DNA of 64,000 bases, taken from positions 235,415 through 299,414 of the forward strand of contig CAXXFK010000015.1 of the NCBI GenBank assembly GCA_963663965.2, given 5' to 3'. Source of the stretch: Sedimentisphaerales bacterium. GTDB taxonomy: Bacteria > Planctomycetota > Phycisphaerae > Sedimentisphaerales > SM23-30. Positions 1 to 64,000 of this stretch are shown here, one piece after another (within the stretch, counting starts at the first letter, position 1; each line of letters starts with the position of its first letter). The position numbers and the translations under genes are program-made. Below the pieces are notes generated by a model that did no database searches, had not been told where the DNA came from, and saw nothing but the letters and a program-made list of their open reading frames with translations.

Positions 1-137
1 ACAACCGGATCATAGTAACCAACCTGCATCGGTCCACCCGTATAGGCCAGCATGGTAAACTTGCGGTCCTTCGATTCACTACTGGCCGCTTCGATAGAAA
101 TGGCCTCGATAATTTGCAGTTTGTCACTATTTGGCAT
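1..137 (-). CDS. Partial (5' end only) phage head protease/major head protein
   Basis: Manual translation MPNSDKLQIIEAISIEAASSESKDRKFTMLAYTGGPMQVGYYDPVV; overlaps portal stop; position typical of a prohead protease. Confidence 0.6.
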   Translation of the reverse strand, partial: MPNSDKLQIIEAISIEAASSESKDRKFTMLAYTGGPMQVGYYDPV

Positions 138-1578
138 TGGAAGCCCCTTCACTGTCTGCGTTCTGTGGTGCAACGTCTTCCATGACTAGCCCGAGTTCTT
201 TCATTTTTGCTCGTTCCCGGCCAATTTGTTCGAGTTCCCGTTCCCAGTCCTTGCCCTGCTTGGCATACTCTGTGGCCAGAGTGGTTGTGTGTGAGACCAA
301 GCGGGTCTGTTGCGCCGTAGCTTCTTTTTGCGGATCAACATGCTCGTCCCCGTCCCAGAACCAAACTCTCGGGATTCTGTGCAGAGTGCGGACCTTGATA
401 GGGAGGTAGTCAGAAACCAGAATTGCCCGATCCAGCCACGCTCTGAAGATTTTATTAAGAACCACGGACTCGGCGTGTTGTCGTTCGACTCTCAGCATCT
501 TGTAATAAGTCTGGAAGTCCAGCCGCCCAGAAGAGTAGTTGTAACCCGAGCTATTGGCCGCCGCCTTGTTGTAGGGAACCCCCAGACATCGGGCGATTTC
601 GTTTAATACTTCCCGCTTGAACTCAGCATAAGTGGTGACAGGCTGTTCAGCTTCAAGCTGTCCCAGTTTCCATCCACTCGGAAGAGTTGTCGCCATGTTC
701 CGCTCAAGCTCAACTGTGTCCATCGGATCGACATCAGCGGCCTCGTCTGAGGCGTTCATGTCGGTGTAAAGAACAGCCGCAAAGTCGGCGGCGGTCTCAG
801 CGGCCAAAATCGTTGCTAATGTGTATCGTCTCAGATGGGAGAACAAAGGAAGAGCCGGTGTAAGCTCAGGGATGGCCCTGTGTTGCTCCGGTCGGTCAGC
901 AGTCATCCAATGGATCACATCTTCAGCAGGAATGCGATTGTAGGCCCGATCCGTGGAAAAAGTGAAAGTGTCCCCCGGATGACTCTGGGTGAAGTAATAG
1001 GCAACCGAGTTGCCCCAGTCGTCCAATACAATCCCGTCGATAATATTGGAAGGAAGTTTAACTCCAATTGGACTCGTCACCCGATCCGTTTCCATAGGGC
1101 GTATGTCCATTTTTACCGGGGATTCGAGTTTGCGATTGGTTGACATGACCGCAAACGCTTCACCGTCAACGCTCTTGGCTTTTCGCATGGTGCGAAGTTT
1201 TTCGGCCAGACGAATTTCGTCAGCCCACGCCATAAACTCTTCTTCGATAATTGAATTGATTTCGCTGTTGAGAGTGGCCAGTTGTATGCGGGGGCCAGTG
1301 CCAATAGTGTCTTGTGCAAGTGTGTTCACTATGCCCCGTGCGTAACTGTTATTAGCCACCTCGTAACGGCTTCGATTGCGAAGAATCCGTCTAACTTCAG
1401 GCGAGTTTGATGCGTCTGGGCTCAGGTTGTCATTAGCCTGTTGCCAATGTCGCTGATTGATGTTATTTGTCTGAGCCGAGTCGTACTTGACAGCCCGCAG
1501 ATTAATTCTGGGCCGTGGAGTGACGATAGAGATGTTTCCACTAGGGGCAGCTATGGACTGGGTGACGATCTGAGTCAT
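127..1578 (-). CDS. Phage portal protein, lambda family
   Basis: LRNRSRYEVANNSYARG, DGEAF, NYSSGRLD and HVDPQKE motifs; follows terminase. Confidence 0.92.
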   Translation of the reverse strand: MTQIVTQSIAAPSGNISIVTPRPRINLRAVKYDSAQTNNINQRHWQQANDNLSPDASNSPEVRRILRNRSRYEVANNSYARGIVNTLAQDTIGTGPRIQLATLNSEINSIIEEEFMAWADEIRLAEKLRTMRKAKSVDGEAFAVMSTNRKLESPVKMDIRPMETDRVTSPIGVKLPSNIIDGIVLDDWGNSVAYYFTQSHPGDTFTFSTDRAYNRIPAEDVIHWMTADRPEQHRAIPELTPALPLFSHLRRYTLATILAAETAADFAAVLYTDMNASDEAADVDPMDTVELERNMATTLPSGWKLGQLEAEQPVTTYAEFKREVLNEIARCLGVPYNKAAANSSGYNYSSGRLDFQTYYKMLRVERQHAESVVLNKIFRAWLDRAILVSDYLPIKVRTLHRIPRVWFWDGDEHVDPQKEATAQQTRLVSHTTTLATEYAKQGKDWERELEQIGRERAKMKELGLVMEDVAPQNADSEGASNAK

Positions 1579-1775
1579 TACGCACCCCCCGCAGGAGATA
1601 GCTGATAGATGCGTATCCCGAGTTTTTTTCTGGAAGCCGCTCGCTTAGAGGCCAAGTAACGGTCAGCGGCAATCTGATCAGCCAAGCTATGTTGCTCTAC
1701 TGATCCAGCGTCATTGCTGGCCTTCTTAGGCCCGGTAGCATTGGTTTCAATTGTGGTGTCGAGATCGTCACTCAT
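1578..1775 (-). CDS. Small head-completion/gpW-like protein
   Basis: 65 aa between terminase and portal; stop overlaps portal ATG. Confidence 0.55.
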   Translation of the reverse strand: MSDDLDTTIETNATGPKKASNDAGSVEQHSLADQIAADRYLASKRAASRKKLGIRIYQLSPAGGA

Positions 1776-1835
1776 GCCTCTATTTTGAAAAAAACAGAGA
1801 CTCGACACAAATTGTGTGTGGCATGTTTACCGACC

Positions 1836-1893
1836 ATACCTACATATCTATAGATTTATTTTTTTTATACCTACATATCTATAGATTTATTTT
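1836..1893. repeat. 27-bp direct repeat x2 (31-bp period), each with palindrome ATCTATAGAT
   Basis: ATACCTACATATCTATAGATTTATTTT at 1836-1862 and 1867-1893. Confidence 0.9.
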
Positions 1894-2062
1894 GAAAAAT
1901 TCTCTCTGAGGTAGTGAACCTTTTTCCGCAGTTTCGGCACTCTCGGCGGCGAGTCCTACGGTTTCTCAGGTCTTGAGTGTAGACAACCGGAACGTGACCG
2001 CAGTTGCACACCGGGCATCTAACGCCATGGTTTTGATTATTTTCTTTCTGATCGTCAGCCAT
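1871..2062 (-). CDS. Zinc-ribbon protein (Ogr/Delta or NrdR-N-like), probable late activator
   Basis: CPVC...RRRECRNCGKRFTTSE. Confidence 0.7.
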   Translation of the reverse strand: MADDQKENNQNHGVRCPVCNCGHVPVVYTQDLRNRRTRRRECRNCGKRFTTSERIFQNKSIDM

Positions 2063-2063
2063 C

Positions 2064-4160
2064 TTACGCTCGCCTTTCTCGCTGTATCTGCGACAACTTG
2101 ATCTTCTTTTTAGATTCAACCTTGGAGGCATGACCGACTAACTTACAACCACACAGACTGGCCGCAACACAATTGCCAACCAGACAATCCAGCCAGTGAT
2201 TGTCCGGTGATCCGGGGACAGGTGTCCATTGATGAACTACCCGACCATGGCCCTCTGTCTTGGTCCATGACTCTGACCCGGCCACATGCTCGGCAAACAT
2301 TCTATGGATTTCAGGTTTTGTCCCAAACAGAGTCAGTGAGCCGGGCTCCCCGCCAGCGGCCATAAGCCTTTCATGGCTAAAAGTCTTCCAATAATTAGTG
2401 TCAATCAGTACATAAGGGTACTCACCTGTTGTCCGTTTGACATTGGGGATCATCCAGTGTTCACCATAACGCTCGCCGGGTTTTCGTCGATAGGAAGACA
2501 TAGGTTTGTTGCCAGCCTTGACAGACACACCTTTGCTGGACATGATCGGGGCGTCCATTTCCCGTTTGACGTTTTCAATAATTCCCGGCTTGTACCCTGC
2601 ATCGATAAAAATTCTGTCTATCTTGACAATACCTCCACCGCCTGCCTTCTTCCATGGGTAACTCATCAGCTTAGCGACCAAATCCTTCAATCCTGCCTGT
2701 ATGACTGCATCTTTGACAATTCCCTTGTAGAGAGTGTCCATGGAGACATGAGGCTTTCTATGAGTGAAGTAGGCCCGTTTCTGGTCAGGGTATGAGCCAT
2801 AGTCAACTATCCACCCAGTGAAGTCCTGCTCCCATGCACAGACAACATAGTAGAGGATTTTGTCGTGCACATCGATGAAGGCTGTCAGAAAGTGGGCCCG
2901 GAACGGGATTTCACACTGTGCCCGATGATTGATCTGGTCCATGAGAGCCTCGGGAGTCAGAACGTCCCCATCTGCCTCCTGAGTGACAGGCTCGTTCTGA
3001 TACTCCGCATAAAAACTCTCTTCATCGTCATAGAATAAATTCATGGCGGCTTGGAGAGCCGAGATTTCTTTTTTGCGAGTATAACGATCCAGCCATGAGA
3101 CCTCTGCTCCTTCATCCATGGCTTCACGATTCTCTCGATAAAAGTCTGTGGCCTCCGATCCGTTGCCATCAGCCGCATACGATTCGCTTCTGATTTTGGC
3201 ATACTGGTCCCACAGCTTCATATTAGACGGGAAGTGGATCAGCATTTTAGTTCGCTCGCCCTGCCATGTCGGGTTTTTGGTCCGGTCAAGAAGTTGGTCG
3301 GCAAGGTCGAGAGGCTGAATGACCGTACAAGGAATAATAATGGCGGTATTCTGTCCGGGACCGGCCAGCCCCTTGATTGCCCCGTTAATGATTGACAGAC
3401 GTTGTGTGATCTGCATCGGGGACCGGGCTGACTGGTCTGTCTGTGGATCGTCAACAATTACCAAAGTGGGCCTGATTTTCTCGCCATCAGGCAGGACGTG
3501 ATTTGCTCCACGAATTGAACCAGTAATTCCAGAGGCTTCTATGATCGCCCCTGAGCAGGTTGATCCCGGAATATCAGCAAAAATAATCTGACTGGTTGAC
3601 CATGCAATGTTGGTGTTTACTCCCCGATACTTCTGCCCGGTACATCGGCGGGACTCGCCTTGGAGTTGCCAGAACGGGAACACCGCTTCAGGGAAGTCCT
3701 GAAGAAGGAGTTTGTTTTTGTAAAGCTGATGCTGAATATTGCCCATCATCTGCTCAGCATCCTCGTTTGTACTGCCAACCAGAAAGACGTAATGATGTTT
3801 CCCTGTCAGGACCGCCCATAGGACCGCCGCTTCGCAAAGCGTTGTCTTGCCTGATCCCCGAGGCATGGCCACGGCAAACTTTTCCAGATCGATAACCACA
3901 CGCTCGATCTTGTCGATGGCAACCAAGTGATGGTCACTCCATGCCAGATTGAACTGTTTTTTTAGGTAGATTTCACAGAAGCTCTTGAACGAAGTCTCGG
4001 CCACAGCCCTGCGAATCGGGTCTTTAATCGGTGGGATCGAAGGAAGCTCCTGACCAGCCGCACTACGGGCACGAGACCGCTCATTAGCAGTCTGTCGCCT
4101 GCGCTCTGCCTGTCGTTTCAGTTCCTCAAGTCTGGCTGGATCGGGACTTGATGACTTCAT
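2064..4160 (-). CDS. Terminase large subunit (GpA-like nuclease domain)
   Basis: Walker A PRGSGKT, Walker B VIVDDPQ, nuclease acidic motifs FIDVH, FIDAG, DNHWLDC. Confidence 0.92.
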   Translation of the reverse strand: MKSSSPDPARLEELKRQAERRRQTANERSRARSAAGQELPSIPPIKDPIRRAVAETSFKSFCEIYLKKQFNLAWSDHHLVAIDKIERVVIDLEKFAVAMPRGSGKTTLCEAAVLWAVLTGKHHYVFLVGSTNEDAEQMMGNIQHQLYKNKLLLQDFPEAVFPFWQLQGESRRCTGQKYRGVNTNIAWSTSQIIFADIPGSTCSGAIIEASGITGSIRGANHVLPDGEKIRPTLVIVDDPQTDQSARSPMQITQRLSIINGAIKGLAGPGQNTAIIIPCTVIQPLDLADQLLDRTKNPTWQGERTKMLIHFPSNMKLWDQYAKIRSESYAADGNGSEATDFYRENREAMDEGAEVSWLDRYTRKKEISALQAAMNLFYDDEESFYAEYQNEPVTQEADGDVLTPEALMDQINHRAQCEIPFRAHFLTAFIDVHDKILYYVVCAWEQDFTGWIVDYGSYPDQKRAYFTHRKPHVSMDTLYKGIVKDAVIQAGLKDLVAKLMSYPWKKAGGGGIVKIDRIFIDAGYKPGIIENVKREMDAPIMSSKGVSVKAGNKPMSSYRRKPGERYGEHWMIPNVKRTTGEYPYVLIDTNYWKTFSHERLMAAGGEPGSLTLFGTKPEIHRMFAEHVAGSESWTKTEGHGRVVHQWTPVPGSPDNHWLDCLVGNCVAASLCGCKLVGHASKVESKKKIKLSQIQRERRA

Positions 4161-4581
4161 GGGCCGCTATCCTTGCGTGTTCTGATAATGGGTAAGTTTC
4201 GTCCGTGAGTTGCAACGGCAACAGATGTGCCGCTATTTCGTCTAATTGAGCTTGAAGGTCTGTGGGGTCAGGGCCAGTGTCGATCTGCTTTCTCTCAGCC
4301 TTGTAGAGCCCCAAAAGCTTATTCAGTTCCCGTTGGGCCTGCAACGCTGTCTTAATATCCTTGGTTGCCTGTGCCAGTTTAAAAATTTCATTGATCCGGG
4401 TGATAGCCTTGCCGATCTGCTCAGACTGATCATAGTCCGAAGCGATAGCAATCGACCGCTTAGCCTGCTCAAGCAAATCTTTGGATTTGTCCGGTGAGAC
4501 GTTCTGTTGTTTTAACGACTCTAAAATCTGGGAGTCAGTAAAACCGTTGCACAACAGAATAATAATCTGGTCTTTTGTCAT
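4126..4581 (-). CDS. Putative terminase small subunit
   Basis: Helical protein overlapping TerL start; ALQAQRELNKLLGLY motif; start moved to MTKDQ. Confidence 0.5.
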   Translation of the reverse strand: MTKDQIIILLCNGFTDSQILESLKQQNVSPDKSKDLLEQAKRSIAIASDYDQSEQIGKAITRINEIFKLAQATKDIKTALQAQRELNKLLGLYKAERKQIDTGPDPTDLQAQLDEIAAHLLPLQLTDETYPLSEHARIAAHEVIKSRSSQT

Positions 4582-4591
4582 AAACTGTAAA

Positions 4592-4635
4592 CAAAAAATG
4601 GCCATGTGTCCTGGAGACAATGGGGCACATGACCG
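4592..4635 (-). terminator. Intrinsic terminator upstream of the terminase genes
   Basis: Minus strand GGTCATGTGCCCC-loop-AGGACACATGGCC followed by ATTTTTT. Confidence 0.6.
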
Positions 4636-4664
4636 ATAGATAGATAAATAAACCAATTACTTTT

Positions 4665-5204
4665 TTAAATTAAGTCGTCAAACAAGCCCGGCTCTCTGGG
4701 AGTCAGGGCCTCGAACTCTCGCTTGATAAAGTCCCTCTTTGTCATACCAAGCTTTTTACCCTTGCGGGTGTGTTGGTCATAAGCATAATCTGGTATGGTT
4801 TCCAGATCGGCTCTAGCCTCTTCAATATAACTTTCTAAAATTTTAGAGTCAACTAATTTTTCATCATAAACACAATTAGTCAGGTGATCCGCATCACGGG
4901 ACTTGCGTGCTAAGGCCAATAATATGATCGCCTTGCTCGCAAATACCCGGCCCGAACCCTTCTTTTTCTTGTTGGCGGCCTGCCATGATCGATATAATGC
5001 CTCAACTTCATACGTTATTATGCCCCAGACATCCTCTGCGGAGATGACCAACAGCCGTTTCCACAGGTATTCCCGGAAGCCTGATTCAAAGAGTTCAATC
5101 CCAAAGTACCCGGCGAGGCGGGAGTCGCCTCGCCGGATAGCTTTCTGCATTGCGCTGGTGACTTCAAAAAAGTCATAGTTCCTTACGGTTCTCAATGGTG
5201 GCAT
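4665..5204 (-). CDS. Stand-alone RarA/MgsA C-terminal (collar)-like protein
   Basis: YD..EVTSAMQKAIRRGD...LWKRLLVISAED resembles the RarA post-ATPase region; no Walker motifs. Confidence 0.7.
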   Translation of the reverse strand: MPPLRTVRNYDFFEVTSAMQKAIRRGDSRLAGYFGIELFESGFREYLWKRLLVISAEDVWGIITYEVEALYRSWQAANKKKKGSGRVFASKAIILLALARKSRDADHLTNCVYDEKLVDSKILESYIEEARADLETIPDYAYDQHTRKGKKLGMTKRDFIKREFEALTPREPGLFDDLI

Positions 5205-6331
5205 TATGCGGCCTCACTTTCTTTTTAGAGATTTTATTGATTGCTTGATTGATCCAGTCAATTGCGTCCTGCTCATTGTTTACTCTGTTACCAATAAATA
5301 GGTCAAACTCTTCAGTCAGTTCGGGTAGTATCGGAGTGACCAACCCCAAAGAGTCATAAAGATTGCCCGGTATCAGACGGCCTATTCCAGTAAGTGCTAA
5401 TCGCATGAAGGCGATTTCACTGACCGCAAACGTTAATGAATTAATGTCGAGAGGATGGGTGAAGTCTTTTAGAGTGATCCGCTGAAACTCATGCTTCACC
5501 TTACTTCCCAAGTCAGACATATAAATCGTCGCCACCAGCTTCACGTTGATTCCCTGCCGAGTCAAACTGTCGGCCATGGCCAGCATACAGGCCCCTCTGC
5601 AAAGACTTACTTCGGGGTCTCTGTACCATGCCGCTGCAATGTCAATCCCAATAGTCACTTGCCGGGTGGAACGGGGTCTTTTTCATTGACTCCCACATTT
5701 GTGGATTCCTGTTCAGGAACTTATCAACGTCAATTTCAGAACCGGCATCCAGATTGCGACGCCTTTTTCTGCGTGGTTTGTAAGAAGGCTGAATATCAGA
5801 AACGTCTGCTATTTTGTCTTTGAACTCATCAATCTTGTCTTTGTAAAAACCAGACGGACTCTCGAGTTCTTGATAAAATTTATGTTTCGTGAAGCCGTTG
5901 CCCCATTCGCCATGGCCTCTGAATTTATCGTCCAGAATTTTATTAACATGGTCGCCGTTTTTCCGGACAGCGGACAAATTTCTATCGAAAGCAACGTCGA
6001 GAACGTCTTTCAAGCTGTCCCATTCAACATGAAATACATTACCTTGGTAATAGGTCTGTACGCTATAGCCCCCGTGACTATGCTGTGTCTTGGTTTTTTT
6101 AGGGGACTCTTTTTTGGTGGTTTGCGGTTCAGTAGTGGAAGGTTGAGTGTCAGTGGCCTTGCGACTCTTAACCTTGCTCTTGGTTGGCTGATCTTCTGCG
6201 GTATGAGGTCCACAGGCTTCACATTTCACGCCAAAATGTTTTTTCCAGTAAACCGGATCGCCCTTGGCCACGGAAGCCCCGCATTTGGCGCATTTGCCTT
6301 TAAACCGTGCTGGAATTTTAGTGCTTTTCAT
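5173..6331 (-). pseudogene. Zn-ribbon + vWA-like partner of the AAA ATPase, split by a frameshift near 5660-5685
   Basis: ORF 5642-6331 (CAKC/CEAC; GSEIDVDKFL) continues in the +1 frame as ...PRSTRQVTIGIDIAA (ORF 5173-5658). Confidence 0.65.
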
Positions 6332-6372
6332 TTTTTTGTCTCCTGTTCAAAAGGTTAAGTTTATTCATCTGC

Positions 6373-6405
6373 ACGAAGCCTAGCACAGTAGTGCTAGGCA
6401 GTCAA
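6373..6405 (-). promoter_or_regulatory. sigma70-type promoter, shared phage motif copy 1
   Basis: TTGACT-17-TAGGCT, extended -10 TG; internal palindrome GCCTAGCAC/GTGCTAGGC. Confidence 0.7.
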
Positions 6406-6421
6406 ACATAGTGGACAAAAT

Positions 6422-7369
6422 TTATATGTTTTTTACTTTTTCTTTTTCGTCCTTAGACCAAGATTGCAGATAAAGAGCCTTAACTTCGTCAAGAGTGAAA
6501 CCGGCCTGAAGTTTTTGGATGGTTTTGATGACTAATCTGGTACTGGCAATCCGATGGAGTCTGCATTGATTGATCGCTTTGCGAACCCCATGGACCCAAG
6601 CCAGCACTTCCTCACCGCCTTCTACTCCCTGCACTATGGTTTTTTCTAGTTGCTCGTCATAGTCAACATACAACTGGTCAGTGACGAATCTTTCAAGAGA
6701 CGTCGCACATAGTTGGTTGCGACCAACATACATCGCATCAGCCCCTAGGCCATAGGTATTAGCCGCTGTCACAATTATGCAATTTTCATGACGTTCGATA
6801 ACTTCACTTGTTACCGGGTTACACATGTGCCCGTTTTCAAGGGCCGCATTAATTGAAACCATGACGTTCGCCTCAGCCGCATCGAGCTCGTCTAACAAAA
6901 ATACGCCTCCATGTCGATAAGTCTCAACAAAGGGAGTGGTCCGAAAAGACCAGCCCTCACCGTTTTCGTTCGGTAAAACCCGTCCAAACAGATGGGTTTC
7001 ACTGATCCCTTCAGACATCGAGACGAATGAGAATGGAAGGTCAAGGGTTTTGGCCAGATGTTTAGCTAAAGTGGTTTTTCCGGTCCCGCTCGGACCGACC
7101 AGCATCACATTGCGTGCTCCGCTATTAATCAGCTTCAGGACCATCTCAAGCTCTTTGTGGGGATTGTCAATAGTGTTGACCGCATTCAGGGGCTTGATAG
7201 TGACTTCAAGCTTTCTGACCGACTCAGCCACAGTCTCTTCAACAATTTTGCGAACCATATCCTCATTGACCGGAGAGCTAATTCTCTGTTGCAGAGTTAC
7301 GGCCATCAGTTCGACCAGATTTTCAGCATTGGGAGCTACGACTTTTTCAATTGTTGTTTCGGTTGCCAT
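6422..7369 (-). CDS. MoxR/CbbQ-like AAA+ ATPase
   Basis: GPSGTGKT, VFLLDE, TAANTYG..YVGRNQL...ERF. Confidence 0.9.
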   Translation of the reverse strand: MATETTIEKVVAPNAENLVELMAVTLQQRISSPVNEDMVRKIVEETVAESVRKLEVTIKPLNAVNTIDNPHKELEMVLKLINSGARNVMLVGPSGTGKTTLAKHLAKTLDLPFSFVSMSEGISETHLFGRVLPNENGEGWSFRTTPFVETYRHGGVFLLDELDAAEANVMVSINAALENGHMCNPVTSEVIERHENCIIVTAANTYGLGADAMYVGRNQLCATSLERFVTDQLYVDYDEQLEKTIVQGVEGGEEVLAWVHGVRKAINQCRLHRIASTRLVIKTIQKLQAGFTLDEVKALYLQSWSKDEKEKVKNI

Positions 7370-7450
7370 CTTGTGTCTCCTGTAAAAAAAGTAAAAGTAA
7401 AGTAATTGGTGTGTGAGAATTTTTTTAATTCATATTATTCAATTGTCATA

Positions 7451-7483
7451 AACGAAGCCTATCACAGTCTAAAATTTTGTCAA
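7451..7483 (-). promoter_or_regulatory. sigma70-type promoter, shared phage motif copy 2
   Basis: TTGACA-16-TAGGCT within CTGTGATAGGCTTCGT. Confidence 0.7.
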
Positions 7484-7522
7484 ACTGAAATAGGCAAAAA
7501 TGCTAAAATTTTAGAAAATAAT

Positions 7523-8236
7523 TTATTGGCGACGAGGGACTCTTATGCCAAAGTGGATTTGTGACTTAGATTCACGGGTATGTAAATACTGGCCCCATCG
7601 CTTGAGCAGATAATTAATTTCTTTTTGGTGTCGTTCCTGTGATCGAAGCTTGGACCCGCCGCCTGCCCCGGCAAATAAATCGTAGGCAAAGTCATAGCGT
7701 CCGTCCACCATAACGATACGGTCTAACATCAGAGACTTCAGGCAAAAGTCAATGTCTGCCCGGAGCAATAGCGAGGTGTCATAGCGAAGCTCACGGCCTA
7801 TGATCCCAATCGAACCGCCTACCCAAGCATTGAGATGGAACGGGTCAAACGGCTTATAAGCCACAGGGCGGGCGCAAATCTGAAACCCGAACACTCTGGC
7901 CCCGGCCTCCTGTGCGACGATGGCGAGACGTTCCACAATGGCTTGAGCCTCTCTGGGATCGGTGATCCGTCTCTTGTGAAACCCGGTCTGGTCGTAGAGC
8001 TTTTTGAGGTCATCGTCGATTTGATAGACTACCGGATCGTCAACGTGATCCAGAATCCATTGGCGAAGCGGGCCAATGCCAAGAATATCGTCCGGGTGGA
8101 TCAGCAAATTTTTTGTGACCTTGAAATAGTCGTCACGTTCTGACTCGCCAACACATACCACAGCGTCAGGGAACAGGGCGAGAGTTCTCTCGCCCACAAT
8201 ATTTGATCGGCCTTTACTCGGAATAACTATCTGCAT
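7523..8236 (-). CDS. GREB1/TAGT-like GT-A glycosyltransferase
   Basis: IVIPSKGR start, RQWILD..VYQIDDD (DxD), RADIDF, GAGGG..R, LLKRWG. Confidence 0.75.
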   Translation of the reverse strand: MQIVIPSKGRSNIVGERTLALFPDAVVCVGESERDDYFKVTKNLLIHPDDILGIGPLRQWILDHVDDPVVYQIDDDLKKLYDQTGFHKRRITDPREAQAIVERLAIVAQEAGARVFGFQICARPVAYKPFDPFHLNAWVGGSIGIIGRELRYDTSLLLRADIDFCLKSLMLDRIVMVDGRYDFAYDLFAGAGGGSKLRSQERHQKEINYLLKRWGQYLHTRESKSQIHFGIRVPRRQ

Positions 8237-8922
8237 TATTTTTGCTCCTTAGCATAGCTGGAAAGGTTTTGAAGGAACTGGGCCCCATCGAGAACACGGC
8301 CCACACCGACTTTCTTGGTTCCACCGGGATATTTAACCTGAACTTTCTTCAAGCCAAAACGTTCGCAAGCCTGCTGAAAGTTCTGGGTATCCTTGAACAT
8401 GAGCATTACATAGTCATAACTCTCAAACGGCTGAAGTTCCATTCCGGGAAGGTCAATGTCTGGAATATTCTCAGCCATGTCCATGTCAGGGTCAACGCTT
8501 CCCGGCATCGTCTGAGAAAGCGTGTGGTGCAGCAATTCTCTCACCCAGAGGCTGTCAGCCTCCACCGATTCGGTCAGAGCGTGGTAAATTTCCTGATCGC
8601 CGTTGGCCATGGCCCCTACAGGATCGAGCGAAGCTAGAATGATCTTCTCGGCCTCCTCAGTCCAGTTGCCAATCAGAACTGGGACCAGTGTGTCAGGGCT
8701 GACCACGGAACGTCTGGCATGTCCATCGATCAGACGTTTAGTCCGTTCGTTGTAGAGCAATGGGGCGGCCCACCCAATCTCGGGATTTTCAATTAAATCC
8801 TTGAGCGTGGACAATTGATCGTCCGGGTGCTTACGCCAGTTGTTAGGGTTTTCGTCGAGGCTTCCAGCCTCAATCCACTCAAGTCTTAGTTGCTTTTGTT
8901 GGTCGGTTAGTTGATCGTTCAT
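8236..8922 (-). CDS. ParB/Srx-like domain protein
   Basis: NPNNWRKHP..Q, PLLYN...LIDGHARR; coupled to the GT gene by TAATG overlap. Confidence 0.8.
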   Translation of the reverse strand: MNDQLTDQQKQLRLEWIEAGSLDENPNNWRKHPDDQLSTLKDLIENPEIGWAAPLLYNERTKRLIDGHARRSVVSPDTLVPVLIGNWTEEAEKIILASLDPVGAMANGDQEIYHALTESVEADSLWVRELLHHTLSQTMPGSVDPDMDMAENIPDIDLPGMELQPFESYDYVMLMFKDTQNFQQACERFGLKKVQVKYPGGTKKVGVGRVLDGAQFLQNLSSYAKEQK

Positions 8923-9204
8923 AAAATTACTCCAAAATGGTGATTGTCTTAAAAACGCCGTAAATGGCTCTCTATTGAATTTTCTCGGTTTCTAGGTCTG
9001 TCGGTAAAGGGTTAGGGTCAGTTTTTGCAATGTAGGCATAATTCTGTGTGAAATTGGCGTATGTCTGCCAGTTGTCAGAACGTCAGAGGAAATAATAGCA
9101 CGGTTCGGGAGTGTTCCCGAAGGGGTGGGGAGTCGTTTCAAGTCTAGGAAGGACCCATCGTTTTGTTTTTTGTGCTGACCACAGCGATTTCCACAGCCGG
9201 GCCA

Positions 9205-9518
9205 CAGTCCACATGTATCCAACTTGAGCTTCTTAAAGAGGGGTATTTTGTTTTTTTAAAAATCAACTCCTCGCACACGAATAAGGGTCACGATAAGTGT
9301 ACGAAATATAAAGTTTATTAGTGTGGTTATTTAATTGTGTAAGAACGTAAGAAATGCGTAAGAAGTCTAAATTTCATTCTTTCTTACACCTTAAATGTAG
9401 TATATATATGTATTTAGAAGACATGTAAGAATGTAAGAAGTCAAAAAGACCAAAATTCAATTTTAAAAAAACAAAATACCCCCCTTTAAGAAGCCCAAGT
9501 TATGATACATGTGGGCTG
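9205..9518. repeat. ~58-bp inverted repeats around an AT-rich core with GTAAGAA repeats; putative replication origin
   Basis: 9205-9262 matches the reverse complement of 9461-9518; GTAAGAA at 9339, 9347, 9358, 9425, 9433 and inverted at 9381. Confidence 0.75.
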
Positions 9519-9546
9519 ACCAAATGTGGGCATATCTTTGCATTGG

Positions 9547-9963
9547 TCATCTCACAATAAAGCAAGGCTCAACGCTCATCATCGCAGACCAGAGAACGTT
9601 GGTTCTCTCACCGTAGTCATAGCGTGACTTCATGCCGGTCAGAGACCGCAGGGCATATTTGACCACCTGCAAGTCTTTGTGTTCCCCATAGGATTGAATG
9701 GCCTTGTTGAGATTAGCTAGGGCCTTGGCCCATTGATCATCGGTGATGTGTGGCTGGCCCGGCTGCATCTTGCTGACTGAGTTGTCTATCTCGTCCAGCA
9801 ATCTCTCAGGCAGGCCATTGGGCAGAGGAACAAAAACAGCAGTGTTGTCTGTGAGACGATAAACCCAACCGCCAATCACCCTGCTTATAGCTGTGTCGTA
9901 TTCGGTAAAAATAGTTTGGTGTAAGTCCATTTCACACAACTGTTTCGGTGTTATTTTAGCCAT
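9547..9963 (-). CDS. Hypothetical phage protein
   Basis: 138-aa ORF with RBS, co-oriented with neighbours. Confidence 0.65.
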   Translation of the reverse strand: MAKITPKQLCEMDLHQTIFTEYDTAISRVIGGWVYRLTDNTAVFVPLPNGLPERLLDEIDNSVSKMQPGQPHITDDQWAKALANLNKAIQSYGEHKDLQVVKYALRSLTGMKSRYDYGERTNVLWSAMMSVEPCFIVR

Positions 9964-9997
9964 AATTTTCTCACTTTCTGTGGTGTGTGTTAAAATC

Positions 9998-10021
9998 TTG
10001 ACACTTATCGATAAGTGTCAA
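9998..10021. promoter_or_regulatory. Perfect 24-bp palindrome carrying TTGACA on both strands
   Basis: TTGACACTTATCGATAAGTGTCAA. Confidence 0.75.
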
Positions 10022-10037
10022 TGTTTTGCGTTGCCCA

Positions 10038-10361
10038 TTATTCAGGCTCAACTTCTTCAGATATGTCAAAACCGAGCTTCGCATATATTTCGTGACCGTC
10101 CACATAGCATTCCCCCAGATACTCTTCATAAATCATCGGATCAGGTATCCCGATTTTTTTCAGAAGCTCATAAAACACTGCGTCCGGGTTAGAGGTCCAG
10201 TCATCGACATACTCGTTGTTGATCAGAATCGGCCTGTCGTCCTGCGTGAACAAATCAAGGCCGATGGCTTCCAGAATCTCATCGATCAACTCAGACTTGT
10301 CCGGGTGATCGGCCCTCATTTTAGTGGTATTATAGGCCCGCATGTCTATGGAAAGTCCCAT
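10038..10361 (-). CDS. Hypothetical acidic phage protein
   Basis: 107-aa ORF abutting the upstream gene. Confidence 0.6.
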   Translation of the reverse strand: MGLSIDMRAYNTTKMRADHPDKSELIDEILEAIGLDLFTQDDRPILINNEYVDDWTSNPDAVFYELLKKIGIPDPMIYEEYLGECYVDGHEIYAKLGFDISEEVEPE

Positions 10362-10364
10362 TAT

Positions 10365-10733
10365 TCAGCCTCGCTTTCCTGTTTTGGATTTTATGGTCCG
10401 TTTTCTTCTGTGCTTCACATCAATGTCACCACCACAGTGTTTGCAGAGTTTATTGGTTCTTGCACAGACATCGCATAATTTATCGGTGCATGTGTTACCG
10501 AAGACCATGGGTTCACCACATAGGGCACATTCCACTTCAGTTATAACCGAGCCACCAATCCGGGTTCCATAGTAGTAGCATACTGGGCACTCATTTCTCT
10601 GGTGTCTTGAATCTTTATGTTGGTCATCTGTGAAACATTTAGCCCTTTTGATAGTATGGTCCATAATGTCTCGTGCGTGTTGTGTATCAAATTCAATAGT
10701 TGCTAGGTTAATTTGTATTTTTCTTGCTCTCAT
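10365..10733 (-). CDS. Cys-rich zinc-finger phage protein
   Basis: CPVC, CALC, CDVC, CKHC; RBS GAAAGCGAGG. Confidence 0.7.
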   Translation of the reverse strand: MRARKIQINLATIEFDTQHARDIMDHTIKRAKCFTDDQHKDSRHQRNECPVCYYYGTRIGGSVITEVECALCGEPMVFGNTCTDKLCDVCARTNKLCKHCGGDIDVKHRRKRTIKSKTGKRG

Positions 10734-10751
10734 TGAATCGCCTCGCTTTCT

Positions 10752-11068
10752 TCAAGCGTCTGGGTATCGCTTTGATAGCTTGTTCAGATTTGTCTTGAGA
10801 ATATCTTCGAGCCAGTTCCCAAGCGAATCGATCCCAACTGACTGATACCATTCAATTCCCCAAGTTCTTCCCGCAGGTTTGTCCGGTCAATTTCTTTGCC
10901 ATAAAAAATATGTCTTTTGAGTTGATCCAGAAACTCAGCGGCCTCGGTACATAAACCCATGCCCACATGCAGGAGCCGGGCTAAGTATGGGTCAGACAGT
11001 CGCTTGACTATCTCTGAATAGTCAGGCTCAAGCCTTTTTATTGCGTCGATGTAAGCTTTGTGATCCAT
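10752..11068 (-). pseudogene. MazG-like NTP pyrophosphohydrolase, frameshifted near 10856
   Basis: GLCTEAAEFLDQLKRHIFYG...EELG, then alternate frame IEWYQSVG...NLNKLSKRYPD. Confidence 0.75.
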
Positions 11069-11073
11069 TTTGT

Positions 11074-11541
11074 TTACATCCTCTCTTTGATTGCAAAAGG
11101 TTCATCGGTCAAATACTGTGGGCTAGAATGAATGTCTCCAATCACATTACATTTCTTAAAAAGATGTGCAAGAATGATCTGCCCGTCTTTTGCTTCAGCA
11201 ACAAACTGGCCTTGCCTGTATCGCACAGCAAAGGGCTTAGGTAGGGTGGACCCTTCAAGAGTGATGTTAAAATTAATAAGAATGTCACCCTCAAACACTA
11301 ATTCACCATTAAGAGAAACCTCCCCGGTGCATTGCTCGCTATTGTCGTGAGCTTCCCAAAGGGTTATAGTGTTTCCGGTTGTAGGACCATAGTAGCTCTT
11401 CTCGTTCACAAATCCCCAGTAGGCGAAGCGGTGGAATTTGCCGTCAACATAGATTGCTTGTCGGAACTTGATCCGGGTATAGAGCCTTCTCTGTATTTCC
11501 AATGCTTCCTGTTTATCCATTTTGTTTGCTCGCTTTCTCAT
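11074..11541 (-). CDS. YopX-like phage protein
   Basis: IKFRQ...QCTG...NGELVFEGDI...VIGDIH. Confidence 0.7.
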   Translation of the reverse strand: MRKRANKMDKQEALEIQRRLYTRIKFRQAIYVDGKFHRFAYWGFVNEKSYYGPTTGNTITLWEAHDNSEQCTGEVSLNGELVFEGDILINFNITLEGSTLPKPFAVRYRQGQFVAEAKDGQIILAHLFKKCNVIGDIHSSPQYLTDEPFAIKERM

Positions 11542-11795
11542 GCTGGAACTGGCAACCAGTCCACATACTCAATATCGTGTGTATATCGTTTATCGTTCAC
11601 CACAGTGTGAATTGCCGTACCATTATTTATTACTCTGAAGTCATAATAGGGATCGTCTTTGAATTTAAAACGTATCAGGATCGGGCCGCAGTGTGTTGGG
11701 GGCTCGTGGTCCAGCCTTCGCCATCGTACAGCGTCCCGATATTTAGCAATCTTCATCGATAGCCTTGAAATAGTCTGATCACAGTTGTAAGCCAT
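11538..11795 (-). CDS. Hypothetical phage protein
   Basis: 85 aa ending WLPVP; RBS; overlaps next start. Confidence 0.6.
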   Translation of the reverse strand: MAYNCDQTISRLSMKIAKYRDAVRWRRLDHEPPTHCGPILIRFKFKDDPYYDFRVINNGTAIHTVVNDKRYTHDIEYVDWLPVPA

Positions 11796-11797
11796 TG

Positions 11798-11911
11798 TTA
11801 TGATCCTCGCTTTCTTTCGTCTCTTTTGACCTCGATATAAACCACTGCATAAAAGCCGAGCATAATGAGCCCAAAAACCAGAGACAAAATCAAAATAATA
11901 TAGTCAAGCAT
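11798..11911 (-). CDS. 37-aa single-TM microprotein (absent from ORF track)
   Basis: MLDYIILILSLVFGLIMLGFYAVVYIEVKRDERKRGS; RBS GAAAGTGAGG. Confidence 0.55.
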   Translation of the reverse strand: MLDYIILILSLVFGLIMLGFYAVVYIEVKRDERKRGS

Positions 11912-12024
11912 CGTGTTATGATCCTCACTTTCTGACTTTTTAGATTAGCCGCCCGGTGGTAGAGGTCCGGGCGGCTTGTTCAACATATTGCCATATTGTG
12001 ATTTCTATCAGACTCGTCTGTTTG

Positions 12025-12261
12025 TCACGAGCCGCTGGTAGAATTTATTTCATTTTTACCCCCATTCTGGCTTGCTTGCTGGTGCAACTTGCGTGCAACG
12101 ATTAAGTCACGAAGCCGCCTGCTTAATCTGCATTGTTTCTGTTGGATCAGTTCATACTCCCGGTCAATGTCGATCCCTTCCAAGGGGTCTTTGATTTTTC
12201 GATACACAGCCGGGGCATGTTTACGAGTTATTTCTTTAAGCATGTGTAATGTTTCAATCAT
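12025..12261 (-). CDS. Hypothetical phage protein
   Basis: 78-aa ORF, co-oriented. Confidence 0.55.
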   Translation of the reverse strand: MIETLHMLKEITRKHAPAVYRKIKDPLEGIDIDREYELIQQKQCRLSRRLRDLIVARKLHQQASQNGGKNEINSTSGS

Positions 12262-12287
12262 CGGGATTTGCTCTCTCTTAAAAAAGA

Positions 12288-12722
12288 TTAGTTGTCAAAC
12301 CAGAATACACAGCGAACCCGCTCAACCGGGGTCCGGTCGATGACTTCCTCACTGTAAACAGCACTACCAAACATATACCCAAACATCTGGTCAAAGCTCC
12401 TGTCAGCATGAAACGGAGTTTCCCATCGATAAGGAGGAAAGGTCTTGTACCACTCAGACAGTGACTCAAGCTCGGGCCTTGACAGCCAACTGACCGAGTG
12501 TGCATCAACTCCCCAGTTAGCCAGCTCAGCTTGCGTTACTGCTGAAATGTCTGTCGGCGGTCCCTTGGGTGGAGAAATTGGCTCAATAGTGCGTCCAGAG
12601 TCATTTCTTACCCCGGCCATTTTCGCAAACAACCAGTAGTCCCGGCTGATTTGAAGTCTGTTATAAGCGTGCCAAACCCCATTAAGTTTCACTTCAATAA
12701 ATCCGTAAATATCACATCCCAT
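12288..12722 (-). CDS. Conserved-type hypothetical phage protein
   Basis: MGCDI...RDYWLFAKMAGVRN...HSVSWL...VFWFDN pattern; RBS CAGGAG. Confidence 0.7.
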   Translation of the reverse strand: MGCDIYGFIEVKLNGVWHAYNRLQISRDYWLFAKMAGVRNDSGRTIEPISPPKGPPTDISAVTQAELANWGVDAHSVSWLSRPELESLSEWYKTFPPYRWETPFHADRSFDQMFGYMFGSAVYSEEVIDRTPVERVRCVFWFDN

Positions 12723-12796
12723 GATTAATCTCCTGTATTAGAGTCAAAAGTTAAAGGACGTTCAGTCTCTTACTGAGCGTCCGGTCAATCGGTTTA

Positions 12797-13375
12797 TTAG
12801 TTGAAAGCCAAATCGGAGAGGATGTCAGGATTTCCTGAAATAGCGCAGTGATAAACATTCAGAGCAACTATCGCCTCAGCGGCATCACGCACGATGCTCA
12901 AAAAATCGCCAAAGTTATCAGAGTCAACTTTAAATTCAAAAACGCCCGTCCCGCCTTTTCCGCCCTTGGCTTCGGCTGTGAAGACTTGAAGTGTTTTTGC
13001 GGCAAAAATTTTATACAAAAAGGTCAAGCGGGCAAAGTCTTTGGATTTGAGCTTGCAACAGTCGTCGCACTTAGAAATATGGCCATCGACCTCTTTCATC
13101 ATGCACAAATAAATATCAAAGGTTGATATGCCCATATGTTTAGTGATCTGCCGTGAGACGATCATAAAGGCTGTCTCGTTCTTAGAATAAAATCCCTTGA
13201 GGTACTCTTCTGAGGACAACCCCGGATTTGGGACATTTCCGTCTTCAGCCGTAAGAGACATGAAGGCTAGAATGTCGCCAATTAGATTGTCGACCATGAT
13301 GACATCTTTGGAGTTGAGTTTTTGTTCTGATGGGCCCGAGGTGTTTTTGTCCGAACAGTTTGCATTTGCAACCAT
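12797..13375 (-). CDS. Hypothetical moron-like protein with its own promoter and downstream hairpin
   Basis: 192 aa; promoter 13421-13454; hairpin GGACGTTCAG/CTGAGCGTCC at ~12756-12782. Confidence 0.65.
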   Translation of the reverse strand: MVANANCSDKNTSGPSEQKLNSKDVIMVDNLIGDILAFMSLTAEDGNVPNPGLSSEEYLKGFYSKNETAFMIVSRQITKHMGISTFDIYLCMMKEVDGHISKCDDCCKLKSKDFARLTFLYKIFAAKTLQVFTAEAKGGKGGTGVFEFKVDSDNFGDFLSIVRDAAEAIVALNVYHCAISGNPDILSDLAFN

Positions 13376-13420
13376 AAGTTGTCTCCTTGTTTTAGTGGTG
13401 TGTGAAATAATTTAAATCTA

Positions 13421-13454
13421 AACGAAGCCTATCACAGCAAACAAAAAAGGTCAA
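13421..13454 (-). promoter_or_regulatory. sigma70-type promoter, shared phage motif copy 3
   Basis: TTGACC-17-TAGGCT within CTGTGATAGGCTTCGT. Confidence 0.7.
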
Positions 13455-13477
13455 TCGTAAATTCTAAAATTTTATAA

Positions 13478-13666
13478 TTAATTTTCCCTTTTGTCCGCTT
13501 CTTTAGTTCTGCTATCGAGTCGCTTGATTTCGTCTTCAGTGTAGCCATGCTCAAGTTGCCAACTTTCGTTGTACCTGTAGTAACACTTATTGCAAATCCG
13601 TGAACGTGCTCTAGTGAGCTTCCCGCAACAGATACAGTCGTTTAATTCTGGTCTAGGCTTTGACAT
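13478..13666 (-). CDS. Small Cys-rich phage protein
   Basis: CICC...CNKC. Confidence 0.55.
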   Translation of the reverse strand: MSKPRPELNDCICCGKLTRARSRICNKCYYRYNESWQLEHGYTEDEIKRLDSRTKEADKREN

Positions 13667-13976
13667 GATGGGTTATGATCCGTGAGTAATGTTTTTCTAC
13701 ATCATCGAGGTTATAGCAGATACAAGCATAGCCGCCTGTATCCAGAATAGTATTAATCATGTGAGATTGAAGTTGAGTAGGCCGGTTATTGCCTATTTTT
13801 AATTCGATTCCCACAAAAACGCCCTGAATGTGGCCGATTAAATCCGGGATCCCGGATTGTTGATACTGCCCTCCGTGGACCTTGAAGAAAAAGCAACCTG
13901 GCTGGCTGTTTAACCAGCCCAGTGCCGCTCTCATAAGGTCAGACTCTTTCTTCCAGACCTTACTCTTTTTCGTCAT
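13653..13976 (-). CDS. VRR-NUC domain nuclease
   Basis: KESDL...GIPDL...GIELK...PTQLQ. Confidence 0.85.
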   Translation of the reverse strand: MTKKSKVWKKESDLMRAALGWLNSQPGCFFFKVHGGQYQQSGIPDLIGHIQGVFVGIELKIGNNRPTQLQSHMINTILDTGGYACICYNLDDVEKHYSRIITHHVKA

Positions 13977-14184
13977 CGTCAGGCCCTCTATAGTCGTCAA
14001 TGTCATCAAACAATGTGCCTTCCAACGGGGTAATAGTGATTTTTACCCGTGATCCGGTAACAATGAGTTCGTCCAGCAGTTCCAAGTCAGAGCCTTCGAT
14101 GGTACATGGCTTGATCTGGATTGCCCGGCCTGTGTTGGACGAACTGGTTGTTTTGATCTTGGCTTCCTTGATAGTTACTTTCAT
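13960..14184 (-). CDS. Hypothetical phage protein
   Basis: 74 aa; RBS CAGGAG. Confidence 0.6.
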   Translation of the reverse strand: MKVTIKEAKIKTTSSSNTGRAIQIKPCTIEGSDLELLDELIVTGSRVKITITPLEGTLFDDIDDYRGPDDDEKE

Positions 14185-14213
14185 TTTTTGTACTCCTGTT
14201 TAAAATGGGTTAA

Positions 14214-15080
14214 TTAGTCAGATACAAACTGACGAGTTGATTTGTCGCTTCTGAGGATTGATTCAAAATAACCGTATTTGCAGTTTTTTGCGTTCCTGAG
14301 AGATAGGTCAGAAACTTCGTAAGCATGAATTACCGGGATTTGGCGTTTAGTTGCGAAGGCTACTTCAATGTCCACGCCTTCAGATACCCCCGGAGGGGTG
14401 TCGGCAACAATCAAGTCACAAATACTGATAATTTCACAGTCAAGGTCCAGTATTTCACCGGCTGTCATTAGCCCGGCCCGGTAAGCGTTGCGCATGGCAG
14501 GCTCGAACTTATGAGGGACGTACATACGGACTGGTCTTTTAAAAACACGTTCAAGTTCCTGTTGAATGGCCAGTGATCGTTTGAGTCCCCGGTTGTTGTT
14601 GGCGTTTAACTGTTCGTCAGTCACTTTGTCGCCGTGTTCACCCCGCATAGAAGCCGAGTAATACACACTGATGGGTCTGGGGTCGTGTTTTGAAGTCGTC
14701 GCCTCCACAGGGGTTCCAGAAGCCCCAGAAGCACTCGGGGATTTATGGCCTTTGTCGTCCGGGTTCTCGAAGTAGAGATAGCAAGCCATACTCAACCGGC
14801 ACAAGGCGTGAGTCAGGTCTTCTTCATTTGGGTTGTCCAGAAACTTATAAAGATGAACGAGGGCATGATCCAGATGTCCCCCGGTTCCATCCACACAGGT
14901 CAGGGCCACTTTGTGCCAGTTGTTCAGGGCATATTTTTTAGCCCCGTAAGTAAAAACTCTGGCCAGTGCCAGAGCCACTCCGGGCGGAACCGCTGTGGGC
15001 CACTCAGCCATTTCCGATCCCTGCCCGCCTCTGGCATTGGTCTCAACGGGTTCAGTTGTCATTGACTTAGGTGTGGTCAT
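14214..15080 (-). CDS. Fusion of a DUF5664 (dATP/dGTP diphosphohydrolase-like) domain and a nucleoside 2-deoxyribosyltransferase-like domain
   Basis: N-term ARVFTYGAKKY..NNW..HL..H...LTHALC; C-term VYYSAS...YVPH...DCEIISICDLIVA...SEGVDIEVAFA...IPV. Confidence 0.72.
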   Translation of the reverse strand: MTTPKSMTTEPVETNARGGQGSEMAEWPTAVPPGVALALARVFTYGAKKYALNNWHKVALTCVDGTGGHLDHALVHLYKFLDNPNEEDLTHALCRLSMACYLYFENPDDKGHKSPSASGASGTPVEATTSKHDPRPISVYYSASMRGEHGDKVTDEQLNANNNRGLKRSLAIQQELERVFKRPVRMYVPHKFEPAMRNAYRAGLMTAGEILDLDCEIISICDLIVADTPPGVSEGVDIEVAFATKRQIPVIHAYEVSDLSLRNAKNCKYGYFESILRSDKSTRQFVSD

Positions 15081-15106
15081 GTGGTGTGTTTCCTTTCTGT
15101 TTTGGT

Positions 15107-15406
15107 TTATAAATTAAAAGTTTCTTTATTGATTAGGTCTGCCAGTTTTTTGCGAAAACAGTTGGTAAGTCTGATTACAAGCTCGTCTTTTAATGCTCGT
15201 TCTTCAGGAATGCCAACCATGGCCATCAAGTGCGTATCAAGTCTGATGCGGATTGCGATCTCTTCCAACCGTTCTGTGTATGGGTTGACGTAGGAGCTAT
15301 ATTTGTAGCTTCTCATAATCCTGTCGCATAACTCTTCGATTTTAGCTGTGTTTTTTGATGTCATCGTTTCTCTCTTAAAAACTAAAAGTCCCGCCTGTGT
15401 TGCCAT
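15107..15406 (-). CDS. Hypothetical phage protein
   Basis: ORF between helicase and DUF5664 gene; start probably later (MTSKN). Confidence 0.5.
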   Translation of the reverse strand: MATQAGLLVFKRETMTSKNTAKIEELCDRIMRSYKYSSYVNPYTERLEEIAIRIRLDTHLMAMVGIPEERALKDELVIRLTNCFRKKLADLINKETFNL

Positions 15407-17015
15407 CGCAGAGATACAGAGTTTCTTTAGCTCTGGTCATTGCCACATAGAACGCCCTGATAATCGAATCCCGCAACTCCGGGTTCGTTCCCCGGTTCCA
15501 TGATTCCTGAGCCACTGGTGAGAGGTCAGGGGCCACATAGACCACGTCAGCCTCAGCCCCCTTGAATGAGTGAATAGTCCCGACATAGAGCTTTGGTTTT
15601 TGCTCATACACAGACAAGCCGTTGGCCTGAATTAGTTTAATGGGGTACTTGGTCTGCTTTAGCGAGGAAGATTTAACCTGTGACTGCCAATAGTTAATAA
15701 CCTCCCGCTGTTTGCCAGCCATGAGCAGTTCGCCATATTTCTTAATGGCCTCAAGATTGACAAACTCAAGTAATCCGGTCCAATTTGAGTTTGGGGGTAG
15801 TTCGTCGGCCTTCTTCTCTGCGTTGGATTTCTGTCCCTTGATAAAAATAGCCTCAGCCGACAAGGGGCCAGTCCACGCCATAAACTCTCTCACTGTCCAT
15901 GGCTCAGGATTTGGGTTAGAATCTGACCGGCACATTCTGAGAAGAGACAGAATCCTATGGTGCATTGATCTGCCGAGATTTTCATTAACCGGGTTCCATG
16001 TGTAGTTTGTTTTTCGCCATGGATTAGAGAAATATATCCCATATTCTCGAAGCTGTGTGATTAATTTGATAAGCATGTAGGAACAGGAGGCCATAATCAT
16101 TACAGACTTGCCATCGGCAAGGTGTTGCTGTGCCGATTTGATCATCCATTCAGGATCGGTGAAGGGAAAATTAAAACGAGACACTTTACCGTCGAAGTCT
16201 CTGGGCTTGTAGTCAATCGGGGAGTAGTTAGACAGTCTCTTTATCCACTCAATTGCCCGAGCGTGTACCGCCCTTGGAATACGCCAAGATTGCCCCAGAA
16301 CCCGCCTGTGATCGTCCGGGATAGCCGGGTCGTTCAATAGGTCAGGATCAGCCCCACGCCAAGAATAAAGCGATTGCCAACCATCGCCGCAAGCCATCAT
16401 TGCCCCCGCCTTTACTCCCCAGAATTTGAGTAAATCATACTCTAATTTTGAGAAGTCCTGAACTTCATCTGCGATGACTATATCAGGCTTGCCCATCGGC
16501 TCAATCCCCAGCGTGAGGCACTCTTCAATCATGTCCGTGAAGTCGAGGGAATTATTATCCAGCTTCCACTCAGTCCATTTTTTAGCAAACGATCTAACGT
16601 CCGCTGTCCACCATTCCTTGGGAGTGAGCTTGTGTCGATACAGAGAGTACTGATTATACAATCTGTCCCCAAGCCCACTTTTACTGGATTGCTGATCTAA
16701 GTTGTCACCGTCGATATTTGAGCCTTCATCTGTGAGAGCTAACGCAGGATAGTCTTTGTTCCATTGTTTAATTTTGACTAGTTTCTTATCATATCCAATG
16801 GCTCGATAAGCTAAGCTGTGAAGTGTCCCAACCATGGAGTCGGACACAGGCAGGTCACGGCTTGCGATCTCCCGAGCCGCTGTGGTAGTCAATGAGCAGA
16901 TTAATGGAGTCAAGCCCTTGTCGCATAGCTGATTGACTTGCTTGGCTAGAAAAGTCGTCTTGCCCGTTCCGGGCGGGCCGATGATCGAATAGAGTCCCTT
17001 ATATTCAGATTCCAT
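15375..17015 (-). CDS. UvrD/Rep-like SF1 helicase
   Basis: GPPGTGKT, TLHS, DEVQD, GD..QSLY.WRGA, TIHSFKGAE, YVAMTRA; start moved to MESEY. Confidence 0.9.
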   Translation of the reverse strand: MESEYKGLYSIIGPPGTGKTTFLAKQVNQLCDKGLTPLICSLTTTAAREIASRDLPVSDSMVGTLHSLAYRAIGYDKKLVKIKQWNKDYPALALTDEGSNIDGDNLDQQSSKSGLGDRLYNQYSLYRHKLTPKEWWTADVRSFAKKWTEWKLDNNSLDFTDMIEECLTLGIEPMGKPDIVIADEVQDFSKLEYDLLKFWGVKAGAMMACGDGWQSLYSWRGADPDLLNDPAIPDDHRRVLGQSWRIPRAVHARAIEWIKRLSNYSPIDYKPRDFDGKVSRFNFPFTDPEWMIKSAQQHLADGKSVMIMASCSYMLIKLITQLREYGIYFSNPWRKTNYTWNPVNENLGRSMHHRILSLLRMCRSDSNPNPEPWTVREFMAWTGPLSAEAIFIKGQKSNAEKKADELPPNSNWTGLLEFVNLEAIKKYGELLMAGKQREVINYWQSQVKSSSLKQTKYPIKLIQANGLSVYEQKPKLYVGTIHSFKGAEADVVYVAPDLSPVAQESWNRGTNPELRDSIIRAFYVAMTRAKETLYLCDGNTGGTFSF

Positions 17016-18711
17016 CCCACACCCCCGAGTCTGCCGAAGCTTGCCAGTAGGAAGCGTTGTCAACCCCACAATCAAGACGAACAGACATTTTGTATGATCT
17101 AAAGCCCGTTTTTCGTAACATGCGAGTGACATCTGAGCGATTCGCAGAGTGGTTCCCAAAAAAGTTGTGAATAAATTTGAGAAAGCTTGAATAGTGGATA
17201 TAAATTGTACCGTTGTGAATAAACGGCTCTCTCTGTTTAAAATAATCGTGCCAGTCATTGCCATTGTAAACAGGCTTTTGGATCAGAAATGTCCTGATAT
17301 AGTCAACTGCTATGTTATACTCTAGACTGTCATTGTCTTCGATTTCCTCTGCGATAGAGAGCAGGAGGCCAACACATTTTTTCCATTGGGCCGGTTTCAT
17401 GGCCGGGACCGGATCGGCAAGCATAGCGTCCATGATCTTTGTCCGAAAAACATTGGCCTGCACCATTGAGGTCGAGTTCCCGATTGTGACTTCTACCTCC
17501 TGCCCATCCAACTCAAGGACCACCGAGTATTGAGTCTTCTCCCGCCCCTGACATAATACTTTGACCAATGGAATCTTGAGGACATTACGAAGCATCTCAA
17601 GCTTCTGCTCTTTGGTCTGGTCTTTGAGCGTTTCAGAGTGATCAGGTTTTGGGATACCAATTTTTGTCCGCTGTTTGTCTGTGAACAGATCGGGCCCCAT
17701 TACTGACCCAAGCTTTGCTTTGTGGATCGTCCGGGCAATGTAGTCGTCCCGATCAGTAACTTTAGATAAGTCATGCCCATGCTTTTTTCGGAAAGCATAA
17801 ATCAGCCCGGCAATCTCAGAGTCAGGCCAGTCTAATTGAACCAAGATGTTACAGAGGGCCATATCGTAGGAAGAAGGCGATTGATCAGGCATATCCAGCC
17901 GCTTTTTGTCCCAAGTGCGAGCAAACGACTCGACATTCTCTTTGAGTAACATGAATTTATCGGGGTCAAACTGACCAACTTCGCAAGGGGTCAGTTCCAC
18001 AGGCTGAGAAGAGCTTTCATTGCCTCCTGTAGCTGTTGTTTTAGTTATCTTGAATAGATCATTCAAGGCATACCGGGGCACGTCCCGGCCTTCCCAGTTG
18101 TGAGGGTAATAAATTTTGACCTGTTTTGGATTGTCAGTGTCTTTATTGTTATAAGTCCCAGGAACTCTCAATACTCTGGCAAAATCGTGTGTGGTGTCGA
18201 GATCATAGCCCGAGGCCCGGAATACCGCCCTGAGCTTAGCCTGCCAACTCTTGACGGCGTTCATACCAACGGCCCTGTCGTCGTCATCCGTGAATATCCA
18301 AGGCTCTTCTAATAGCCAGTAGGCGTGCCATCCGTTGCCCGAGTCAACAACGATTGAGGGCATGAATGGGAATTTCTTGATCAGTTCAACCGCTGTCTTT
18401 TCGTCGGGCGGGACGTTTTTCTTATGATTTGGCCCGAAGTCTATATCGGCCCACAGACACGTTATTCCCGCTACTTCTGTTGACTTGGCTCTGGTAGTTG
18501 GCGCTAGAGGTTCTGTGGTCAGACCAAGGCCAAAGTAGAGGTCCACATCAGATTTGTACTTTGTTACGTCAACTTCCTGACCGGCCTGAAAACTGTGTGA
18601 GTGCTTCGGTGGATTGGCCCAGAGATAATAATAAAGGTTCTCTGGGACACCCTTAAATATCTGACTGAGGAACTGGTTCGCTAATTGGTTGTCTGGTGAT
18701 ATGATTTTCAT
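17005..18711 (-). CDS. RepB-like primase (AEP) with helical C-terminal domain
   Basis: LWADID, PSIVVDSGNGWHAYW, D..RVLRVPGTYN; DQSPSSYD motif. Confidence 0.85.
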   Translation of the reverse strand: MKIISPDNQLANQFLSQIFKGVPENLYYYLWANPPKHSHSFQAGQEVDVTKYKSDVDLYFGLGLTTEPLAPTTRAKSTEVAGITCLWADIDFGPNHKKNVPPDEKTAVELIKKFPFMPSIVVDSGNGWHAYWLLEEPWIFTDDDDRAVGMNAVKSWQAKLRAVFRASGYDLDTTHDFARVLRVPGTYNNKDTDNPKQVKIYYPHNWEGRDVPRYALNDLFKITKTTATGGNESSSQPVELTPCEVGQFDPDKFMLLKENVESFARTWDKKRLDMPDQSPSSYDMALCNILVQLDWPDSEIAGLIYAFRKKHGHDLSKVTDRDDYIARTIHKAKLGSVMGPDLFTDKQRTKIGIPKPDHSETLKDQTKEQKLEMLRNVLKIPLVKVLCQGREKTQYSVVLELDGQEVEVTIGNSTSMVQANVFRTKIMDAMLADPVPAMKPAQWKKCVGLLLSIAEEIEDNDSLEYNIAVDYIRTFLIQKPVYNGNDWHDYFKQREPFIHNGTIYIHYSSFLKFIHNFFGNHSANRSDVTRMLRKTGFRSYKMSVRLDCGVDNASYWQASADSGVWDGI

Positions 18712-18907
18712 TTCGTTGCCACTCCATGGCTGTGCCGAGTCCTAGACATACCGGGCATTGTTGCCGGGCCGGGTCGCCCCCCAGAAATGTCATTACCTCG
18801 TCACTGCTGTCCATATTGTTCAAAGTCCCCCGGCCTGAGCAGACGGGGCACTGAATTTTTACAAGGTCAACGCCTTGTTTTTTTAGTCTTGGATCGATTT
18901 TGAGCAT
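18653..18907 (-). CDS. Small protein with two CxxCxGxG zinc-finger repeats
   Basis: CPVCSGRG and CPVCLGLG. Confidence 0.6.
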   Translation of the reverse strand: MLKIDPRLKKQGVDLVKIQCPVCSGRGTLNNMDSSDEVMTFLGGDPARQQCPVCLGLGTAMEWQRNENHITRQPISEPVPQSDI

Positions 18908-18972
18908 AATTTCAATAAGCTGTGTGGGGCACTAAACAATCCCCACACAACCAACAACGTAATTAGGAGATA

Positions 18973-19710
18973 TTATTCAGAGGGAGAGGGAGTGGCGGCC
19001 TTCATACCGAGGGCCACAGACATTTGGTCAAAGAATTCTTTCGAGCCATCTTCAAGGACAGCTTGGATGTTCGGATTGACCACAGAATACTTGATACCGT
19101 CTTTGTTTTGCTCAGTGACCAGAGTGAACGAGGTTAGGACGTGACTGAATTTCAGTCGTCTCATGGTCAACCGCATGGCGTATTTTTTCCATGCGCCGAG
19201 AGAGGTTGGGGGCAATGTAATCACGATGGGGAGACAGTCTTCTTTACGATAGACCATCAAAGCCTTCATTTGTTTACAGGCTTGTCCCCGGCCAGCCCCG
19301 CCCTTGTCCGATCCGAACTGGGCAAGTTGACATTCGGCACAACAGCCGCCCGGTGATCCGTGGCCAAATACGCCATCTTCTGATGAGCAGGCAGGAGGCT
19401 CTCCACCCGTTTCTTCAAAGGGCCGTTCCCAGTAACCCCGGCCATTTCGTTGAGCAATGACCACACCCGTGATCTCTTTAACGGAATCTTCAGAACCGTC
19501 AGGCATAATCACTTCCCACGATTTACCACCGCCAGCAGGAACAGAGATTCGCTCCAAGTCCCGGACAGTAAGTTTATCGGCTCCGAGGTTGTCAGCGATA
19601 AGCTCCCGGAGTTGAGTTATATCGCCCCCGGCAAACTGGGTAATAGCGAAGTCGTTGTGACTGATTACCGCCAAGGCGGTCGATGCAGGCTCATCTTTTT
19701 TGGCTGTCAT
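18973..19710 (-). CDS. Phage replication-module protein, possibly SSB-like
   Basis: PPACSSEDG...CAECQL.QFGS...GQACK...TLPPTSL; lies between primase and SNF2 helicase. Confidence 0.6.
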   Translation of the reverse strand: MTAKKDEPASTALAVISHNDFAITQFAGGDITQLRELIADNLGADKLTVRDLERISVPAGGGKSWEVIMPDGSEDSVKEITGVVIAQRNGRGYWERPFEETGGEPPACSSEDGVFGHGSPGGCCAECQLAQFGSDKGGAGRGQACKQMKALMVYRKEDCLPIVITLPPTSLGAWKKYAMRLTMRRLKFSHVLTSFTLVTEQNKDGIKYSVVNPNIQAVLEDGSKEFFDQMSVALGMKAATPSPSE

Positions 19711-19736
19711 AGATTTTACTCCTGAAAAAAGTGGTG

Positions 19737-20135
19737 TTATTTTTTAACTTTGACCTTAATGGTCTCAGATACTTTTACGAGTGCTTTCAGTTCGTCAGGC
19801 AGGTCCGGGAGACCCTGTTCGTCGGGCGGGTATTCCCGCACCATGGCCGAGAGCCGCTGGCTGGCAATGCTGGTTGTGATCAGATCGTCAAAGCCGTTCT
19901 CCCTGAGATATTCACAGAGAGGCTCCTGACCCTGACTGGGCGATGCCCAGATTTGCCGGTTGAGATAAATGGTCCGGTCATCGACTTTGATGTTCTGAAT
20001 ACCAGCCTCAATCATTTGGTCCTGAATATAGGGCTCAAGCTCAGACATCTCATACTTAATAGCGTCGATGTTTGCGTCAATCTCGGCTTTTTGTTTAACG
20101 AGCTCGACGTACCGTTTGAATTTGGTCATGTCCAT
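19737..20135 (-). CDS. Phage coiled-coil protein (gp33-like)
   Basis: N-terminal coiled coil; replication-module context. Confidence 0.55.
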   Translation of the reverse strand: MDMTKFKRYVELVKQKAEIDANIDAIKYEMSELEPYIQDQMIEAGIQNIKVDDRTIYLNRQIWASPSQGQEPLCEYLRENGFDDLITTSIASQRLSAMVREYPPDEQGLPDLPDELKALVKVSETIKVKVKK

Positions 20136-21790
20136 TAGTCACCTTCTTTCTTTTTATACATTTCTAGTACCGATTCAACGATCTTCTTTTTGGACATAAG
20201 AGATCGATATACTTTTGCGTCCACTGTGCCTTGTGCTATTAAATGCAGGAAGGTCACAGACTTGTTTTGTCCCGGTCGATGTAATCTGGCCCGTGATTGT
20301 TCGTATTCACCCAGACTCCATCCTGTGGAGTAATACACGCAATAACAAGCACGGGTGAGGTCGATACCGACCCCACCGGCTTGTATCTGAACAGCCAGCA
20401 CATCGCCCGGTTTTGCTGAGTTTTGCCAACGGTCTAATTCGTTAATTGTCCCCGATAGTTCCATACAGGTCCGTCCTGACTGGCAGGCCGCTTGGGCAGT
20501 GACAGACAGATCATTTCTGAAGCGACAGAAAACAACGATTGGCTCACTGCTGTCAATCGATTCAAAAATGTCTAAGAGTTCCCGATACTTGGCCGTGCTG
20601 ACCGTGTGTGTTTCGTCGGTGTGTTCGTCCGGGTCAGGGAGAAAGCCCGAAGTGATTTGCTGAAGCCTGAGCATTCGACTCAGAGCGTTGTTTGCCACAA
20701 GTTTGCCTGAGCCGACATCGGCTATGAATTCTTTCTCAAGTGTCTTGTAAAGTTTTGTGGCCGATGGCTCTAGCTCAATGTCACGGAGTTCATCTGTGTA
20801 GGGTGGAAGGTCGAGAACATCGCTCTTGTGGACCTTCAGGGCTATCGAGTTAAACTTATCCTGCAACTCTGGTATATTCTGGTATCCAAGAATTTGTTTG
20901 CCTCCATAGCCGCCCATTTGAGCGTATCGAGCCCGGAACATGGTGAACGAAGTCCCGTAAATAGAAGGATCAAGAAACCTGTACTGACCATAAACATCAA
21001 GCGGACTGTGGGGCATGGGTGTCCCTGTCAGCCCGACTCGTTTTTTGGCGTTCACTTTTCGTCCGAAAAATTTGCTGGTGATGCCAGAATGAGATTTGAT
21101 TTTGTGGATTTCATCACAGACAACTATGTCCCAATCTGTCTTCTCAACTACCTCGCCGACTTTGCCCTGATAGACCCCATCATAGTTGACCACAAAAACA
21201 AGAGGCGGGACTGTAGGCTGATGAAACTTAATCATTCGTTCCATTAGATCGCCCCGCTTCTTCAAGGGCCCCTCACCCAGTGTGACAATGATGAAAGGCC
21301 AGTAACCGTGCTTCTCGAATTCTTTCTTCCAGTTAGGGACCACAGACTTTGGGGCAATGATCAGGGCCAGCCTGAATGGCCAGTTATTCAAAGCGTCAAT
21401 CGTTGTTTTTGTTTTCCCCGTACCCATATCGTAAGCCAGCATTGTCGCATCTTGATTAATGATCGCATGAGTGCCCCGAAGCTGGTGATTCCAAGGCTTC
21501 ATGCGTGTGGTTGCCAGTGGCGGTAGTTCGACAGCTGGACAGTATTTGAATTTCTCGGCCCGTTCAAACCGCTCAACCGTCTGGACGAATTCATGGATTA
21601 TTTCTGGCCTGTCACAAGCCGCCCGCAATTCCGGGTTAGACATAATGTCATGGATCACTCTGGCTGTCTTTGGGTACTCCCAATGTTTTTTTGATTTGTT
21701 CCAGCTTGCGCCGGGAATAGCTTTTAATACGTCCTTGTATATATAAGGAGTTTTAATAGCTATTTTATCTGTTACTTCCACAGCAATCAC
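20135..21790 (-). CDS. SNF2-family helicase
   Basis: DMGTGKT, DEIHKIK, LTGTP, GGVGIDL, QSRARLHRPGQ. Confidence 0.9.
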   Translation of the reverse strand: MIAVEVTDKIAIKTPYIYKDVLKAIPGASWNKSKKHWEYPKTARVIHDIMSNPELRAACDRPEIIHEFVQTVERFERAEKFKYCPAVELPPLATTRMKPWNHQLRGTHAIINQDATMLAYDMGTGKTKTTIDALNNWPFRLALIIAPKSVVPNWKKEFEKHGYWPFIIVTLGEGPLKKRGDLMERMIKFHQPTVPPLVFVVNYDGVYQGKVGEVVEKTDWDIVVCDEIHKIKSHSGITSKFFGRKVNAKKRVGLTGTPMPHSPLDVYGQYRFLDPSIYGTSFTMFRARYAQMGGYGGKQILGYQNIPELQDKFNSIALKVHKSDVLDLPPYTDELRDIELEPSATKLYKTLEKEFIADVGSGKLVANNALSRMLRLQQITSGFLPDPDEHTDETHTVSTAKYRELLDIFESIDSSEPIVVFCRFRNDLSVTAQAACQSGRTCMELSGTINELDRWQNSAKPGDVLAVQIQAGGVGIDLTRACYCVYYSTGWSLGEYEQSRARLHRPGQNKSVTFLHLIAQGTVDAKVYRSLMSKKKIVESVLEMYKKKEGD

Positions 21791-21827
21791 AGGCCAAGCC
21801 TTTCAATTGAGATCAGATTTAAGTTAA

Positions 21828-21973
21828 GGAGCATGGCCGGGATTTGAACCCGGCTCGGCGTTGGTGTTGGAGAACAGTCTTACGAGTATTGAGATAGTCA
21901 GTCTTTTTAGATGTGGTGTGTGAAGACACCATCGCCTTCCAGCCGTTTGAGCGTCCATTCTCAAACCATGCCC
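21828..21973 (-). ncRNA. tRNA-shaped 146-nt RNA with a large insert in place of the anticodon/variable arms
   Basis: Acceptor GGGCATGG/CCATGCTC, D-arm TGAG-AATGGACG-CTCA, T-arm CCGGG-TTCAAAT-CCCGG, internal stem GGCGATGGTGT/ACACCAACGCC. Confidence 0.65.
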
Positions 21974-21995
21974 GTATTTTTTTTTAAAGAACTAA

Positions 21996-22068
21996 TAGCG
22001 GAGCCGGGACTTGAACCCGGAGTCGGGGAGCATGAATCCCCGGTGTTAGCCAATTACACTACTCCGCA
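21996..22068 (-). tRNA. tRNA-Met(CAT), atypical
   Basis: Full cloverleaf; anticodon arm GGGGA-TTCATGC-TCCCC; T-loop TTCAAGT; U1:U72 mismatch; CCA not encoded. Confidence 0.85.
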
Positions 22069-22240
22069 GTATTTTCCCGGATGTCGCCGGGTTCGCTTGC
22101 CACTTGGTGTCTCAGGCAGGCAACGCCTGTTTTTTTGCTCGGCCTCCAAGGTTTTCGGTCGCAGACAGACGCTGCGTCTAGCTCACATCTGCCCCCCTGA
22201 GTCAGCAGGAGGCCAATTGACTCACTTCGTGGTATTCCAA

Positions 22241-22313
22241 AGCCACCCGCAGGAGTCGAACCCGCAACATTCTGAGTACAAAACAGATGCTCTCCCAGTT
22301 GAGCTAGGGCGGC
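22241..22313 (-). tRNA. tRNA-Thr(TGT)
   Basis: Acceptor GCCGCCC/GGGTGGC; anticodon arm TCTGT-TTTGTAC-TCAGA; T-loop TTCGACT. Confidence 0.9.
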
Positions 22314-22328
22314 TAATATTCACTTGTC

Positions 22329-22368
22329 AAAAAGTGTGCGGATCGGCTCGGTCAGACCGATCCGCACG
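22329..22368 (-). terminator. Intrinsic terminator after the xis-like gene
   Basis: 11-bp stem GTGCGGATCGG/CCGATCCGCAC followed by a T-run on the minus strand. Confidence 0.65.
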
Positions 22369-22382
22369 AAAAAAAAGAGGGT

Positions 22383-22655
22383 TCATGGAGTGCTTGCGTT
22401 AATTTCAGTCTGATACTCTCCCCCGATCCCGCTGGGGCCCACAGAGACTAAGGGAATTTCTCGGGTTACAGACTGTTTGATTAGTTTTTCAACAGACGAC
22501 TCGGTAACACGTTTTTGCGTTCGTGGAGTATTGGTCAGTGCGACTATTTTTAAGCCCTGCGCTTTTAGTTCTGGTAGCCATTTGTAAAAAGTGCTCAGGG
22601 CCATTCCCAGCCTTCGTGCCGCTTCTTTGATCGTGATAAGTGTTTCGGTTTTCAT
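22383..22655 (-). CDS. Excisionase-like HTH protein
   Basis: LITIKEAARRLGMALSTFYKW. Confidence 0.75.
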   Translation of the reverse strand: MKTETLITIKEAARRLGMALSTFYKWLPELKAQGLKIVALTNTPRTQKRVTESSVEKLIKQSVTREIPLVSVGPSGIGGEYQTEINASTP

Positions 22656-22806
22656 TTCATCTGTCCTTCTCTATGGTTTTCCATGGGCTTCTTTTTTATA
22701 GCCCCTCATAATAATGGGAAAATTATTCACGACACCGGACGAAATGGGCTGTTTTTCATGCATATAGGCCGTTTCTGGCTTAAAAATGAGGTTTTTGCCA
22801 TGCATA

Positions 22807-23163
22807 CTAGTCATCAAAAAAGTCGTCGTCGTAAGTTTCCGACTCTTGATTGTGGATTATTGATTCTCTAGCTTTTCGTTCCTGATCCGACAACTGCTGT
22901 AGCAGGAATGGGGTAGTCTGACCGATTATTCGTGATACCTGTGACTGGGAGATGCTGAATTGGGCGGCCAGATCGCCCTGTGAGGCCCCCATGAGTGACT
23001 GGGTGGTGATTTTCATCGCCCGACTGTCCGGAGCTTCAGAGAAAGCTTTCTCCATCGCCTCAAGCTCTTTATCTTCTGCTTCATACCGGGCAAGCATGGC
23101 CTCCCGCTCTTGAGCTAATTTTTTTCGTCGGGCCTTGACTACGGACAAGAAGTCTGCTATCAT
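22807..23163 (-). CDS. Coiled-coil + HTH protein, possible repressor
   Basis: GASQGDLAAQFSISQSQVSRII. Confidence 0.65.
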   Translation of the reverse strand: MIADFLSVVKARRKKLAQEREAMLARYEAEDKELEAMEKAFSEAPDSRAMKITTQSLMGASQGDLAAQFSISQSQVSRIIGQTTPFLLQQLSDQERKARESIIHNQESETYDDDFFDD

Positions 23164-23228
23164 TATTCAAGTCCCCCTGTGGATGGAGGTCTTGAGTAGT
23201 CTATAATCATAAAAATAGCCGTAACCAT
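23163..23228 (-). CDS. 21-aa leader ORF coupled to the HTH gene
   Basis: MVTAIFMIIDYSRPPSTGGLE; RBS GGGAGAC; TAATG overlap. Confidence 0.4.
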   Translation of the reverse strand: MVTAIFMIIDYSRPPSTGGLE

Positions 23229-23270
23229 GGTGTCTCCCATGTGGTGTGTGAGTCTATGACCGTTACGGAA

Positions 23271-23307
23271 AGGGCCTAGTGTTCTCAGCACTGGGCCTAT
23301 TTTTTTT
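23271..23307 (+). terminator. Plus-strand (antisense) intrinsic terminator
   Basis: GGGCCTAGTG-loop-CACTGGGCCT followed by ATTTTTTTT. Confidence 0.6.
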
Positions 23308-23414
23308 ATATAACAATCAAATAATGACCTAAGAACTATATTGCTAATTGATTATGGCGGCAGGTGCACAACATTTTCCTTTGCAATTAAGATTAAACTT
23401 TTCTCTAAATGCAA

Positions 23415-23503
23415 ATGGGACACAGGCTGCCCCATCGTGCGACACCCACAAGAAGTCCCAAGCGGTACACCCTATGGACACAATGGGGCAACTTGTGCCC
23501 CAT
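23415..23503. promoter_or_regulatory. Two operator-like palindromes ATGGGRCA-N5-TGCCCCAT
   Basis: 23415-23435 and 23483-23503. Confidence 0.6.
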
Positions 23504-23562
23504 GAGTCGGGTGTACGAATGTGAAATACTCAAAATTTTGGAACTTGTAGGTGTCATAGGAA

Positions 23563-23591
23563 ATAGTAAATAAACAGGGATAAACTGTCAA
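23563..23591 (-). promoter_or_regulatory. sigma70 promoter for the prophage early operon
   Basis: TTGACA-17-TACTAT. Confidence 0.65.
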
Positions 23592-23716
23592 GGACTTTTA
23601 ATCTTTGGGGATCGCCATTGCACTAGCGAGGGACCGATTAACATAATAGTTGATCGTACCCTAACAAACACCGAACATCAAGGCAAAAAGCAAAAAAATT
23701 CGGTGATTTTTTGTGG

Positions 23717-24913
23717 TTATCCAATCTTTTCAGCTAACCGTTTTGCCAGTGCTAAATTGCGCTCGGCATAAATCTCTGTCACATCGGCACTTGAATGCCC
23801 AAGCATGACTTGGGCGGCCTCTAGGCCCATTTCGGCCCGTGCCAGTGTTGCGGCTGTGTGCCTGAGGTTATGGGGTGAGAAGTCGGGGATAGGTGGTCTG
23901 TTTTCTTTTTCAGCGGCTTTCTGAGCCCTTCTAAGTGCTCTCTGAACGGCTCTGCCATACGTCCCGGTCGTGTAATGGTCTGTCAATTCTATCGGTAAGC
24001 GGCCTTGATTATTGGCCATGCCTTCTTCTGGCTTAAAGCAATAGTCATCCACCTTAAAGAGATATTTCTTTAAAACGACTTGAGCTTTGGGCCCAATGGG
24101 GATGATTCGTTTTTTGCCCAGATGCTTTGTCTTGTGGGTTGGCGGTTCGTACTCCCAGACGTGGCCAGCCATTTTTATATAACACGGCTTGAGCAGGACC
24201 AACTCGCCTGACCGCATACCCGTGAGCATTTGGATTCTCATCATGTCAGCGATGATTGGGGAAGCGTGGTCAGCTACCAGATTGACAAAGTATTGAGAGA
24301 CCGACGTAACGGGTTCGTGGTCCACAGCTTTTGACCGCCCCTGCTTCAGTCCGATCAGGCAGCGGAGAGATTCATAAACATGGACCGGGGCCAGTTCTTC
24401 ATTGACTGCCCATAGGAACATTCGGCGAATAATATTGATTCTCTGATTGATCACCTTTCTACAAAGCCGGGGCCTAGGCTCTCCATTTCTCTCTACAGTC
24501 ATTTCGGTCATGGATTCCCGAAGCTCTTTGAGTGTGCGAAGCGAAAAGTCTTCCACCAGCATCGTCGGGCAAAATTCTGTCAGATGTCTCACTGCTATTT
24601 CTATATTCGCAGGTTCTTTTGAATTTTTGTAATATTCCTTGGCGAAGCTATTATAGCGAGCCACAAGGTCAGAAATTGTCCCGTTATACGAAGAGTCCGG
24701 GTCTGACTTTCTTATGGCTTCCTGCCAAATATACTCCGCTACTTTTACTGCCACAGCATAGTCTTTGGTTGCGAACTGAGCCCCTACGGGGATTAGTGGG
24801 TAGCTTTGGCGTTTGTCTGAGTTGGGCAATTTCACTTTCCAATGATACCGGCCATTACGTTCATAAATGGTTCCGGGCAGGTCTTTTGAGTTCAACATCT
24901 TCTTCATAGTCAT
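23717..24913 (-). CDS. Tyrosine integrase
   Basis: TGMRSGE, HKTK, HNLRH, LGHS, TEIY: catalytic R-K-H-R-H-Y set intact. Confidence 0.95.
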   Translation of the reverse strand: MTMKKMLNSKDLPGTIYERNGRYHWKVKLPNSDKRQSYPLIPVGAQFATKDYAVAVKVAEYIWQEAIRKSDPDSSYNGTISDLVARYNSFAKEYYKNSKEPANIEIAVRHLTEFCPTMLVEDFSLRTLKELRESMTEMTVERNGEPRPRLCRKVINQRINIIRRMFLWAVNEELAPVHVYESLRCLIGLKQGRSKAVDHEPVTSVSQYFVNLVADHASPIIADMMRIQMLTGMRSGELVLLKPCYIKMAGHVWEYEPPTHKTKHLGKKRIIPIGPKAQVVLKKYLFKVDDYCFKPEEGMANNQGRLPIELTDHYTTGTYGRAVQRALRRAQKAAEKENRPPIPDFSPHNLRHTAATLARAEMGLEAAQVMLGHSSADVTEIYAERNLALAKRLAEKIG

Positions 24914-24958
24914 TTTTCTTGCTCCTGTTTGGATCGGTACTTCATAGTTTAAGGTAAA

Positions 24959-24991
24959 GTGTCACAATTTCAACCTCCATGTGTCACAATT
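24959..24991. repeat. Putative integrase arm-type sites
   Basis: GTGTCACAATT direct repeat at 24959 and 24981, between the integrase and the tRNA. Confidence 0.6.
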
Positions 24992-25020
24992 CTAAAATAC
25001 TAGAATAATAGACCAAAAGA

Positions 25021-25053
25021 AAACCTCCGTAAGTTTTTGTTCTACGGAGGTTT
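25021..25053. terminator. Hairpin downstream of tRNA-Gly
   Basis: AAACCTCCGTA...TACGGAGGTTT. Confidence 0.6.
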
Positions 25054-25060
25054 ATGGATT

Positions 25061-25132
<72 letters not shown>

Positions 25133-25247
25133 AACTAATTTGTCAATAAGCTGTTAACAAAGCAGGACCATGCCTGCACGGAGTATTATAGGTGAATCTT
25201 TGCAAATGTAAACAAAAAAACACTTGCAGAGAAATCAAGGGCGCGTA

Positions 25248-26495
25248 TTAATCGGAATTCAGATACTCATGTAGAATGGCAGTCGCTACACCCTGAATAA
25301 GACACTCTTCTCCTGATCGAGCCGGAATAATACGGATGGTTCGACCTTCGGAATCAAAAACCCCCTGATTTATTGCGTGATAAATCGCTTCGGATAGTTG
25401 CGGCATGATCTCGCGGCTGACATACCCCGCCAGCATAACGATATCCGGATCATAGCAATTGATTGCCATAGCGGCAACACGTGCGATATATTGAGATACA
25501 TTTTGACATAAGGCAACGGCATAGGGATCTTTATGCCGAATAGCGTTACCCCACGCTTCGATTATTTTTTCAGGGATATCTTCATTTTGCAGCGTCTGTT
25601 TAAGAACCGACTCCTGACTTTTCATATCTTGATGAATCTGCCGCGTTATTGCCGGACCAGACACATACGCCTCCAAACATCCCCGATTCCCGCAACCACA
25701 TAATGAACCATCCGGATTTATTGTTATATGACCAATCTCTCCGGTTCTTCCGGTAGCCCCTTGAGTCAGCTTTCCATCAATATAAACACTTCCTCCTACA
25801 CCGTTGGCAATATTGATGTACAACACGTTTTTGAAAGAATCCTGTTCGGCCAGGTTCATTTCCGCGAGCAATCGAACTCTCGTTGAATGGACGGTAACCA
25901 GAATATCATTAAATCGTTCCTGCACCATCGAACGCAAAGGGATATTCTTCCAGCCCAACGGGCTGGACAGATGAACTTCACCATCAGGGGTTATGGATCC
26001 GCTTAAGGTAATCCCTATGCCGATCACTTTACTCGTGTCAGTTTTATGACGACCCAGCAACCCGCGAATATTGATTTCAATCAAATCGTTAATTTGTTGC
26101 GGTAAATGCTGATCAAACGGAGAGATGGCAGAACGAACACTGTCAATCAACTGCGCGTTGAAATCGAACAACCCTACTGAAAGATGGCTTGGATTCACTT
26201 CGACGCCGATAATATACTGCCCCAGAGAATTAATACGAATCAGCACCGGTTTAGCGCCCCGTGAATGACTTTTCCCTGGTTCCTCCAATATTAATCCTTT
26301 ATCTCGTAACCGTGCTACAGTATAACTGATGGTTGAACTATTCAACCCCGTCATCTGGCATAAACTAGTCTGGGTAACCTGGCGGCTGCGATGGAGCAGG
26401 GTTAATATCTTTTTTTCGTTTCGTAAACCGGGATTTTTGGTAAATCCCTGATTCTGGTTATTATTGACCTCTGATTGTTGAGATAAATCATTCAT
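25248..26495 (-). CDS. ROK-family transcriptional regulator
   Basis: N-terminal wHTH; GEIGH...CGCGNRGCLE. Confidence 0.9.
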   Translation of the reverse strand: MNDLSQQSEVNNNQNQGFTKNPGLRNEKKILTLLHRSRQVTQTSLCQMTGLNSSTISYTVARLRDKGLILEEPGKSHSRGAKPVLIRINSLGQYIIGVEVNPSHLSVGLFDFNAQLIDSVRSAISPFDQHLPQQINDLIEINIRGLLGRHKTDTSKVIGIGITLSGSITPDGEVHLSSPLGWKNIPLRSMVQERFNDILVTVHSTRVRLLAEMNLAEQDSFKNVLYINIANGVGGSVYIDGKLTQGATGRTGEIGHITINPDGSLCGCGNRGCLEAYVSGPAITRQIHQDMKSQESVLKQTLQNEDIPEKIIEAWGNAIRHKDPYAVALCQNVSQYIARVAAMAINCYDPDIVMLAGYVSREIMPQLSEAIYHAINQGVFDSEGRTIRIIPARSGEECLIQGVATAILHEYLNSD

Positions 26496-26681
26496 AGATA
26501 GGTATGATAATTGAAAAATTACTGTAAAGCCAGTCAAAAATCATGTTGACATACAAATGTAAGTCATTAAATTACAACAAACAATAGAATAATATAATTT
26601 TTTCTTGCGAAACAAATGGTAATTGCATTATATTATCTCAAGTCTTGAGTTAATATAAATCCCAGAGGAGTTATAATTACA

Positions 26682-27947
26682 ATGAAAAAAACAAACGTAC
26701 TGGTTGCTCAATCCGGCGGCCCTACGACAGCAATTAATGCCAGCGTATGTGGTGTCATTCAAGAGGCAATATCATCAGGAAAATTTGGTAAAATCTTCGG
26801 CGCCAGCAATGGGATTTTAGGCGTTCTGAAAGAAGATCTTTTTGATATCACTGCGGAAAAAAGCGAAACGATCGCCGCTTTAATGCGTACACCGGCCGCC
26901 GCCATTGGTTCTTGCCGGTATAAATTAAAAAGCCTCGATAAATCAAAGGCGGATTACGAACGTGTATTGGATGTTTTTAAAGCCCACGATATCCACTATT
27001 TCTTTTATGCCGGTGGTAATGACTCCATGGACACCGCAGATAAAGTCAACAAACTGGCTGCCGATGCCAAATACGATCTGGTTTGCATGGGAGTTCCCAA
27101 AACGATAGACAATGACCTGGCCTTTACGGACCACTGCCCCGGTTATGGCAGCGTCGCGAAATATGTCGCCACTTGCGCCATGGAAGCCGGAAAAGATACG
27201 GAGGCGCTTTATACCACGGATACCTGTACCATCCTTGAAGTGATGGGCCGGAATGCCGGATGGATCGCTGCGGCCAGCGGCCTGGCCCAACGGGAGCCAC
27301 AAGATGCCCCCCACTTGATCTATCTGCCGGAAGTTCCGTTTGCATTCGAAAAATTGATCAGTGATGTCAAGACCGTATTACAAAACTTTAAGCGCGTTTT
27401 CATCGTCGCCGGCGAAGGCTTAAAGGATGACAACGGGCAGTACGTGACCGCGGACAGCGGAGCGTTTGGCAAAGACAGCTTTGGTCACGCCCAGTTGGGC
27501 GGTGTGGCCGAAATGCTCAAAGCGGTCATCGAAAAAGAGGTTGGCATCAAGACTCGTTTCAACAAATTAGGCACCAACCAGCGGAGCGCCATGCATTTCG
27601 CATCTTTAACCGATATTGAAGAATCCTACCAATGCGGCAGCATGGCTGTGCGGCATGCTCTCAACGGTGAAAACGGGAAAATGGTTACCCTGGTTCGAAA
27701 AGACAGTTCAACTTATGAATGTACAACCGGACTTGCCGCACTTGCCGATGTAGCCAACGGCGAAAAATTTATGCCCCGTTCTTATATTAATGCAGAAGGC
27801 AATCATATTACTCAAGCCATGAAAGACTACGTCCGCCCGCTGGTAATGGGTGAAGCGCCGGTTACCATTGGTCCGGATGGATTACCCGTCTATATGCGGT
27901 TTGAGCGGTTTCCGGTCGAAAAGAAATTACCCGAATACCATCCCTGA
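26682..27947 (+). CDS. pfp: PfkA-family phosphofructokinase, PPi-type motifs
   Basis: QSGG, GGNDS, PKTIDND, MGRNAGW. Confidence 0.85.
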   Translation: MKKTNVLVAQSGGPTTAINASVCGVIQEAISSGKFGKIFGASNGILGVLKEDLFDITAEKSETIAALMRTPAAAIGSCRYKLKSLDKSKADYERVLDVFKAHDIHYFFYAGGNDSMDTADKVNKLAADAKYDLVCMGVPKTIDNDLAFTDHCPGYGSVAKYVATCAMEAGKDTEALYTTDTCTILEVMGRNAGWIAAASGLAQREPQDAPHLIYLPEVPFAFEKLISDVKTVLQNFKRVFIVAGEGLKDDNGQYVTADSGAFGKDSFGHAQLGGVAEMLKAVIEKEVGIKTRFNKLGTNQRSAMHFASLTDIEESYQCGSMAVRHALNGENGKMVTLVRKDSSTYECTTGLAALADVANGEKFMPRSYINAEGNHITQAMKDYVRPLVMGEAPVTIGPDGLPVYMRFERFPVEKKLPEYHP

Positions 27948-27957
27948 GAGAAAGGAT

Positions 27958-28788
27958 ATGAAACTCGTGACAGATCAATTATTTGACGTATCCGGCAAAG
28001 TCGTCGCGATTACCGGTGGCGCCGGTGTTCTCTGTGCTTCCATGGCCAGAGAATTGGCTCGCCGCGAGGCTCGTGTAGCGGTCATCGACTACGACGTGAT
28101 GCGCGCCAATGAATTATGCAAGGAAATCGAATCTCAGGGCGGCATGGCGATTCCGGTCGAAGCCAACGTTCTGGATCGCGGCAAAATCCAGGAAGCCTTT
28201 GGCTGTGTCGTCGAAACCTATGGTAAAGTTGACGTATTAATCAATGGCGCCGGTGGCAATAAAAAAGAAGCGACTTGTGCTCCGCCGGTTGATTTTTTCG
28301 GTTTACCCGATGAAGCGATCCGCTGGGTTTTCGACTTGAACTGTTTGGGAACCATTATGCCCTCTCAGGTCTTCGGCCAGTATATGGCTCAGCAAGGAAG
28401 CGGCGTTATCATTAATATCGCTTCCATGAATGCCTATCGGCCATTAACCAATATCGCGGCTTACTCCGCCGCCAAAGCCGCCATTGCCAACTTTACCCAG
28501 TGGCTAGCCGTCTATATGGCACAACGTCACAATCCTGCTATCCGGGTTAATGCGATCGCACCGGGATTTTTCCTCACCCAGCAAAATCAATTCCTGCTGG
28601 TTGACGAATCCTCCGGACATTGGACCTCGCGGGGAAATACCATCATCTCTCACACACCCATGGGGCGTTTCGGCGAGCCTGATGAATTAATCGGAACGTT
28701 AATCTGGCTCATGAGTGAGGCCTCAAAGTTCGTGACGGGTATTGTCGTTCCTGTGGATGGCGGCTTCAGCGCCTTTAGCGGTGTATAA
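27958..28788 (+). CDS. uxuB: SDR oxidoreductase, D-mannonate oxidoreductase (UxuB-like)
   Basis: TGGAGVL, INGAGGN, YSAAK, APGFF; operon with uxaC. Confidence 0.7.
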   Translation: MKLVTDQLFDVSGKVVAITGGAGVLCASMARELARREARVAVIDYDVMRANELCKEIESQGGMAIPVEANVLDRGKIQEAFGCVVETYGKVDVLINGAGGNKKEATCAPPVDFFGLPDEAIRWVFDLNCLGTIMPSQVFGQYMAQQGSGVIINIASMNAYRPLTNIAAYSAAKAAIANFTQWLAVYMAQRHNPAIRVNAIAPGFFLTQQNQFLLVDESSGHWTSRGNTIISHTPMGRFGEPDELIGTLIWLMSEASKFVTGIVVPVDGGFSAFSGV

Positions 28789-28823
28789 ATTTTCAGAAAT
28801 CTTCGATAGTGAAAGGATATGAG

Positions 28824-29726
28824 ATGTCAGATCCAGCTCAAGCCCTGAAAGACTTGCAGCCCTCAAAACAATACCTCGTTGCGATCGATTCTGATGGTTG
28901 CGCGTTCGATACCATGGGCATTAAGCAACGTGAATGTTTCTGCCCCTGGATGATTGGCTATTTCGGCTTACAGCCAGTGGCACAGGCGGCACGAGAATGC
29001 AAAGATTTTGCCGACCTGTTCAGTAAAACTCGCGGAGCCAACCGCCATAAAACCATTGTGCGTATCCTGACCGAATTACTCCCAACACACCCTCAAGTGT
29101 TAGAACGCGGTTTTAAAGTGCCGGCATTCAAGTACTATTGCGAGTGGGCGAATAATCCCAAAAGTCTTCTGAGTAATGAAGGGTTGGTGGATGCTATCGA
29201 TAATGCGTTAGATCCCCACCAGAAGGCAGAACTCGAGATGGTATTGGAATGGAGCAATAAAGTCAATGATTCCATTACCGAAATCGTTAAAGGGATGCCC
29301 CCCTTCCCCTATGTCCGGGAGTGCCTGAAAAAAATCTCCCAGGTGGCTGACATCATTGTCTGTTCAGCCACCCCTAACGAAGCGCTGAACCGCGAATGGG
29401 AGGAACACGGCATCGACGGCTATGTTCGCATCATTGCCGGCCAGGAACTGGGTTCCAAGGCTCAACAACTGGCAATTATGGCCGATGGCAAATACGCTCT
29501 CGATAAAATCATCATGATCGGCGACGCCCCCGGTGACATGAAAGCGGCCCAGAGCAACAAGGTGCTTTTTTATCCGATCAATCCTGGTGATGAACCGGCC
29601 AGTTGGAAGCGCTTCCATGATGAAGCATTTGACAAATTCATGGCCGGTAATTACGCCGGCGACTATCAGGACCGGGTTATCGCCGAGTTTGACGCCTGCC
29701 TGCCCGTCGAACCCTCCTGGAAATAG
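28824..29726 (+). CDS. HAD-family hydrolase
   Basis: IDSDG, SAT, MIGDAPGD. Confidence 0.85.
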   Translation: MSDPAQALKDLQPSKQYLVAIDSDGCAFDTMGIKQRECFCPWMIGYFGLQPVAQAARECKDFADLFSKTRGANRHKTIVRILTELLPTHPQVLERGFKVPAFKYYCEWANNPKSLLSNEGLVDAIDNALDPHQKAELEMVLEWSNKVNDSITEIVKGMPPFPYVRECLKKISQVADIIVCSATPNEALNREWEEHGIDGYVRIIAGQELGSKAQQLAIMADGKYALDKIIMIGDAPGDMKAAQSNKVLFYPINPGDEPASWKRFHDEAFDKFMAGNYAGDYQDRVIAEFDACLPVEPSWK

Positions 29727-29735
29727 AGAAACCCC

Positions 29736-31037
29736 ATGCTATATTACGAACGTGGCAGCATAACGAATAACCTTACCCCTGGCGATCTGAAAACCGGGTT
29801 GTGTCAGGCACTTGATAAACTGGGCAAACGAACAAAAGTCCTGGCCATACCCCCCGACATAACACGCTATCATTCAGGCGCGGGCTATCTGACCCAATGT
29901 GCCTGGCAATATTATGGTTCGATCCTGACCGATATTCTGCCGGCGCTCGGTACCCATTATGCCATGACCGATCTGGAACGGATCAGAATGTTCGGCAATA
30001 TTCCTTCCGAACTGTTTCGTATCCATAACTGGCGTGAAGATCTGGTGACACTGGGAAAAGTTCCCGCTGAGTATCTGCAACAGGTTAGTGAAGGCCGTGT
30101 CAGCTACGATTGGCCGGCTCAAGTTAATCGAATACTGGTGGAAGGTCAGTTCGACCTGATCCTGTCTCTGGGGCAGGTGGTTCCCCATGAAGTGATTGGC
30201 ATGGCCAATTATAACAAAAACATTTTTGTAGGAACCGGTGGACAGGAAGGAATCAACAAAAGCCACTTCCTGGGCGCCGCGTATGGTATGGAACGAATTA
30301 TGGGCCGGGCCGATACCCCGGTGCGACGGGTATTAAACTATGCCTCGACGCATTTCGCCCGGGATTTGCCCATTGTTTATATACAAACCGTTGTAGGGAT
30401 GTCTGAAAACGGACTGGTCACTCGAGGTTTGTTCATTGGTGATGATATTGAATGTTTTGAGAAAGCCTCCGACTTGGCCTTGCAAGTCAATTTTACCTTG
30501 CTCGACAAGCCCATTCAGAAAGCCGTGGTCTACCTTGATCCCGCCGAATTCAAATCGACCTGGCTCGGCAACAAAAGCATTTACCGGACACGGATGGCCA
30601 TGGCTGACCAGGGCGAACTGATTGTTCTGGCGCCAGGTCTAAAAGAATTTGGAGAAGATAAAGAAATCGATCGCCTGATCCGAAAATACGGTTATGCCGG
30701 TACCCCCCGGGTTCTGAAATTAGTAGAAACCAACGATGATCTCAGGAATAATTTGAGTGCTGCCGCACATTTAATCCATGGATCTAGTGAAGGCCGTTTC
30801 AAAATCACCTATTGTCCAGGCGCTTTAACTAAACAGGAAATCGAATCGGTCCATTTCCAATATGCGGATTTAGCGGATATGCAAAAACGTTATAATCCTG
30901 AAAAATTGAAAGATGGGTACAATACTGTGGGTGGAGAAGAGATTTTCTTCATCTCTAATCCAGGTCTGGGCCTGTGGTCTACTCGAGACCGTTTTCACAA
31001 CAACTTATCAACAAACAGAATTATGGATAAACCATAA
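29736..31037 (+). CDS. LarA-family epimerase (probable mannonate/gluconate 2-epimerase)
   Basis: PPDITR, ALGTH, HNW, VVPHE; hexuronate context. Confidence 0.7.
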
Positions 31038-31066
31038 ACTACAATAATCCTTCAGAGGAGTTAACT

Positions 31067-32518
31067 ATGAAAAAAGCCGATATAGCCGTCGTAGGTCTTG
31101 CCGTAATGGGTGAAAATTTGATTTTAAATATGGAAAGCAAAGGCTTTACTGTCGCCTGCTACAATCGAACCGTGTCTAAAGTCGATGACTTTATGAATGG
31201 CCGGGCCAAAGGCAAAAATATTATTGGCTGTAAAAGTCCTGAAGAACTGGTTGCCTCTCTGGCTTCTCCTCGAAAAATCATGATCATGGTAAAGGCGGGG
31301 GCGCCCGTTGATGCCTTCATTGAACAGATTCTACCGCTGCTCGACGATGGCGATATCCTGATCGATGGCGGTAACAGTCATTTTCCCGATACGGTTCGCC
31401 GTACGGACTATGTGGAAAGCAAGGGCAAATTGTATATCGGCACCGGTGTCTCCGGTGGCGAAGAAGGCGCGCTGCTGGGCCCGTCCATCATGCCGGGTGG
31501 TTCACCGGCCGCATGGCAACATGTTAAACCGATTTTTCAGAAAATCGCTGCTCAGACCGATTCCGGCGAGCCCTGTTGTGATTGGGTGGGCGAAAACGGC
31601 GCCGGCCATTTTGTCAAAATGGTTCATAACGGTATCGAATACGGCGATATGCAGATGATCTGCGAAACGTATCAGATGATGAAACACGGGCTTGGACTCA
31701 CCAACGATAAAATGCATGAAGTGTTCTCCGCATGGAATCAAGGCGAACTCGATTCTTACTTGATTGAAATTACCCGGGATATCCTTGCTTATCGCGATGA
31801 GGAGGGACAGGCGACTCTGGATCTTATTCTCGACACCGCCGGCCAGAAAGGTACGGGTAAATGGACTGCCGTTGCTGCGCTTGACACGGGTCAGCCTTTA
31901 ACCCTGGTAACCGAAGCGGTTTTCGCGCGTTGCCTGTCCGCAATAAAAGGTGAGCGTGTCAACGCCGCCAAAGTCCTGAACGGCCCCGGCAAAGTCTTCC
32001 AGGGCGATAAAAAACAAATGATTGATGATCTGCGTCAAGCCTTATATGCGTCAAAAATAGTCAGTTACGCACAAGGCTACCAGTTGATGCGGGCCGCGGC
32101 AGAAGAATACCAATGGAATCTCAATTATGGTGGCATTGCCCTGATGTGGCGTGGCGGTTGCATTATTCGTTCTGCCTTCCTGGGTAAAATCAAAGAGGCC
32201 TTTGATCAGAATCCTCAATTATGTAACTTGCTGTTGGATCCCTTCTTCCAGCAGGCCGTCACCAACGCGCAGGCCGCCTGGCGCCGCGTCGTTATTGCCG
32301 CGGTGGATATGGGTATCCCCATGCCGGCCATCAGTTCCGCTCTGGCTTATTACGATGGCTATCGTAGCGAAAGACTTCCCGCTAATCTGCTTCAGGCACA
32401 ACGTGACTATTTCGGCGCCCATACCTATGAACGCGTCGATAAACCTCGTGGTGAATTTTTCCACACCAACTGGACCGGCAGAGGCGGTACAACATCTGCG
32501 TCAACTTATATTGTTTAA
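31067..32518 (+). CDS. gnd: 6-phosphogluconate dehydrogenase, decarboxylating
   Basis: [23 protein letters not shown]. Confidence 0.97.
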
Positions 32519-32541
32519 AAAGATAAGGACAATCTTCAGCC

Positions 32542-33945
32542 ATGAATTTCATTCACGATAATTTTCTGCTGCGGAACAAAACGGCGCAAACCCTCTATCA
32601 TGACTATGCCGAGAATATGCCCATCTTTGATTATCACTGCCATATTCCCCCGCAACAAGTGGCTGATGATGTCCAGTTTGAAACGATCACACAGATCTGG
32701 CTGTATGGCGACCATTATAAATGGCGGGCCATGCGCTCTAATGGCGTCAGTGAGCGCTTTTGTACCGGCGACGCGAGTGACTGTGAAAAATTCGAACAAT
32801 GGGCTCATACCGTTCCACATACCCTGAGAAATCCATTATATCACTGGACTCATCTCGAGTTGAAACGTTATTTTGGTATCGATGATCTGCTGGGGCCGGA
32901 TACCTGCTGTCAGATATACGATCACTGCAACCAAATGCTGAACACCCCGGATTTTTCAACCCGCAATATCTTGCGTCGTTCCAATGTAAAAGCCATCTGT
33001 ACCACCGATGATCCGCTGGACAGCCTGGAGTATCATGCAAAAATCAAGAATGACCATTTCGAGATAAAAGTCCTGCCCACCTGGCGGCCGGACAAGGCCA
33101 TGGCCACCAACAACATCCCCGGTCTGAATCGATGGATCGACAATTTGGCGGATCTGGCCGCAATCGACATTACTGATTTCAACCGATATCTGGAAGCCAT
33201 CCAGTTACGACATGACTTTTTTCATGCCCATGGATGCCGCCTGAGCGACCATGGTCTGGATACCGCCTATGCCGAAGATTACAACGCAAACGACATCGAA
33301 TCCATATTTCAAAGCATCCGCAAAAACCAGACACTGTCTATCCTCCAGCATCGCCAGTTCCGTTCTGCCATGCTTTATGAATTCGGCAAAATGGACCATG
33401 CCCGCGCCTGGACTCAACAATATCATATCGGTGCCCTGCGTAACAACAATACTCGGTTGTATCAGGAACTCGGCCCGGATACTGGCTTCGATTCGATCGG
33501 CGATTTGGAAATCGCCCTTCCCTTGTCAAAAATGCTTGACCGGTTGGACCAGACCAATCAACTGGCGAAGACGATCCTCTATAATCTGAACCCTCGCGAT
33601 AATGAGTTACTGGCTACCATGATCGGCAATTTCCAGGATGGCTCCTGTCCCGGGAAAATGCAATATGGCAGTGGCTGGTGGTTCCTCGACCAGAAAGATG
33701 GCATGATAAATCAGATCAATACCCTGTCTAACCTGGGGTTACTCAGCCGTTTTGTAGGTATGCTGACCGATTCTCGAAGCTTCCTGTCCTACCCCCGACA
33801 TGAATATTTTCGCCGCATTCTATGTAATATTATCGGCAACGATGTTGAAAACGGCGAATTGCCATCCGACATAAACCTGCTGGGCGCTATGGTCCAGAAT
33901 ATCTGTTTTAACAATGCCAGAAACTATTTTGGTATTGAAATATAA
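32542..33945 (+). CDS. uxaC: Uronate isomerase
   Basis: DYHCH, GDHYKWR, GWWFLDQ, GMLTDSRSFLSYPRHEYFRR. Confidence 0.97.
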   Translation: MNFIHDNFLLRNKTAQTLYHDYAENMPIFDYHCHIPPQQVADDVQFETITQIWLYGDHYKWRAMRSNGVSERFCTGDASDCEKFEQWAHTVPHTLRNPLYHWTHLELKRYFGIDDLLGPDTCCQIYDHCNQMLNTPDFSTRNILRRSNVKAICTTDDPLDSLEYHAKIKNDHFEIKVLPTWRPDKAMATNNIPGLNRWIDNLADLAAIDITDFNRYLEAIQLRHDFFHAHGCRLSDHGLDTAYAEDYNANDIESIFQSIRKNQTLSILQHRQFRSAMLYEFGKMDHARAWTQQYHIGALRNNNTRLYQELGPDTGFDSIGDLEIALPLSKMLDRLDQTNQLAKTILYNLNPRDNELLATMIGNFQDGSCPGKMQYGSGWWFLDQKDGMINQINTLSNLGLLSRFVGMLTDSRSFLSYPRHEYFRRILCNIIGNDVENGELPSDINLLGAMVQNICFNNARNYFGIEI

Positions 33946-33947
33946 CC

Positions 33948-34679
33948 TTATTTAATTAATGAAATTCTTCGGGAAATGTTATTGCTATATAACTGATAAG
34001 GTGATCTTAATTCGTTCCCAGTCATCCCTTGATAAATTGGCATGGAATTTGGCTTACTTACCAAAAGTGAATTGGTTGACTCAGTGGAAACTTGTCTATA
34101 AGAATTCAGAAAATTCCTTGGTTGCAAAGAGGGCAGGTATTTGGTTTCATCTTGAAGTATTGCATGGCTCACGTTATCCCTGGCCGGCATGATATTGTTA
34201 AGATTAGGGTTATAATTAATGGGCAACCGGTTCCTGGTTTGAATCACTCTGGATTCGGGATATCGGGGAGTTGATGAGACGTAATTTTTAAAACTTGATA
34301 TGCCATTTGAATACGGATTTTGCGTTGAAGCCAATAAATTCGCAGATATTCGTGTACTGGTCCTGGATCTAAGTGGAGGATTAGCGGCTAAAGGGGGTGT
34401 ATAGCCGCGTGCGGCACTTGAGCCCAAAATTGTATTAAAATTTCTATTCTCTGTATATCTTAATGGATTCGGCATGGATCGGTTTTGAAAAGTTTCAGGT
34501 AAACCATAAGAATAGGTTCTGAACAGCGAATTGGCCCCTGTGCCTACTGATACCCGAGGTGCCTGCACAGAACCCTGTGAGATAGAATTCCCAAATACTT
34601 GCGCTGATACATCAGCAGTAAGTATGAAAAGTAGACTTATGAAAACAAATAAAACAAAATGTCTTTTCATATAATTCAT
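33948..34679 (-). CDS. Hypothetical exported low-complexity protein
   Basis: Signal peptide MKRHFVLFVF...VSA; S/N/R/P-rich. Confidence 0.55.
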   Translation of the reverse strand: MNYMKRHFVLFVFISLLFILTADVSAQVFGNSISQGSVQAPRVSVGTGANSLFRTYSYGLPETFQNRSMPNPLRYTENRNFNTILGSSAARGYTPPLAANPPLRSRTSTRISANLLASTQNPYSNGISSFKNYVSSTPRYPESRVIQTRNRLPINYNPNLNNIMPARDNVSHAILQDETKYLPSLQPRNFLNSYRQVSTESTNSLLVSKPNSMPIYQGMTGNELRSPYQLYSNNISRRISLIK

Positions 34680-34884
34680 TCCAGTAACTTCCAAAACTAC
34701 AATTTTATTATACGATATTAATCTATTTGAATCAAATAGAAACATGTTTTTTGATCCACACCCAAAACCCGCCATAACTCGTTACTATACAATTATTTAC
34801 AATTACAACATCCAGATTGTTTCATTTTGTCTCCTACCGATAATTATCATATATAAAATAACTCTCAATATCTGATTAGATATA

Positions 34885-34913
34885 TTGACTGATTGGGTTA
34901 ATATAGCTATAAT
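34885..34913 (+). promoter_or_regulatory. trp operon promoter
   Basis: TTGACT-17-TATAAT. Confidence 0.8.
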
Positions 34914-34920
34914 AATGGGC

Positions 34921-34998
34921 ATGATTAATATTTTAGAAATTAATTCAAACAATTATTGGTGGTGGCGAAATTGGCAGACTGGCGGGTCTGGCGAATAG
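34921..34998 (+). CDS. trpL: trp leader peptide (absent from ORF track)
   Basis: MINILEINSNNYWWWRNWQTGGSGE; three tandem Trp codons plus one. Confidence 0.88.
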   Translation: MINILEINSNNYWWWRNWQTGGSGE

Positions 34999-35029
34999 CG
35001 CCTCGTTTATAGACACAAAATACCGAAAG

Positions 35030-35069
35030 AACCGCAGTCTGTTGAACCTGTCAGACTGCGGTTTTTTTT
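35030..35069 (+). terminator. trp attenuator terminator
   Basis: AACCGCAGTCTG/CAGACTGCGG then T8; competing sequence CAGACTGGCGG at 34975. Confidence 0.88.
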
Positions 35070-35092
35070 CTTACACACAAGGAGTCCCAACG

Positions 35093-37255
35093 ATGTCAGA
35101 ACAGATTTTTATTACCAAAGGGGGCATTACGGTAAAACGAACTCAGGTCTTTACCGATCCCGACTCAGCCATGACGGATGTTTATAAACGGATCGATCAG
35201 GCCAAAGGCTGCATCCTGGCCAGTGATTATGATTATCCCGGCCGTTACAGCCGGTGGGATATCGGCATCGTGGATCCCCCCGTCGAGATGGTCAGTACCG
35301 GCAGGGATTTTACCATGCGCGCCCTCAACGATCGCGGTATCGTATTGCTGCAAATGCTTCAATCCGTCATCACCGGCAATCCGGATATTGACTCTCACTC
35401 AATATCAGAACAAGAGATTTCCGCCCGGATCAAACCTGGCACCAATGACTTTCCTGAAGAGCTACGCAGTCGACAGCCCAGTGTTTTCTCAATTTTAAGA
35501 GCGCTATGCGACTTTTTGGCATGCGACGATGAGTTTTTAACCGTTTTTGGCGCATTTGGCTATGATCTGGTATTCCAATTCGAGCCCATCAACCTGAAAC
35601 ATGACAGATTAAATTCCGGACCTGATTGCCATTTGTTCCTGGCCGACAGGATATCCGCGATCGACCACCGTACGCAACAGGGATTCAAACTGGCCTATGA
35701 ATTTGAAGATATTCAAGGCCGATCTACCGAGAGACTTGCAGTAACTGGATTGAGAAGAAAACTGGAACGGACTATCACCACCACTGAAGTCAAATCAGAT
35801 CATCAACCGGATGAATACGCTGACAAAGTTCAGCAAATTCGCGAGGGATGCCATCGAGGTGATTTCTTCGAAGTCGTCCTGTCCCAGGAGTTCAGCGTCA
35901 AGTGCGGTTACTGGCCCACTGAAATATTCTCCCGCTTACGCAAACACAATCCCAGCCCCTACGATTTTCTATTTAACTTCGGCGATGAACAACTCATTGG
36001 CGCTTCGCCGGAAATGTTCGTGCGCGTCAAAAATGGCGAAGTGGAAACCTGCCCAATCAGCGGGACCATCAAACGGGGCGCCAATCCTATGGAAGATGCT
36101 GAAAATATTCAGAAACTGCTGGCGTCCCGCAAGGATGAATCAGAGCTGACCATGTGCACCGACGTGGATCGTAATGATAAATCCAGAATCTGTGAACCGG
36201 GATCGGTCCGGGTCATTGCCCGCCGATTAATTGAAACCTATTCCAAACTATTCCATACCGTTGATCATGTCAAAGGGACGCTGAAATCCGATTGCGACAT
36301 GTTTGACGCCTTCTTGTCCCATATGTGGGCTTGCACATTAACCGGCGCCCCCAAACCGATCGCCATGCAGACTATCGAAAATATGGAAAACAGCCCAAGA
36401 CGTTGGTATGGCGGCTGTGTTGGCCTGTTTACCATGAACGGTCAGCTCAATACCGGTATAACCATACGAACCGTACACTTGCAAAATGGCGTCGCAAAAG
36501 TAAGAGCCGGGGCCACACTGCTATATGACTCGAATCCCGCGGATGAAGAAATTGAAACCCGCGTCAAAGCCAGGGCTTTCATTGAAGCGGTTACCTCCAG
36601 AGATTATGAACGTGCGGATACCTGGATACCCGACCTGATTAAAGTACGAAAAGCCAATGTGCTTTTTGTCGATAATCGAGACAGCTTTGTCCATACCCTG
36701 GCCAACTATGTCCGCCAAACCGGCGTAGACGTGACAACCTTGCGTTGTGGATTCGATCCTGCCAGACTGGATGAACTCAAGCCTGACCTGGTTTTCATTT
36801 CACCCGGTCCGGGAACACCCGAACAATTGGGAGTTCCCAATCTGGTTGGAGAAGTGGTTAAACGCAACATCCCGTTAACCGGAGTCTGTCTTGGTCACCA
36901 GGGAATCGCGCAATATTTTGGCGCGGAACTGGGGGTTTTGGATGAACCGGTTCACGGCAAAGAATCATTTATCAAACACAACGAAACTGGAATTTTCAGA
37001 AATATACCCGATCCGTTCAAAGCCGGGCGCTATCACAGTCTATACGTTAAAAAAGAAGGATTACCAGATTGCCTCGAAGTACTTGCGGAATCGGATGATG
37101 GCGTTATAATGTCTATCAGGCATAAAACATTGCCCATTGTCTCGATTCAGTTTCATCCTGAATCGATCATGACATTGCAGGCGGATATCGGCTTGAAGAT
37201 TATTACGAACATTATCGAAGAGTTGACTCGTTCAAAAGGGGTAATGCCATGCTGA
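35093..37255 (+). CDS. trpE(G): Fused anthranilate synthase TrpE-TrpG
   Basis: PISGT, DVDRND, TGAPK; C-terminal GATase SPGPG, GVCLGHQ, QFHPES. Confidence 0.95.
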   Translation: MSEQIFITKGGITVKRTQVFTDPDSAMTDVYKRIDQAKGCILASDYDYPGRYSRWDIGIVDPPVEMVSTGRDFTMRALNDRGIVLLQMLQSVITGNPDIDSHSISEQEISARIKPGTNDFPEELRSRQPSVFSILRALCDFLACDDEFLTVFGAFGYDLVFQFEPINLKHDRLNSGPDCHLFLADRISAIDHRTQQGFKLAYEFEDIQGRSTERLAVTGLRRKLERTITTTEVKSDHQPDEYADKVQQIREGCHRGDFFEVVLSQEFSVKCGYWPTEIFSRLRKHNPSPYDFLFNFGDEQLIGASPEMFVRVKNGEVETCPISGTIKRGANPMEDAENIQKLLASRKDESELTMCTDVDRNDKSRICEPGSVRVIARRLIETYSKLFHTVDHVKGTLKSDCDMFDAFLSHMWACTLTGAPKPIAMQTIENMENSPRRWYGGCVGLFTMNGQLNTGITIRTVHLQNGVAKVRAGATLLYDSNPADEEIETRVKARAFIEAVTSRDYERADTWIPDLIKVRKANVLFVDNRDSFVHTLANYVRQTGVDVTTLRCGFDPARLDELKPDLVFISPGPGTPEQLGVPNLVGEVVKRNIPLTGVCLGHQGIAQYFGAELGVLDEPVHGKESFIKHNETGIFRNIPDPFKAGRYHSLYVKKEGLPDCLEVLAESDDGVIMSIRHKTLPIVSIQFHPESIMTLQADIGLKIITNIIEELTRSKGVMPC

Positions 37256-38259
37256 AAGATCTCACGGAAAAGTTAATTGCCGGCCACGATTTGTCTTTCG
37301 ATCTGGCACGCCAGGCAGTCGATACCATACTGGGAGGCAGTCAGTCCGAAGTAGCAATCGCCGGGTTCCTGACCGCTCTGGCGGCCAAAGGCGAATGCGC
37401 CGATGAAGTGGCAGGCATGGCCCAGGCGTTGCGTAATCACGCGGTAAAAGTGAATCCGCAACAGCGCCCGGTACTTGATATCGTTGGCACCGGTGGAGAT
37501 GGTCGCTGCACCTTCAATATCAGTACAACCTCAGCGTTTGTCCTGGCCGGCGCGGGAGTGTCGGTCGCCAAACATGGCAATCGCGCCATAACCAGCAAGT
37601 GTGGCGCCGCCGACCTTCTGGCTGGATTGGGTGTCAAACTCGATGCGGCTCCTGAAACGATTGCGCAATGCATAGACCAGGCGGGTATCGGATTTATGTT
37701 TGCCCCCATGCATCACCCTGCCATGAAATTTGTTCAACCGGTGCGGAAAGCGCTGGGATTTCGAACCGTTTTCAATATCCTGGGGCCGCTGGCCAATCCG
37801 GCATGCGCCGAGTGGATGGTGATCGGTGTCGCTCGAGAAAACCTGCTGGAAATGATGGCGCAAGCCCTGATCAAACTTGGAGTCAAACGGGCGATGGTTG
37901 TCAGCGGCGATGGAACGGATGAACTGGTTTTAAGCGGTGTAAACCATGTGATCGACCTGGCGGGAAACGAAACCCGTCGATATACGATTGAAGCCGATCA
38001 GTTGGGTTTGGCAAAAGGCGATATCGCGCAAATCACCAGCGATTCTCTGGAAAATAATTTGAAACTGACGCGAGGTGTTCTGGACGGCACGATATCCGGC
38101 GTCATACGCAATACGATTTTATTGAACGCTGCCGCCGGATTCTATGTGGCCGGTAAATGTCAGAGCGTAAAAGAAGGCCTTCCATTAGCCGCAAAATCGA
38201 TCGATACCGGTGCAGCGCTTGCCGCTTTGGAAAAAATGACAGCCATCTCAAATTCCTGA
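37249..38259 (+). CDS. trpD: Anthranilate phosphoribosyltransferase
   Basis: GTGGDG, NIST, KHGNR. Confidence 0.95.
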   Translation: MLKDLTEKLIAGHDLSFDLARQAVDTILGGSQSEVAIAGFLTALAAKGECADEVAGMAQALRNHAVKVNPQQRPVLDIVGTGGDGRCTFNISTTSAFVLAGAGVSVAKHGNRAITSKCGAADLLAGLGVKLDAAPETIAQCIDQAGIGFMFAPMHHPAMKFVQPVRKALGFRTVFNILGPLANPACAEWMVIGVARENLLEMMAQALIKLGVKRAMVVSGDGTDELVLSGVNHVIDLAGNETRRYTIEADQLGLAKGDIAQITSDSLENNLKLTRGVLDGTISGVIRNTILLNAAAGFYVAGKCQSVKEGLPLAAKSIDTGAALAALEKMTAISNS

Positions 38260-38261
38260 CC

Positions 38262-38888
38262 ATGAAACCTAAAATTAAAATATGTGGTATTACCAATCAT
38301 GACGATTTGCGCTTGACAGTTCAATTGGGCGCCGACTGGATAGGCTACAATTTCTATCCGCCCAGCCCGCGCAGCATCAGCTATCAACTTGCCGGCCAAT
38401 TGATCGATGAAAGCGGGGGATGCTCCATTGCAGTTGGATTATTTGTTAATGAATCATTAGATGAAATACGCCGGGCTTTGGATAGTTGCCCATTAAAGGT
38501 TATCCAGTTACACGGTAATGAAACTCCCGATTTTTGTCGACAGGTTAAGCACTTGGGAATCGAGGTCATGAAGGCGTTTCGGATTCGTGATTACAGGGAT
38601 CTTGCGTTGTTAAACACCTATGAGGTTGATTACTATCTGCTGGACGCATATCATCCCTCTCTTTATGGCGGAACAGGGGAATCGTTTGATTGGAGCTGGC
38701 TTAAAGACATTTCACCGGATCGGAAGCTTTTTCTTGCCGGAGGGATCAATCCGGATAATATATCGGAGGCCCTTACACTGGGAATGTATGGCATCGATTT
38801 ATGTAGTGGGATCGAACGTGACCCCGGTCATAAAGACCCGGAAAAGATGACCCGGTTATTTAATCAGATTAATCATGAAGTACCTTGA
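38262..38888 (+). CDS. trpF: Phosphoribosylanthranilate isomerase
   Basis: KICG, QLHG, GGTG.SFDW, LAGG. Confidence 0.93.
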   Translation: MKPKIKICGITNHDDLRLTVQLGADWIGYNFYPPSPRSISYQLAGQLIDESGGCSIAVGLFVNESLDEIRRALDSCPLKVIQLHGNETPDFCRQVKHLGIEVMKAFRIRDYRDLALLNTYEVDYYLLDAYHPSLYGGTGESFDWSWLKDISPDRKLFLAGGINPDNISEALTLGMYGIDLCSGIERDPGHKDPEKMTRLFNQINHEVP

Positions 38889-39492
38889 ATCGGTTTTGCT
38901 ATATGGCGGCACTTTTGATCCAATTCATGTGGGTCATATAGGTATTGCGCGTGAAGTTGCTTCAACATTGAATATCAGTAAAATCATATTGATTCCATCG
39001 GCTCGCCCGCCTCATAAAATCGCCAATCAAATTTCTGACTTCCAGGATCGTCTGGCCATGGTTCAACTGGCCACGGATAATGATCCATTGTTTTCAGTTT
39101 CGGATTGCGAAGCCAGACGCGAATGCCCCAGCTATACCCTGGAAACTGTTTTGGAATTCAGAAATCTATATCCTCCACCCACGACACTTTACTGGCTGAT
39201 CGGGGCAGATACAATACGAGATTTACCTGACTGGTATCGGGTTAAAGATCTGCTAAAGACCTGTATCATTGTCACCGCCCGACGACTGGGCTGCCCCGAC
39301 AACTATTCCTCATTATCGAAGGTATTTTCAAAAGCAGAAATCGAGTCTTTAAACCGGTACATTATTGATACACCTATTTTTAATGTTTCTTCTACCGAAA
39401 TAAGAACTAAAATCAAATCTGGTCAGCCCATTGCCGGGCTGGTTCCTCAATCCGTTGAAAGGTATATTCATCATCACAAATTATACCTTTAA
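38875..39492 (+). CDS. nadD: Nicotinate-nucleotide adenylyltransferase
   Basis: GGTFDPIHVGH, IGAD, SSTEIR. Confidence 0.93.
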   Translation: MKYLESVLLYGGTFDPIHVGHIGIAREVASTLNISKIILIPSARPPHKIANQISDFQDRLAMVQLATDNDPLFSVSDCEARRECPSYTLETVLEFRNLYPPPTTLYWLIGADTIRDLPDWYRVKDLLKTCIIVTARRLGCPDNYSSLSKVFSKAEIESLNRYIIDTPIFNVSSTEIRTKIKSGQPIAGLVPQSVERYIHHHKLYL

Positions 39493-39494
39493 TC

Positions 39495-39684
39495 GATTAA
39501 GGGTCCCGTATTTAAATAAATGCTGCATTTATCGCACAGCTTGTCGTCAGATTCAGACGCCCCGATTGAGCGAAACCACAGGCGGTGTTGTTCTATGTCG
39601 AGGATTTCGCGACGGAGAAGCGGCTGAAGATGGCGGCAAGATGGGATGAAAAATGAAGGTGTTATTTATTTTCGGTCCCTAATC
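39495..39684. mobile_element. MITE-like long imperfect palindrome
   Basis: Ends GATTAAGGGTCCCG.../...CGGTCCCTAATC; inner arms CTTGTCGTCAGATTCAG / CTGAAGATGGCGGCAAG pair imperfectly. Confidence 0.5.
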
Positions 39685-40004
39685 TCGATAAGCGACAAAA
39701 CAATATCTATGATCCAAATGATTAGATTACACAATTAAAATAAGTTGCAAGGGATGATTCAGGCGTTCTGCATGATGGTATTTATCGTAACCGTTTGTAA
39801 AACAAGAAGATATTATAGCTTTGGCGATCAGGTATTTATCTGGTTTACTCTTGGATATAAACTCTTCCAAAAATGAAAAATCTGGAATAAATCATTTTAA
39901 AATTGGATATAAAGCCAAAGTGAAGTTATAAATATTTTAGAAGACATAGATAACTTATATCTTAATTGGCTTATTAATTGATAAGAAATATCCTGGTGAT
40001 GTCA

Positions 40005-40583
40005 ATGCGATGTTTTATTGCTATTGAGTTAAATTCGGCTATTAAAAAATCTCTCAACGATTTAAAAGACGCTACCGAAAAAACCGTTTCATTGGACTAC
40101 AAGGCCATGCGCTGGATCAAACCGGAACATATGCATTTGACGCTCAAATTCCTGGGCGAGGTTGATGATGACATTGTACCGCCGGTTTGTCAGCTGATTA
40201 ATAAAATTGCTTCTGATACGTCTCGTTTTGATATTGAATTTGGCGGATTGGGATTTTTCCCATTACGCGGGCCGGCTAGAGTCTACTGGTGTGGCCTGAA
40301 GTCCGGCCTTGAACCGCTCAAAAATCTGCAATCGATTATCGACCATTCACTGACAGACTTAAACATCTCCCCCGAAAAACAGGCTTGGTCGCCCCATTTA
40401 ACCCTTGCACGCATAAACATGGCGCAAACCGGTAAAACCATACGCAGAATACCTGATTCACTTTTTGACAATACTTGCAAAAAGCCCCTGATTCAAACCG
40501 TCGATTCCATCATGGTATTCGAAAGTGAATTATCCCGTCAAGGACCGGTTTACACCCCGCTCCATCAGGCCAGATTAATCTGA
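40005..40583 (+). CDS. thpR: RNA 2',3'-cyclic phosphodiesterase
   Basis: MRCFIAI; two HxT motifs (HLTLKFLG, PHLTLAR). Confidence 0.9.
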   Translation: MRCFIAIELNSAIKKSLNDLKDATEKTVSLDYKAMRWIKPEHMHLTLKFLGEVDDDIVPPVCQLINKIASDTSRFDIEFGGLGFFPLRGPARVYWCGLKSGLEPLKNLQSIIDHSLTDLNISPEKQAWSPHLTLARINMAQTGKTIRRIPDSLFDNTCKKPLIQTVDSIMVFESELSRQGPVYTPLHQARLI

Positions 40584-40968
40584 TTTAATGTCCCAGACTT
40601 GGATATGCGATTTTATAAACAATCCGGCTATTTCTAAATTCATCTCACATCACAGGGGATTAATCATTTCTCACTAGATCATTGCTTTATGGCTGAATAG
40701 GGCTAAAATATGATCGTCTATTTTATGATGAGCGTAAAATAAATATATATTCTTCCCCGATGCCGGCTAATTTGCCGGATTAACAAAAAATAAAGTAGGT
40801 ACTGACATAATAACTAAAACCGACCCGCACCTGACCACACAGAAATTGAATGGTATTTATAGAGTGACAAAGTGAAAATTTTTGGGAATAACAATTAAGC
40901 AAATACACGTGAATCCCTCAGCTTGAATGATCGCCTGAATTAGACAACTTATAACATAATAACCCATT

Positions 40969-41922
40969 ATGACACAAGAAGATACAACCATTAAAACTCC
41001 CCGTCGGGGCCAGTATTTCGCTGAGATCGTCGATCATAAACCCTATGCGATCGATCACATGCAATTACAGCTTAAATTAACGGAAATTGCCGCCCTGGCC
41101 TTTCGAAAAGCCAGACCCGGGCAGTTTATCCAGATCACCTGTCACGACTTGAATCATGATCGCACTTACACCCCCCTGCTCCGCCGCCCAATCAGCATCG
41201 CCGATCTGGACATTAACGAGGATAGTTGTATAGTTACTATTATATATCGTATCGTCGGGCCGGGTACCACTTGGCTGTCAGAACGTAAAGTCGGTGAAAA
41301 AATCGACATACTGGGGCCCTTAGGGCAACCGTTTAAACTTCCCCAGGACAAAAACCAGAAATGTATATTACTTGGCGGCGGTATCGGACTGCCCCCTATG
41401 TTCTTTCTGGCCCATACGCTGCAACAGGAAGGGTACGAAAATCGCCTGGCCTTCGCGGCCGCACGCGGCCATACCAATTTGCAAAACAGCTTTCTGATGG
41501 ATGCAATCGATCCCGAACACCCCCTGAAACCGGGCCTGTCCCAGATCAATTTCAACCAGAGCCAAACCCTGTCTATACTAGCCACTGATGATGGCACCTG
41601 TGGATTTCATGGTACCATTGTCGATGCGCTTTATCTTTTTCTGAAATTGAATCCCGATTGGGAAGATACCCATTTGTTCGCCTGCGGCCCCAAACCCATG
41701 TTGCGCGCGATCGGACAATTTTCTATTGAACGTCGAATGCCCTGCCAGGTATGCCTGGAAGCCTATATGGCCTGCGGCATTGGCCTCTGCCAGTCCTGCG
41801 CAGTCGCCTTTAACGACCTGGAAGATATCAACGCCTCGATCAAAGATGCTAAATATAAGCTGGTTTGTGTCAACGGACCAGTTTTCAACGCCTGGAACGT
41901 TGATTGGGAAGAGGACTATTAA
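40969..41922 (+). CDS. pyrK: Dihydroorotate dehydrogenase electron transfer subunit
   Basis: LRRPIS, GGGIG, ACGP, MACGIGLCQSC..CVNGP. Confidence 0.9.
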   Translation: MTQEDTTIKTPRRGQYFAEIVDHKPYAIDHMQLQLKLTEIAALAFRKARPGQFIQITCHDLNHDRTYTPLLRRPISIADLDINEDSCIVTIIYRIVGPGTTWLSERKVGEKIDILGPLGQPFKLPQDKNQKCILLGGGIGLPPMFFLAHTLQQEGYENRLAFAAARGHTNLQNSFLMDAIDPEHPLKPGLSQINFNQSQTLSILATDDGTCGFHGTIVDALYLFLKLNPDWEDTHLFACGPKPMLRAIGQFSIERRMPCQVCLEAYMACGIGLCQSCAVAFNDLEDINASIKDAKYKLVCVNGPVFNAWNVDWEEDY

Positions 41923-41976
41923 CTTATTTTTGAATTGACCACTTGGTAAAATTCAATTTTAACTACAAGGACAATA

Positions 41977-42921
41977 ATGACCGTTCAAAATACCGATAAC
42001 ACCCTGTCCGTTTCTTTAGGGCAGATCCAACTCAATAATCCGATATTAACCGCCTCCGGGACATGCGGTTATTGTTTTGAGCTCATGGACTTTTTTGATC
42101 TGAATCATTTGGGTGGATTTATCACTAAAAGCATTACCCCGGAACCAAGACTTGGCAATCCCCCTCAACGGACCTGTGAAACACCTGCTGGTCTGATTAA
42201 TGCCATTGGATTGGCCAATGTCGGATTGGATAAATTTTGCGAAGAAAAAATCCCTTTGCTGGAACGGATGACAATCCCCGTTTTTGTTAATGTCGCCGGG
42301 AAAACAGTGAATGACTATTTGATTGTCGCGGAACGCATCAGCCAGATCCCTCACATTGCCGGTCTGGAAATCAATGTCAGTTGTCCCAATGTCAAAGAAG
42401 GCGGTATCAGCTTCGGAACCGATCCCAAATCGGTCTATGATCTTGTCTGTCAAATACGTAAACGATGTCCAGACACTTATCTGATTGTTAAGCTGACACC
42501 CAATGTCACCGATATCTGCGTCCCGGCTCGTGCCGCGATTGATGCCGGCGCCAATTGCCTGAGCCTGGTCAATACGTTTGTTGGCATGGCGATCGACATC
42601 CATGCCCGCCGCCCGGTGCTTGCCAACAGAACCGGCGGCTTAAGCGGCCCAGCCATCAAACCCATGGCCGTTTATCTGGTCAACAAAGTTTATCAGCAGG
42701 TGGCCAGGCCTTCTAATATTCCTCTCATTGGTTTGGGAGGCATCAGTTGCGCCGACGATGTCGTCGAATTTATGCTCGCCGGCGCCAGCGCGGTTTCAGT
42801 TGGAACTCATATGATGATCAACCCGGCCTGCCTGGAAACCATTCTTACCGGATTGCGAAACTATATGCAGCAATATCAAATGAATAATATACGTGACCTG
42901 ACCGGGGCTCTATGCGAGTAG
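41977..42921 (+). CDS. pyrD: Dihydroorotate dehydrogenase 1B catalytic subunit
   Basis: ASGT, NVSCPN, KLTPN, GGLSG.AIKP. Confidence 0.95.
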   Translation: MTVQNTDNTLSVSLGQIQLNNPILTASGTCGYCFELMDFFDLNHLGGFITKSITPEPRLGNPPQRTCETPAGLINAIGLANVGLDKFCEEKIPLLERMTIPVFVNVAGKTVNDYLIVAERISQIPHIAGLEINVSCPNVKEGGISFGTDPKSVYDLVCQIRKRCPDTYLIVKLTPNVTDICVPARAAIDAGANCLSLVNTFVGMAIDIHARRPVLANRTGGLSGPAIKPMAVYLVNKVYQQVARPSNIPLIGLGGISCADDVVEFMLAGASAVSVGTHMMINPACLETILTGLRNYMQQYQMNNIRDLTGALCE

Positions 42922-42922
42922 A

Positions 42923-43225
42923 GTGAATACGATGAATGAACGCCTCCAGCTTTTACGAGATTATTTTCCGACGGCCATTTATACGGGCAAGGCTTTGGTT
43001 TTTATCAGCGAAGAACACCGGGTCGAACTGACGGAATTACCCTCCCGGCATTTTACCGGTTCAAATCCCGCCTCTATCCGCGTTCGCCTGTATATCCGTA
43101 ATAACAATGGTGAATTCACCGGGGGCCACTACGAAGACTTCGAAATTGATGATATCCATGACCTGGCCGGTGAAATCGAAAAATTCGTCCAGTTTTCAGT
43201 GGGAAGGAATATTAAAGAATTATAA
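42923..43225 (+). CDS. Hypothetical protein
   Basis: ~100-aa ORF abutting pyrD. Confidence 0.55.
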   Translation: MNTMNERLQLLRDYFPTAIYTGKALVFISEEHRVELTELPSRHFTGSNPASIRVRLYIRNNNGEFTGGHYEDFEIDDIHDLAGEIEKFVQFSVGRNIKEL

Positions 43226-43303
43226 AAATACCCGTGCGCCGGTCTGGATTTTCTTCCGTTTCTTTTATGGCAGGATATCACAAGGCCTGTGGTCTGTACC
43301 GTG

Positions 43304-44344
43304 CTATTTTTGTCGAAATGAGGATGGCGTTTTTCCGGTATGCCGTTTGAAAACCGTCGCAAAATACTGGCTGGAATCAAATCCACAATGCATGGCGATA
43401 TCCGTTATAGTCCGATCCGGATAGTTCTTCATGATCCGTTGGGCCATCTCTATGCGACAATGGTTCAGATACTCAGCCGGAGTCATATTCGTGATCAATT
43501 TGCAATGATGGGCGAATCGGCTTCGCCCCAGGTTGCAATGGCTCGCCATTTCATTCAGCGTCCAGGGATAATTCAAATGTTTTGGTAAAGCCGCCAGAAA
43601 CATTTCTACACTGCGCCGGGTCGAGGCAAGATGGGCATCCAGTTCAATATTCTTTTTCTGCAATAACTCATAGAGCTCTATCAGCAAAGAATTTATATAG
43701 AATTTCAACCGGGTATGAACCCTCTCGGGCTCTTGCTCTTCAGTAAGCAATGCAATATTTTCAAAACATTCTTCCACTTTGGCATTTCCCTGCCAGACCG
43801 GATACTCATTATATCGCAACATTTCAGTGAACCGTGATAGATCCTGAGGCGAAAAAATCAGCCAGTCCGGCCATTTCCAGGTTTCATTGGGACGACGGAC
43901 GCCAACATCAAGAATTAGCCAATGCATGCGACTGGCAGTGATACTCGGATTACCCACTTTATGGGGTTGCCAGGGTCTGGTAAGCGTCAAATGACCGCTG
44001 GTCAGCGGATAGACACTTTCATTGACGACAAAATCCAGCTTGCCGCGGGTTAAATATCCAATTTCAAGACCTTCATTTCGATGGGTCTCCAAACCCCAGT
44101 TCTGATTGGTTTTCGCGTCCCATACACAGGCCAGGCATAATTCTGGAAGCATACGGACCGGTAATGCCGTTCCCGGATAACAGTTACGGCCAAATCCGTT
44201 TAAAACCAGCTCATGATTCCTGGCTGCGGTTTTTAATGGTTCGCAAGTATCGGCACGATAAATAATATCTGTGTCATAAAATATTGCAGGAGCCGTTCTT
44301 ATATCTTTTTTCGGATTCATGACTTCTTGGATTAGAATATGCAA
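43304..44344 (-). CDS. AraC-family regulator
   Basis: Cupin HRNEGLE; C-terminal ITDIA..CGF.SSQYF..VFKR. Confidence 0.9.
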   Translation of the reverse strand: MHILIQEVMNPKKDIRTAPAIFYDTDIIYRADTCEPLKTAARNHELVLNGFGRNCYPGTALPVRMLPELCLACVWDAKTNQNWGLETHRNEGLEIGYLTRGKLDFVVNESVYPLTSGHLTLTRPWQPHKVGNPSITASRMHWLILDVGVRRPNETWKWPDWLIFSPQDLSRFTEMLRYNEYPVWQGNAKVEECFENIALLTEEQEPERVHTRLKFYINSLLIELYELLQKKNIELDAHLASTRRSVEMFLAALPKHLNYPWTLNEMASHCNLGRSRFAHHCKLITNMTPAEYLNHCRIEMAQRIMKNYPDRTITDIAMHCGFDSSQYFATVFKRHTGKTPSSFRQK

Positions 44345-44653
44345 ATTTTACCAATGTTTAATTTTAGTAGATAATGAACAGTCTGTCCAATATTATTTTC
44401 AATATTCAGTCTATTCGTGAATCTCAAGACAACCGAACCTTCTCGGCATGGATTACAAATTCAACACCTAAGTAAATGAAGGATCAAAAAATAGGGACAA
44501 ATTTTAATACATATGGTTGACGGCATCAGCCCTACAAGTTTACAATTGCCTTTGACCTTATCCATCCTGATCTTTCTGGCCTGATTGCAATAAAATCGGG
44601 ACTTATGTGTTTGTTTTAGTACTAAATGGACATTTATCGCGAAAGGAATCATT

Positions 44654-45823
44654 ATGACAATTAACCGTAAACTGAGAATGGGAATGATTGGCGGCGGACC
44701 GGGTGCTTTCATTGGTGAAGTCCACAGAAAAGCAGCCCGAATGGATGGCCAGATTGAACTGGTGGCCGGCGCTTTTGACATCGATCCCAAAAAATCGATA
44801 AAAATGGGCAAGGAATTATATCTGAATCCCAAACGCGCTTATGGTACCTATACCGAAATGATCGAAACCGAACTGGCGCTTCCTGCTGAAGAACGCATTG
44901 ATTTTGTGACCATTACTACCCCCAATAACTGGCATTTCCCCATCGCCCGTGATTTTCTTAAAGCGGGTTTCCATGTCATGTGCGAAAAACCCATGACCTT
45001 CAATGTGGCAGAAGCGCGCCAGCTCAATCAACTGGTCAAAAAAACCGGCAAAGTTTTCGGTTTAATGCACAATTACACGGGTTATCCGATGGTCAAACTG
45101 GCCAAAGACATGGTCAAACAAGGCGATCTGGGTAATATCCGCAAAATTATCGTACAATATCCCCAGGGTTGGCTGGCCAGGTTTATCGACAAACAGTCCA
45201 TGCAGGCATCCTGGCGCACCGATCCCAAACAGAGCGGCGCCGCCGGTAGCATGGGCGACATTGGCACTCACGCCGAAAACCTGGCCGAATACATTACCGG
45301 CCTGAAAATCACTCATCTCTGCGCCGACCTGAATATTTTTGTCAAGGGACGGCGGTTGGATGACGATGGCAATTGCCTGCTCAAATTCAATAATGGCGCC
45401 AGCGGTATTCTCCATGCCAGCCAGATCTCTATCGGTGAAGAAAACGGCCTGGCGATCTGGGTATACGGGGAAAAGAAATCTCTGGAGTGGCATCAGGAAC
45501 ATCCCAATTATCTATACGTCAAAGAACCGGACGGCCCCGTACAAGTCTGGCGCCGGGGTAATGAATACATCACCAAAAAAAGTCCTGCGGCGGGTCGCGC
45601 CACACGGCTGCCATCCGGCCACCCGGAAGCATTCTTTGAAGCATTTGCTAATAACTATGCTAATTTTGCCGAAACCGTTAAAGCCAATATTGAAGGCAAG
45701 AAACCCAGTCCGCTGGCCCTGGATTTCCCCAATGTTGAAGATGGACTGCGCGGGATGCTCTTCATCGAAACAGTGGTTGCCGCTGGCAAATCCAAACAGA
45801 AATGGACCCCCTTTAAGAAATAA
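44654..45823 (+). CDS. Gfo/Idh/MocA oxidoreductase (cytoplasmic)
   Basis: GMIGGG, CEKP, DIGTH. Confidence 0.9.
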
Positions 45824-45847
45824 ACTCAATTAACTGGAGACCTGAAC

Positions 45848-46843
45848 ATGGCAAGACCTGTAACTCTCTTCACCGGTCAGTGGGCCGATTTACCACTGAA
45901 AGAACTCGCCGCCACCGCTGCCGATTTCGGCTATGACGGATTGGAATTAGCCTGTTGGGGCGACCATATGGACGTCAATAAAGCCGCCACGGACAAGGCT
46001 TATTGCGAAAAACAAATTAAAATCCTTTCCGATAATAATCTCCAGGTATTCGCGATCAGTCACCATCTGGCCGGACAACTCGTTTGCGACCTGAATAACG
46101 ATAGCCGTTCCGATGGCTTTGCCCCGGCTGATTGCGCCGGTAATGCTGAAAAGAAACGTGCCTGGGCCGTTGAAACCATGAAAAACGCCGCCCGGGCCGC
46201 CAAAAACCTCGGCCTTAAAGTCGTAAACGGCTTTACCGGATCATCCATCTGGCATATGCTCTATAGTTTCCCTCCGGTGACGGAACAGATGATTGAGGAC
46301 GGCTTCAAATATTTCGCGCAGATGTGGAATCCCATCCTTGATGTCTATGATGAATGCGATGTCAAATTCGCTCTCGAAGTTCACCCGACTGAAATTGCCT
46401 TCGATATCGTTACCGCCAGACGCGCTCTGGAAGCCGTTGGAAATCGTGAAGCCTTTGGGTTCAATTTCGATCCCAGCCATCTGCACTGGCAGATGGTCGA
46501 TCCGGCCCTGTTTATCCATGAATTCAAGGATCGGATCTATCACGTCCATATGAAAGATGCCGCATTACAATTGAACGGCTATCGCGGCATTCTTGCTTCT
46601 CATTTGAATTTTGGCAACCCCAACCGTGGTTGGGATTTTCGATCTCTCGGTCATGGTGGTGTGGATTTTGAAGAAATTATCCGTGCCCTCAATCATATCG
46701 GTTACAATGGCCCGCTCTCTGTCGAATGGGAAGACTGCGGCATGAACCGGTTGCGCGGCGCCCGCGAAGCATGTCAGTTCGTCAAGGATATCGATTTCAG
46801 TCCATCCGATGTCGTGTTTGACGAAGCCTTCGATAAGAAATAA
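45848..46843 (+). CDS. Xylose-isomerase-like TIM barrel (sugar phosphate isomerase/IolE-like)
   Basis: LEVHP, FDPSH, HVHMKD, SVEWED. Confidence 0.88.
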
Positions 46844-46922
46844 GAAACCTTGGGCGGTGTATCTTTCCGGATACGCCGCCTTTCTCTTTTTATCATAATA
46901 CTTCTTTCAGGGAGTGCTTTTC

Positions 46923-48233
46923 ATGAGTCGTTCTAAGCAACCCAATCGTCGCCAGTTTATTCAGGGTCTGGCTGGCTCGGCAATAGCCGCGGCTTTATTT
47001 CCAACCGTTTTGCCTTCCAAAGTGATAGCGGCGGGCCCCCGGCTCCCCAGTAACAAAATCGTCATGGGGGCTATCGGCTGTGGCTCAATGGGGTGCGGTG
47101 ATATTAATGGATTAACCAGCAAATCTCAGGTCTATATGGTTGCCTTGTGCGATGTAGATTCAAATCACGCGGCCGAAGCAAAAAAAATCGTCGATAATCG
47201 CAACAAGAACCAGGACAGCCGTATCTATAAAGATTACCGTGAAATGCTGGCCGTCGAAAAACTGGACGCCATCTGCCACGCCCTGCCCGACCATTGGCAC
47301 GGCATTATCTCGGTTGCATGCGCCCGGGCAGGTTGTGATATCTACGGTCAGAAACCTCTGGCACGGACAATTGAAGAAGGCCGGGCAATCTGTAACGCCG
47401 TTAAACACTATGGTCGCATCTGGCAAACCGGCAGTTGGCAACGCTCCGTAGAAAACTTTCGCAAAGCCAGCGAATTAGTGATAAACAGTCGCATCGGCAC
47501 AGTAAAATATGTCGAGGTAGGATTACCCGATGGCGGCGGAAGTGGGAATTTTCAGCAAAAATCTATTCCAGACAATCTCGATTATAATATGTGGCTGGGA
47601 CCCGCTCCCTGGCGGCCCTATACTGGTTTTGGTAACGGCACCATCCACTGGGACTGGCGCTGGATAATGGATTATAGCGGTGGACAACTCACCGACTGGG
47701 CAGGACATCATATCGATATCGCACATTGGGGCCTGGGACTCGATTATGCCGGACCAGTCGAAATCGAAGGAGTCGGCGAATATCCCAAGGATGGCACCTA
47801 TAACGTTCCCACGAAATACAAATGCCGTTGCAAGTATGCCAACGGAGTGGAAATGGTGGTCGCCAATGCGTCCCAAAGCCCGCGCGGGATGGGAACGTGC
47901 TGGTACGGAGATAAAGGATGGATCCATGTCAGCCGTGGCGGATTATGGGCTTCTGACGACAGGATCCTTCAGGAACGTATCGCTCCCAGCGAAATCCAGC
48001 TCTACCAGAGCAAAGATCATTATCAGAATTTCCTTGATTGCATAATCACCCGTCAGGAAACGATTACTCCGGCTGAAATCGCCCATCGCTCCATCAGTGT
48101 CGGATTACTTTGTGAAATCGCTATGCTGACGGGAAGAAAGTTGAACTGGGATCCGCAAAAGGAACGCTTCATCAACGATCCTCAGGCGGACAATTATCTC
48201 AGGCGCACTTTCCGAAGTCCCTGGCATCTATAA
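46923..48233 (+). CDS. Tat-exported Gfo/Idh/MocA oxidoreductase
   Basis: NRRQF; PDHWH, QKP, DWAGHH. Confidence 0.9.
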   Translation: MSRSKQPNRRQFIQGLAGSAIAAALFPTVLPSKVIAAGPRLPSNKIVMGAIGCGSMGCGDINGLTSKSQVYMVALCDVDSNHAAEAKKIVDNRNKNQDSRIYKDYREMLAVEKLDAICHALPDHWHGIISVACARAGCDIYGQKPLARTIEEGRAICNAVKHYGRIWQTGSWQRSVENFRKASELVINSRIGTVKYVEVGLPDGGGSGNFQQKSIPDNLDYNMWLGPAPWRPYTGFGNGTIHWDWRWIMDYSGGQLTDWAGHHIDIAHWGLGLDYAGPVEIEGVGEYPKDGTYNVPTKYKCRCKYANGVEMVVANASQSPRGMGTCWYGDKGWIHVSRGGLWASDDRILQERIAPSEIQLYQSKDHYQNFLDCIITRQETITPAEIAHRSISVGLLCEIAMLTGRKLNWDPQKERFINDPQADNYLRRTFRSPWHL

Positions 48234-48282
48234 ATAGAATCATATGAGATTAAATACATCAATTTATTGAAAGGCTGGCAAA

Positions 48283-51087
48283 ATGAGTACCTTTAAAAAC
48301 AAAGCCGTTCTTTTCGTCATCCTCAGTGCTTTGACGATGTTATCCGCTGGCCGCTTACCAGCCCAGAACATCAATCCTCAGCATCTCGATAACATCCGTA
48401 ACGCGATGCCCGATAAATCGCCGGTTAATCCTCAGAAACCGCGCATGGTGCTGTCCTTTGACCTGAGTAAAGGCTTTCAGCACGGCTCGATTCCCTACTG
48501 TGCGGCCATGCTCGATATCATGGCGGAAAAAACCGGCGCCTTTAAGGTGACTCATAGCGAAGACATGAATGTATTCCGTGCTGAAAATCTGGCAAAATAC
48601 GATGCCGTCATATTCAACAATACGACCCGGTTGCAAATGGATGACCCGGCCCAGCGCAAAGGTCTGATGGACTTTATCAATAGCGGCAAAGGGATCATCG
48701 GTATCCACGCGGCCACCGATAATTTTTATACCTGGCCGGAAGCGGCCGAAATGATGGGAGGCCAGTTCGATGGTCATCCCTGGGTAGGCGGCGGTACCTG
48801 GGCGGTGCAGATCGACAAGCCGGACCACCCTTTCAACAAATCCTTTGCCGGCAAGGGCTTCAAGATCAAAGAAGAACTGTACCGCAGCAAAGGCTATTCC
48901 CGCACGCGCGTTCAGGTTCTGGTTGGACTGGACTTCAGCGATGAAGCAACCGCCCAGGCGGATGGCAGACGTCCTACGGATAAGGATGTCGCGATCAGTT
49001 GGATCCGTAATTATGGCAAAGGCAGGGTGTTCTATTGCTCATTCGGACATAACTCTGAAATCTACTGGAACAAAGCCATTCTGGCACATTACCTGGCCGG
49101 CATTCAGTTTGCCCTGGGCGATTATGCCATCGATGCAACCGCCGATGTGCCGCGCACCCTGAAGCAGATTGCCCAATACCAAGAAGGCCAGAGCCGGGCC
49201 GCTCAATATGAATTGGAAACCTATATTCGCTATATCACTGGTTTGCCCGAAGAAATGAAGGCTTACGAACAGGAAATGCTCAAAACTCTGGCCGGACCTA
49301 TCACCCCCGAAGGCCGCGATGTAATCTGTCGCATGCTTAGCCTGATTGGCAGTGAAGCGTCTGTAGACGCTTTGGGGACTCTGCTGCTAGACCCGCAAAC
49401 CAGCGACGTTGCCCGCTATGCGCTTGAGCGTATCGAAGGCGAACGGGTCAACTCACTGTTCCTTTCCGGCTTGAATCAAGCGCCGGATAGCGTCAAAATT
49501 GGTATTATCAACTCACTGGGCGTACGTCGTTGCGAAAAAGCCGTCTCCCAGATAGCGCCTCTGATGAGCAAGGATAACAATCAAATAAAAACGGCGGTAA
49601 TCGAAGCCCTCGGTACCATCGGCAACCAGCAAGCGATTGACATCCTGAAAAAACAAAATGTGTCTTCAGACACGAATACCTTGCTGATTCAGGATGCCTT
49701 AATTCGCGCCGCTGACGCCCAGACTTCATCAGGCAAAACCGATGTGGCAAGCGGCATATACCGAGAACTGGTTAAATCTACCCTTCCTTCTATTCGTTGC
49801 GCCTCATTGAAAGGACTGGCTCAAGTTGATAAAGATTCGGTCTCTTTGATTACCAACGCCTTGTCTGATCCCGATCCCTCAGTCATCTCCGTGGCGATCA
49901 CATTAAGCCGTTCAGTATCCAGCCCATCCATGACTCAGGCCCTGGTGGCGGCCTTGGGTAAAGTCGATCCCCTGTTCCAGGTCCAGATCCTGGCGGCTTT
50001 GTCCGATCGTGGCGATAAATCCGCGTTGCCGGCCGTTTCAGATGTGGCGCGCACCGCGGAAGGCGATGTCAAAATCCAGGCGATTCGCGCTCTGGAAAAG
50101 CTTGGCAATGCATCCATCGTACCCATGCTGGCGGATATGGCCGCCAAAGGGGCTCCGCAATATCGCGGTATCGTTTCTGAAACGTTAATCCGGATTCCCG
50201 GTCCGAATATCAATCCTGCGATCGTTAACTTGCTTGAGAACGCTGATGACAACGTTAAAGTGGTATTGATTCGCGCCCTGGCTGATCGTCTGGTTGACAA
50301 CGCGGTCCCCCACCTGCTCAGGGAAACCGCGAGCAATAATGCCTCTGTGGCATCAGAAGCCTTTAAAGCGTTGAAAGTTCTTGCCAAACCGGACCATCTA
50401 CCCTTGATCATCGGGCGGATGGTCCAGACCCGGTCAAATAACGTCCGCGATGAAGCCGGACGGACAGTAGCATCCTTATCCGGTAATAGCTGTTCAGATG
50501 TTTTAAAAGCCTGGGCTCAGAATCCTTCCCCTGAAGTCAAATGCTCATTAATTAAGGTACTCGGATTAATTGGATCCAATCAGGGCTTACCGACCTTACA
50601 AGCGGCGCTGAATGACTCCAATAATAACATCCAGATTGAAGCGATTAGAGCGCTAAGTTCCTGGCCTGATGCCTCGCCACTCGGTGATTTGCTCAAAATT
50701 GTTGATAGTTCCAGCAACAATACCGCGGTCATCCTGGCCATACGGGGCGCGGCCGGACTTCTGGTAAAAGACAACAATAAAAGTCCACAGGAAAAAGTCG
50801 ATCTCTATCGCAAGCTTTTTGATAAGACCGATAACAACGATACTCGAAAACAGATCCTAGGAAGCCTGGGCACAATTGGGCATACCAGCGGCCTCGAGAT
50901 GGCCTGTGCCTGTCTTGATGATGCCAATTTGCAATCAGAAGCTGCTCAAGCCGTTATTGATATAGCGGATCGTGTCCGCGGCCAGAATGGCAATGAAGCA
51001 AAAAATGCTTTAAACCTTGTAATTTCTAAGATTAATAACGATAATCTCAGAAATAAAGCCAAAGATGTGCTAAACAAAATCAAGTAA
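48283..51087 (+). CDS. Exported ThuA-like domain + HEAT repeat protein
   Basis: Signal peptide; GFQHGSI, GIHAA, GRVFYCSFGH; long helical repeats. Confidence 0.85.
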   Translation: MSTFKNKAVLFVILSALTMLSAGRLPAQNINPQHLDNIRNAMPDKSPVNPQKPRMVLSFDLSKGFQHGSIPYCAAMLDIMAEKTGAFKVTHSEDMNVFRAENLAKYDAVIFNNTTRLQMDDPAQRKGLMDFINSGKGIIGIHAATDNFYTWPEAAEMMGGQFDGHPWVGGGTWAVQIDKPDHPFNKSFAGKGFKIKEELYRSKGYSRTRVQVLVGLDFSDEATAQADGRRPTDKDVAISWIRNYGKGRVFYCSFGHNSEIYWNKAILAHYLAGIQFALGDYAIDATADVPRTLKQIAQYQEGQSRAAQYELETYIRYITGLPEEMKAYEQEMLKTLAGPITPEGRDVICRMLSLIGSEASVDALGTLLLDPQTSDVARYALERIEGERVNSLFLSGLNQAPDSVKIGIINSLGVRRCEKAVSQIAPLMSKDNNQIKTAVIEALGTIGNQQAIDILKKQNVSSDTNTLLIQDALIRAADAQTSSGKTDVASGIYRELVKSTLPSIRCASLKGLAQVDKDSVSLITNALSDPDPSVISVAITLSRSVSSPSMTQALVAALGKVDPLFQVQILAALSDRGDKSALPAVSDVARTAEGDVKIQAIRALEKLGNASIVPMLADMAAKGAPQYRGIVSETLIRIPGPNINPAIVNLLENADDNVKVVLIRALADRLVDNAVPHLLRETASNNASVASEAFKALKVLAKPDHLPLIIGRMVQTRSNNVRDEAGRTVASLSGNSCSDVLKAWAQNPSPEVKCSLIKVLGLIGSNQGLPTLQAALNDSNNNIQIEAIRALSSWPDASPLGDLLKIVDSSSNNTAVILAIRGAAGLLVKDNNKSPQEKVDLYRKLFDKTDNNDTRKQILGSLGTIGHTSGLEMACACLDDANLQSEAAQAVIDIADRVRGQNGNEAKNALNLVISKINNDNLRNKAKDVLNKIK

Positions 51088-51120
51088 CCCGTTCAATTAA
51101 TTTCTTGGAGATTTTATCTG

Positions 51121-52461
51121 ATGAATTTTGACACCATGGATCGTAGATCGTTTTTACAGGGTACCGCTGCGTTGGGCGCGGGACTCATGCTGGGACAGAC
51201 CGCTACAGGGCAAAGTAATTCTGATACCATCAACATTGCTCTGCTCGGTGCCGGCGCTCAAGGCAAAGTTTTAATGAATGCCATCTTAAATATGAAAAAT
51301 CCCAATATCCGTTTCCAGGCTGTCTGCGATATTTGGAAAGATTATAATCTTAAACTGGTCAGCGCCACCTTGAAAGCTTACAAACATAAAGCCACTCCTT
51401 ATACTGACTACCAGGAAATGCTTGATAAGGAGGAACTGGACGCCGTAATCATCGCTACTCCGGACTTCTGGCATGCAGAACACGCCATCGCTTGCTTGAA
51501 CAAGAAACTGCATGTCTATTGCGAAAAGGAAATGAGCAACAGTCTCGAAAAAGCCAAAGAGATGGTGCTTGCTTCACGCAGCAATGAGAGGCTCCTCCAG
51601 ATCGGTCACCAGCGCCGTAGTAATCCGCGCTATCGTTTCTGCTATGATAACATCATTAAAGAAGCTAAAATGCTTGGCCATATCACCACGATTAATGGCC
51701 AGTGGAACCGTAGCCGTCAAGCCTGCGTCGATATCGAACTGAATCCAAAACTGGCCTCTATCGCCATTGATGAAGCGACCCTTAACAAGTACGGCTTCAA
51801 ATCCATGAAACAATACCTTAACTGGCGCTGGTACAAAGGTCTGGGCGGTGGTCCGATTGTTGACCTGGGTTCCCACCAGATCGATATCTATGCCTGGTTC
51901 CTCGATGCACAACCTCGCTCTGTAATGGCCAGTGGGGGCACCGATTACTGGACCGATCATGAATGGTACGACAACGTAATTGCTATCTATGAATTCCCCA
52001 CCAAAGAAGGTATTGTTCGCGCGTCCTACCAGACCATTACCACCAATAGCGCCGGCGGCTACTTTGAGCAATTCATGGGGGATGAAGGCACCTTGGAGAT
52101 TTCTGAAGCTGCCGCTCGCGGTAATGTATACCGGGAAGCCAGTGTGCCAGAAGATAATTGGAAACCCTGGGTCGCCAAAGGTTTTGTCAACCAACCCGTT
52201 AAAGTTGAAAAAATCGAAGCCGTCAAAGGTGAAGATTCCCGTAGTTCACCGAAACCCCAGCCTTACACCTTACCCATTACGCTGGACAAACCCTTCCACC
52301 AACCGCACCTGGAAAACTTCTTCGATGCCATCCATGGTAAAGCCAAACTCAACTGCCCCGGTGAAATCGGCTACGAAACCGCTGCCATGGTCCTCAAAGT
52401 CAATGAAGCGGTGGCCAAAGGGTGTAAACTGGATTTTAAACCCGATGAATTCCATGTATAA
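51121..52461 (+). CDS. Tat-exported Gfo/Idh/MocA oxidoreductase
   Basis: DRRSF; PDFWH, CEK, DLGSHQ. Confidence 0.9.
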   Translation: MNFDTMDRRSFLQGTAALGAGLMLGQTATGQSNSDTINIALLGAGAQGKVLMNAILNMKNPNIRFQAVCDIWKDYNLKLVSATLKAYKHKATPYTDYQEMLDKEELDAVIIATPDFWHAEHAIACLNKKLHVYCEKEMSNSLEKAKEMVLASRSNERLLQIGHQRRSNPRYRFCYDNIIKEAKMLGHITTINGQWNRSRQACVDIELNPKLASIAIDEATLNKYGFKSMKQYLNWRWYKGLGGGPIVDLGSHQIDIYAWFLDAQPRSVMASGGTDYWTDHEWYDNVIAIYEFPTKEGIVRASYQTITTNSAGGYFEQFMGDEGTLEISEAAARGNVYREASVPEDNWKPWVAKGFVNQPVKVEKIEAVKGEDSRSSPKPQPYTLPITLDKPFHQPHLENFFDAIHGKAKLNCPGEIGYETAAMVLKVNEAVAKGCKLDFKPDEFHV

Positions 52462-52483
52462 TCTCTTGTAATTTAATTTGTTA

Positions 52484-52515
52484 CAGAGGGCAGGCCCTGT
52501 CTGCCCTCTTTTTTT
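52484..52515 (+). terminator. Intrinsic terminator
   Basis: AGAGGGGCAG/CTGCCCCTCT followed by a T-run. Confidence 0.75.
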
Positions 52516-52692
52516 ACTCAGTATTTTATTTTTATTGATAACAATAAGAGGTTATCATTATAATCCCTTGTTCTGTCAGGAATTATACTCGACATTCTTT
52601 AAAACTCTGTTATAGTGTCGTGTTATGTTTTGTAAATCTGGGTTCCTTCCAGATCTTCATGTGTGTTTGTTACTCTGTGTTAAGGAAGTAAA

Positions 52693-55023
52693 ATGTTGTA
52701 CAAGTTACGCATCGCCAGAGGGTGTGCATTTCTGCTTTGTCTATTGGTCATTCACAACTTCGCTTACAGCCAGGAACTGCTGGGCGATGGCAATGATGGC
52801 AACCGCACCAGCCCGATTCATCTGATTCCGTTGCTTGACGAAGATGGCAACGAAATCGATCCCGCCAGTGAAACTCCGGTCCCCTTTTCGATCAAAAAGA
52901 CATGTGGCAAATGCCATAATTATGATGAAATCTCCAAAGGCTGGCATTTTAATGGCGCCATGAACTCTGTCGATCCAGGTCGACCCGGTCAGCCATGGGT
53001 TATCCAGGATAACAAATTACGCATTCAATTACCAGTTGGTCGCAACTGGAAAGGTTGTTATTCCGCTGAAGATTTGGGTATTGGTCCGTGGGATTACACC
53101 ACCTTATTTGGCTCGCATTATCCCGGCGGCGGCTATGCTGAAACACCCGATGTAGACAATCCGCAAGCGATGCTTAAGGGTATGGTCGCAGGGGCAATGG
53201 AGATCAACTGTTTTGCCTGCCATAGTGGTGATCCTCAACAGGATCAATCCTTGGCGGCCTTGATGATTTATGAACAAAATTACAAATGGGCTCCTGTTGC
53301 CTCATGCGGATTGGCTGATATCCAGGGTTCCGTAAAGGGTATGCCCATCACTTTTGATCCAATCCTGGATGATCCCCCCGTTAAAATGACCTACCGAAAA
53401 GAAAAATTCGATCACGCCAACCGGGTCTTTTTCGATCTCAAACGCAGCCCGATTGCTGAACGTTGCTATTTCTGTCATTCCAACGAATCGCAAGCCAAAT
53501 CAGGTGAAAAAGGCTGGACTTGCGATCAGGACATCCATTTAACCTCAGGCATGACCTGTACCGATTGCCATCGCAACGGCCTGAATCACATGATCAGCCG
53601 GGGTGACGCTTCATCGGGTACGGACCGCAAACCGGTCGAAATGGAAACCCTCACCTGCGAAGGGTGTCACTATGGCGATGATCGCGAAAAACTATCCGGC
53701 GGCCGCCTGAGCGCCCCCAAACCGGCCCACGTCGGCTTGCCAATCGTCCATTTCGAGGAATTGACCTGTACCGCCTGCCATAGCGGCCCGGTCCCCCATG
53801 ACCAAGCCGATCTGGTTCGAACCTCGCGTATGCACAAAACCGGTCTGCATGGCAAGCATGGCTCTCATCCCAGTCTGCCGCATGTTTCCTGGCCGGTGTT
53901 TATGCCCGATAGCGCCGATAAAATCGCGCCGCATAAACTCATGTGGCCGGCATTCTGGGGGACAAAAACCGGCGAGGCGGTTAAACCTCTAACATACGCC
54001 TTTATGAAAGAAAAACTGGAAGATCAATTATCCTCCCTGATCAAACAGGAAAAAGTCAATAACTGGCTTCCTCTATCCGAAGAACAAATCACCGAAGCCC
54101 TCAAATCGATTGCGGGCAGCCTTGATGCGGGCAGCAGCCCTGTTTATGTCGCCGGCGGCAAGGTCTTCGAATTGGCCGGCGATGGTGCCCTGTCAAGTGC
54201 CACCCATGAAGCCGCCCAACCCTTCGCCTGGCCGCTGGCCCACGATGTTCGACCCGCCCAGCAGGCGTTGGGCTCTAATGGTTGCAAAGACTGCCATACC
54301 AATGACGCGCCCATATTCTATGGCGAAATCGCGGTCGATACCCCCATCGTCGCCAGCCAGTCCGAAACCGTTGCTATGATCGATTTTATTGGCGAAGGAT
54401 TGTTCATCAAACTCTTCAATGCCTCGTTCGCCTTCCGGCCCATGCTGAAAATCCTCTGCTCCCTGATATGCCTGGCCCTGGTGGGATTATTGGCTGTTTA
54501 TGCCCTGCGCATGGTCGGCTGGATTACCCAGTTCATGACTGGCTCATGCCAACCAGCCCCCACCGCTGAAATCACCCCCCATCGGAACATCATCTACCAC
54601 GGATTGATGATCCTGGTCGCGCTGGGTTGCCTCGCGTCGCTGTTCGTTCTGGCGGCTACTGGATTCTACGCCTTGTTCATCGCCAAAGAACCCATGAGTG
54701 AGTTCCTCTTAATGATCCATGTCACTATGGCGCCCGTTTTCGCCGTCTGTCTCATGCTGCTGGCCTTCCGACTGGCCCATGCCAGCCAGTTCAAACTGAA
54801 CGATTGCTTCTTTGTTCTTCTCAAAAAGATTTGCTTCTGGGCCACCATCATCCTGGCCCTGCCCGTTATTCTCTCCATCATCTTAAGTATGGTTCCGTTA
54901 TTCGGTACCCCGGTGCAGGAATTCCTTTATCACCTGCACCAACTGGCTACCGTCCTAATCACTCTGACTCTAGCAGGCTATGGAATCTTGTTTTTCCTTA
55001 CCTCCAAAAAGAAAACCGTTTAA
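52693..55023 (+). CDS. Multiheme c-type cytochrome (7 CxxCH) with C-terminal membrane domain
   Basis: CGKCH, CFACH, CYFCH, CTDCH, CEGCH, CTACH, CKDCH; ~5 C-terminal TM helices, some with His. Confidence 0.85.
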   Translation: MLYKLRIARGCAFLLCLLVIHNFAYSQELLGDGNDGNRTSPIHLIPLLDEDGNEIDPASETPVPFSIKKTCGKCHNYDEISKGWHFNGAMNSVDPGRPGQPWVIQDNKLRIQLPVGRNWKGCYSAEDLGIGPWDYTTLFGSHYPGGGYAETPDVDNPQAMLKGMVAGAMEINCFACHSGDPQQDQSLAALMIYEQNYKWAPVASCGLADIQGSVKGMPITFDPILDDPPVKMTYRKEKFDHANRVFFDLKRSPIAERCYFCHSNESQAKSGEKGWTCDQDIHLTSGMTCTDCHRNGLNHMISRGDASSGTDRKPVEMETLTCEGCHYGDDREKLSGGRLSAPKPAHVGLPIVHFEELTCTACHSGPVPHDQADLVRTSRMHKTGLHGKHGSHPSLPHVSWPVFMPDSADKIAPHKLMWPAFWGTKTGEAVKPLTYAFMKEKLEDQLSSLIKQEKVNNWLPLSEEQITEALKSIAGSLDAGSSPVYVAGGKVFELAGDGALSSATHEAAQPFAWPLAHDVRPAQQALGSNGCKDCHTNDAPIFYGEIAVDTPIVASQSETVAMIDFIGEGLFIKLFNASFAFRPMLKILCSLICLALVGLLAVYALRMVGWITQFMTGSCQPAPTAEITPHRNIIYHGLMILVALGCLASLFVLAATGFYALFIAKEPMSEFLLMIHVTMAPVFAVCLMLLAFRLAHASQFKLNDCFFVLLKKICFWATIILALPVILSIILSMVPLFGTPVQEFLYHLHQLATVLITLTLAGYGILFFLTSKKKTV

Positions 55024-55058
55024 TGATTTAGTCACAGGGACTTTGTCAGGAGATTCAC

Positions 55059-56405
55059 ATGAGTAACTCAAATTTACCCGCGTATCTGAAATCCGCCACC
55101 CCCAACCCCCAGCAAAATCGGGCCCCATGGCACAAAAACACCGCCCCGTCCTACGCCGGCATCTTTCTGTCCGTCCCATTTATGGCCGGTATGTTGGGCT
55201 CTCTGGCTTATGGTAGTGTCCTGGCCACCGTCATCGGTCTGGTAGTCGGCGCGCTATTCTGCTTTATCTTGTACTATGTACCAGGAAAACTTGGTATGAC
55301 AACCGGAATGCCCCTCTATGTAGTAGCCTCATCTACGTTTGGTTCTCAGGGCGGTATTCTTATGCCCGGCCTTCTGATGGGTGTTTTACAGATCGGGTGG
55401 CATGCCGTATTCACCATTACTGCGGCTAAATTTATTGTCCAGGCCCTGGGTATGGACGCTGCCATTGGGAGTGTGCAATTCTGGGTGATTTGTGGTATCT
55501 GGGGTATGGTCTTTGCGTTTGTCGGTGCCGTCGGTATCGGACTACTGGGCGCGCTTTCTACTTATCTACCGGTTCTTCCCTTAATTGCGATTATTATAGC
55601 CGGCTTTAATAATATGTCGGGAGTCGGCAAATTTACTGGCACAATCGAAGCCCCGGAAAATATTCCCGTCTTTGGTTTAGCTGTTTTTGCCGCCCTCCAG
55701 GCAGCCGCTGGCTTCTTTGCCACCGCCGGAGCGGCTGGCGCGGATTTTGCCATGAATAGCCGTAACGAAAAAGATGTGGTTATGGGTGGTTTTGTCGGCG
55801 TAACCCTGGCTGCCATCGTAGCCGGATTTTTTGCAATCCTGGCCATGGCCGGCGCGATGGGTAACGATCTGGAAGCTGTAAAAACCGCCGGTAACGGCGA
55901 TATGTTCATTGGTTCAATCGCCCAGGTGGGTTCACTGTCAGGTGTCATGTTCTGGGTCTTCGTAATCGCCTGTATTTGCCCAACTGGTTTCTGTGCCTTT
56001 CTGGCCGCCAACTCTTTCTCGACGATGTTCCCCTCCCTGCCTCGAATGGGTATGACCCTGGCTGCCGGTGTTGTCGGTGTTATTCTGGCTGCCACCGGGG
56101 TTGCCAATAACCTGATTGGCTTCTTCCTGATAATCGGCGCTTCTTTCGGGCCGATCTTGGGCGCAATGGTCGCTGATTATCTCCGTGGCGGCAAATGGGC
56201 CGGACCACGTGAAGGGATTAACTGGGCTGGCTATATTGCCTGGGCCGCCGGCTTCCTGGTGGGCATTTTAAATGTCTTTAACAAAGACTGGTCCTACGGC
56301 CTCGAAACCCTGATGTCCTTCATCGTCGGCCTGGCCGTTTATCTGATCCTGGCTGAAATGGGCCTTGAACCCAAAAAAGTGGAATTGCAATCTTCCGCTG
56401 CCTGA
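55059..56405 (+). CDS. NCS1/cytosine permease-like transporter
   Basis: ~12 hydrophobic segments; GMTTG.P...SSTFG..G, QIGW. Confidence 0.75.
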   Translation: MSNSNLPAYLKSATPNPQQNRAPWHKNTAPSYAGIFLSVPFMAGMLGSLAYGSVLATVIGLVVGALFCFILYYVPGKLGMTTGMPLYVVASSTFGSQGGILMPGLLMGVLQIGWHAVFTITAAKFIVQALGMDAAIGSVQFWVICGIWGMVFAFVGAVGIGLLGALSTYLPVLPLIAIIIAGFNNMSGVGKFTGTIEAPENIPVFGLAVFAALQAAAGFFATAGAAGADFAMNSRNEKDVVMGGFVGVTLAAIVAGFFAILAMAGAMGNDLEAVKTAGNGDMFIGSIAQVGSLSGVMFWVFVIACICPTGFCAFLAANSFSTMFPSLPRMGMTLAAGVVGVILAATGVANNLIGFFLIIGASFGPILGAMVADYLRGGKWAGPREGINWAGYIAWAAGFLVGILNVFNKDWSYGLETLMSFIVGLAVYLILAEMGLEPKKVELQSSAA

Positions 56406-56508
56406 TTCTCCTGGAAATTTGAAATAAAACGCCCATAATGGGCGTTTTATATTTATAGGTATATTAAAAAGAAAAGTTAATATTGTTTTATCACTGAGGA
56501 TTTTGACC

Positions 56509-57342
56509 ATGAAAAAATGTATCGTATTAATGAGTATCTTGCTTTTAATGATCTTGAACCTGACCTCCTGCAAAAAATCTACTGACTCGGACACTAAACC
56601 GGTGGACAATAATGGCGCAGGAACCCAGCAAAAAGCCCCGGAAGGCGATACCCAGTCTGTTACTCCCGATACAACCACTCCTGAAAAAACTGAAACTACC
56701 GAGCAGGCCGCCCCAACTGACACGACCGGCGGCGAGGCTCCCAAGGCCGCTCCGGGAATGGTTGCCCTGAATATCGAACTGCCCAATGCCGTATTCCGTG
56801 GCACCCCCACTAATTTGCAGGTTCCTAACCTGGAAAAACCTCTGGGCCGCCCTCGCGATCCTTTCTACGCTCCAGAAGGCACCGTTCTGGTTTCCAAAGG
56901 CAAACCGGTCATTGCTGAAGATCCGATCTTTGGTGAACTCTCTCTCATCACCGACGGCGACAAAGAAGCCGCCGATGGCTGCTATGTCGTTCTGGGCCCG
57001 ATGAAACAGGAAATCGTCATCGATCTGGAAGCCATGTACGAAATCTATGCGATTGTCGTTTGGCATTTCCATCAGCAACCCAGCGTTTATTATGATGTCA
57101 TTGCCCAGATTGGTGAAGATCCCGATTTCATCACATCCAAAATCGTATTCAACAATGACATCGACAACTCCGCCCAGATGGGTGTTGGTACCGATATGCA
57201 CTATATCGAAACCTCCGAAGGCAAGCTGATCGACGCCAAAGGTACCAAAGGCCGTTACGTCAAAATGGTTTCCGGCGGCAATAACGCCAACGACCTCAAC
57301 CATTACATCGAAGTGGAAGTCTGGGGCAAACCCGTCGAATAA
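56509..57342 (+). CDS. Lipoprotein with T/P-rich linker and discoidin-like domain, paralog 1
   Basis: Lipobox LTSC; ITDGDKE...GRYVK...EVEVWG. Confidence 0.8.
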   Translation: MKKCIVLMSILLLMILNLTSCKKSTDSDTKPVDNNGAGTQQKAPEGDTQSVTPDTTTPEKTETTEQAAPTDTTGGEAPKAAPGMVALNIELPNAVFRGTPTNLQVPNLEKPLGRPRDPFYAPEGTVLVSKGKPVIAEDPIFGELSLITDGDKEAADGCYVVLGPMKQEIVIDLEAMYEIYAIVVWHFHQQPSVYYDVIAQIGEDPDFITSKIVFNNDIDNSAQMGVGTDMHYIETSEGKLIDAKGTKGRYVKMVSGGNNANDLNHYIEVEVWGKPVE

Positions 57343-57532
57343 GGCTTGAAAGCAAATTTTGTATTCACCCGTCAATCAAAAGCCGGCGTGCTGAAAGGTA
57401 CTCCGGCTTTCTTTTTTAATAATGGTCAAAATGCTGAAACCAAAAATATTTATTCCTGTTGAAATGATTCCTGTGATAACCACGTTATTCTTATGGTAAA
57501 AAATCAAACTCTATTTATTAAGGATGGTTATC

Positions 57533-58324
57533 ATGAAAAAGACAGGTCGTATTTTTATCATTGCTTTAGTCATCATGTGTTTCGCTCTGCTATCCTGTAA
57601 AAAATCGCCAACCAGCGATCCAGCACCACCGCAACCCGATCCTGATCCCACAATTACAGATACCGATACGGTTTCACCAACCCCGGGAAGTGATGATCCA
57701 TCTCCTTCGACACCCGATAGTCCTGATGCAAACGCCGACATGGTGGCGCTTAACATTGAGTTACCCATTGCGGCCTTTAAAGGCACCCCGATACCCATAT
57801 TGGTTGATAATCTCGAACCACCACTTGGCCATGATCGTGAGCCTTTCCTGGCGCCCAAAGGTACCGTTCTGATATCCAGAAACAAGACTGTCCTCTCAGA
57901 AGATCCTATCTTCGGAGAACTGTCCCTGGTTACTGATGGCGACAAAGAGGCCGCCGATGGCTGTTTCGTCTACCTGGGCCCACTCAAACAGGAAATCGTT
58001 ATCGACCTGGAAGCCATGCATGAAATCTACGCGATAATCGTCTGGCACAACCATCAGAAAGCGTTTGTCTATTTTGATGTCATTGCCCAGATTGGTGAAG
58101 ATCTCGACTTCGTCAAATCAACCATCGTATTCAATAACGACATCGATAATTCATCCCAGATGGGTGTAGGGACCGACAAACATTATATCGAAACCGCTGA
58201 AGGAAAATTAATTGATTGTAAAGGCGTCAGGGGCCGCTATGTCAAAATGGTTTCCCGGGGCAACAATGCCAACGATCTCAACCATTACACCGAAGTAGAA
58301 GTATGGGGCAAACCTGTTGAATAA
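57533..58324 (+). CDS. Lipoprotein with P/D/T-rich linker and discoidin-like domain, paralog 2
   Basis: Lipobox LLSC; C-terminal domain highly similar to paralog 1. Confidence 0.8.
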   Translation: MKKTGRIFIIALVIMCFALLSCKKSPTSDPAPPQPDPDPTITDTDTVSPTPGSDDPSPSTPDSPDANADMVALNIELPIAAFKGTPIPILVDNLEPPLGHDREPFLAPKGTVLISRNKTVLSEDPIFGELSLVTDGDKEAADGCFVYLGPLKQEIVIDLEAMHEIYAIIVWHNHQKAFVYFDVIAQIGEDLDFVKSTIVFNNDIDNSSQMGVGTDKHYIETAEGKLIDCKGVRGRYVKMVSRGNNANDLNHYTEVEVWGKPVE

Positions 58325-60947
58325 ACGCAAAACGATTATCTGTGGATTCCTGATTGTCCTGATTCTCGCCGTCGCGGCCGCCCTGCGTATTCCGAAATTG
58401 GCGCTGCGTACCCTGCACACCGATGAAGCAGTCCATGCCTACAAATTCGCCGAACTGCTCGACCATAACGGCTATCGTTATGATCCCTGGGAATATCACG
58501 GTCCTACCCTAAACTATTTTACCCTTCTGCCGGCCAGGCTGGCCGGCCAGACCGATAGCGCCAAAGTAACCGAAACCACCTTGCGCCTGGTTCCGGTCAT
58601 TTTTGGTCTGCTGCTGGTCCTGGCAACCCTACTGCTCTATCAGGAACTCTCCTGGCCGGCAGTACTGATCGCGGCGGCCCTGACGGCCGCATCACCCATC
58701 TTCACCTACTACAGCCGCTATTATATCCAGGAAATGTTATTTGTCTGCTTCGGCTTTTTAATGCTGGCCGCCATTATCAAATTACTGCTGTCCGGCAATA
58801 CCGGTTATGCCATTGTCGCCGGCCTGGCCATGGGCCTGACACACGCCACCAAAGAAACCTGCATTATAACCTGGGCCGCCATCTTTACCGCCTGCCTGTT
58901 TGAAAATCCCAGACGATTCATCCCCCCCAAACGCACCAGCATCCTGCCAATCATACTTTTATTCGCCACTGCCGCCATCGTGTCTATGCTGTTTTTCTCC
59001 TCGTTTGGCAGCAATCCCCATGGCATCTTCGACTCGGTTAAAACCTACCTGACCTATTTTGATCGCGCCGGCCATAGCAATGGCCATCGAAATCCCTGGT
59101 GGTTTTACTGGCAGCGGTTACTCTGGTTCAGAGCTGGCTCCGGCCCCGTCTGGACCGAAGCGTTCATTTTGTTCTTTGCGGCCATCGGCGGCCTGACTGC
59201 CTGCAACCGTAACTGGCTGGACAAACTCAGAATATCGCAACCCGCCGCTCGCATCATCCTTTATTACACCCTGATCATCACCCTGGCCTACACCCTGATC
59301 CCCTACAAAACCCCATGGTGTTTTTTAGGTCCCTGGCAAGGATTCATCCTCTTAGCCGGCCTGGGGCTTGCCCACCTCTGGCACGCCCTCAAATCAACCT
59401 TCAGCCATATATTCATCGGCTTGACCTTTCTGGCCGGACTGGGCCATTTAGGCTGGCAATCCTGTCAGGCCAATTTCAGTTATCCCGACGATCACGCCAA
59501 TCCCTGGGTCTATGCCCATACCCATCCGGATATCACCAAAGTGGTCGATACCCTCAATGACATCGCCAGTCATAATCCGCAAGGATCAAAAGTGACCATT
59601 CAGGCGATCTGTCCGGACCATGATTACTGGCCGCTCCCCTGGTATCTGCGCCGTCTGAATGTTCATTTCTCCGATACGATCCCGAATGATATCTATCAAA
59701 CCCCCATCATCATTGCCTCGCCTCAATTCGAAAAAACACTGATCCAGAAACTCTACGAACTTCCCCCGCCCGGCGAAAAATATATGTATGTCCCTCTTTT
59801 CCACGAATTAATCTGGCTCCGGCCCCAGGTTGAACTGAGAGGGTACATCCGCAAAGAGTTACTCGACAAATATCGCCAGCTAAAAGAACCGCCGCCGGCC
59901 TTACCGGACAGAATCACTGATCCGGCGGAAAACAAAATTCCAAAGAAAGTGGATGCCAAACTACAACCCGATAGCGACAATTACGATAAGTTGCCCCGCT
60001 TCTCTCACGAATCGATGGCAGCCGCTTTTGAGATCGTTGTCGATCACCCTGACCTAAAATTGTGTGAACAGGCGGCCATTCAAGCGTTCGCCAAACTCGA
60101 TGAATTAAACCAGTATCTCAGTCGATATATCCCCAACAGTGACATCAGCAGGATTTGTGCCGCTCCTCCCGGCCAGGAAGTCGTCGTCTCTCCGGACACC
60201 CTGGAATGCCTTCAAATCGCCAAAAAAATGTACGATCTGACCAATGGCGTTTTTGATATCACTGTCGGCGGCCTCAAAGACTGCTGGTTCGATCCCGATA
60301 AAAAACTCAAAACTCCCACTGAAACCGAACTGCAGCAAGCCCGACAGCGTTATGGCATGCAATATGTAAAAATCAATCCGGAAAATTTCACTGTCACGCT
60401 TGAAAAAACCGGTATGAAACTGGATCTGGGCGGTATCGGCAAAGGGTTCGCCGTGGATAAAATGGCTGATATCGTTAGCGATTGGGGCATTGAAAATGCC
60501 CTGATCCATGGCGGCCATAGTTCCATTCGTGTTTTGGGCTGTCCCGCAGGAAAAAAAGGCTGGTTAATCAACCTGCGCCATCCTGTCCGGCTCGATTATT
60601 GTTTGGGACAATTCGTCTTCACTGGACCGGCAATTGGTTCTTCCAGCAACGAACAAGGCCGGCATATCATCAATCCCAGAACCGCTCACCCCGCCCAATC
60701 CCATTTTGCCACCTGGGTCACGGCTCCCAACGCTGCAATGGCTGACGCCCTGTCTACTGGTTTTATGATTCTGACACGCGCTGAAATAGAAAAAATCTGC
60801 CAGACAAACCCTTTGATCAATGCGATGATAATCGAACAGGACACATCCGCCGTCTATTCCTGCGGCGATTGGAATGCGATGGGCCAATGGCTCAATCTGG
60901 ATCCCGGTTTAAAAATCCCTGCCAATATTAATACCTCCCGGCCCTGA
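58317..60947 (+). CDS. Fusion of a GT-C membrane glycosyltransferase (TIGR03663/Agl23-like) and an ApbE-like FAD:protein FMN transferase
   Basis: N-term HTDEAVH, YDP..YHGP, YSRYYIQE, PYKTPW, multi-TM; C-term FDIT, DLGGIGKG, HIINPRT, ADALST. Confidence 0.8.
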   Translation: MNKRKTIICGFLIVLILAVAAALRIPKLALRTLHTDEAVHAYKFAELLDHNGYRYDPWEYHGPTLNYFTLLPARLAGQTDSAKVTETTLRLVPVIFGLLLVLATLLLYQELSWPAVLIAAALTAASPIFTYYSRYYIQEMLFVCFGFLMLAAIIKLLLSGNTGYAIVAGLAMGLTHATKETCIITWAAIFTACLFENPRRFIPPKRTSILPIILLFATAAIVSMLFFSSFGSNPHGIFDSVKTYLTYFDRAGHSNGHRNPWWFYWQRLLWFRAGSGPVWTEAFILFFAAIGGLTACNRNWLDKLRISQPAARIILYYTLIITLAYTLIPYKTPWCFLGPWQGFILLAGLGLAHLWHALKSTFSHIFIGLTFLAGLGHLGWQSCQANFSYPDDHANPWVYAHTHPDITKVVDTLNDIASHNPQGSKVTIQAICPDHDYWPLPWYLRRLNVHFSDTIPNDIYQTPIIIASPQFEKTLIQKLYELPPPGEKYMYVPLFHELIWLRPQVELRGYIRKELLDKYRQLKEPPPALPDRITDPAENKIPKKVDAKLQPDSDNYDKLPRFSHESMAAAFEIVVDHPDLKLCEQAAIQAFAKLDELNQYLSRYIPNSDISRICAAPPGQEVVVSPDTLECLQIAKKMYDLTNGVFDITVGGLKDCWFDPDKKLKTPTETELQQARQRYGMQYVKINPENFTVTLEKTGMKLDLGGIGKGFAVDKMADIVSDWGIENALIHGGHSSIRVLGCPAGKKGWLINLRHPVRLDYCLGQFVFTGPAIGSSSNEQGRHIINPRTAHPAQSHFATWVTAPNAAMADALSTGFMILTRAEIEKICQTNPLINAMIIEQDTSAVYSCGDWNAMGQWLNLDPGLKIPANINTSRP

Positions 60948-61245
60948 ACTTGACATGAGTATTTTAATCCGGTTATGAATTAAGGGGTATATTTGTAACG
61001 ATTATATCGTTTATACTGCTCCATAACATACGATTAGACGGTCATTAGCGCCCTCAGGTATCACCTTAAGTAAAATATTCTTTTCCCGCATAACTTCGAT
61101 TGAATTTGCTTCCGGATTTGTTTATAATCCAATAATCAGTTTATTGGTTTTCCAGAATGTTCGTTATTTTTTGTCAATCCAGGCAAGACAGGCTTTGTGG
61201 TCAGTTTAATATGGAATACCAAAACACTGTATCCAGGAGGTAGAA

Positions 61246-61593
61246 ATGGCTGACATTAAGGACTTTGGCAACTCGTCAGGATTAACTGTTTTCGTACTCA
61301 ATGAACAGGACATGATTGTTCCAGATCTGAATTACCGCCCGGCTACGTGGATGGTTGACAAGGATGGGCATGTTATTTTATACGAAATGGATCCGATGCC
61401 GGGAGAAGCGCTGGTAAAATGTGTCATTCGCCAGGGAATGGCGCCTTCCTACGCCGCTAAAATTCTCAGAAAACTTGCCTTCTTAATCGAAAGAAACGGC
61501 TTGGAACTGCTGAACTTGCCAGTCGGCGCTCTTGGCGATTTCGACAATAATGGCCATCCCGTCGAAGATCCGATTTCCGGGTTCAATAGCTGA
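61246..61593 (+). CDS. Hypothetical protein
   Basis: 115 aa with strong RBS AGGAGG. Confidence 0.6.
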   Translation: MADIKDFGNSSGLTVFVLNEQDMIVPDLNYRPATWMVDKDGHVILYEMDPMPGEALVKCVIRQGMAPSYAAKILRKLAFLIERNGLELLNLPVGALGDFDNNGHPVEDPISGFNS

Positions 61594-61596
61594 TTT

Positions 61597-62400
61597 CTAA
61601 GTTCGGCTCAACTCCCGACTTCTTTCTGCGGCTGCAGCTACAGTGGCTGATATGATCGTCGAAATTTCAGAATTCTCCAACACCGATCGCCCTGCCACGG
61701 TTGTTCCATTGGGCGATGAAACCATCTTGATCAACTCTCGGGGCAGCATATCCCACTTTTGCAATAAATTCGCTGTCCCGGCAATTGTTTGCAAAGTCAA
61801 ATCCCGGGCCACTATTTCTGGCAATCCTTCTTTAATACCGGCCTGAATAAAACAATCGATCAGATAAGCCACAAAGGCCGGACCCGAACCACTCAAACCC
61901 GTTACGGCGTCTATCAACGCTTCGCTGACTTCACAAACAATACCGGCGCCTTCACATAATTGCTTCACCTGATTGATATCTGCTTGCGGAACGTCATCTG
62001 CAACAGCCATTCCGGCAGCCATCTGCCCGGTTAAACAGGGCGTATTCGGCATCAGGCGTATTATTTGAGCCGGCAACACTTTTTTTATGGCGGCGATACG
62101 AATGCCGGCCATAATCGACACGATGGTCTGATCCGGTCGGACACAGTCCGTTAATGGCTCAACCGTCTGCGGGAAGCCCTGTGGTTTGAAGGCCAGAAAC
62201 ACAATCTTGCAGTGGGTAATGACATCTCGATTGGAATCGGTGGTTGCTATACCGATGTCATCTGAAACCTTTTGGCGTGCGCCGGGATCGATGTCACTGC
62301 ATAATATCTGATCGGCGGTGATCTGGCCGCTCGCGACCATGGCGTGCATTAATGCGAAAGCCATTTTACCGCCACCGATGAATCCAACACGGTATTTCAA
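61597..62400 (-). CDS. proC: Pyrroline-5-carboxylate reductase
   Basis: GGGKMA, RLMPN, SGSGPA, SPNGTT. Confidence 0.95.
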   Translation of the reverse strand: MKYRVGFIGGGKMAFALMHAMVASGQITADQILCSDIDPGARQKVSDDIGIATTDSNRDVITHCKIVFLAFKPQGFPQTVEPLTDCVRPDQTIVSIMAGIRIAAIKKVLPAQIIRLMPNTPCLTGQMAAGMAVADDVPQADINQVKQLCEGAGIVCEVSEALIDAVTGLSGSGPAFVAYLIDCFIQAGIKEGLPEIVARDLTLQTIAGTANLLQKWDMLPRELIKMVSSPNGTTVAGRSVLENSEISTIISATVAAAAERSRELSRT

Positions 62401-62434
62401 TTATGGTCTCCCTTCAAGTCAAATCCACCCGCTC

Positions 62435-63523
62435 TTAACGGGGCAGGGTACGCCGTTCATTCTCCAGCGCCATTGTCTTTTCCAGCAACAGATAATCCTT
62501 TCCCTGAAATTTCACCACGGTTCCGCTGATACGAAACCGCAAGGGATACAGCGCGTTGGCGGCAATATTTTCCATCTGCTCCAATTGACGGCACGGCATC
62601 AATACCACTGGCGGCATTTCCAGAAATTTGCTGTCCGAATCGAATAAAAACAGGAATTGTCCGGACTGCACATTCAACTGGATACGCCCTTCCCGATCCA
62701 GAATCACCTGATTGTCTTTCCATTTACGCGCGGTGCCTGCCCCGGGCCCGCTGCGATCCTTTTCCTCTGTCCCGATTGAATTTGCGCCTTCATCGGTTAT
62801 CTCACTGATGAACGGCGGCAATTCCAGAGGCTCCGGCCGGGGTATCTTCAATAACTCCGCCCGTAATGCTTCAGTCATGGCTTCAATCCGCTTCTGCTCA
62901 TCCAGACGCTGCTTTTGTTGATCGCTGGTTCTTTGTTCCGCCTGAATGATCGATTCCAATCCTGTCAACCGGCCGTTATCAGGTATTGATTCTCTGGCGG
63001 CTGGCTCAAACAACTTCTCCGTCGCCACCAGGGACGGCAGAATATAATTGCGTCCCTTGTATTCATAGATAACTCCCCAGATTCGAAAGGTCAAAGTCAG
63101 GTCATCTTTGCGATCGCTGACATAAATCATTGCCATTAACCATTTACATGGCAATACCTCTATCAAAAGATCATATTGGCTTTGCTTGGTTTCTGCCTTG
63201 GCGTTCTGCAGGATTGCCTGATCGATTTTAGTATCCATCAGGGCGCGGATCCCGGAAGTATCGAAAACCAGAAACCAGCGTGGTTCGTTGGGATGCTTGA
63301 TAAATTTCGCCTCCCGGTTAACGATATGATAACGTTCCCGCATGATCATCGTTGGTTTCGCTTCAATACTGGCCAGGATTTCCCGGTCATTGCGGCTTGC
63401 CGTGTTCGCGTTAATGGCCTTATTATCAGATGGATTTTTATTGGGTGTTTGTGCCCGGGCACACACGGACAAAATGACCGCTAACAATATAACGATTGGG
63501 TATTTCAATGGGTTGGATAACAT
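62435..63523 (-). CDS. Hypothetical exported protein with an internally duplicated domain
   Basis: Signal peptide; two repeats of xLPC..L..M...FRI.G....Y/F.G..Y.L. Confidence 0.65.
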   Translation of the reverse strand: MLSNPLKYPIVILLAVILSVCARAQTPNKNPSDNKAINANTASRNDREILASIEAKPTMIMRERYHIVNREAKFIKHPNEPRWFLVFDTSGIRALMDTKIDQAILQNAKAETKQSQYDLLIEVLPCKWLMAMIYVSDRKDDLTLTFRIWGVIYEYKGRNYILPSLVATEKLFEPAARESIPDNGRLTGLESIIQAEQRTSDQQKQRLDEQKRIEAMTEALRAELLKIPRPEPLELPPFISEITDEGANSIGTEEKDRSGPGAGTARKWKDNQVILDREGRIQLNVQSGQFLFLFDSDSKFLEMPPVVLMPCRQLEQMENIAANALYPLRFRISGTVVKFQGKDYLLLEKTMALENERRTLPR

Positions 63524-63538
63524 GGCTTTACCTTGACT

Positions 63539-64000
63539 TTATCTCTGCGGTTCCTTAAAAAAATGATCCAGAGTCGCTATCATCTCGGTTATGGTATCGA
63601 CAAAAATCACACACGCGCCATCGGTTTCCCCGGTTTTTACAATTGTATCGATCACTGGACGCCAGAACGGCCCCAGGCAGATCAAGGGAACCGGATCAAG
63701 TAATTTCTTATTGATCAGTTCCCAGCAGGATGCCAGTTCCAGCAAGGTACCGGTACTTCCAGGCAAAACAATATAAGCATCAGACTCTTCAATTAAGGTA
63801 TTGAGTCTGTCTGGCAGATTGTCTGTTGAAATAGTCTGATCCAGCCATTCATTAGGCTGACTGCTCCAGATCGTACAGGTTACCCCCAGGGTCTGGCCTC
63901 CTGCCTCTCTTGCGCCCTTCGCCGAAGCGGCCATGGTCCCTTGATACCCCCCATTCACTACCATATACCCGGCTTGCCCCAGGGCCTCACCGGTACGATA
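63539..64000 (-). CDS. LOG-family protein, 5' end outside window
   Basis: GGY.GTM.A, LPGSTGTLLE. Confidence 0.85.
   Translation of the reverse strand, partial: YRTGEALGQAGYMVVNGGYQGTMAASAKGAREAGGQTLGVTCTIWSSQPNEWLDQTISTDNLPDRLNTLIEESDAYIVLPGSTGTLLELASCWELINKKLLDPVPLICLGPFWRPVIDTIVKTGETDGACVIFVDTITEMIATLDHFFKEPQR

Follow-up and report, generated by a model that had tools for sequence, protein, structure and literature searches.

A repeated leader box in a Sedimentisphaerales prophage and a candidate antisense RNA opposite one of its copies

A 45.5-kb prophage in the genome of a Sedimentisphaerales bacterium carries in its early half a short C/A-rich box with two ACA triplets, and the question raised by this locus is what might recognize it. 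We analysed a window of 64,000 nucleotides (contig CAXXFK010000015.1, positions 235,415 to 299,414 of the forward strand); coordinates are those of the window, and negative numbers lie to its left. The initial annotation had proposed a strand-specific element acting in 5′ leaders, which fits all observations, and had named a nut/boxA-like antitermination site, a protein-binding site and a small RNA-binding site as its possible identities. Our best explanation, to which we give slightly less than an even chance on the strength of the sequence, is that the boxes may be mRNA pairing sites for an antisense RNA of the sar/c4 kind with added trans targets.

The box in the early leaders

The exact box is GTGGTGTGTG in + strand letters (n = 4; at 9980, 13395, 21913 and 23241) and CACACACCAC as read on the minus strand, which is the coding strand. 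Single terminal mismatches characterize the copies at 7406 (TTGGTGTGTG) and 15081 (GTGGTGTGTT). All these positions agree with the initial annotation, as does the distribution of the copies: five lie 0-36 nt before an ATG and the sixth in the 58-nt insert of a tRNA-Ser-like gene (Table 1).

Table 1. Coordinates of the boxes and of associated features
Feature	Position	Strand	Box end to ATG (nt)	Description
Box copy 1, exact CACACACCAC	23241..23250	-	0	Abuts ATG of 25-codon upstream ORF 23163-23240
Box copy 2, exact	21913..21922	-		In 58-nt insert of tRNA-like gene
Box copy 3, AACACACCAC, differs at first base	15081..15090	-	0	Fills SD (AAAGGA)-to-ATG spacer of gene 14214-15080
Box copy 4, exact	13395..13404	-	19	Before gene 12797-13375
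Box copy 5, exact	9980..9989	-	16	Before gene 9547-9963
Box copy 6, CACACACCAA, differs at last base	7406..7415	-	36	Before AAA ATPase gene 6422-7369
tRNA-Ser(GGA)-like gene	21828..21975	-		58-nt insert in anticodon loop, carries box copy 2
Promoter, extended -10, TTGAC-N11/12-(C)TGTGnTAGGCTTCGT	13419..13454	-		Upstream of box 4
Promoter, same family	7449..7488	-		Upstream of box 6; flanked by copies of the TCTAAAATTTTAGA palindrome
Promoter, same family	6373..6406	-		Leader without box
Candidate sigma70-type promoter	23135..23163	+		TTGACT, 17 nt, TATCAT, TG upstream; 10/12 matches
Candidate antisense/trans RNA	23170..23307	+		About 138 nt from first promoter, about 93 nt from TATAAT
Intrinsic terminator	23272..23307	+		12-bp stem, 3-nt loop (23272-23298), then T8
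118-aa HTH regulator gene	22807..23163	-		Translationally coupled to upstream ORF; proposed cis target operon

The earlier claim that the copy number is far above chance was borne out: shuffled sequences contained on average 0.13 exact copies, and 0 of 100 shuffles reached the observed 4. With at most one mismatch there were 10 matches vs 2.71 expected (0 of 100 shuffles reached 10), the further ones being 284 and 9743 on the + strand, both within phage coding sequence, and 8152 and 58840 on the - strand. Relative to the host the prophage is enriched as well. The whole genome (7,238,956 bases) has 10 exact copies, of which 4 are in the prophage, and the six host copies all fall within long open frames, none in a leader. 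With up to one mismatch tolerated, 9 sense matches and 1 antisense match fall in the prophage, where the genome-wide rate predicts 1.75; three of the nine (9743, 284 and -1383) are at coding-sequence positions. The six boxes themselves are all sense-oriented and non-coding, as had been stated, although non-coding DNA makes up 2498 of the 24787 bases (~10%) between integrase and portal, and they occupy 6 of the 17 intergenic gaps of at least 20 nt in this interval.

Inferred transcription starts of extended -10 promoters lie about 15 nt upstream of the 13395 box and about 34 nt upstream of the 7406 box. Two more promoters of this family, at about -18989 and -18183, lack a box, as does the one at 6373; because three members have none, the box is not part of the promoter. 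That the repeats arose by chance, or are functionless remnants of duplicated promoter-leader cassettes, is highly improbable. The 13395 and 7406 sites do follow paralogous promoters, which have an identical 19-nt stretch in common, but their box-to-promoter spacing is unequal, the remaining four sites have unrelated flanks, and both the shuffles and the three boxless promoters speak against such an origin.

Five of the six copies are at or just upstream of ribosome-binding sites; the 13395 box, for example, is 8 nt upstream of the SD GGAGA. In four of the five leaders the box is predicted to be mostly unpaired (unpaired probability 0.60-0.87), and at 9980, where a 24-bp perfect palindrome lies 8 nt upstream, it is predicted to be rather inaccessible (0.37). 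Together with the two ACA triplets this could indicate a factor-independent translational enhancer, an unstructured C/A-rich stretch that aids 30S binding; ACA motifs are described as boosting translation without strict spacing (PMC3879156). For such an enhancer CA-richness would suffice, yet 10-13 nt including the internal CC are kept exactly among otherwise unrelated flanks, one copy is in the tRNA-like RNA, remote from any start codon, and complementarity to 16S rRNA was not above chance (longest run 6, null 6-7). As the sole explanation we hold this to be quite improbable, but it can coexist with the antisense reading, as an enhancer silenced by an RNA.

Candidate antisense RNA opposite the first box copy

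The stop codon of the ORF that begins at box copy 1 overlaps the HTH regulator's start codon (TAATG). On the opposite strand the region contains a candidate promoter and a terminator, both recognized as matches to consensus, and a second candidate -10, a perfect TATAAT at 23202-23207 (+) without a good -35 element. The longest, and sole, frame within the candidate RNA has 10 codons (read by eye). The terminator is the only one on the antisense strand of the prophage by strict criteria, and in a relaxed, energy-ranked scan it was first of 197 by hairpin energy (-18.3 kcal/mol). Because the window's phage genes are all on the other strand, there is none for it to end.

Since the unit spans the 23241 copy, which doubles as the template of the proposed seed, the RNA would carry the exact box complement, GUGGUGUGUG (23241-23250). 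A hairpin formed by CCGUAAC (23219-23225) and GUUACGG (23262-23268) encloses this segment. At the hairpin top the seed has a predicted mean unpaired probability of 0.52-0.54 vs 0.36-0.43 for the whole RNA; its 3′ half is partly paired (0.11-0.5). An Rfam search of positions 1-26000 gave no non-tRNA match at E up to 1.

Between each of the other box sites and the 23241 locus there is an uninterrupted match of 11-13 bases: 13 nt at 21913 (TCACACACCACAT), the longest match of all sites, 12 nt at 15081 (ACACACCACATG), and 11 nt at 13395, at 9980 and at 7406 (CTCACACACCA). At both terminal-mismatch sites the match continues on the other side. The sense segment opposite the RNA has 14 exact 11-mers in common with the rest of the prophage sense strand (8 at boxes, 3 poly-A, 3 others) and none with the antisense strand. 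RNAduplex, run without accessibility terms, did not distinguish targets on the sense strand from those on the antisense strand (best -40.1 vs -39.3). The overlap of RNA and box at 23241 is itself weaker evidence than it might seem, because any antisense RNA spanning the first early leader would also run across a box located there, whether or not RNA and box are linked.

The ORF-less unit between promoter and terminator, whose transcript would carry the box complement, lends specific support to the option of a small RNA-binding site raised in the initial annotation. In the model that we favour, a small RNA transcribed across the 23241 box would pair with the C/A-rich boxes on phage early mRNAs. 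In cis it would cover the start of the small upstream ORF, and with it act on the HTH regulator gene, to which this ORF is translationally coupled. Acting in trans, the G/U-rich seed would form 11-13 pairs in each leader of four further early genes or operons, either at the ribosome-binding site or slightly upstream of it, and also in the insert carried by the tRNA-like RNA. This would keep ribosomes off the mRNA or hide a translational enhancer of the ACA type, and several early operons would therefore be held down jointly by one RNA. The mode of action would be that of P22 sar or P1 c4 combined with a multi-target seed of the GcvB type. The host genome (94.6% complete) yielded no Hfq gene, so the RNA would be Hfq-independent. 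Two distances count against the antisense reading: the 7406 box is 36 nt from its start codon, and 122 nt separate the 21913 box from the next gene downstream, an SNF2-type helicase starting at 21790.

ARAGORN recovered the tRNA-Ser(GGA)-like gene only when introns were permitted and scoring was relaxed, and the box inside its RNA has a predicted mean unpaired probability of 0.60. This copy could be a further target, or the tRNA-like RNA may be a decoy that titrates the antisense RNA; the sponge proposed in the initial annotation is compatible with the data because the match is longest here.

Candidate binding proteins and related prophages

A rather unlikely alternative is that a sequence-specific protein binds the box in nascent transcripts or in the non-template strand of the DNA, in which case the antisense RNA, if real, would act in cis only. 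An RNA-binding translational regulator, an antiterminator or a NusG paralogue of the RfaH/ops type could be the binder. The asymmetry, strict sense orientation and leader confinement of the box would suit a protein, the box is phage-private like fast-evolving specificity pairs, and many phage proteins have no known function. The common flanks give a consistent consensus, tCACACACCACat; against the antisense reading, they fit a longer protein-binding motif equally well. However, a Pfam scan of 40 phage proteins detected no RNA-binding, KOW/NusG, N-like or Q-like domain, the sole hint being a weak PHROG 'Q-like' match of an 84-aa zinc-finger protein (E 4e-4). Nor is the box at a fixed distance from promoters (about +1, +15 and +34) or start codons, and comparison of the six sites found no conserved hairpin beside it. 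The nut/boxA version of this idea is not supported, because the best match to the box in the host rrn leader and spacer has 4 mismatches, no better than chance; one copy, moreover, is between SD and ATG.

We also think it unlikely that the box works as an asymmetric DNA operator of the stoperator type, at which, as in Cluster A mycobacteriophages, a monomeric phage repressor on the double-stranded site, perhaps the 118-aa HTH protein, would halt elongating RNA polymerase in an orientation-dependent manner. The published hallmarks are recognizable, all six sites being sense-oriented and intergenic (PMC9283540); one box precedes the HTH regulator's own operon, which would permit autoregulation, and among the prophage genes none was recognised as a classical repressor. 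On the other hand, the six sites are confined to the early half, vs more than 20 described over both arms in L5 (PMC9283540), and none overlaps a recognisable promoter. The 118-aa protein had no relative among solved structures, stoperator repressors included (E up to 1), and another operator candidate, the palindromic TCTAAAATTTTAGA, already accompanies the phage promoter family. The nearest relative likewise lacks a multi-copy asymmetric word.

This relative, G001, is syntenic, with 35-62% protein identity. In favour of the antisense reading, at the equivalent place it has the same architecture, with an antisense promoter, TTGACA-16-TGaTATAAA, and an 11-bp/T7 terminator, opposite an upstream ORF that overlaps the homologous HTH gene (29% identical). 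It has no multi-copy box; the 10-mers in common (4 sense vs 3 antisense) and 9-mers (18 vs 17) are at chance level, and one suggestive match is located in a predicted stem. Because G001 keeps the antisense unit without a multi-copy box, seed and targets do not covary across relatives, which counts against that reading. So do the 35 more distant loci: at comparable places the box is missing from all of them, and in L048 a classical cI-like gene occupies the position of the RNA unit. Among these relatives the box is private to the prophage studied.

Comparison with known systems

Like lambda nut/boxA, the box is a leader element downstream of early promoters. Unlike nut/boxA, it has no likeness to the host rrn leader, no accompanying hairpin and no recognised N-like protein, and it is present in six copies, one between SD and ATG. 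Stoperators of Cluster A mycobacteriophages (L5 gp71 type) are described as asymmetric 13-mers that point in the direction of transcription and occupy short gaps between genes (PMC9283540). They number more than 20, genome-wide, and are DNA sites of a known two-domain repressor, some being promoter-overlapping operators, whereas the six boxes are in the early half alone and no such repressor was recognised. The SAS of Cluster K mycobacteriophages are reported as phage-private asymmetric 13-mers in one orientation before non-structural-gene starts, essentially absent from the host, with a trans factor that may be 'either RNA or protein' (PMC3203893). These 13-mers include the SD core and sit 3-7 bp from the start, with 93 sites over the genomes analysed there, whereas our box lacks the SD core, has 6 copies and is 0-36 nt away from the start.

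P22 sar and lambda OOP are described as 68-77 nt phage RNAs encoded opposite a regulatory gene and acting by pairing; sar blocks initiation of ant translation (PMC12197685). The candidate unit resembles them in being bounded by promoter and terminator, in having no ORF and in lying opposite the start of a regulator operon. No sequence or Rfam relation to them was found, and, in contrast to their single target, five further sites in the prophage repeat the same 10-13 nt. P1/P7 c4 and P4 CI are small phage RNAs that use short segments to pair with more than one early-transcript site, around the ribosome-binding site for c4 and at seqA and seqC for CI, and set immunity specificity (PMC12197685, PMC4825925). 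With both sar and c4, ribosome-binding sites are said to be blocked by pairing, and the complementary segments of c4 are thought to be in loops (PMC12197685). Unlike c4 and CI, which are processed from the same-sense transcript as their targets and act on one operon, the candidate RNA would be convergent antisense, and the box sites head several separate operons. Processing of c4 and CI is by RNase P.

GcvB is described as a multi-target sRNA whose pairing, immediately 5′ of the SD, silences ACA enhancer motifs (PMC3879156). Whereas GcvB is host-encoded and Hfq-dependent, here regulator and targets would all be phage-borne, with no Hfq gene found. The GcvB seed is G/U-rich, like GUGGUGUGUG, and the box resembles GcvB targets in its two ACA triplets and in its position, 3-25 nt upstream of the SD in four copies.

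Copy number and placement of the box

The left 25 kb of the window belong to a 45.5-kb prophage (-20420 to 25102; negative positions lie left of the window), whose ends are a 42-bp direct repeat of the 3′ part of tRNA-Gly (25061-25132). The integrase gene is followed by genes for an HTH regulator, an excisionase-like protein, two tRNAs, helicases and primase; nucleotide-metabolism and DNA-modification genes, terminase and portal lie further on. The minus strand carries every recognised gene in the window. Judging from the host rrn promoter (TTGACA-17-TAAACT) and the 3′ end of 16S rRNA (CCTCCTTT), sigma70-type promoters and Shine-Dalgarno (SD) logic apply. Words of the type ATTGTGACAC(TTTA), five of whose nine genome copies are in the prophage, cluster beside both att ends (24966-24991 and ~-20116 to -20242) and are probably integrase arm-type sites. 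A gene set at 7523-8922, 10784-11068 and 14214-15080 includes a TET-associated glycosyltransferase (PF20691), a ParB-/methyltransferase-like protein, a MazG-like pyrophosphatase and a protein with a dATP/dGTP diphosphohydrolase N-domain and a weakly deoxyribosyltransferase-like C-terminal part, which suggests modified DNA.

The box is a 10-mer, GTGGTGTGTG on the plus strand and CACACACCAC on the coding (minus) strand; its copies are named here by their start. The initial annotation had placed exact copies at 9980, 13395, 21913 and 23241 and copies with one mismatch at 7406 and 15081, all on one strand and outside genes, and a recount with shuffles confirmed this. Shuffled sequences held 0.13 exact copies on average, and at least four in none of 100 shuffles. 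With up to one mismatch there were 10 matches against 2.71 expected, the others being 284 and 9743 (same strand, in genes) and two on the opposite strand. Over the whole prophage, matches at this stringency were nine sense and one antisense (1.75 expected); three of the nine sense matches (9743, 284 and -1383) are coding and may be due to chance. The 7.24-Mb genome has 10 exact copies, four of them in the prophage, and all six host copies lie within long open frames, none in a leader. Between integrase and portal, where 2498 of 24787 bases are non-coding, the non-coding part holds all six copies discussed here, and these occupy six of the 17 intergenic gaps of at least 20 nt. The box observation is real and specific.

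As the initial annotation had described, five copies precede start codons and one lies in the insert of a tRNA-like RNA. The distance from the end of the box to the ATG is 0, 0, 16, 19 and 36 nt, and four copies stand 3-25 nt upstream of the SD sequence; two boxes are distant from any start codon. The 23241 box adjoins the ATG of a 25-codon upstream ORF; the stop codon of this ORF and the start codon of the HTH gene overlap as TAATG. Another ATG in the same frame lies 12 nt downstream of the first and has the SD sequence GGGAGA. At 15081 the box is the whole spacer from the SD sequence AAAGGA to the ATG, and at 9980 it follows a 24-bp perfect palindrome, which could be an operator over a -35 element or an RNA hairpin/attenuator. 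Left of the window, at ~-19312, the leader TCACATACC...GGAGACAC...ATGG (locus L013) resembles the 23241 leader in degenerate form and is a possible seventh, weaker site. Judged by eye, the six copies have no more than 1-3 nt in common in their flanks. These flanks and the shuffles speak against an origin of the copies by chance or cassette duplication, which we consider highly improbable.

The 21913 copy lies in a tRNA-Ser(GGA)-like gene that has acceptor, D and T arms and, in its anticodon loop, an insert of 58 nt, which contains the box. ARAGORN finds this gene only with introns allowed and a lowered score, the default run misses it, and the Rfam tRNA model gave no match to it. It comes directly after tRNA-Thr and tRNA-Met; the equivalent place in G001, the nearest relative, has a single tRNA only. 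The 170-nt spacer from tRNA-Thr to tRNA-Met (22069-22239, minus strand) is GC-rich and has a weak plus-strand terminator-like site at 22113-22132.

Positions of the elements discussed, in window coordinates (negative values lie left of the window; the 14-bp palindrome entries comprise the perfect palindrome and its near copies)
Feature	Position	Strand	Sequence or detail	Match to 23241 locus
Promoter family TTGAC-N11/12-(C)TGTGnTAGGCTTCGT	6373-6406			
Promoter family, same	7449-7488			
Promoter family, same	13419-13454			
Promoter family, same	~-18989			
Promoter family, same	~-18183			
14-bp perfect palindrome	4834-4847		TCTAAAATTTTAGA, in gene	
14-bp perfect palindrome	7502-7515			
14-bp perfect palindrome	13463-13474			
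14-bp perfect palindrome	~-19728			
24-bp perfect palindrome	9998-10021		TTGACACTTATCGATAAGTGTCAA	
Box	7406		CTCACACACCA	11 nt
Box	9980		CACACACCACA	11 nt
Box	13395		TCACACACCAC	11 nt
Box	15081		ACACACCACATG	12 nt
Box	21913		TCACACACCACAT	13 nt
tRNA-Ser(GGA)-like gene	21828-21975	-		
tRNA-Met	21996-22068			
tRNA-Thr	22240-22314			
HTH gene	22807-23163	-	118 aa	
Upstream ORF	23163-23240			
Candidate promoter (consensus scan)	23135-23163	+	TTGACT-17-TATCAT with upstream TG, 10/12 matches	
Perfect TATAAT	23202-23207	+		
Candidate terminator (consensus scan)	23272-23298 (to 23307 with T run)	+	12-bp stem, 3-nt loop, T8	
Integrase gene	23717-24913			

Promoter, operator and protein-binding site as possible readings of the box

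Five prophage copies of an extended -10 promoter, TTGAC-N11/12-(C)TGTGnTAGGCTTCGT with the -10 hexamer TAGGCT, form a family. A simple promoter scan missed it because TAGGCT matches only three of the six -10 positions; the family was identified by its five-fold repetition and by an analogous pair in G001, TTGAC-N-GTGTGCTAAGTT (TTGAC-N-GTGTGCTAAGTTTAAGTA at locus L012, G001:C8 34935 and 35689). Three members have near-identical leaders downstream, ending in GGAGACAAAAAAATG. The 13395 and 7406 boxes begin ~15 and ~34 nt downstream of the start inferred for this promoter. Three of the five family copies (6388, -18989 and -18183) lack a box, so the box belongs to the leader and not to the promoter. 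No -10-like element follows the box at a fixed distance, and its reading as a promoter element was rejected.

Near copies of a 14-bp perfect palindrome stand beside or within the promoter family. The palindrome probably serves as operator for a dimeric regulator of these promoters.

Stoperators, as described in PMC9283540, are 13-mers without symmetry that occupy short spaces between genes and point in the direction of transcription; they number more than 20 over the whole genome, promoter operators included. All six boxes are likewise asymmetric, intergenic and transcription-oriented, but they amount to just six non-coding sites, all within 7406-23250, with none in late-half leaders or over a recognisable promoter. 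Moreover, the palindrome TCTAAAATTTTAGA already accompanies the promoter family as a separate operator candidate, and when one protein, the 118-aa HTH protein, was compared by phmmer with all PDB chains, the best E was 0.11 and no repressor appeared. A stoperator-like DNA operator is on these grounds quite unlikely.

The initial annotation had proposed an RNA-level cis element, among others a nut/boxA-like site; the general proposal is partly supported. The lambda-type nut/boxA option fails, with at least four mismatches in the host rrn leader and spacer: the best match to the box in 800 nt of leader and 700 nt of spacer had four, which is the shuffle level. No conserved boxB-like hairpin was seen beside the box by eye, the flanks being unrelated. 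Pairing with 16S rRNA was also rejected (longest run 6, against 6-7 in shuffles); a 10-nt run ~3.7 kb beyond the 16S gene is no more than chance would give. A host Chi-like or uptake-type word does not fit with only six host copies in 7.2 Mb. Another repeated word, CCCGGACGA (six sense, no antisense copies), was dropped because in five of six cases it is in-frame coding for P-D-D/E.

A sequence-specific protein could read the box in RNA or in the non-template strand, and many phage proteins are uncharacterised. NusG/KOW, N-like, Q-like and RNA-binding Pfam domains are, however, absent from the 40 phage proteins scanned, and we regard this reading as unlikely. An 84-aa zinc-finger protein has a weak PHROG 'Q-like' match (E 4e-4).

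A candidate antisense RNA opposite the upstream ORF

The sRNA-site option of the initial annotation gained a concrete candidate, a plus-strand transcript of ~23170-23307 crossing the 23241 box. In a strict scan its terminator, a consensus match, is the only antisense-strand intrinsic terminator of the whole prophage, and in a relaxed scan by hairpin energy it ranks first of 197; weaker plus-strand hairpin-plus-T matches occur in 21500-25200 (9 terminator-like matches on both strands, against 4.1 in shuffles). As all recognised genes are on the opposite strand, this strong plus-strand terminator implies a plus-strand transcript. The candidate promoter is a consensus match only, such matches numbering 5 in 3.7 kb against 4.7 in shuffles. 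The predicted RNA is ~138 or ~93 nt long and has no usable ORF, the longest internal frame read from the sequence being 10 codons. Its predicted fold is a hairpin closed by CCGUAAC/GUUACGG, with GUGGUGUGUG in the upper part, followed by the terminator. The seed, the complement of the box, has a mean unpaired probability of 0.52-0.54; its 5′ half is open (0.5-1.0) and its 3′ half partly paired. The unit covers the start region of the upstream ORF, which is TAATG-coupled to the HTH gene, and shows three features of sar/OOP-type RNAs: an opposite-strand promoter (by consensus), a terminator with a short ORF-less transcript, and overlap with the translation start of the target.

Between the integrase gene and the regulator operon lies a stretch of ~425 nt (23292-23716, minus strand) with GC-rich hairpins, no convincing ORF and a sense promoter-like TTGACA-17-TACTAT at 23591-23563. 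Rfam returned nothing in 23292-23716, which could be a long leader or another RNA.

The sense segment opposite the RNA has 14 exact 11-mers in common with the sense strand of the rest of the prophage and none with the antisense strand; eight are at boxes, three are poly-A and three are others. At five further sites 11-13 contiguous nucleotides are complementary to the RNA seed, and at the two sites with a terminal mismatch (7406 and 15081) the match to the 23241 locus extends at the other end. This pattern is what pairing to one RNA would predict, but a protein motif of 13 nt with loosely defined ends would leave the same one. An antisense RNA over the first early leader would also cover a leader box without there being any relation between the two. 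RNAduplex, run with the RNA against the whole prophage and no accessibility terms, was uninformative (best -40.1 sense vs -39.3 antisense). At 7406 and 13395 the RNA loop is also complementary to the box together with the SD context GGAGACA(C), but such bipartite pairing adds little because GGAGACA is the usual SD context of the phage (nine sense copies, box-less leaders included).

G001 is the only close relative, with a syntenic prophage of 35-62% protein identity over 27 genes. At the same position it has an antisense promoter, TTGACA-16-TGaTATAAA, and an 11-bp/T7 terminator, and this unit lies opposite an upstream ORF overlapping the start of the homologous HTH gene (29% identical, E 1e-11). 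With the same architecture and position, the antisense unit is conserved in kind and differs in sequence. The HTH regulator gene of G001 contains a 54-nt tandem duplication (locus L011, G001:C8 22997-23104), repeating HDNLGNRER-I-KLQKA. Conservation of the box itself, which the initial annotation had named as a check, was not found: CACACACCAC is absent from comparable places in G001, and 35 distant loci (22-58% helicase identity) have no exact sense copy. Two of these with the same sequence (L036 and L037) have one sense match with one mismatch, and L047 has one exact antisense copy. G001 has no multi-copy box of its own, and words of its unit recur in the rest of the phage at chance level (10-mers, 4 vs 3). 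One unit 10-mer matches the start codon of the homologue of the box-bearing ATPase; it was rejected as a trans target (chance-level sharing, predicted stem). Covariation of seed and target was not seen across relatives, G001 being the closest found. Closer relatives were found neither with the helicase protein in genome and viral collections and in 61 and 401 related genomes, nor by alignment-based scans or DNA patterns in viral contigs. At L048 the antisense terminator stands at the end of a classical cI-like gene of 112 aa; judging from three genomes, this phage and G001 appear to have the RNA unit at a place taken in some relatives by a divergent repressor gene.

Proposed pairing and known systems

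We tentatively favour, at somewhat short of an even chance, the reading that the boxes are targets of the antisense RNA. The cis target of the RNA would be the start region of the upstream ORF, to which the HTH regulator is coupled. In trans, its G/U-rich seed would reach four other early genes or operons by pairing with their C/A-rich boxes, which lie at the ribosome-binding sites or slightly upstream of them. Among the five trans sites, those at 15081, 9980 and 13395 end 0-19 nt before the ATG, that at 7406 36 nt before it, and the fifth is in the tRNA-like RNA; predicted accessibility is low at 9980 (0.37). No Hfq gene was found in the host (PF17209 search, 94.6%-complete genome), so the RNA would pair either unaided or with the help of some other factor. 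The 21913 copy, with the longest match and a box unpaired probability of 0.60, could be a further target or a decoy, the latter being the sponge role suggested in the initial annotation.

Translation in enterobacteria is raised by ACA motifs that directly precede the SD sequence, and GcvB masks these motifs (PMC3879156). The box has no G and contains two ACA triplets, and it may be an enhancer that is silenced by the RNA. An enhancer acting free of any factor is distinctly improbable, for it leaves the exactness of the box and the tRNA-like copy unexplained. An RNA-only early-gene switch would go furthest: the G/U-rich loop seed silences ACA-type enhancers at five early units, and the co-transcribed tRNA-Ser-like RNA is a stable decoy that titrates the RNA at induction, a feed-forward release or 'RNA antirepressor'. 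We offer this scheme as a speculation and consider it improbable as a whole.

If the antisense reading is true, an RNA of the cis-antisense type has gained a regulon made up of short boxes on several early operons, and the case would illustrate the passage from cis to trans regulation. The setting is a phage of the little-studied Sedimentisphaerales (Planctomycetota), in whose host no Hfq was found. The 10-nt seed and six boxes make a compact pair, open to compensatory mutation, and the tRNA-like copy, if a decoy, would be a naturally occurring sponge on a tRNA scaffold. Should the reader of the box be a protein, the system would resemble stoperators or start-associated sequences (SAS) and, being outside the actinobacteriophages, would likewise be new. 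Whether RNA or protein, the box marks jointly controlled early transcription units of the phage.

sar, OOP, c4 and P4 CI are textbook phage antisense RNAs; to our knowledge each acts on one operon, and all are from enterobacterial phages. sar, which blocks ant translation by pairing, is a model for the cis pairing proposed here. In trans the pairing resembles that of c4, which is believed to carry its complementary segments in loops and to act with them around the ribosome-binding site (sar and c4 as reviewed in PMC12197685). It also resembles that of P4 CI RNA, whose two pairing sites are seqA and seqC (PMC4825925). The nearest published observation of the kind is the SAS of Cluster K mycobacteriophages, whose trans factor is given as still unknown in the part of PMC3203893 concerned with them. 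The SAS contain the SD core and stand 3-7 bp before the start, whereas the box has no G and stands 0-36 nt before it. The kind of regulation proposed is already known from phage antisense or immunity RNAs and from multi-target seed sRNAs.
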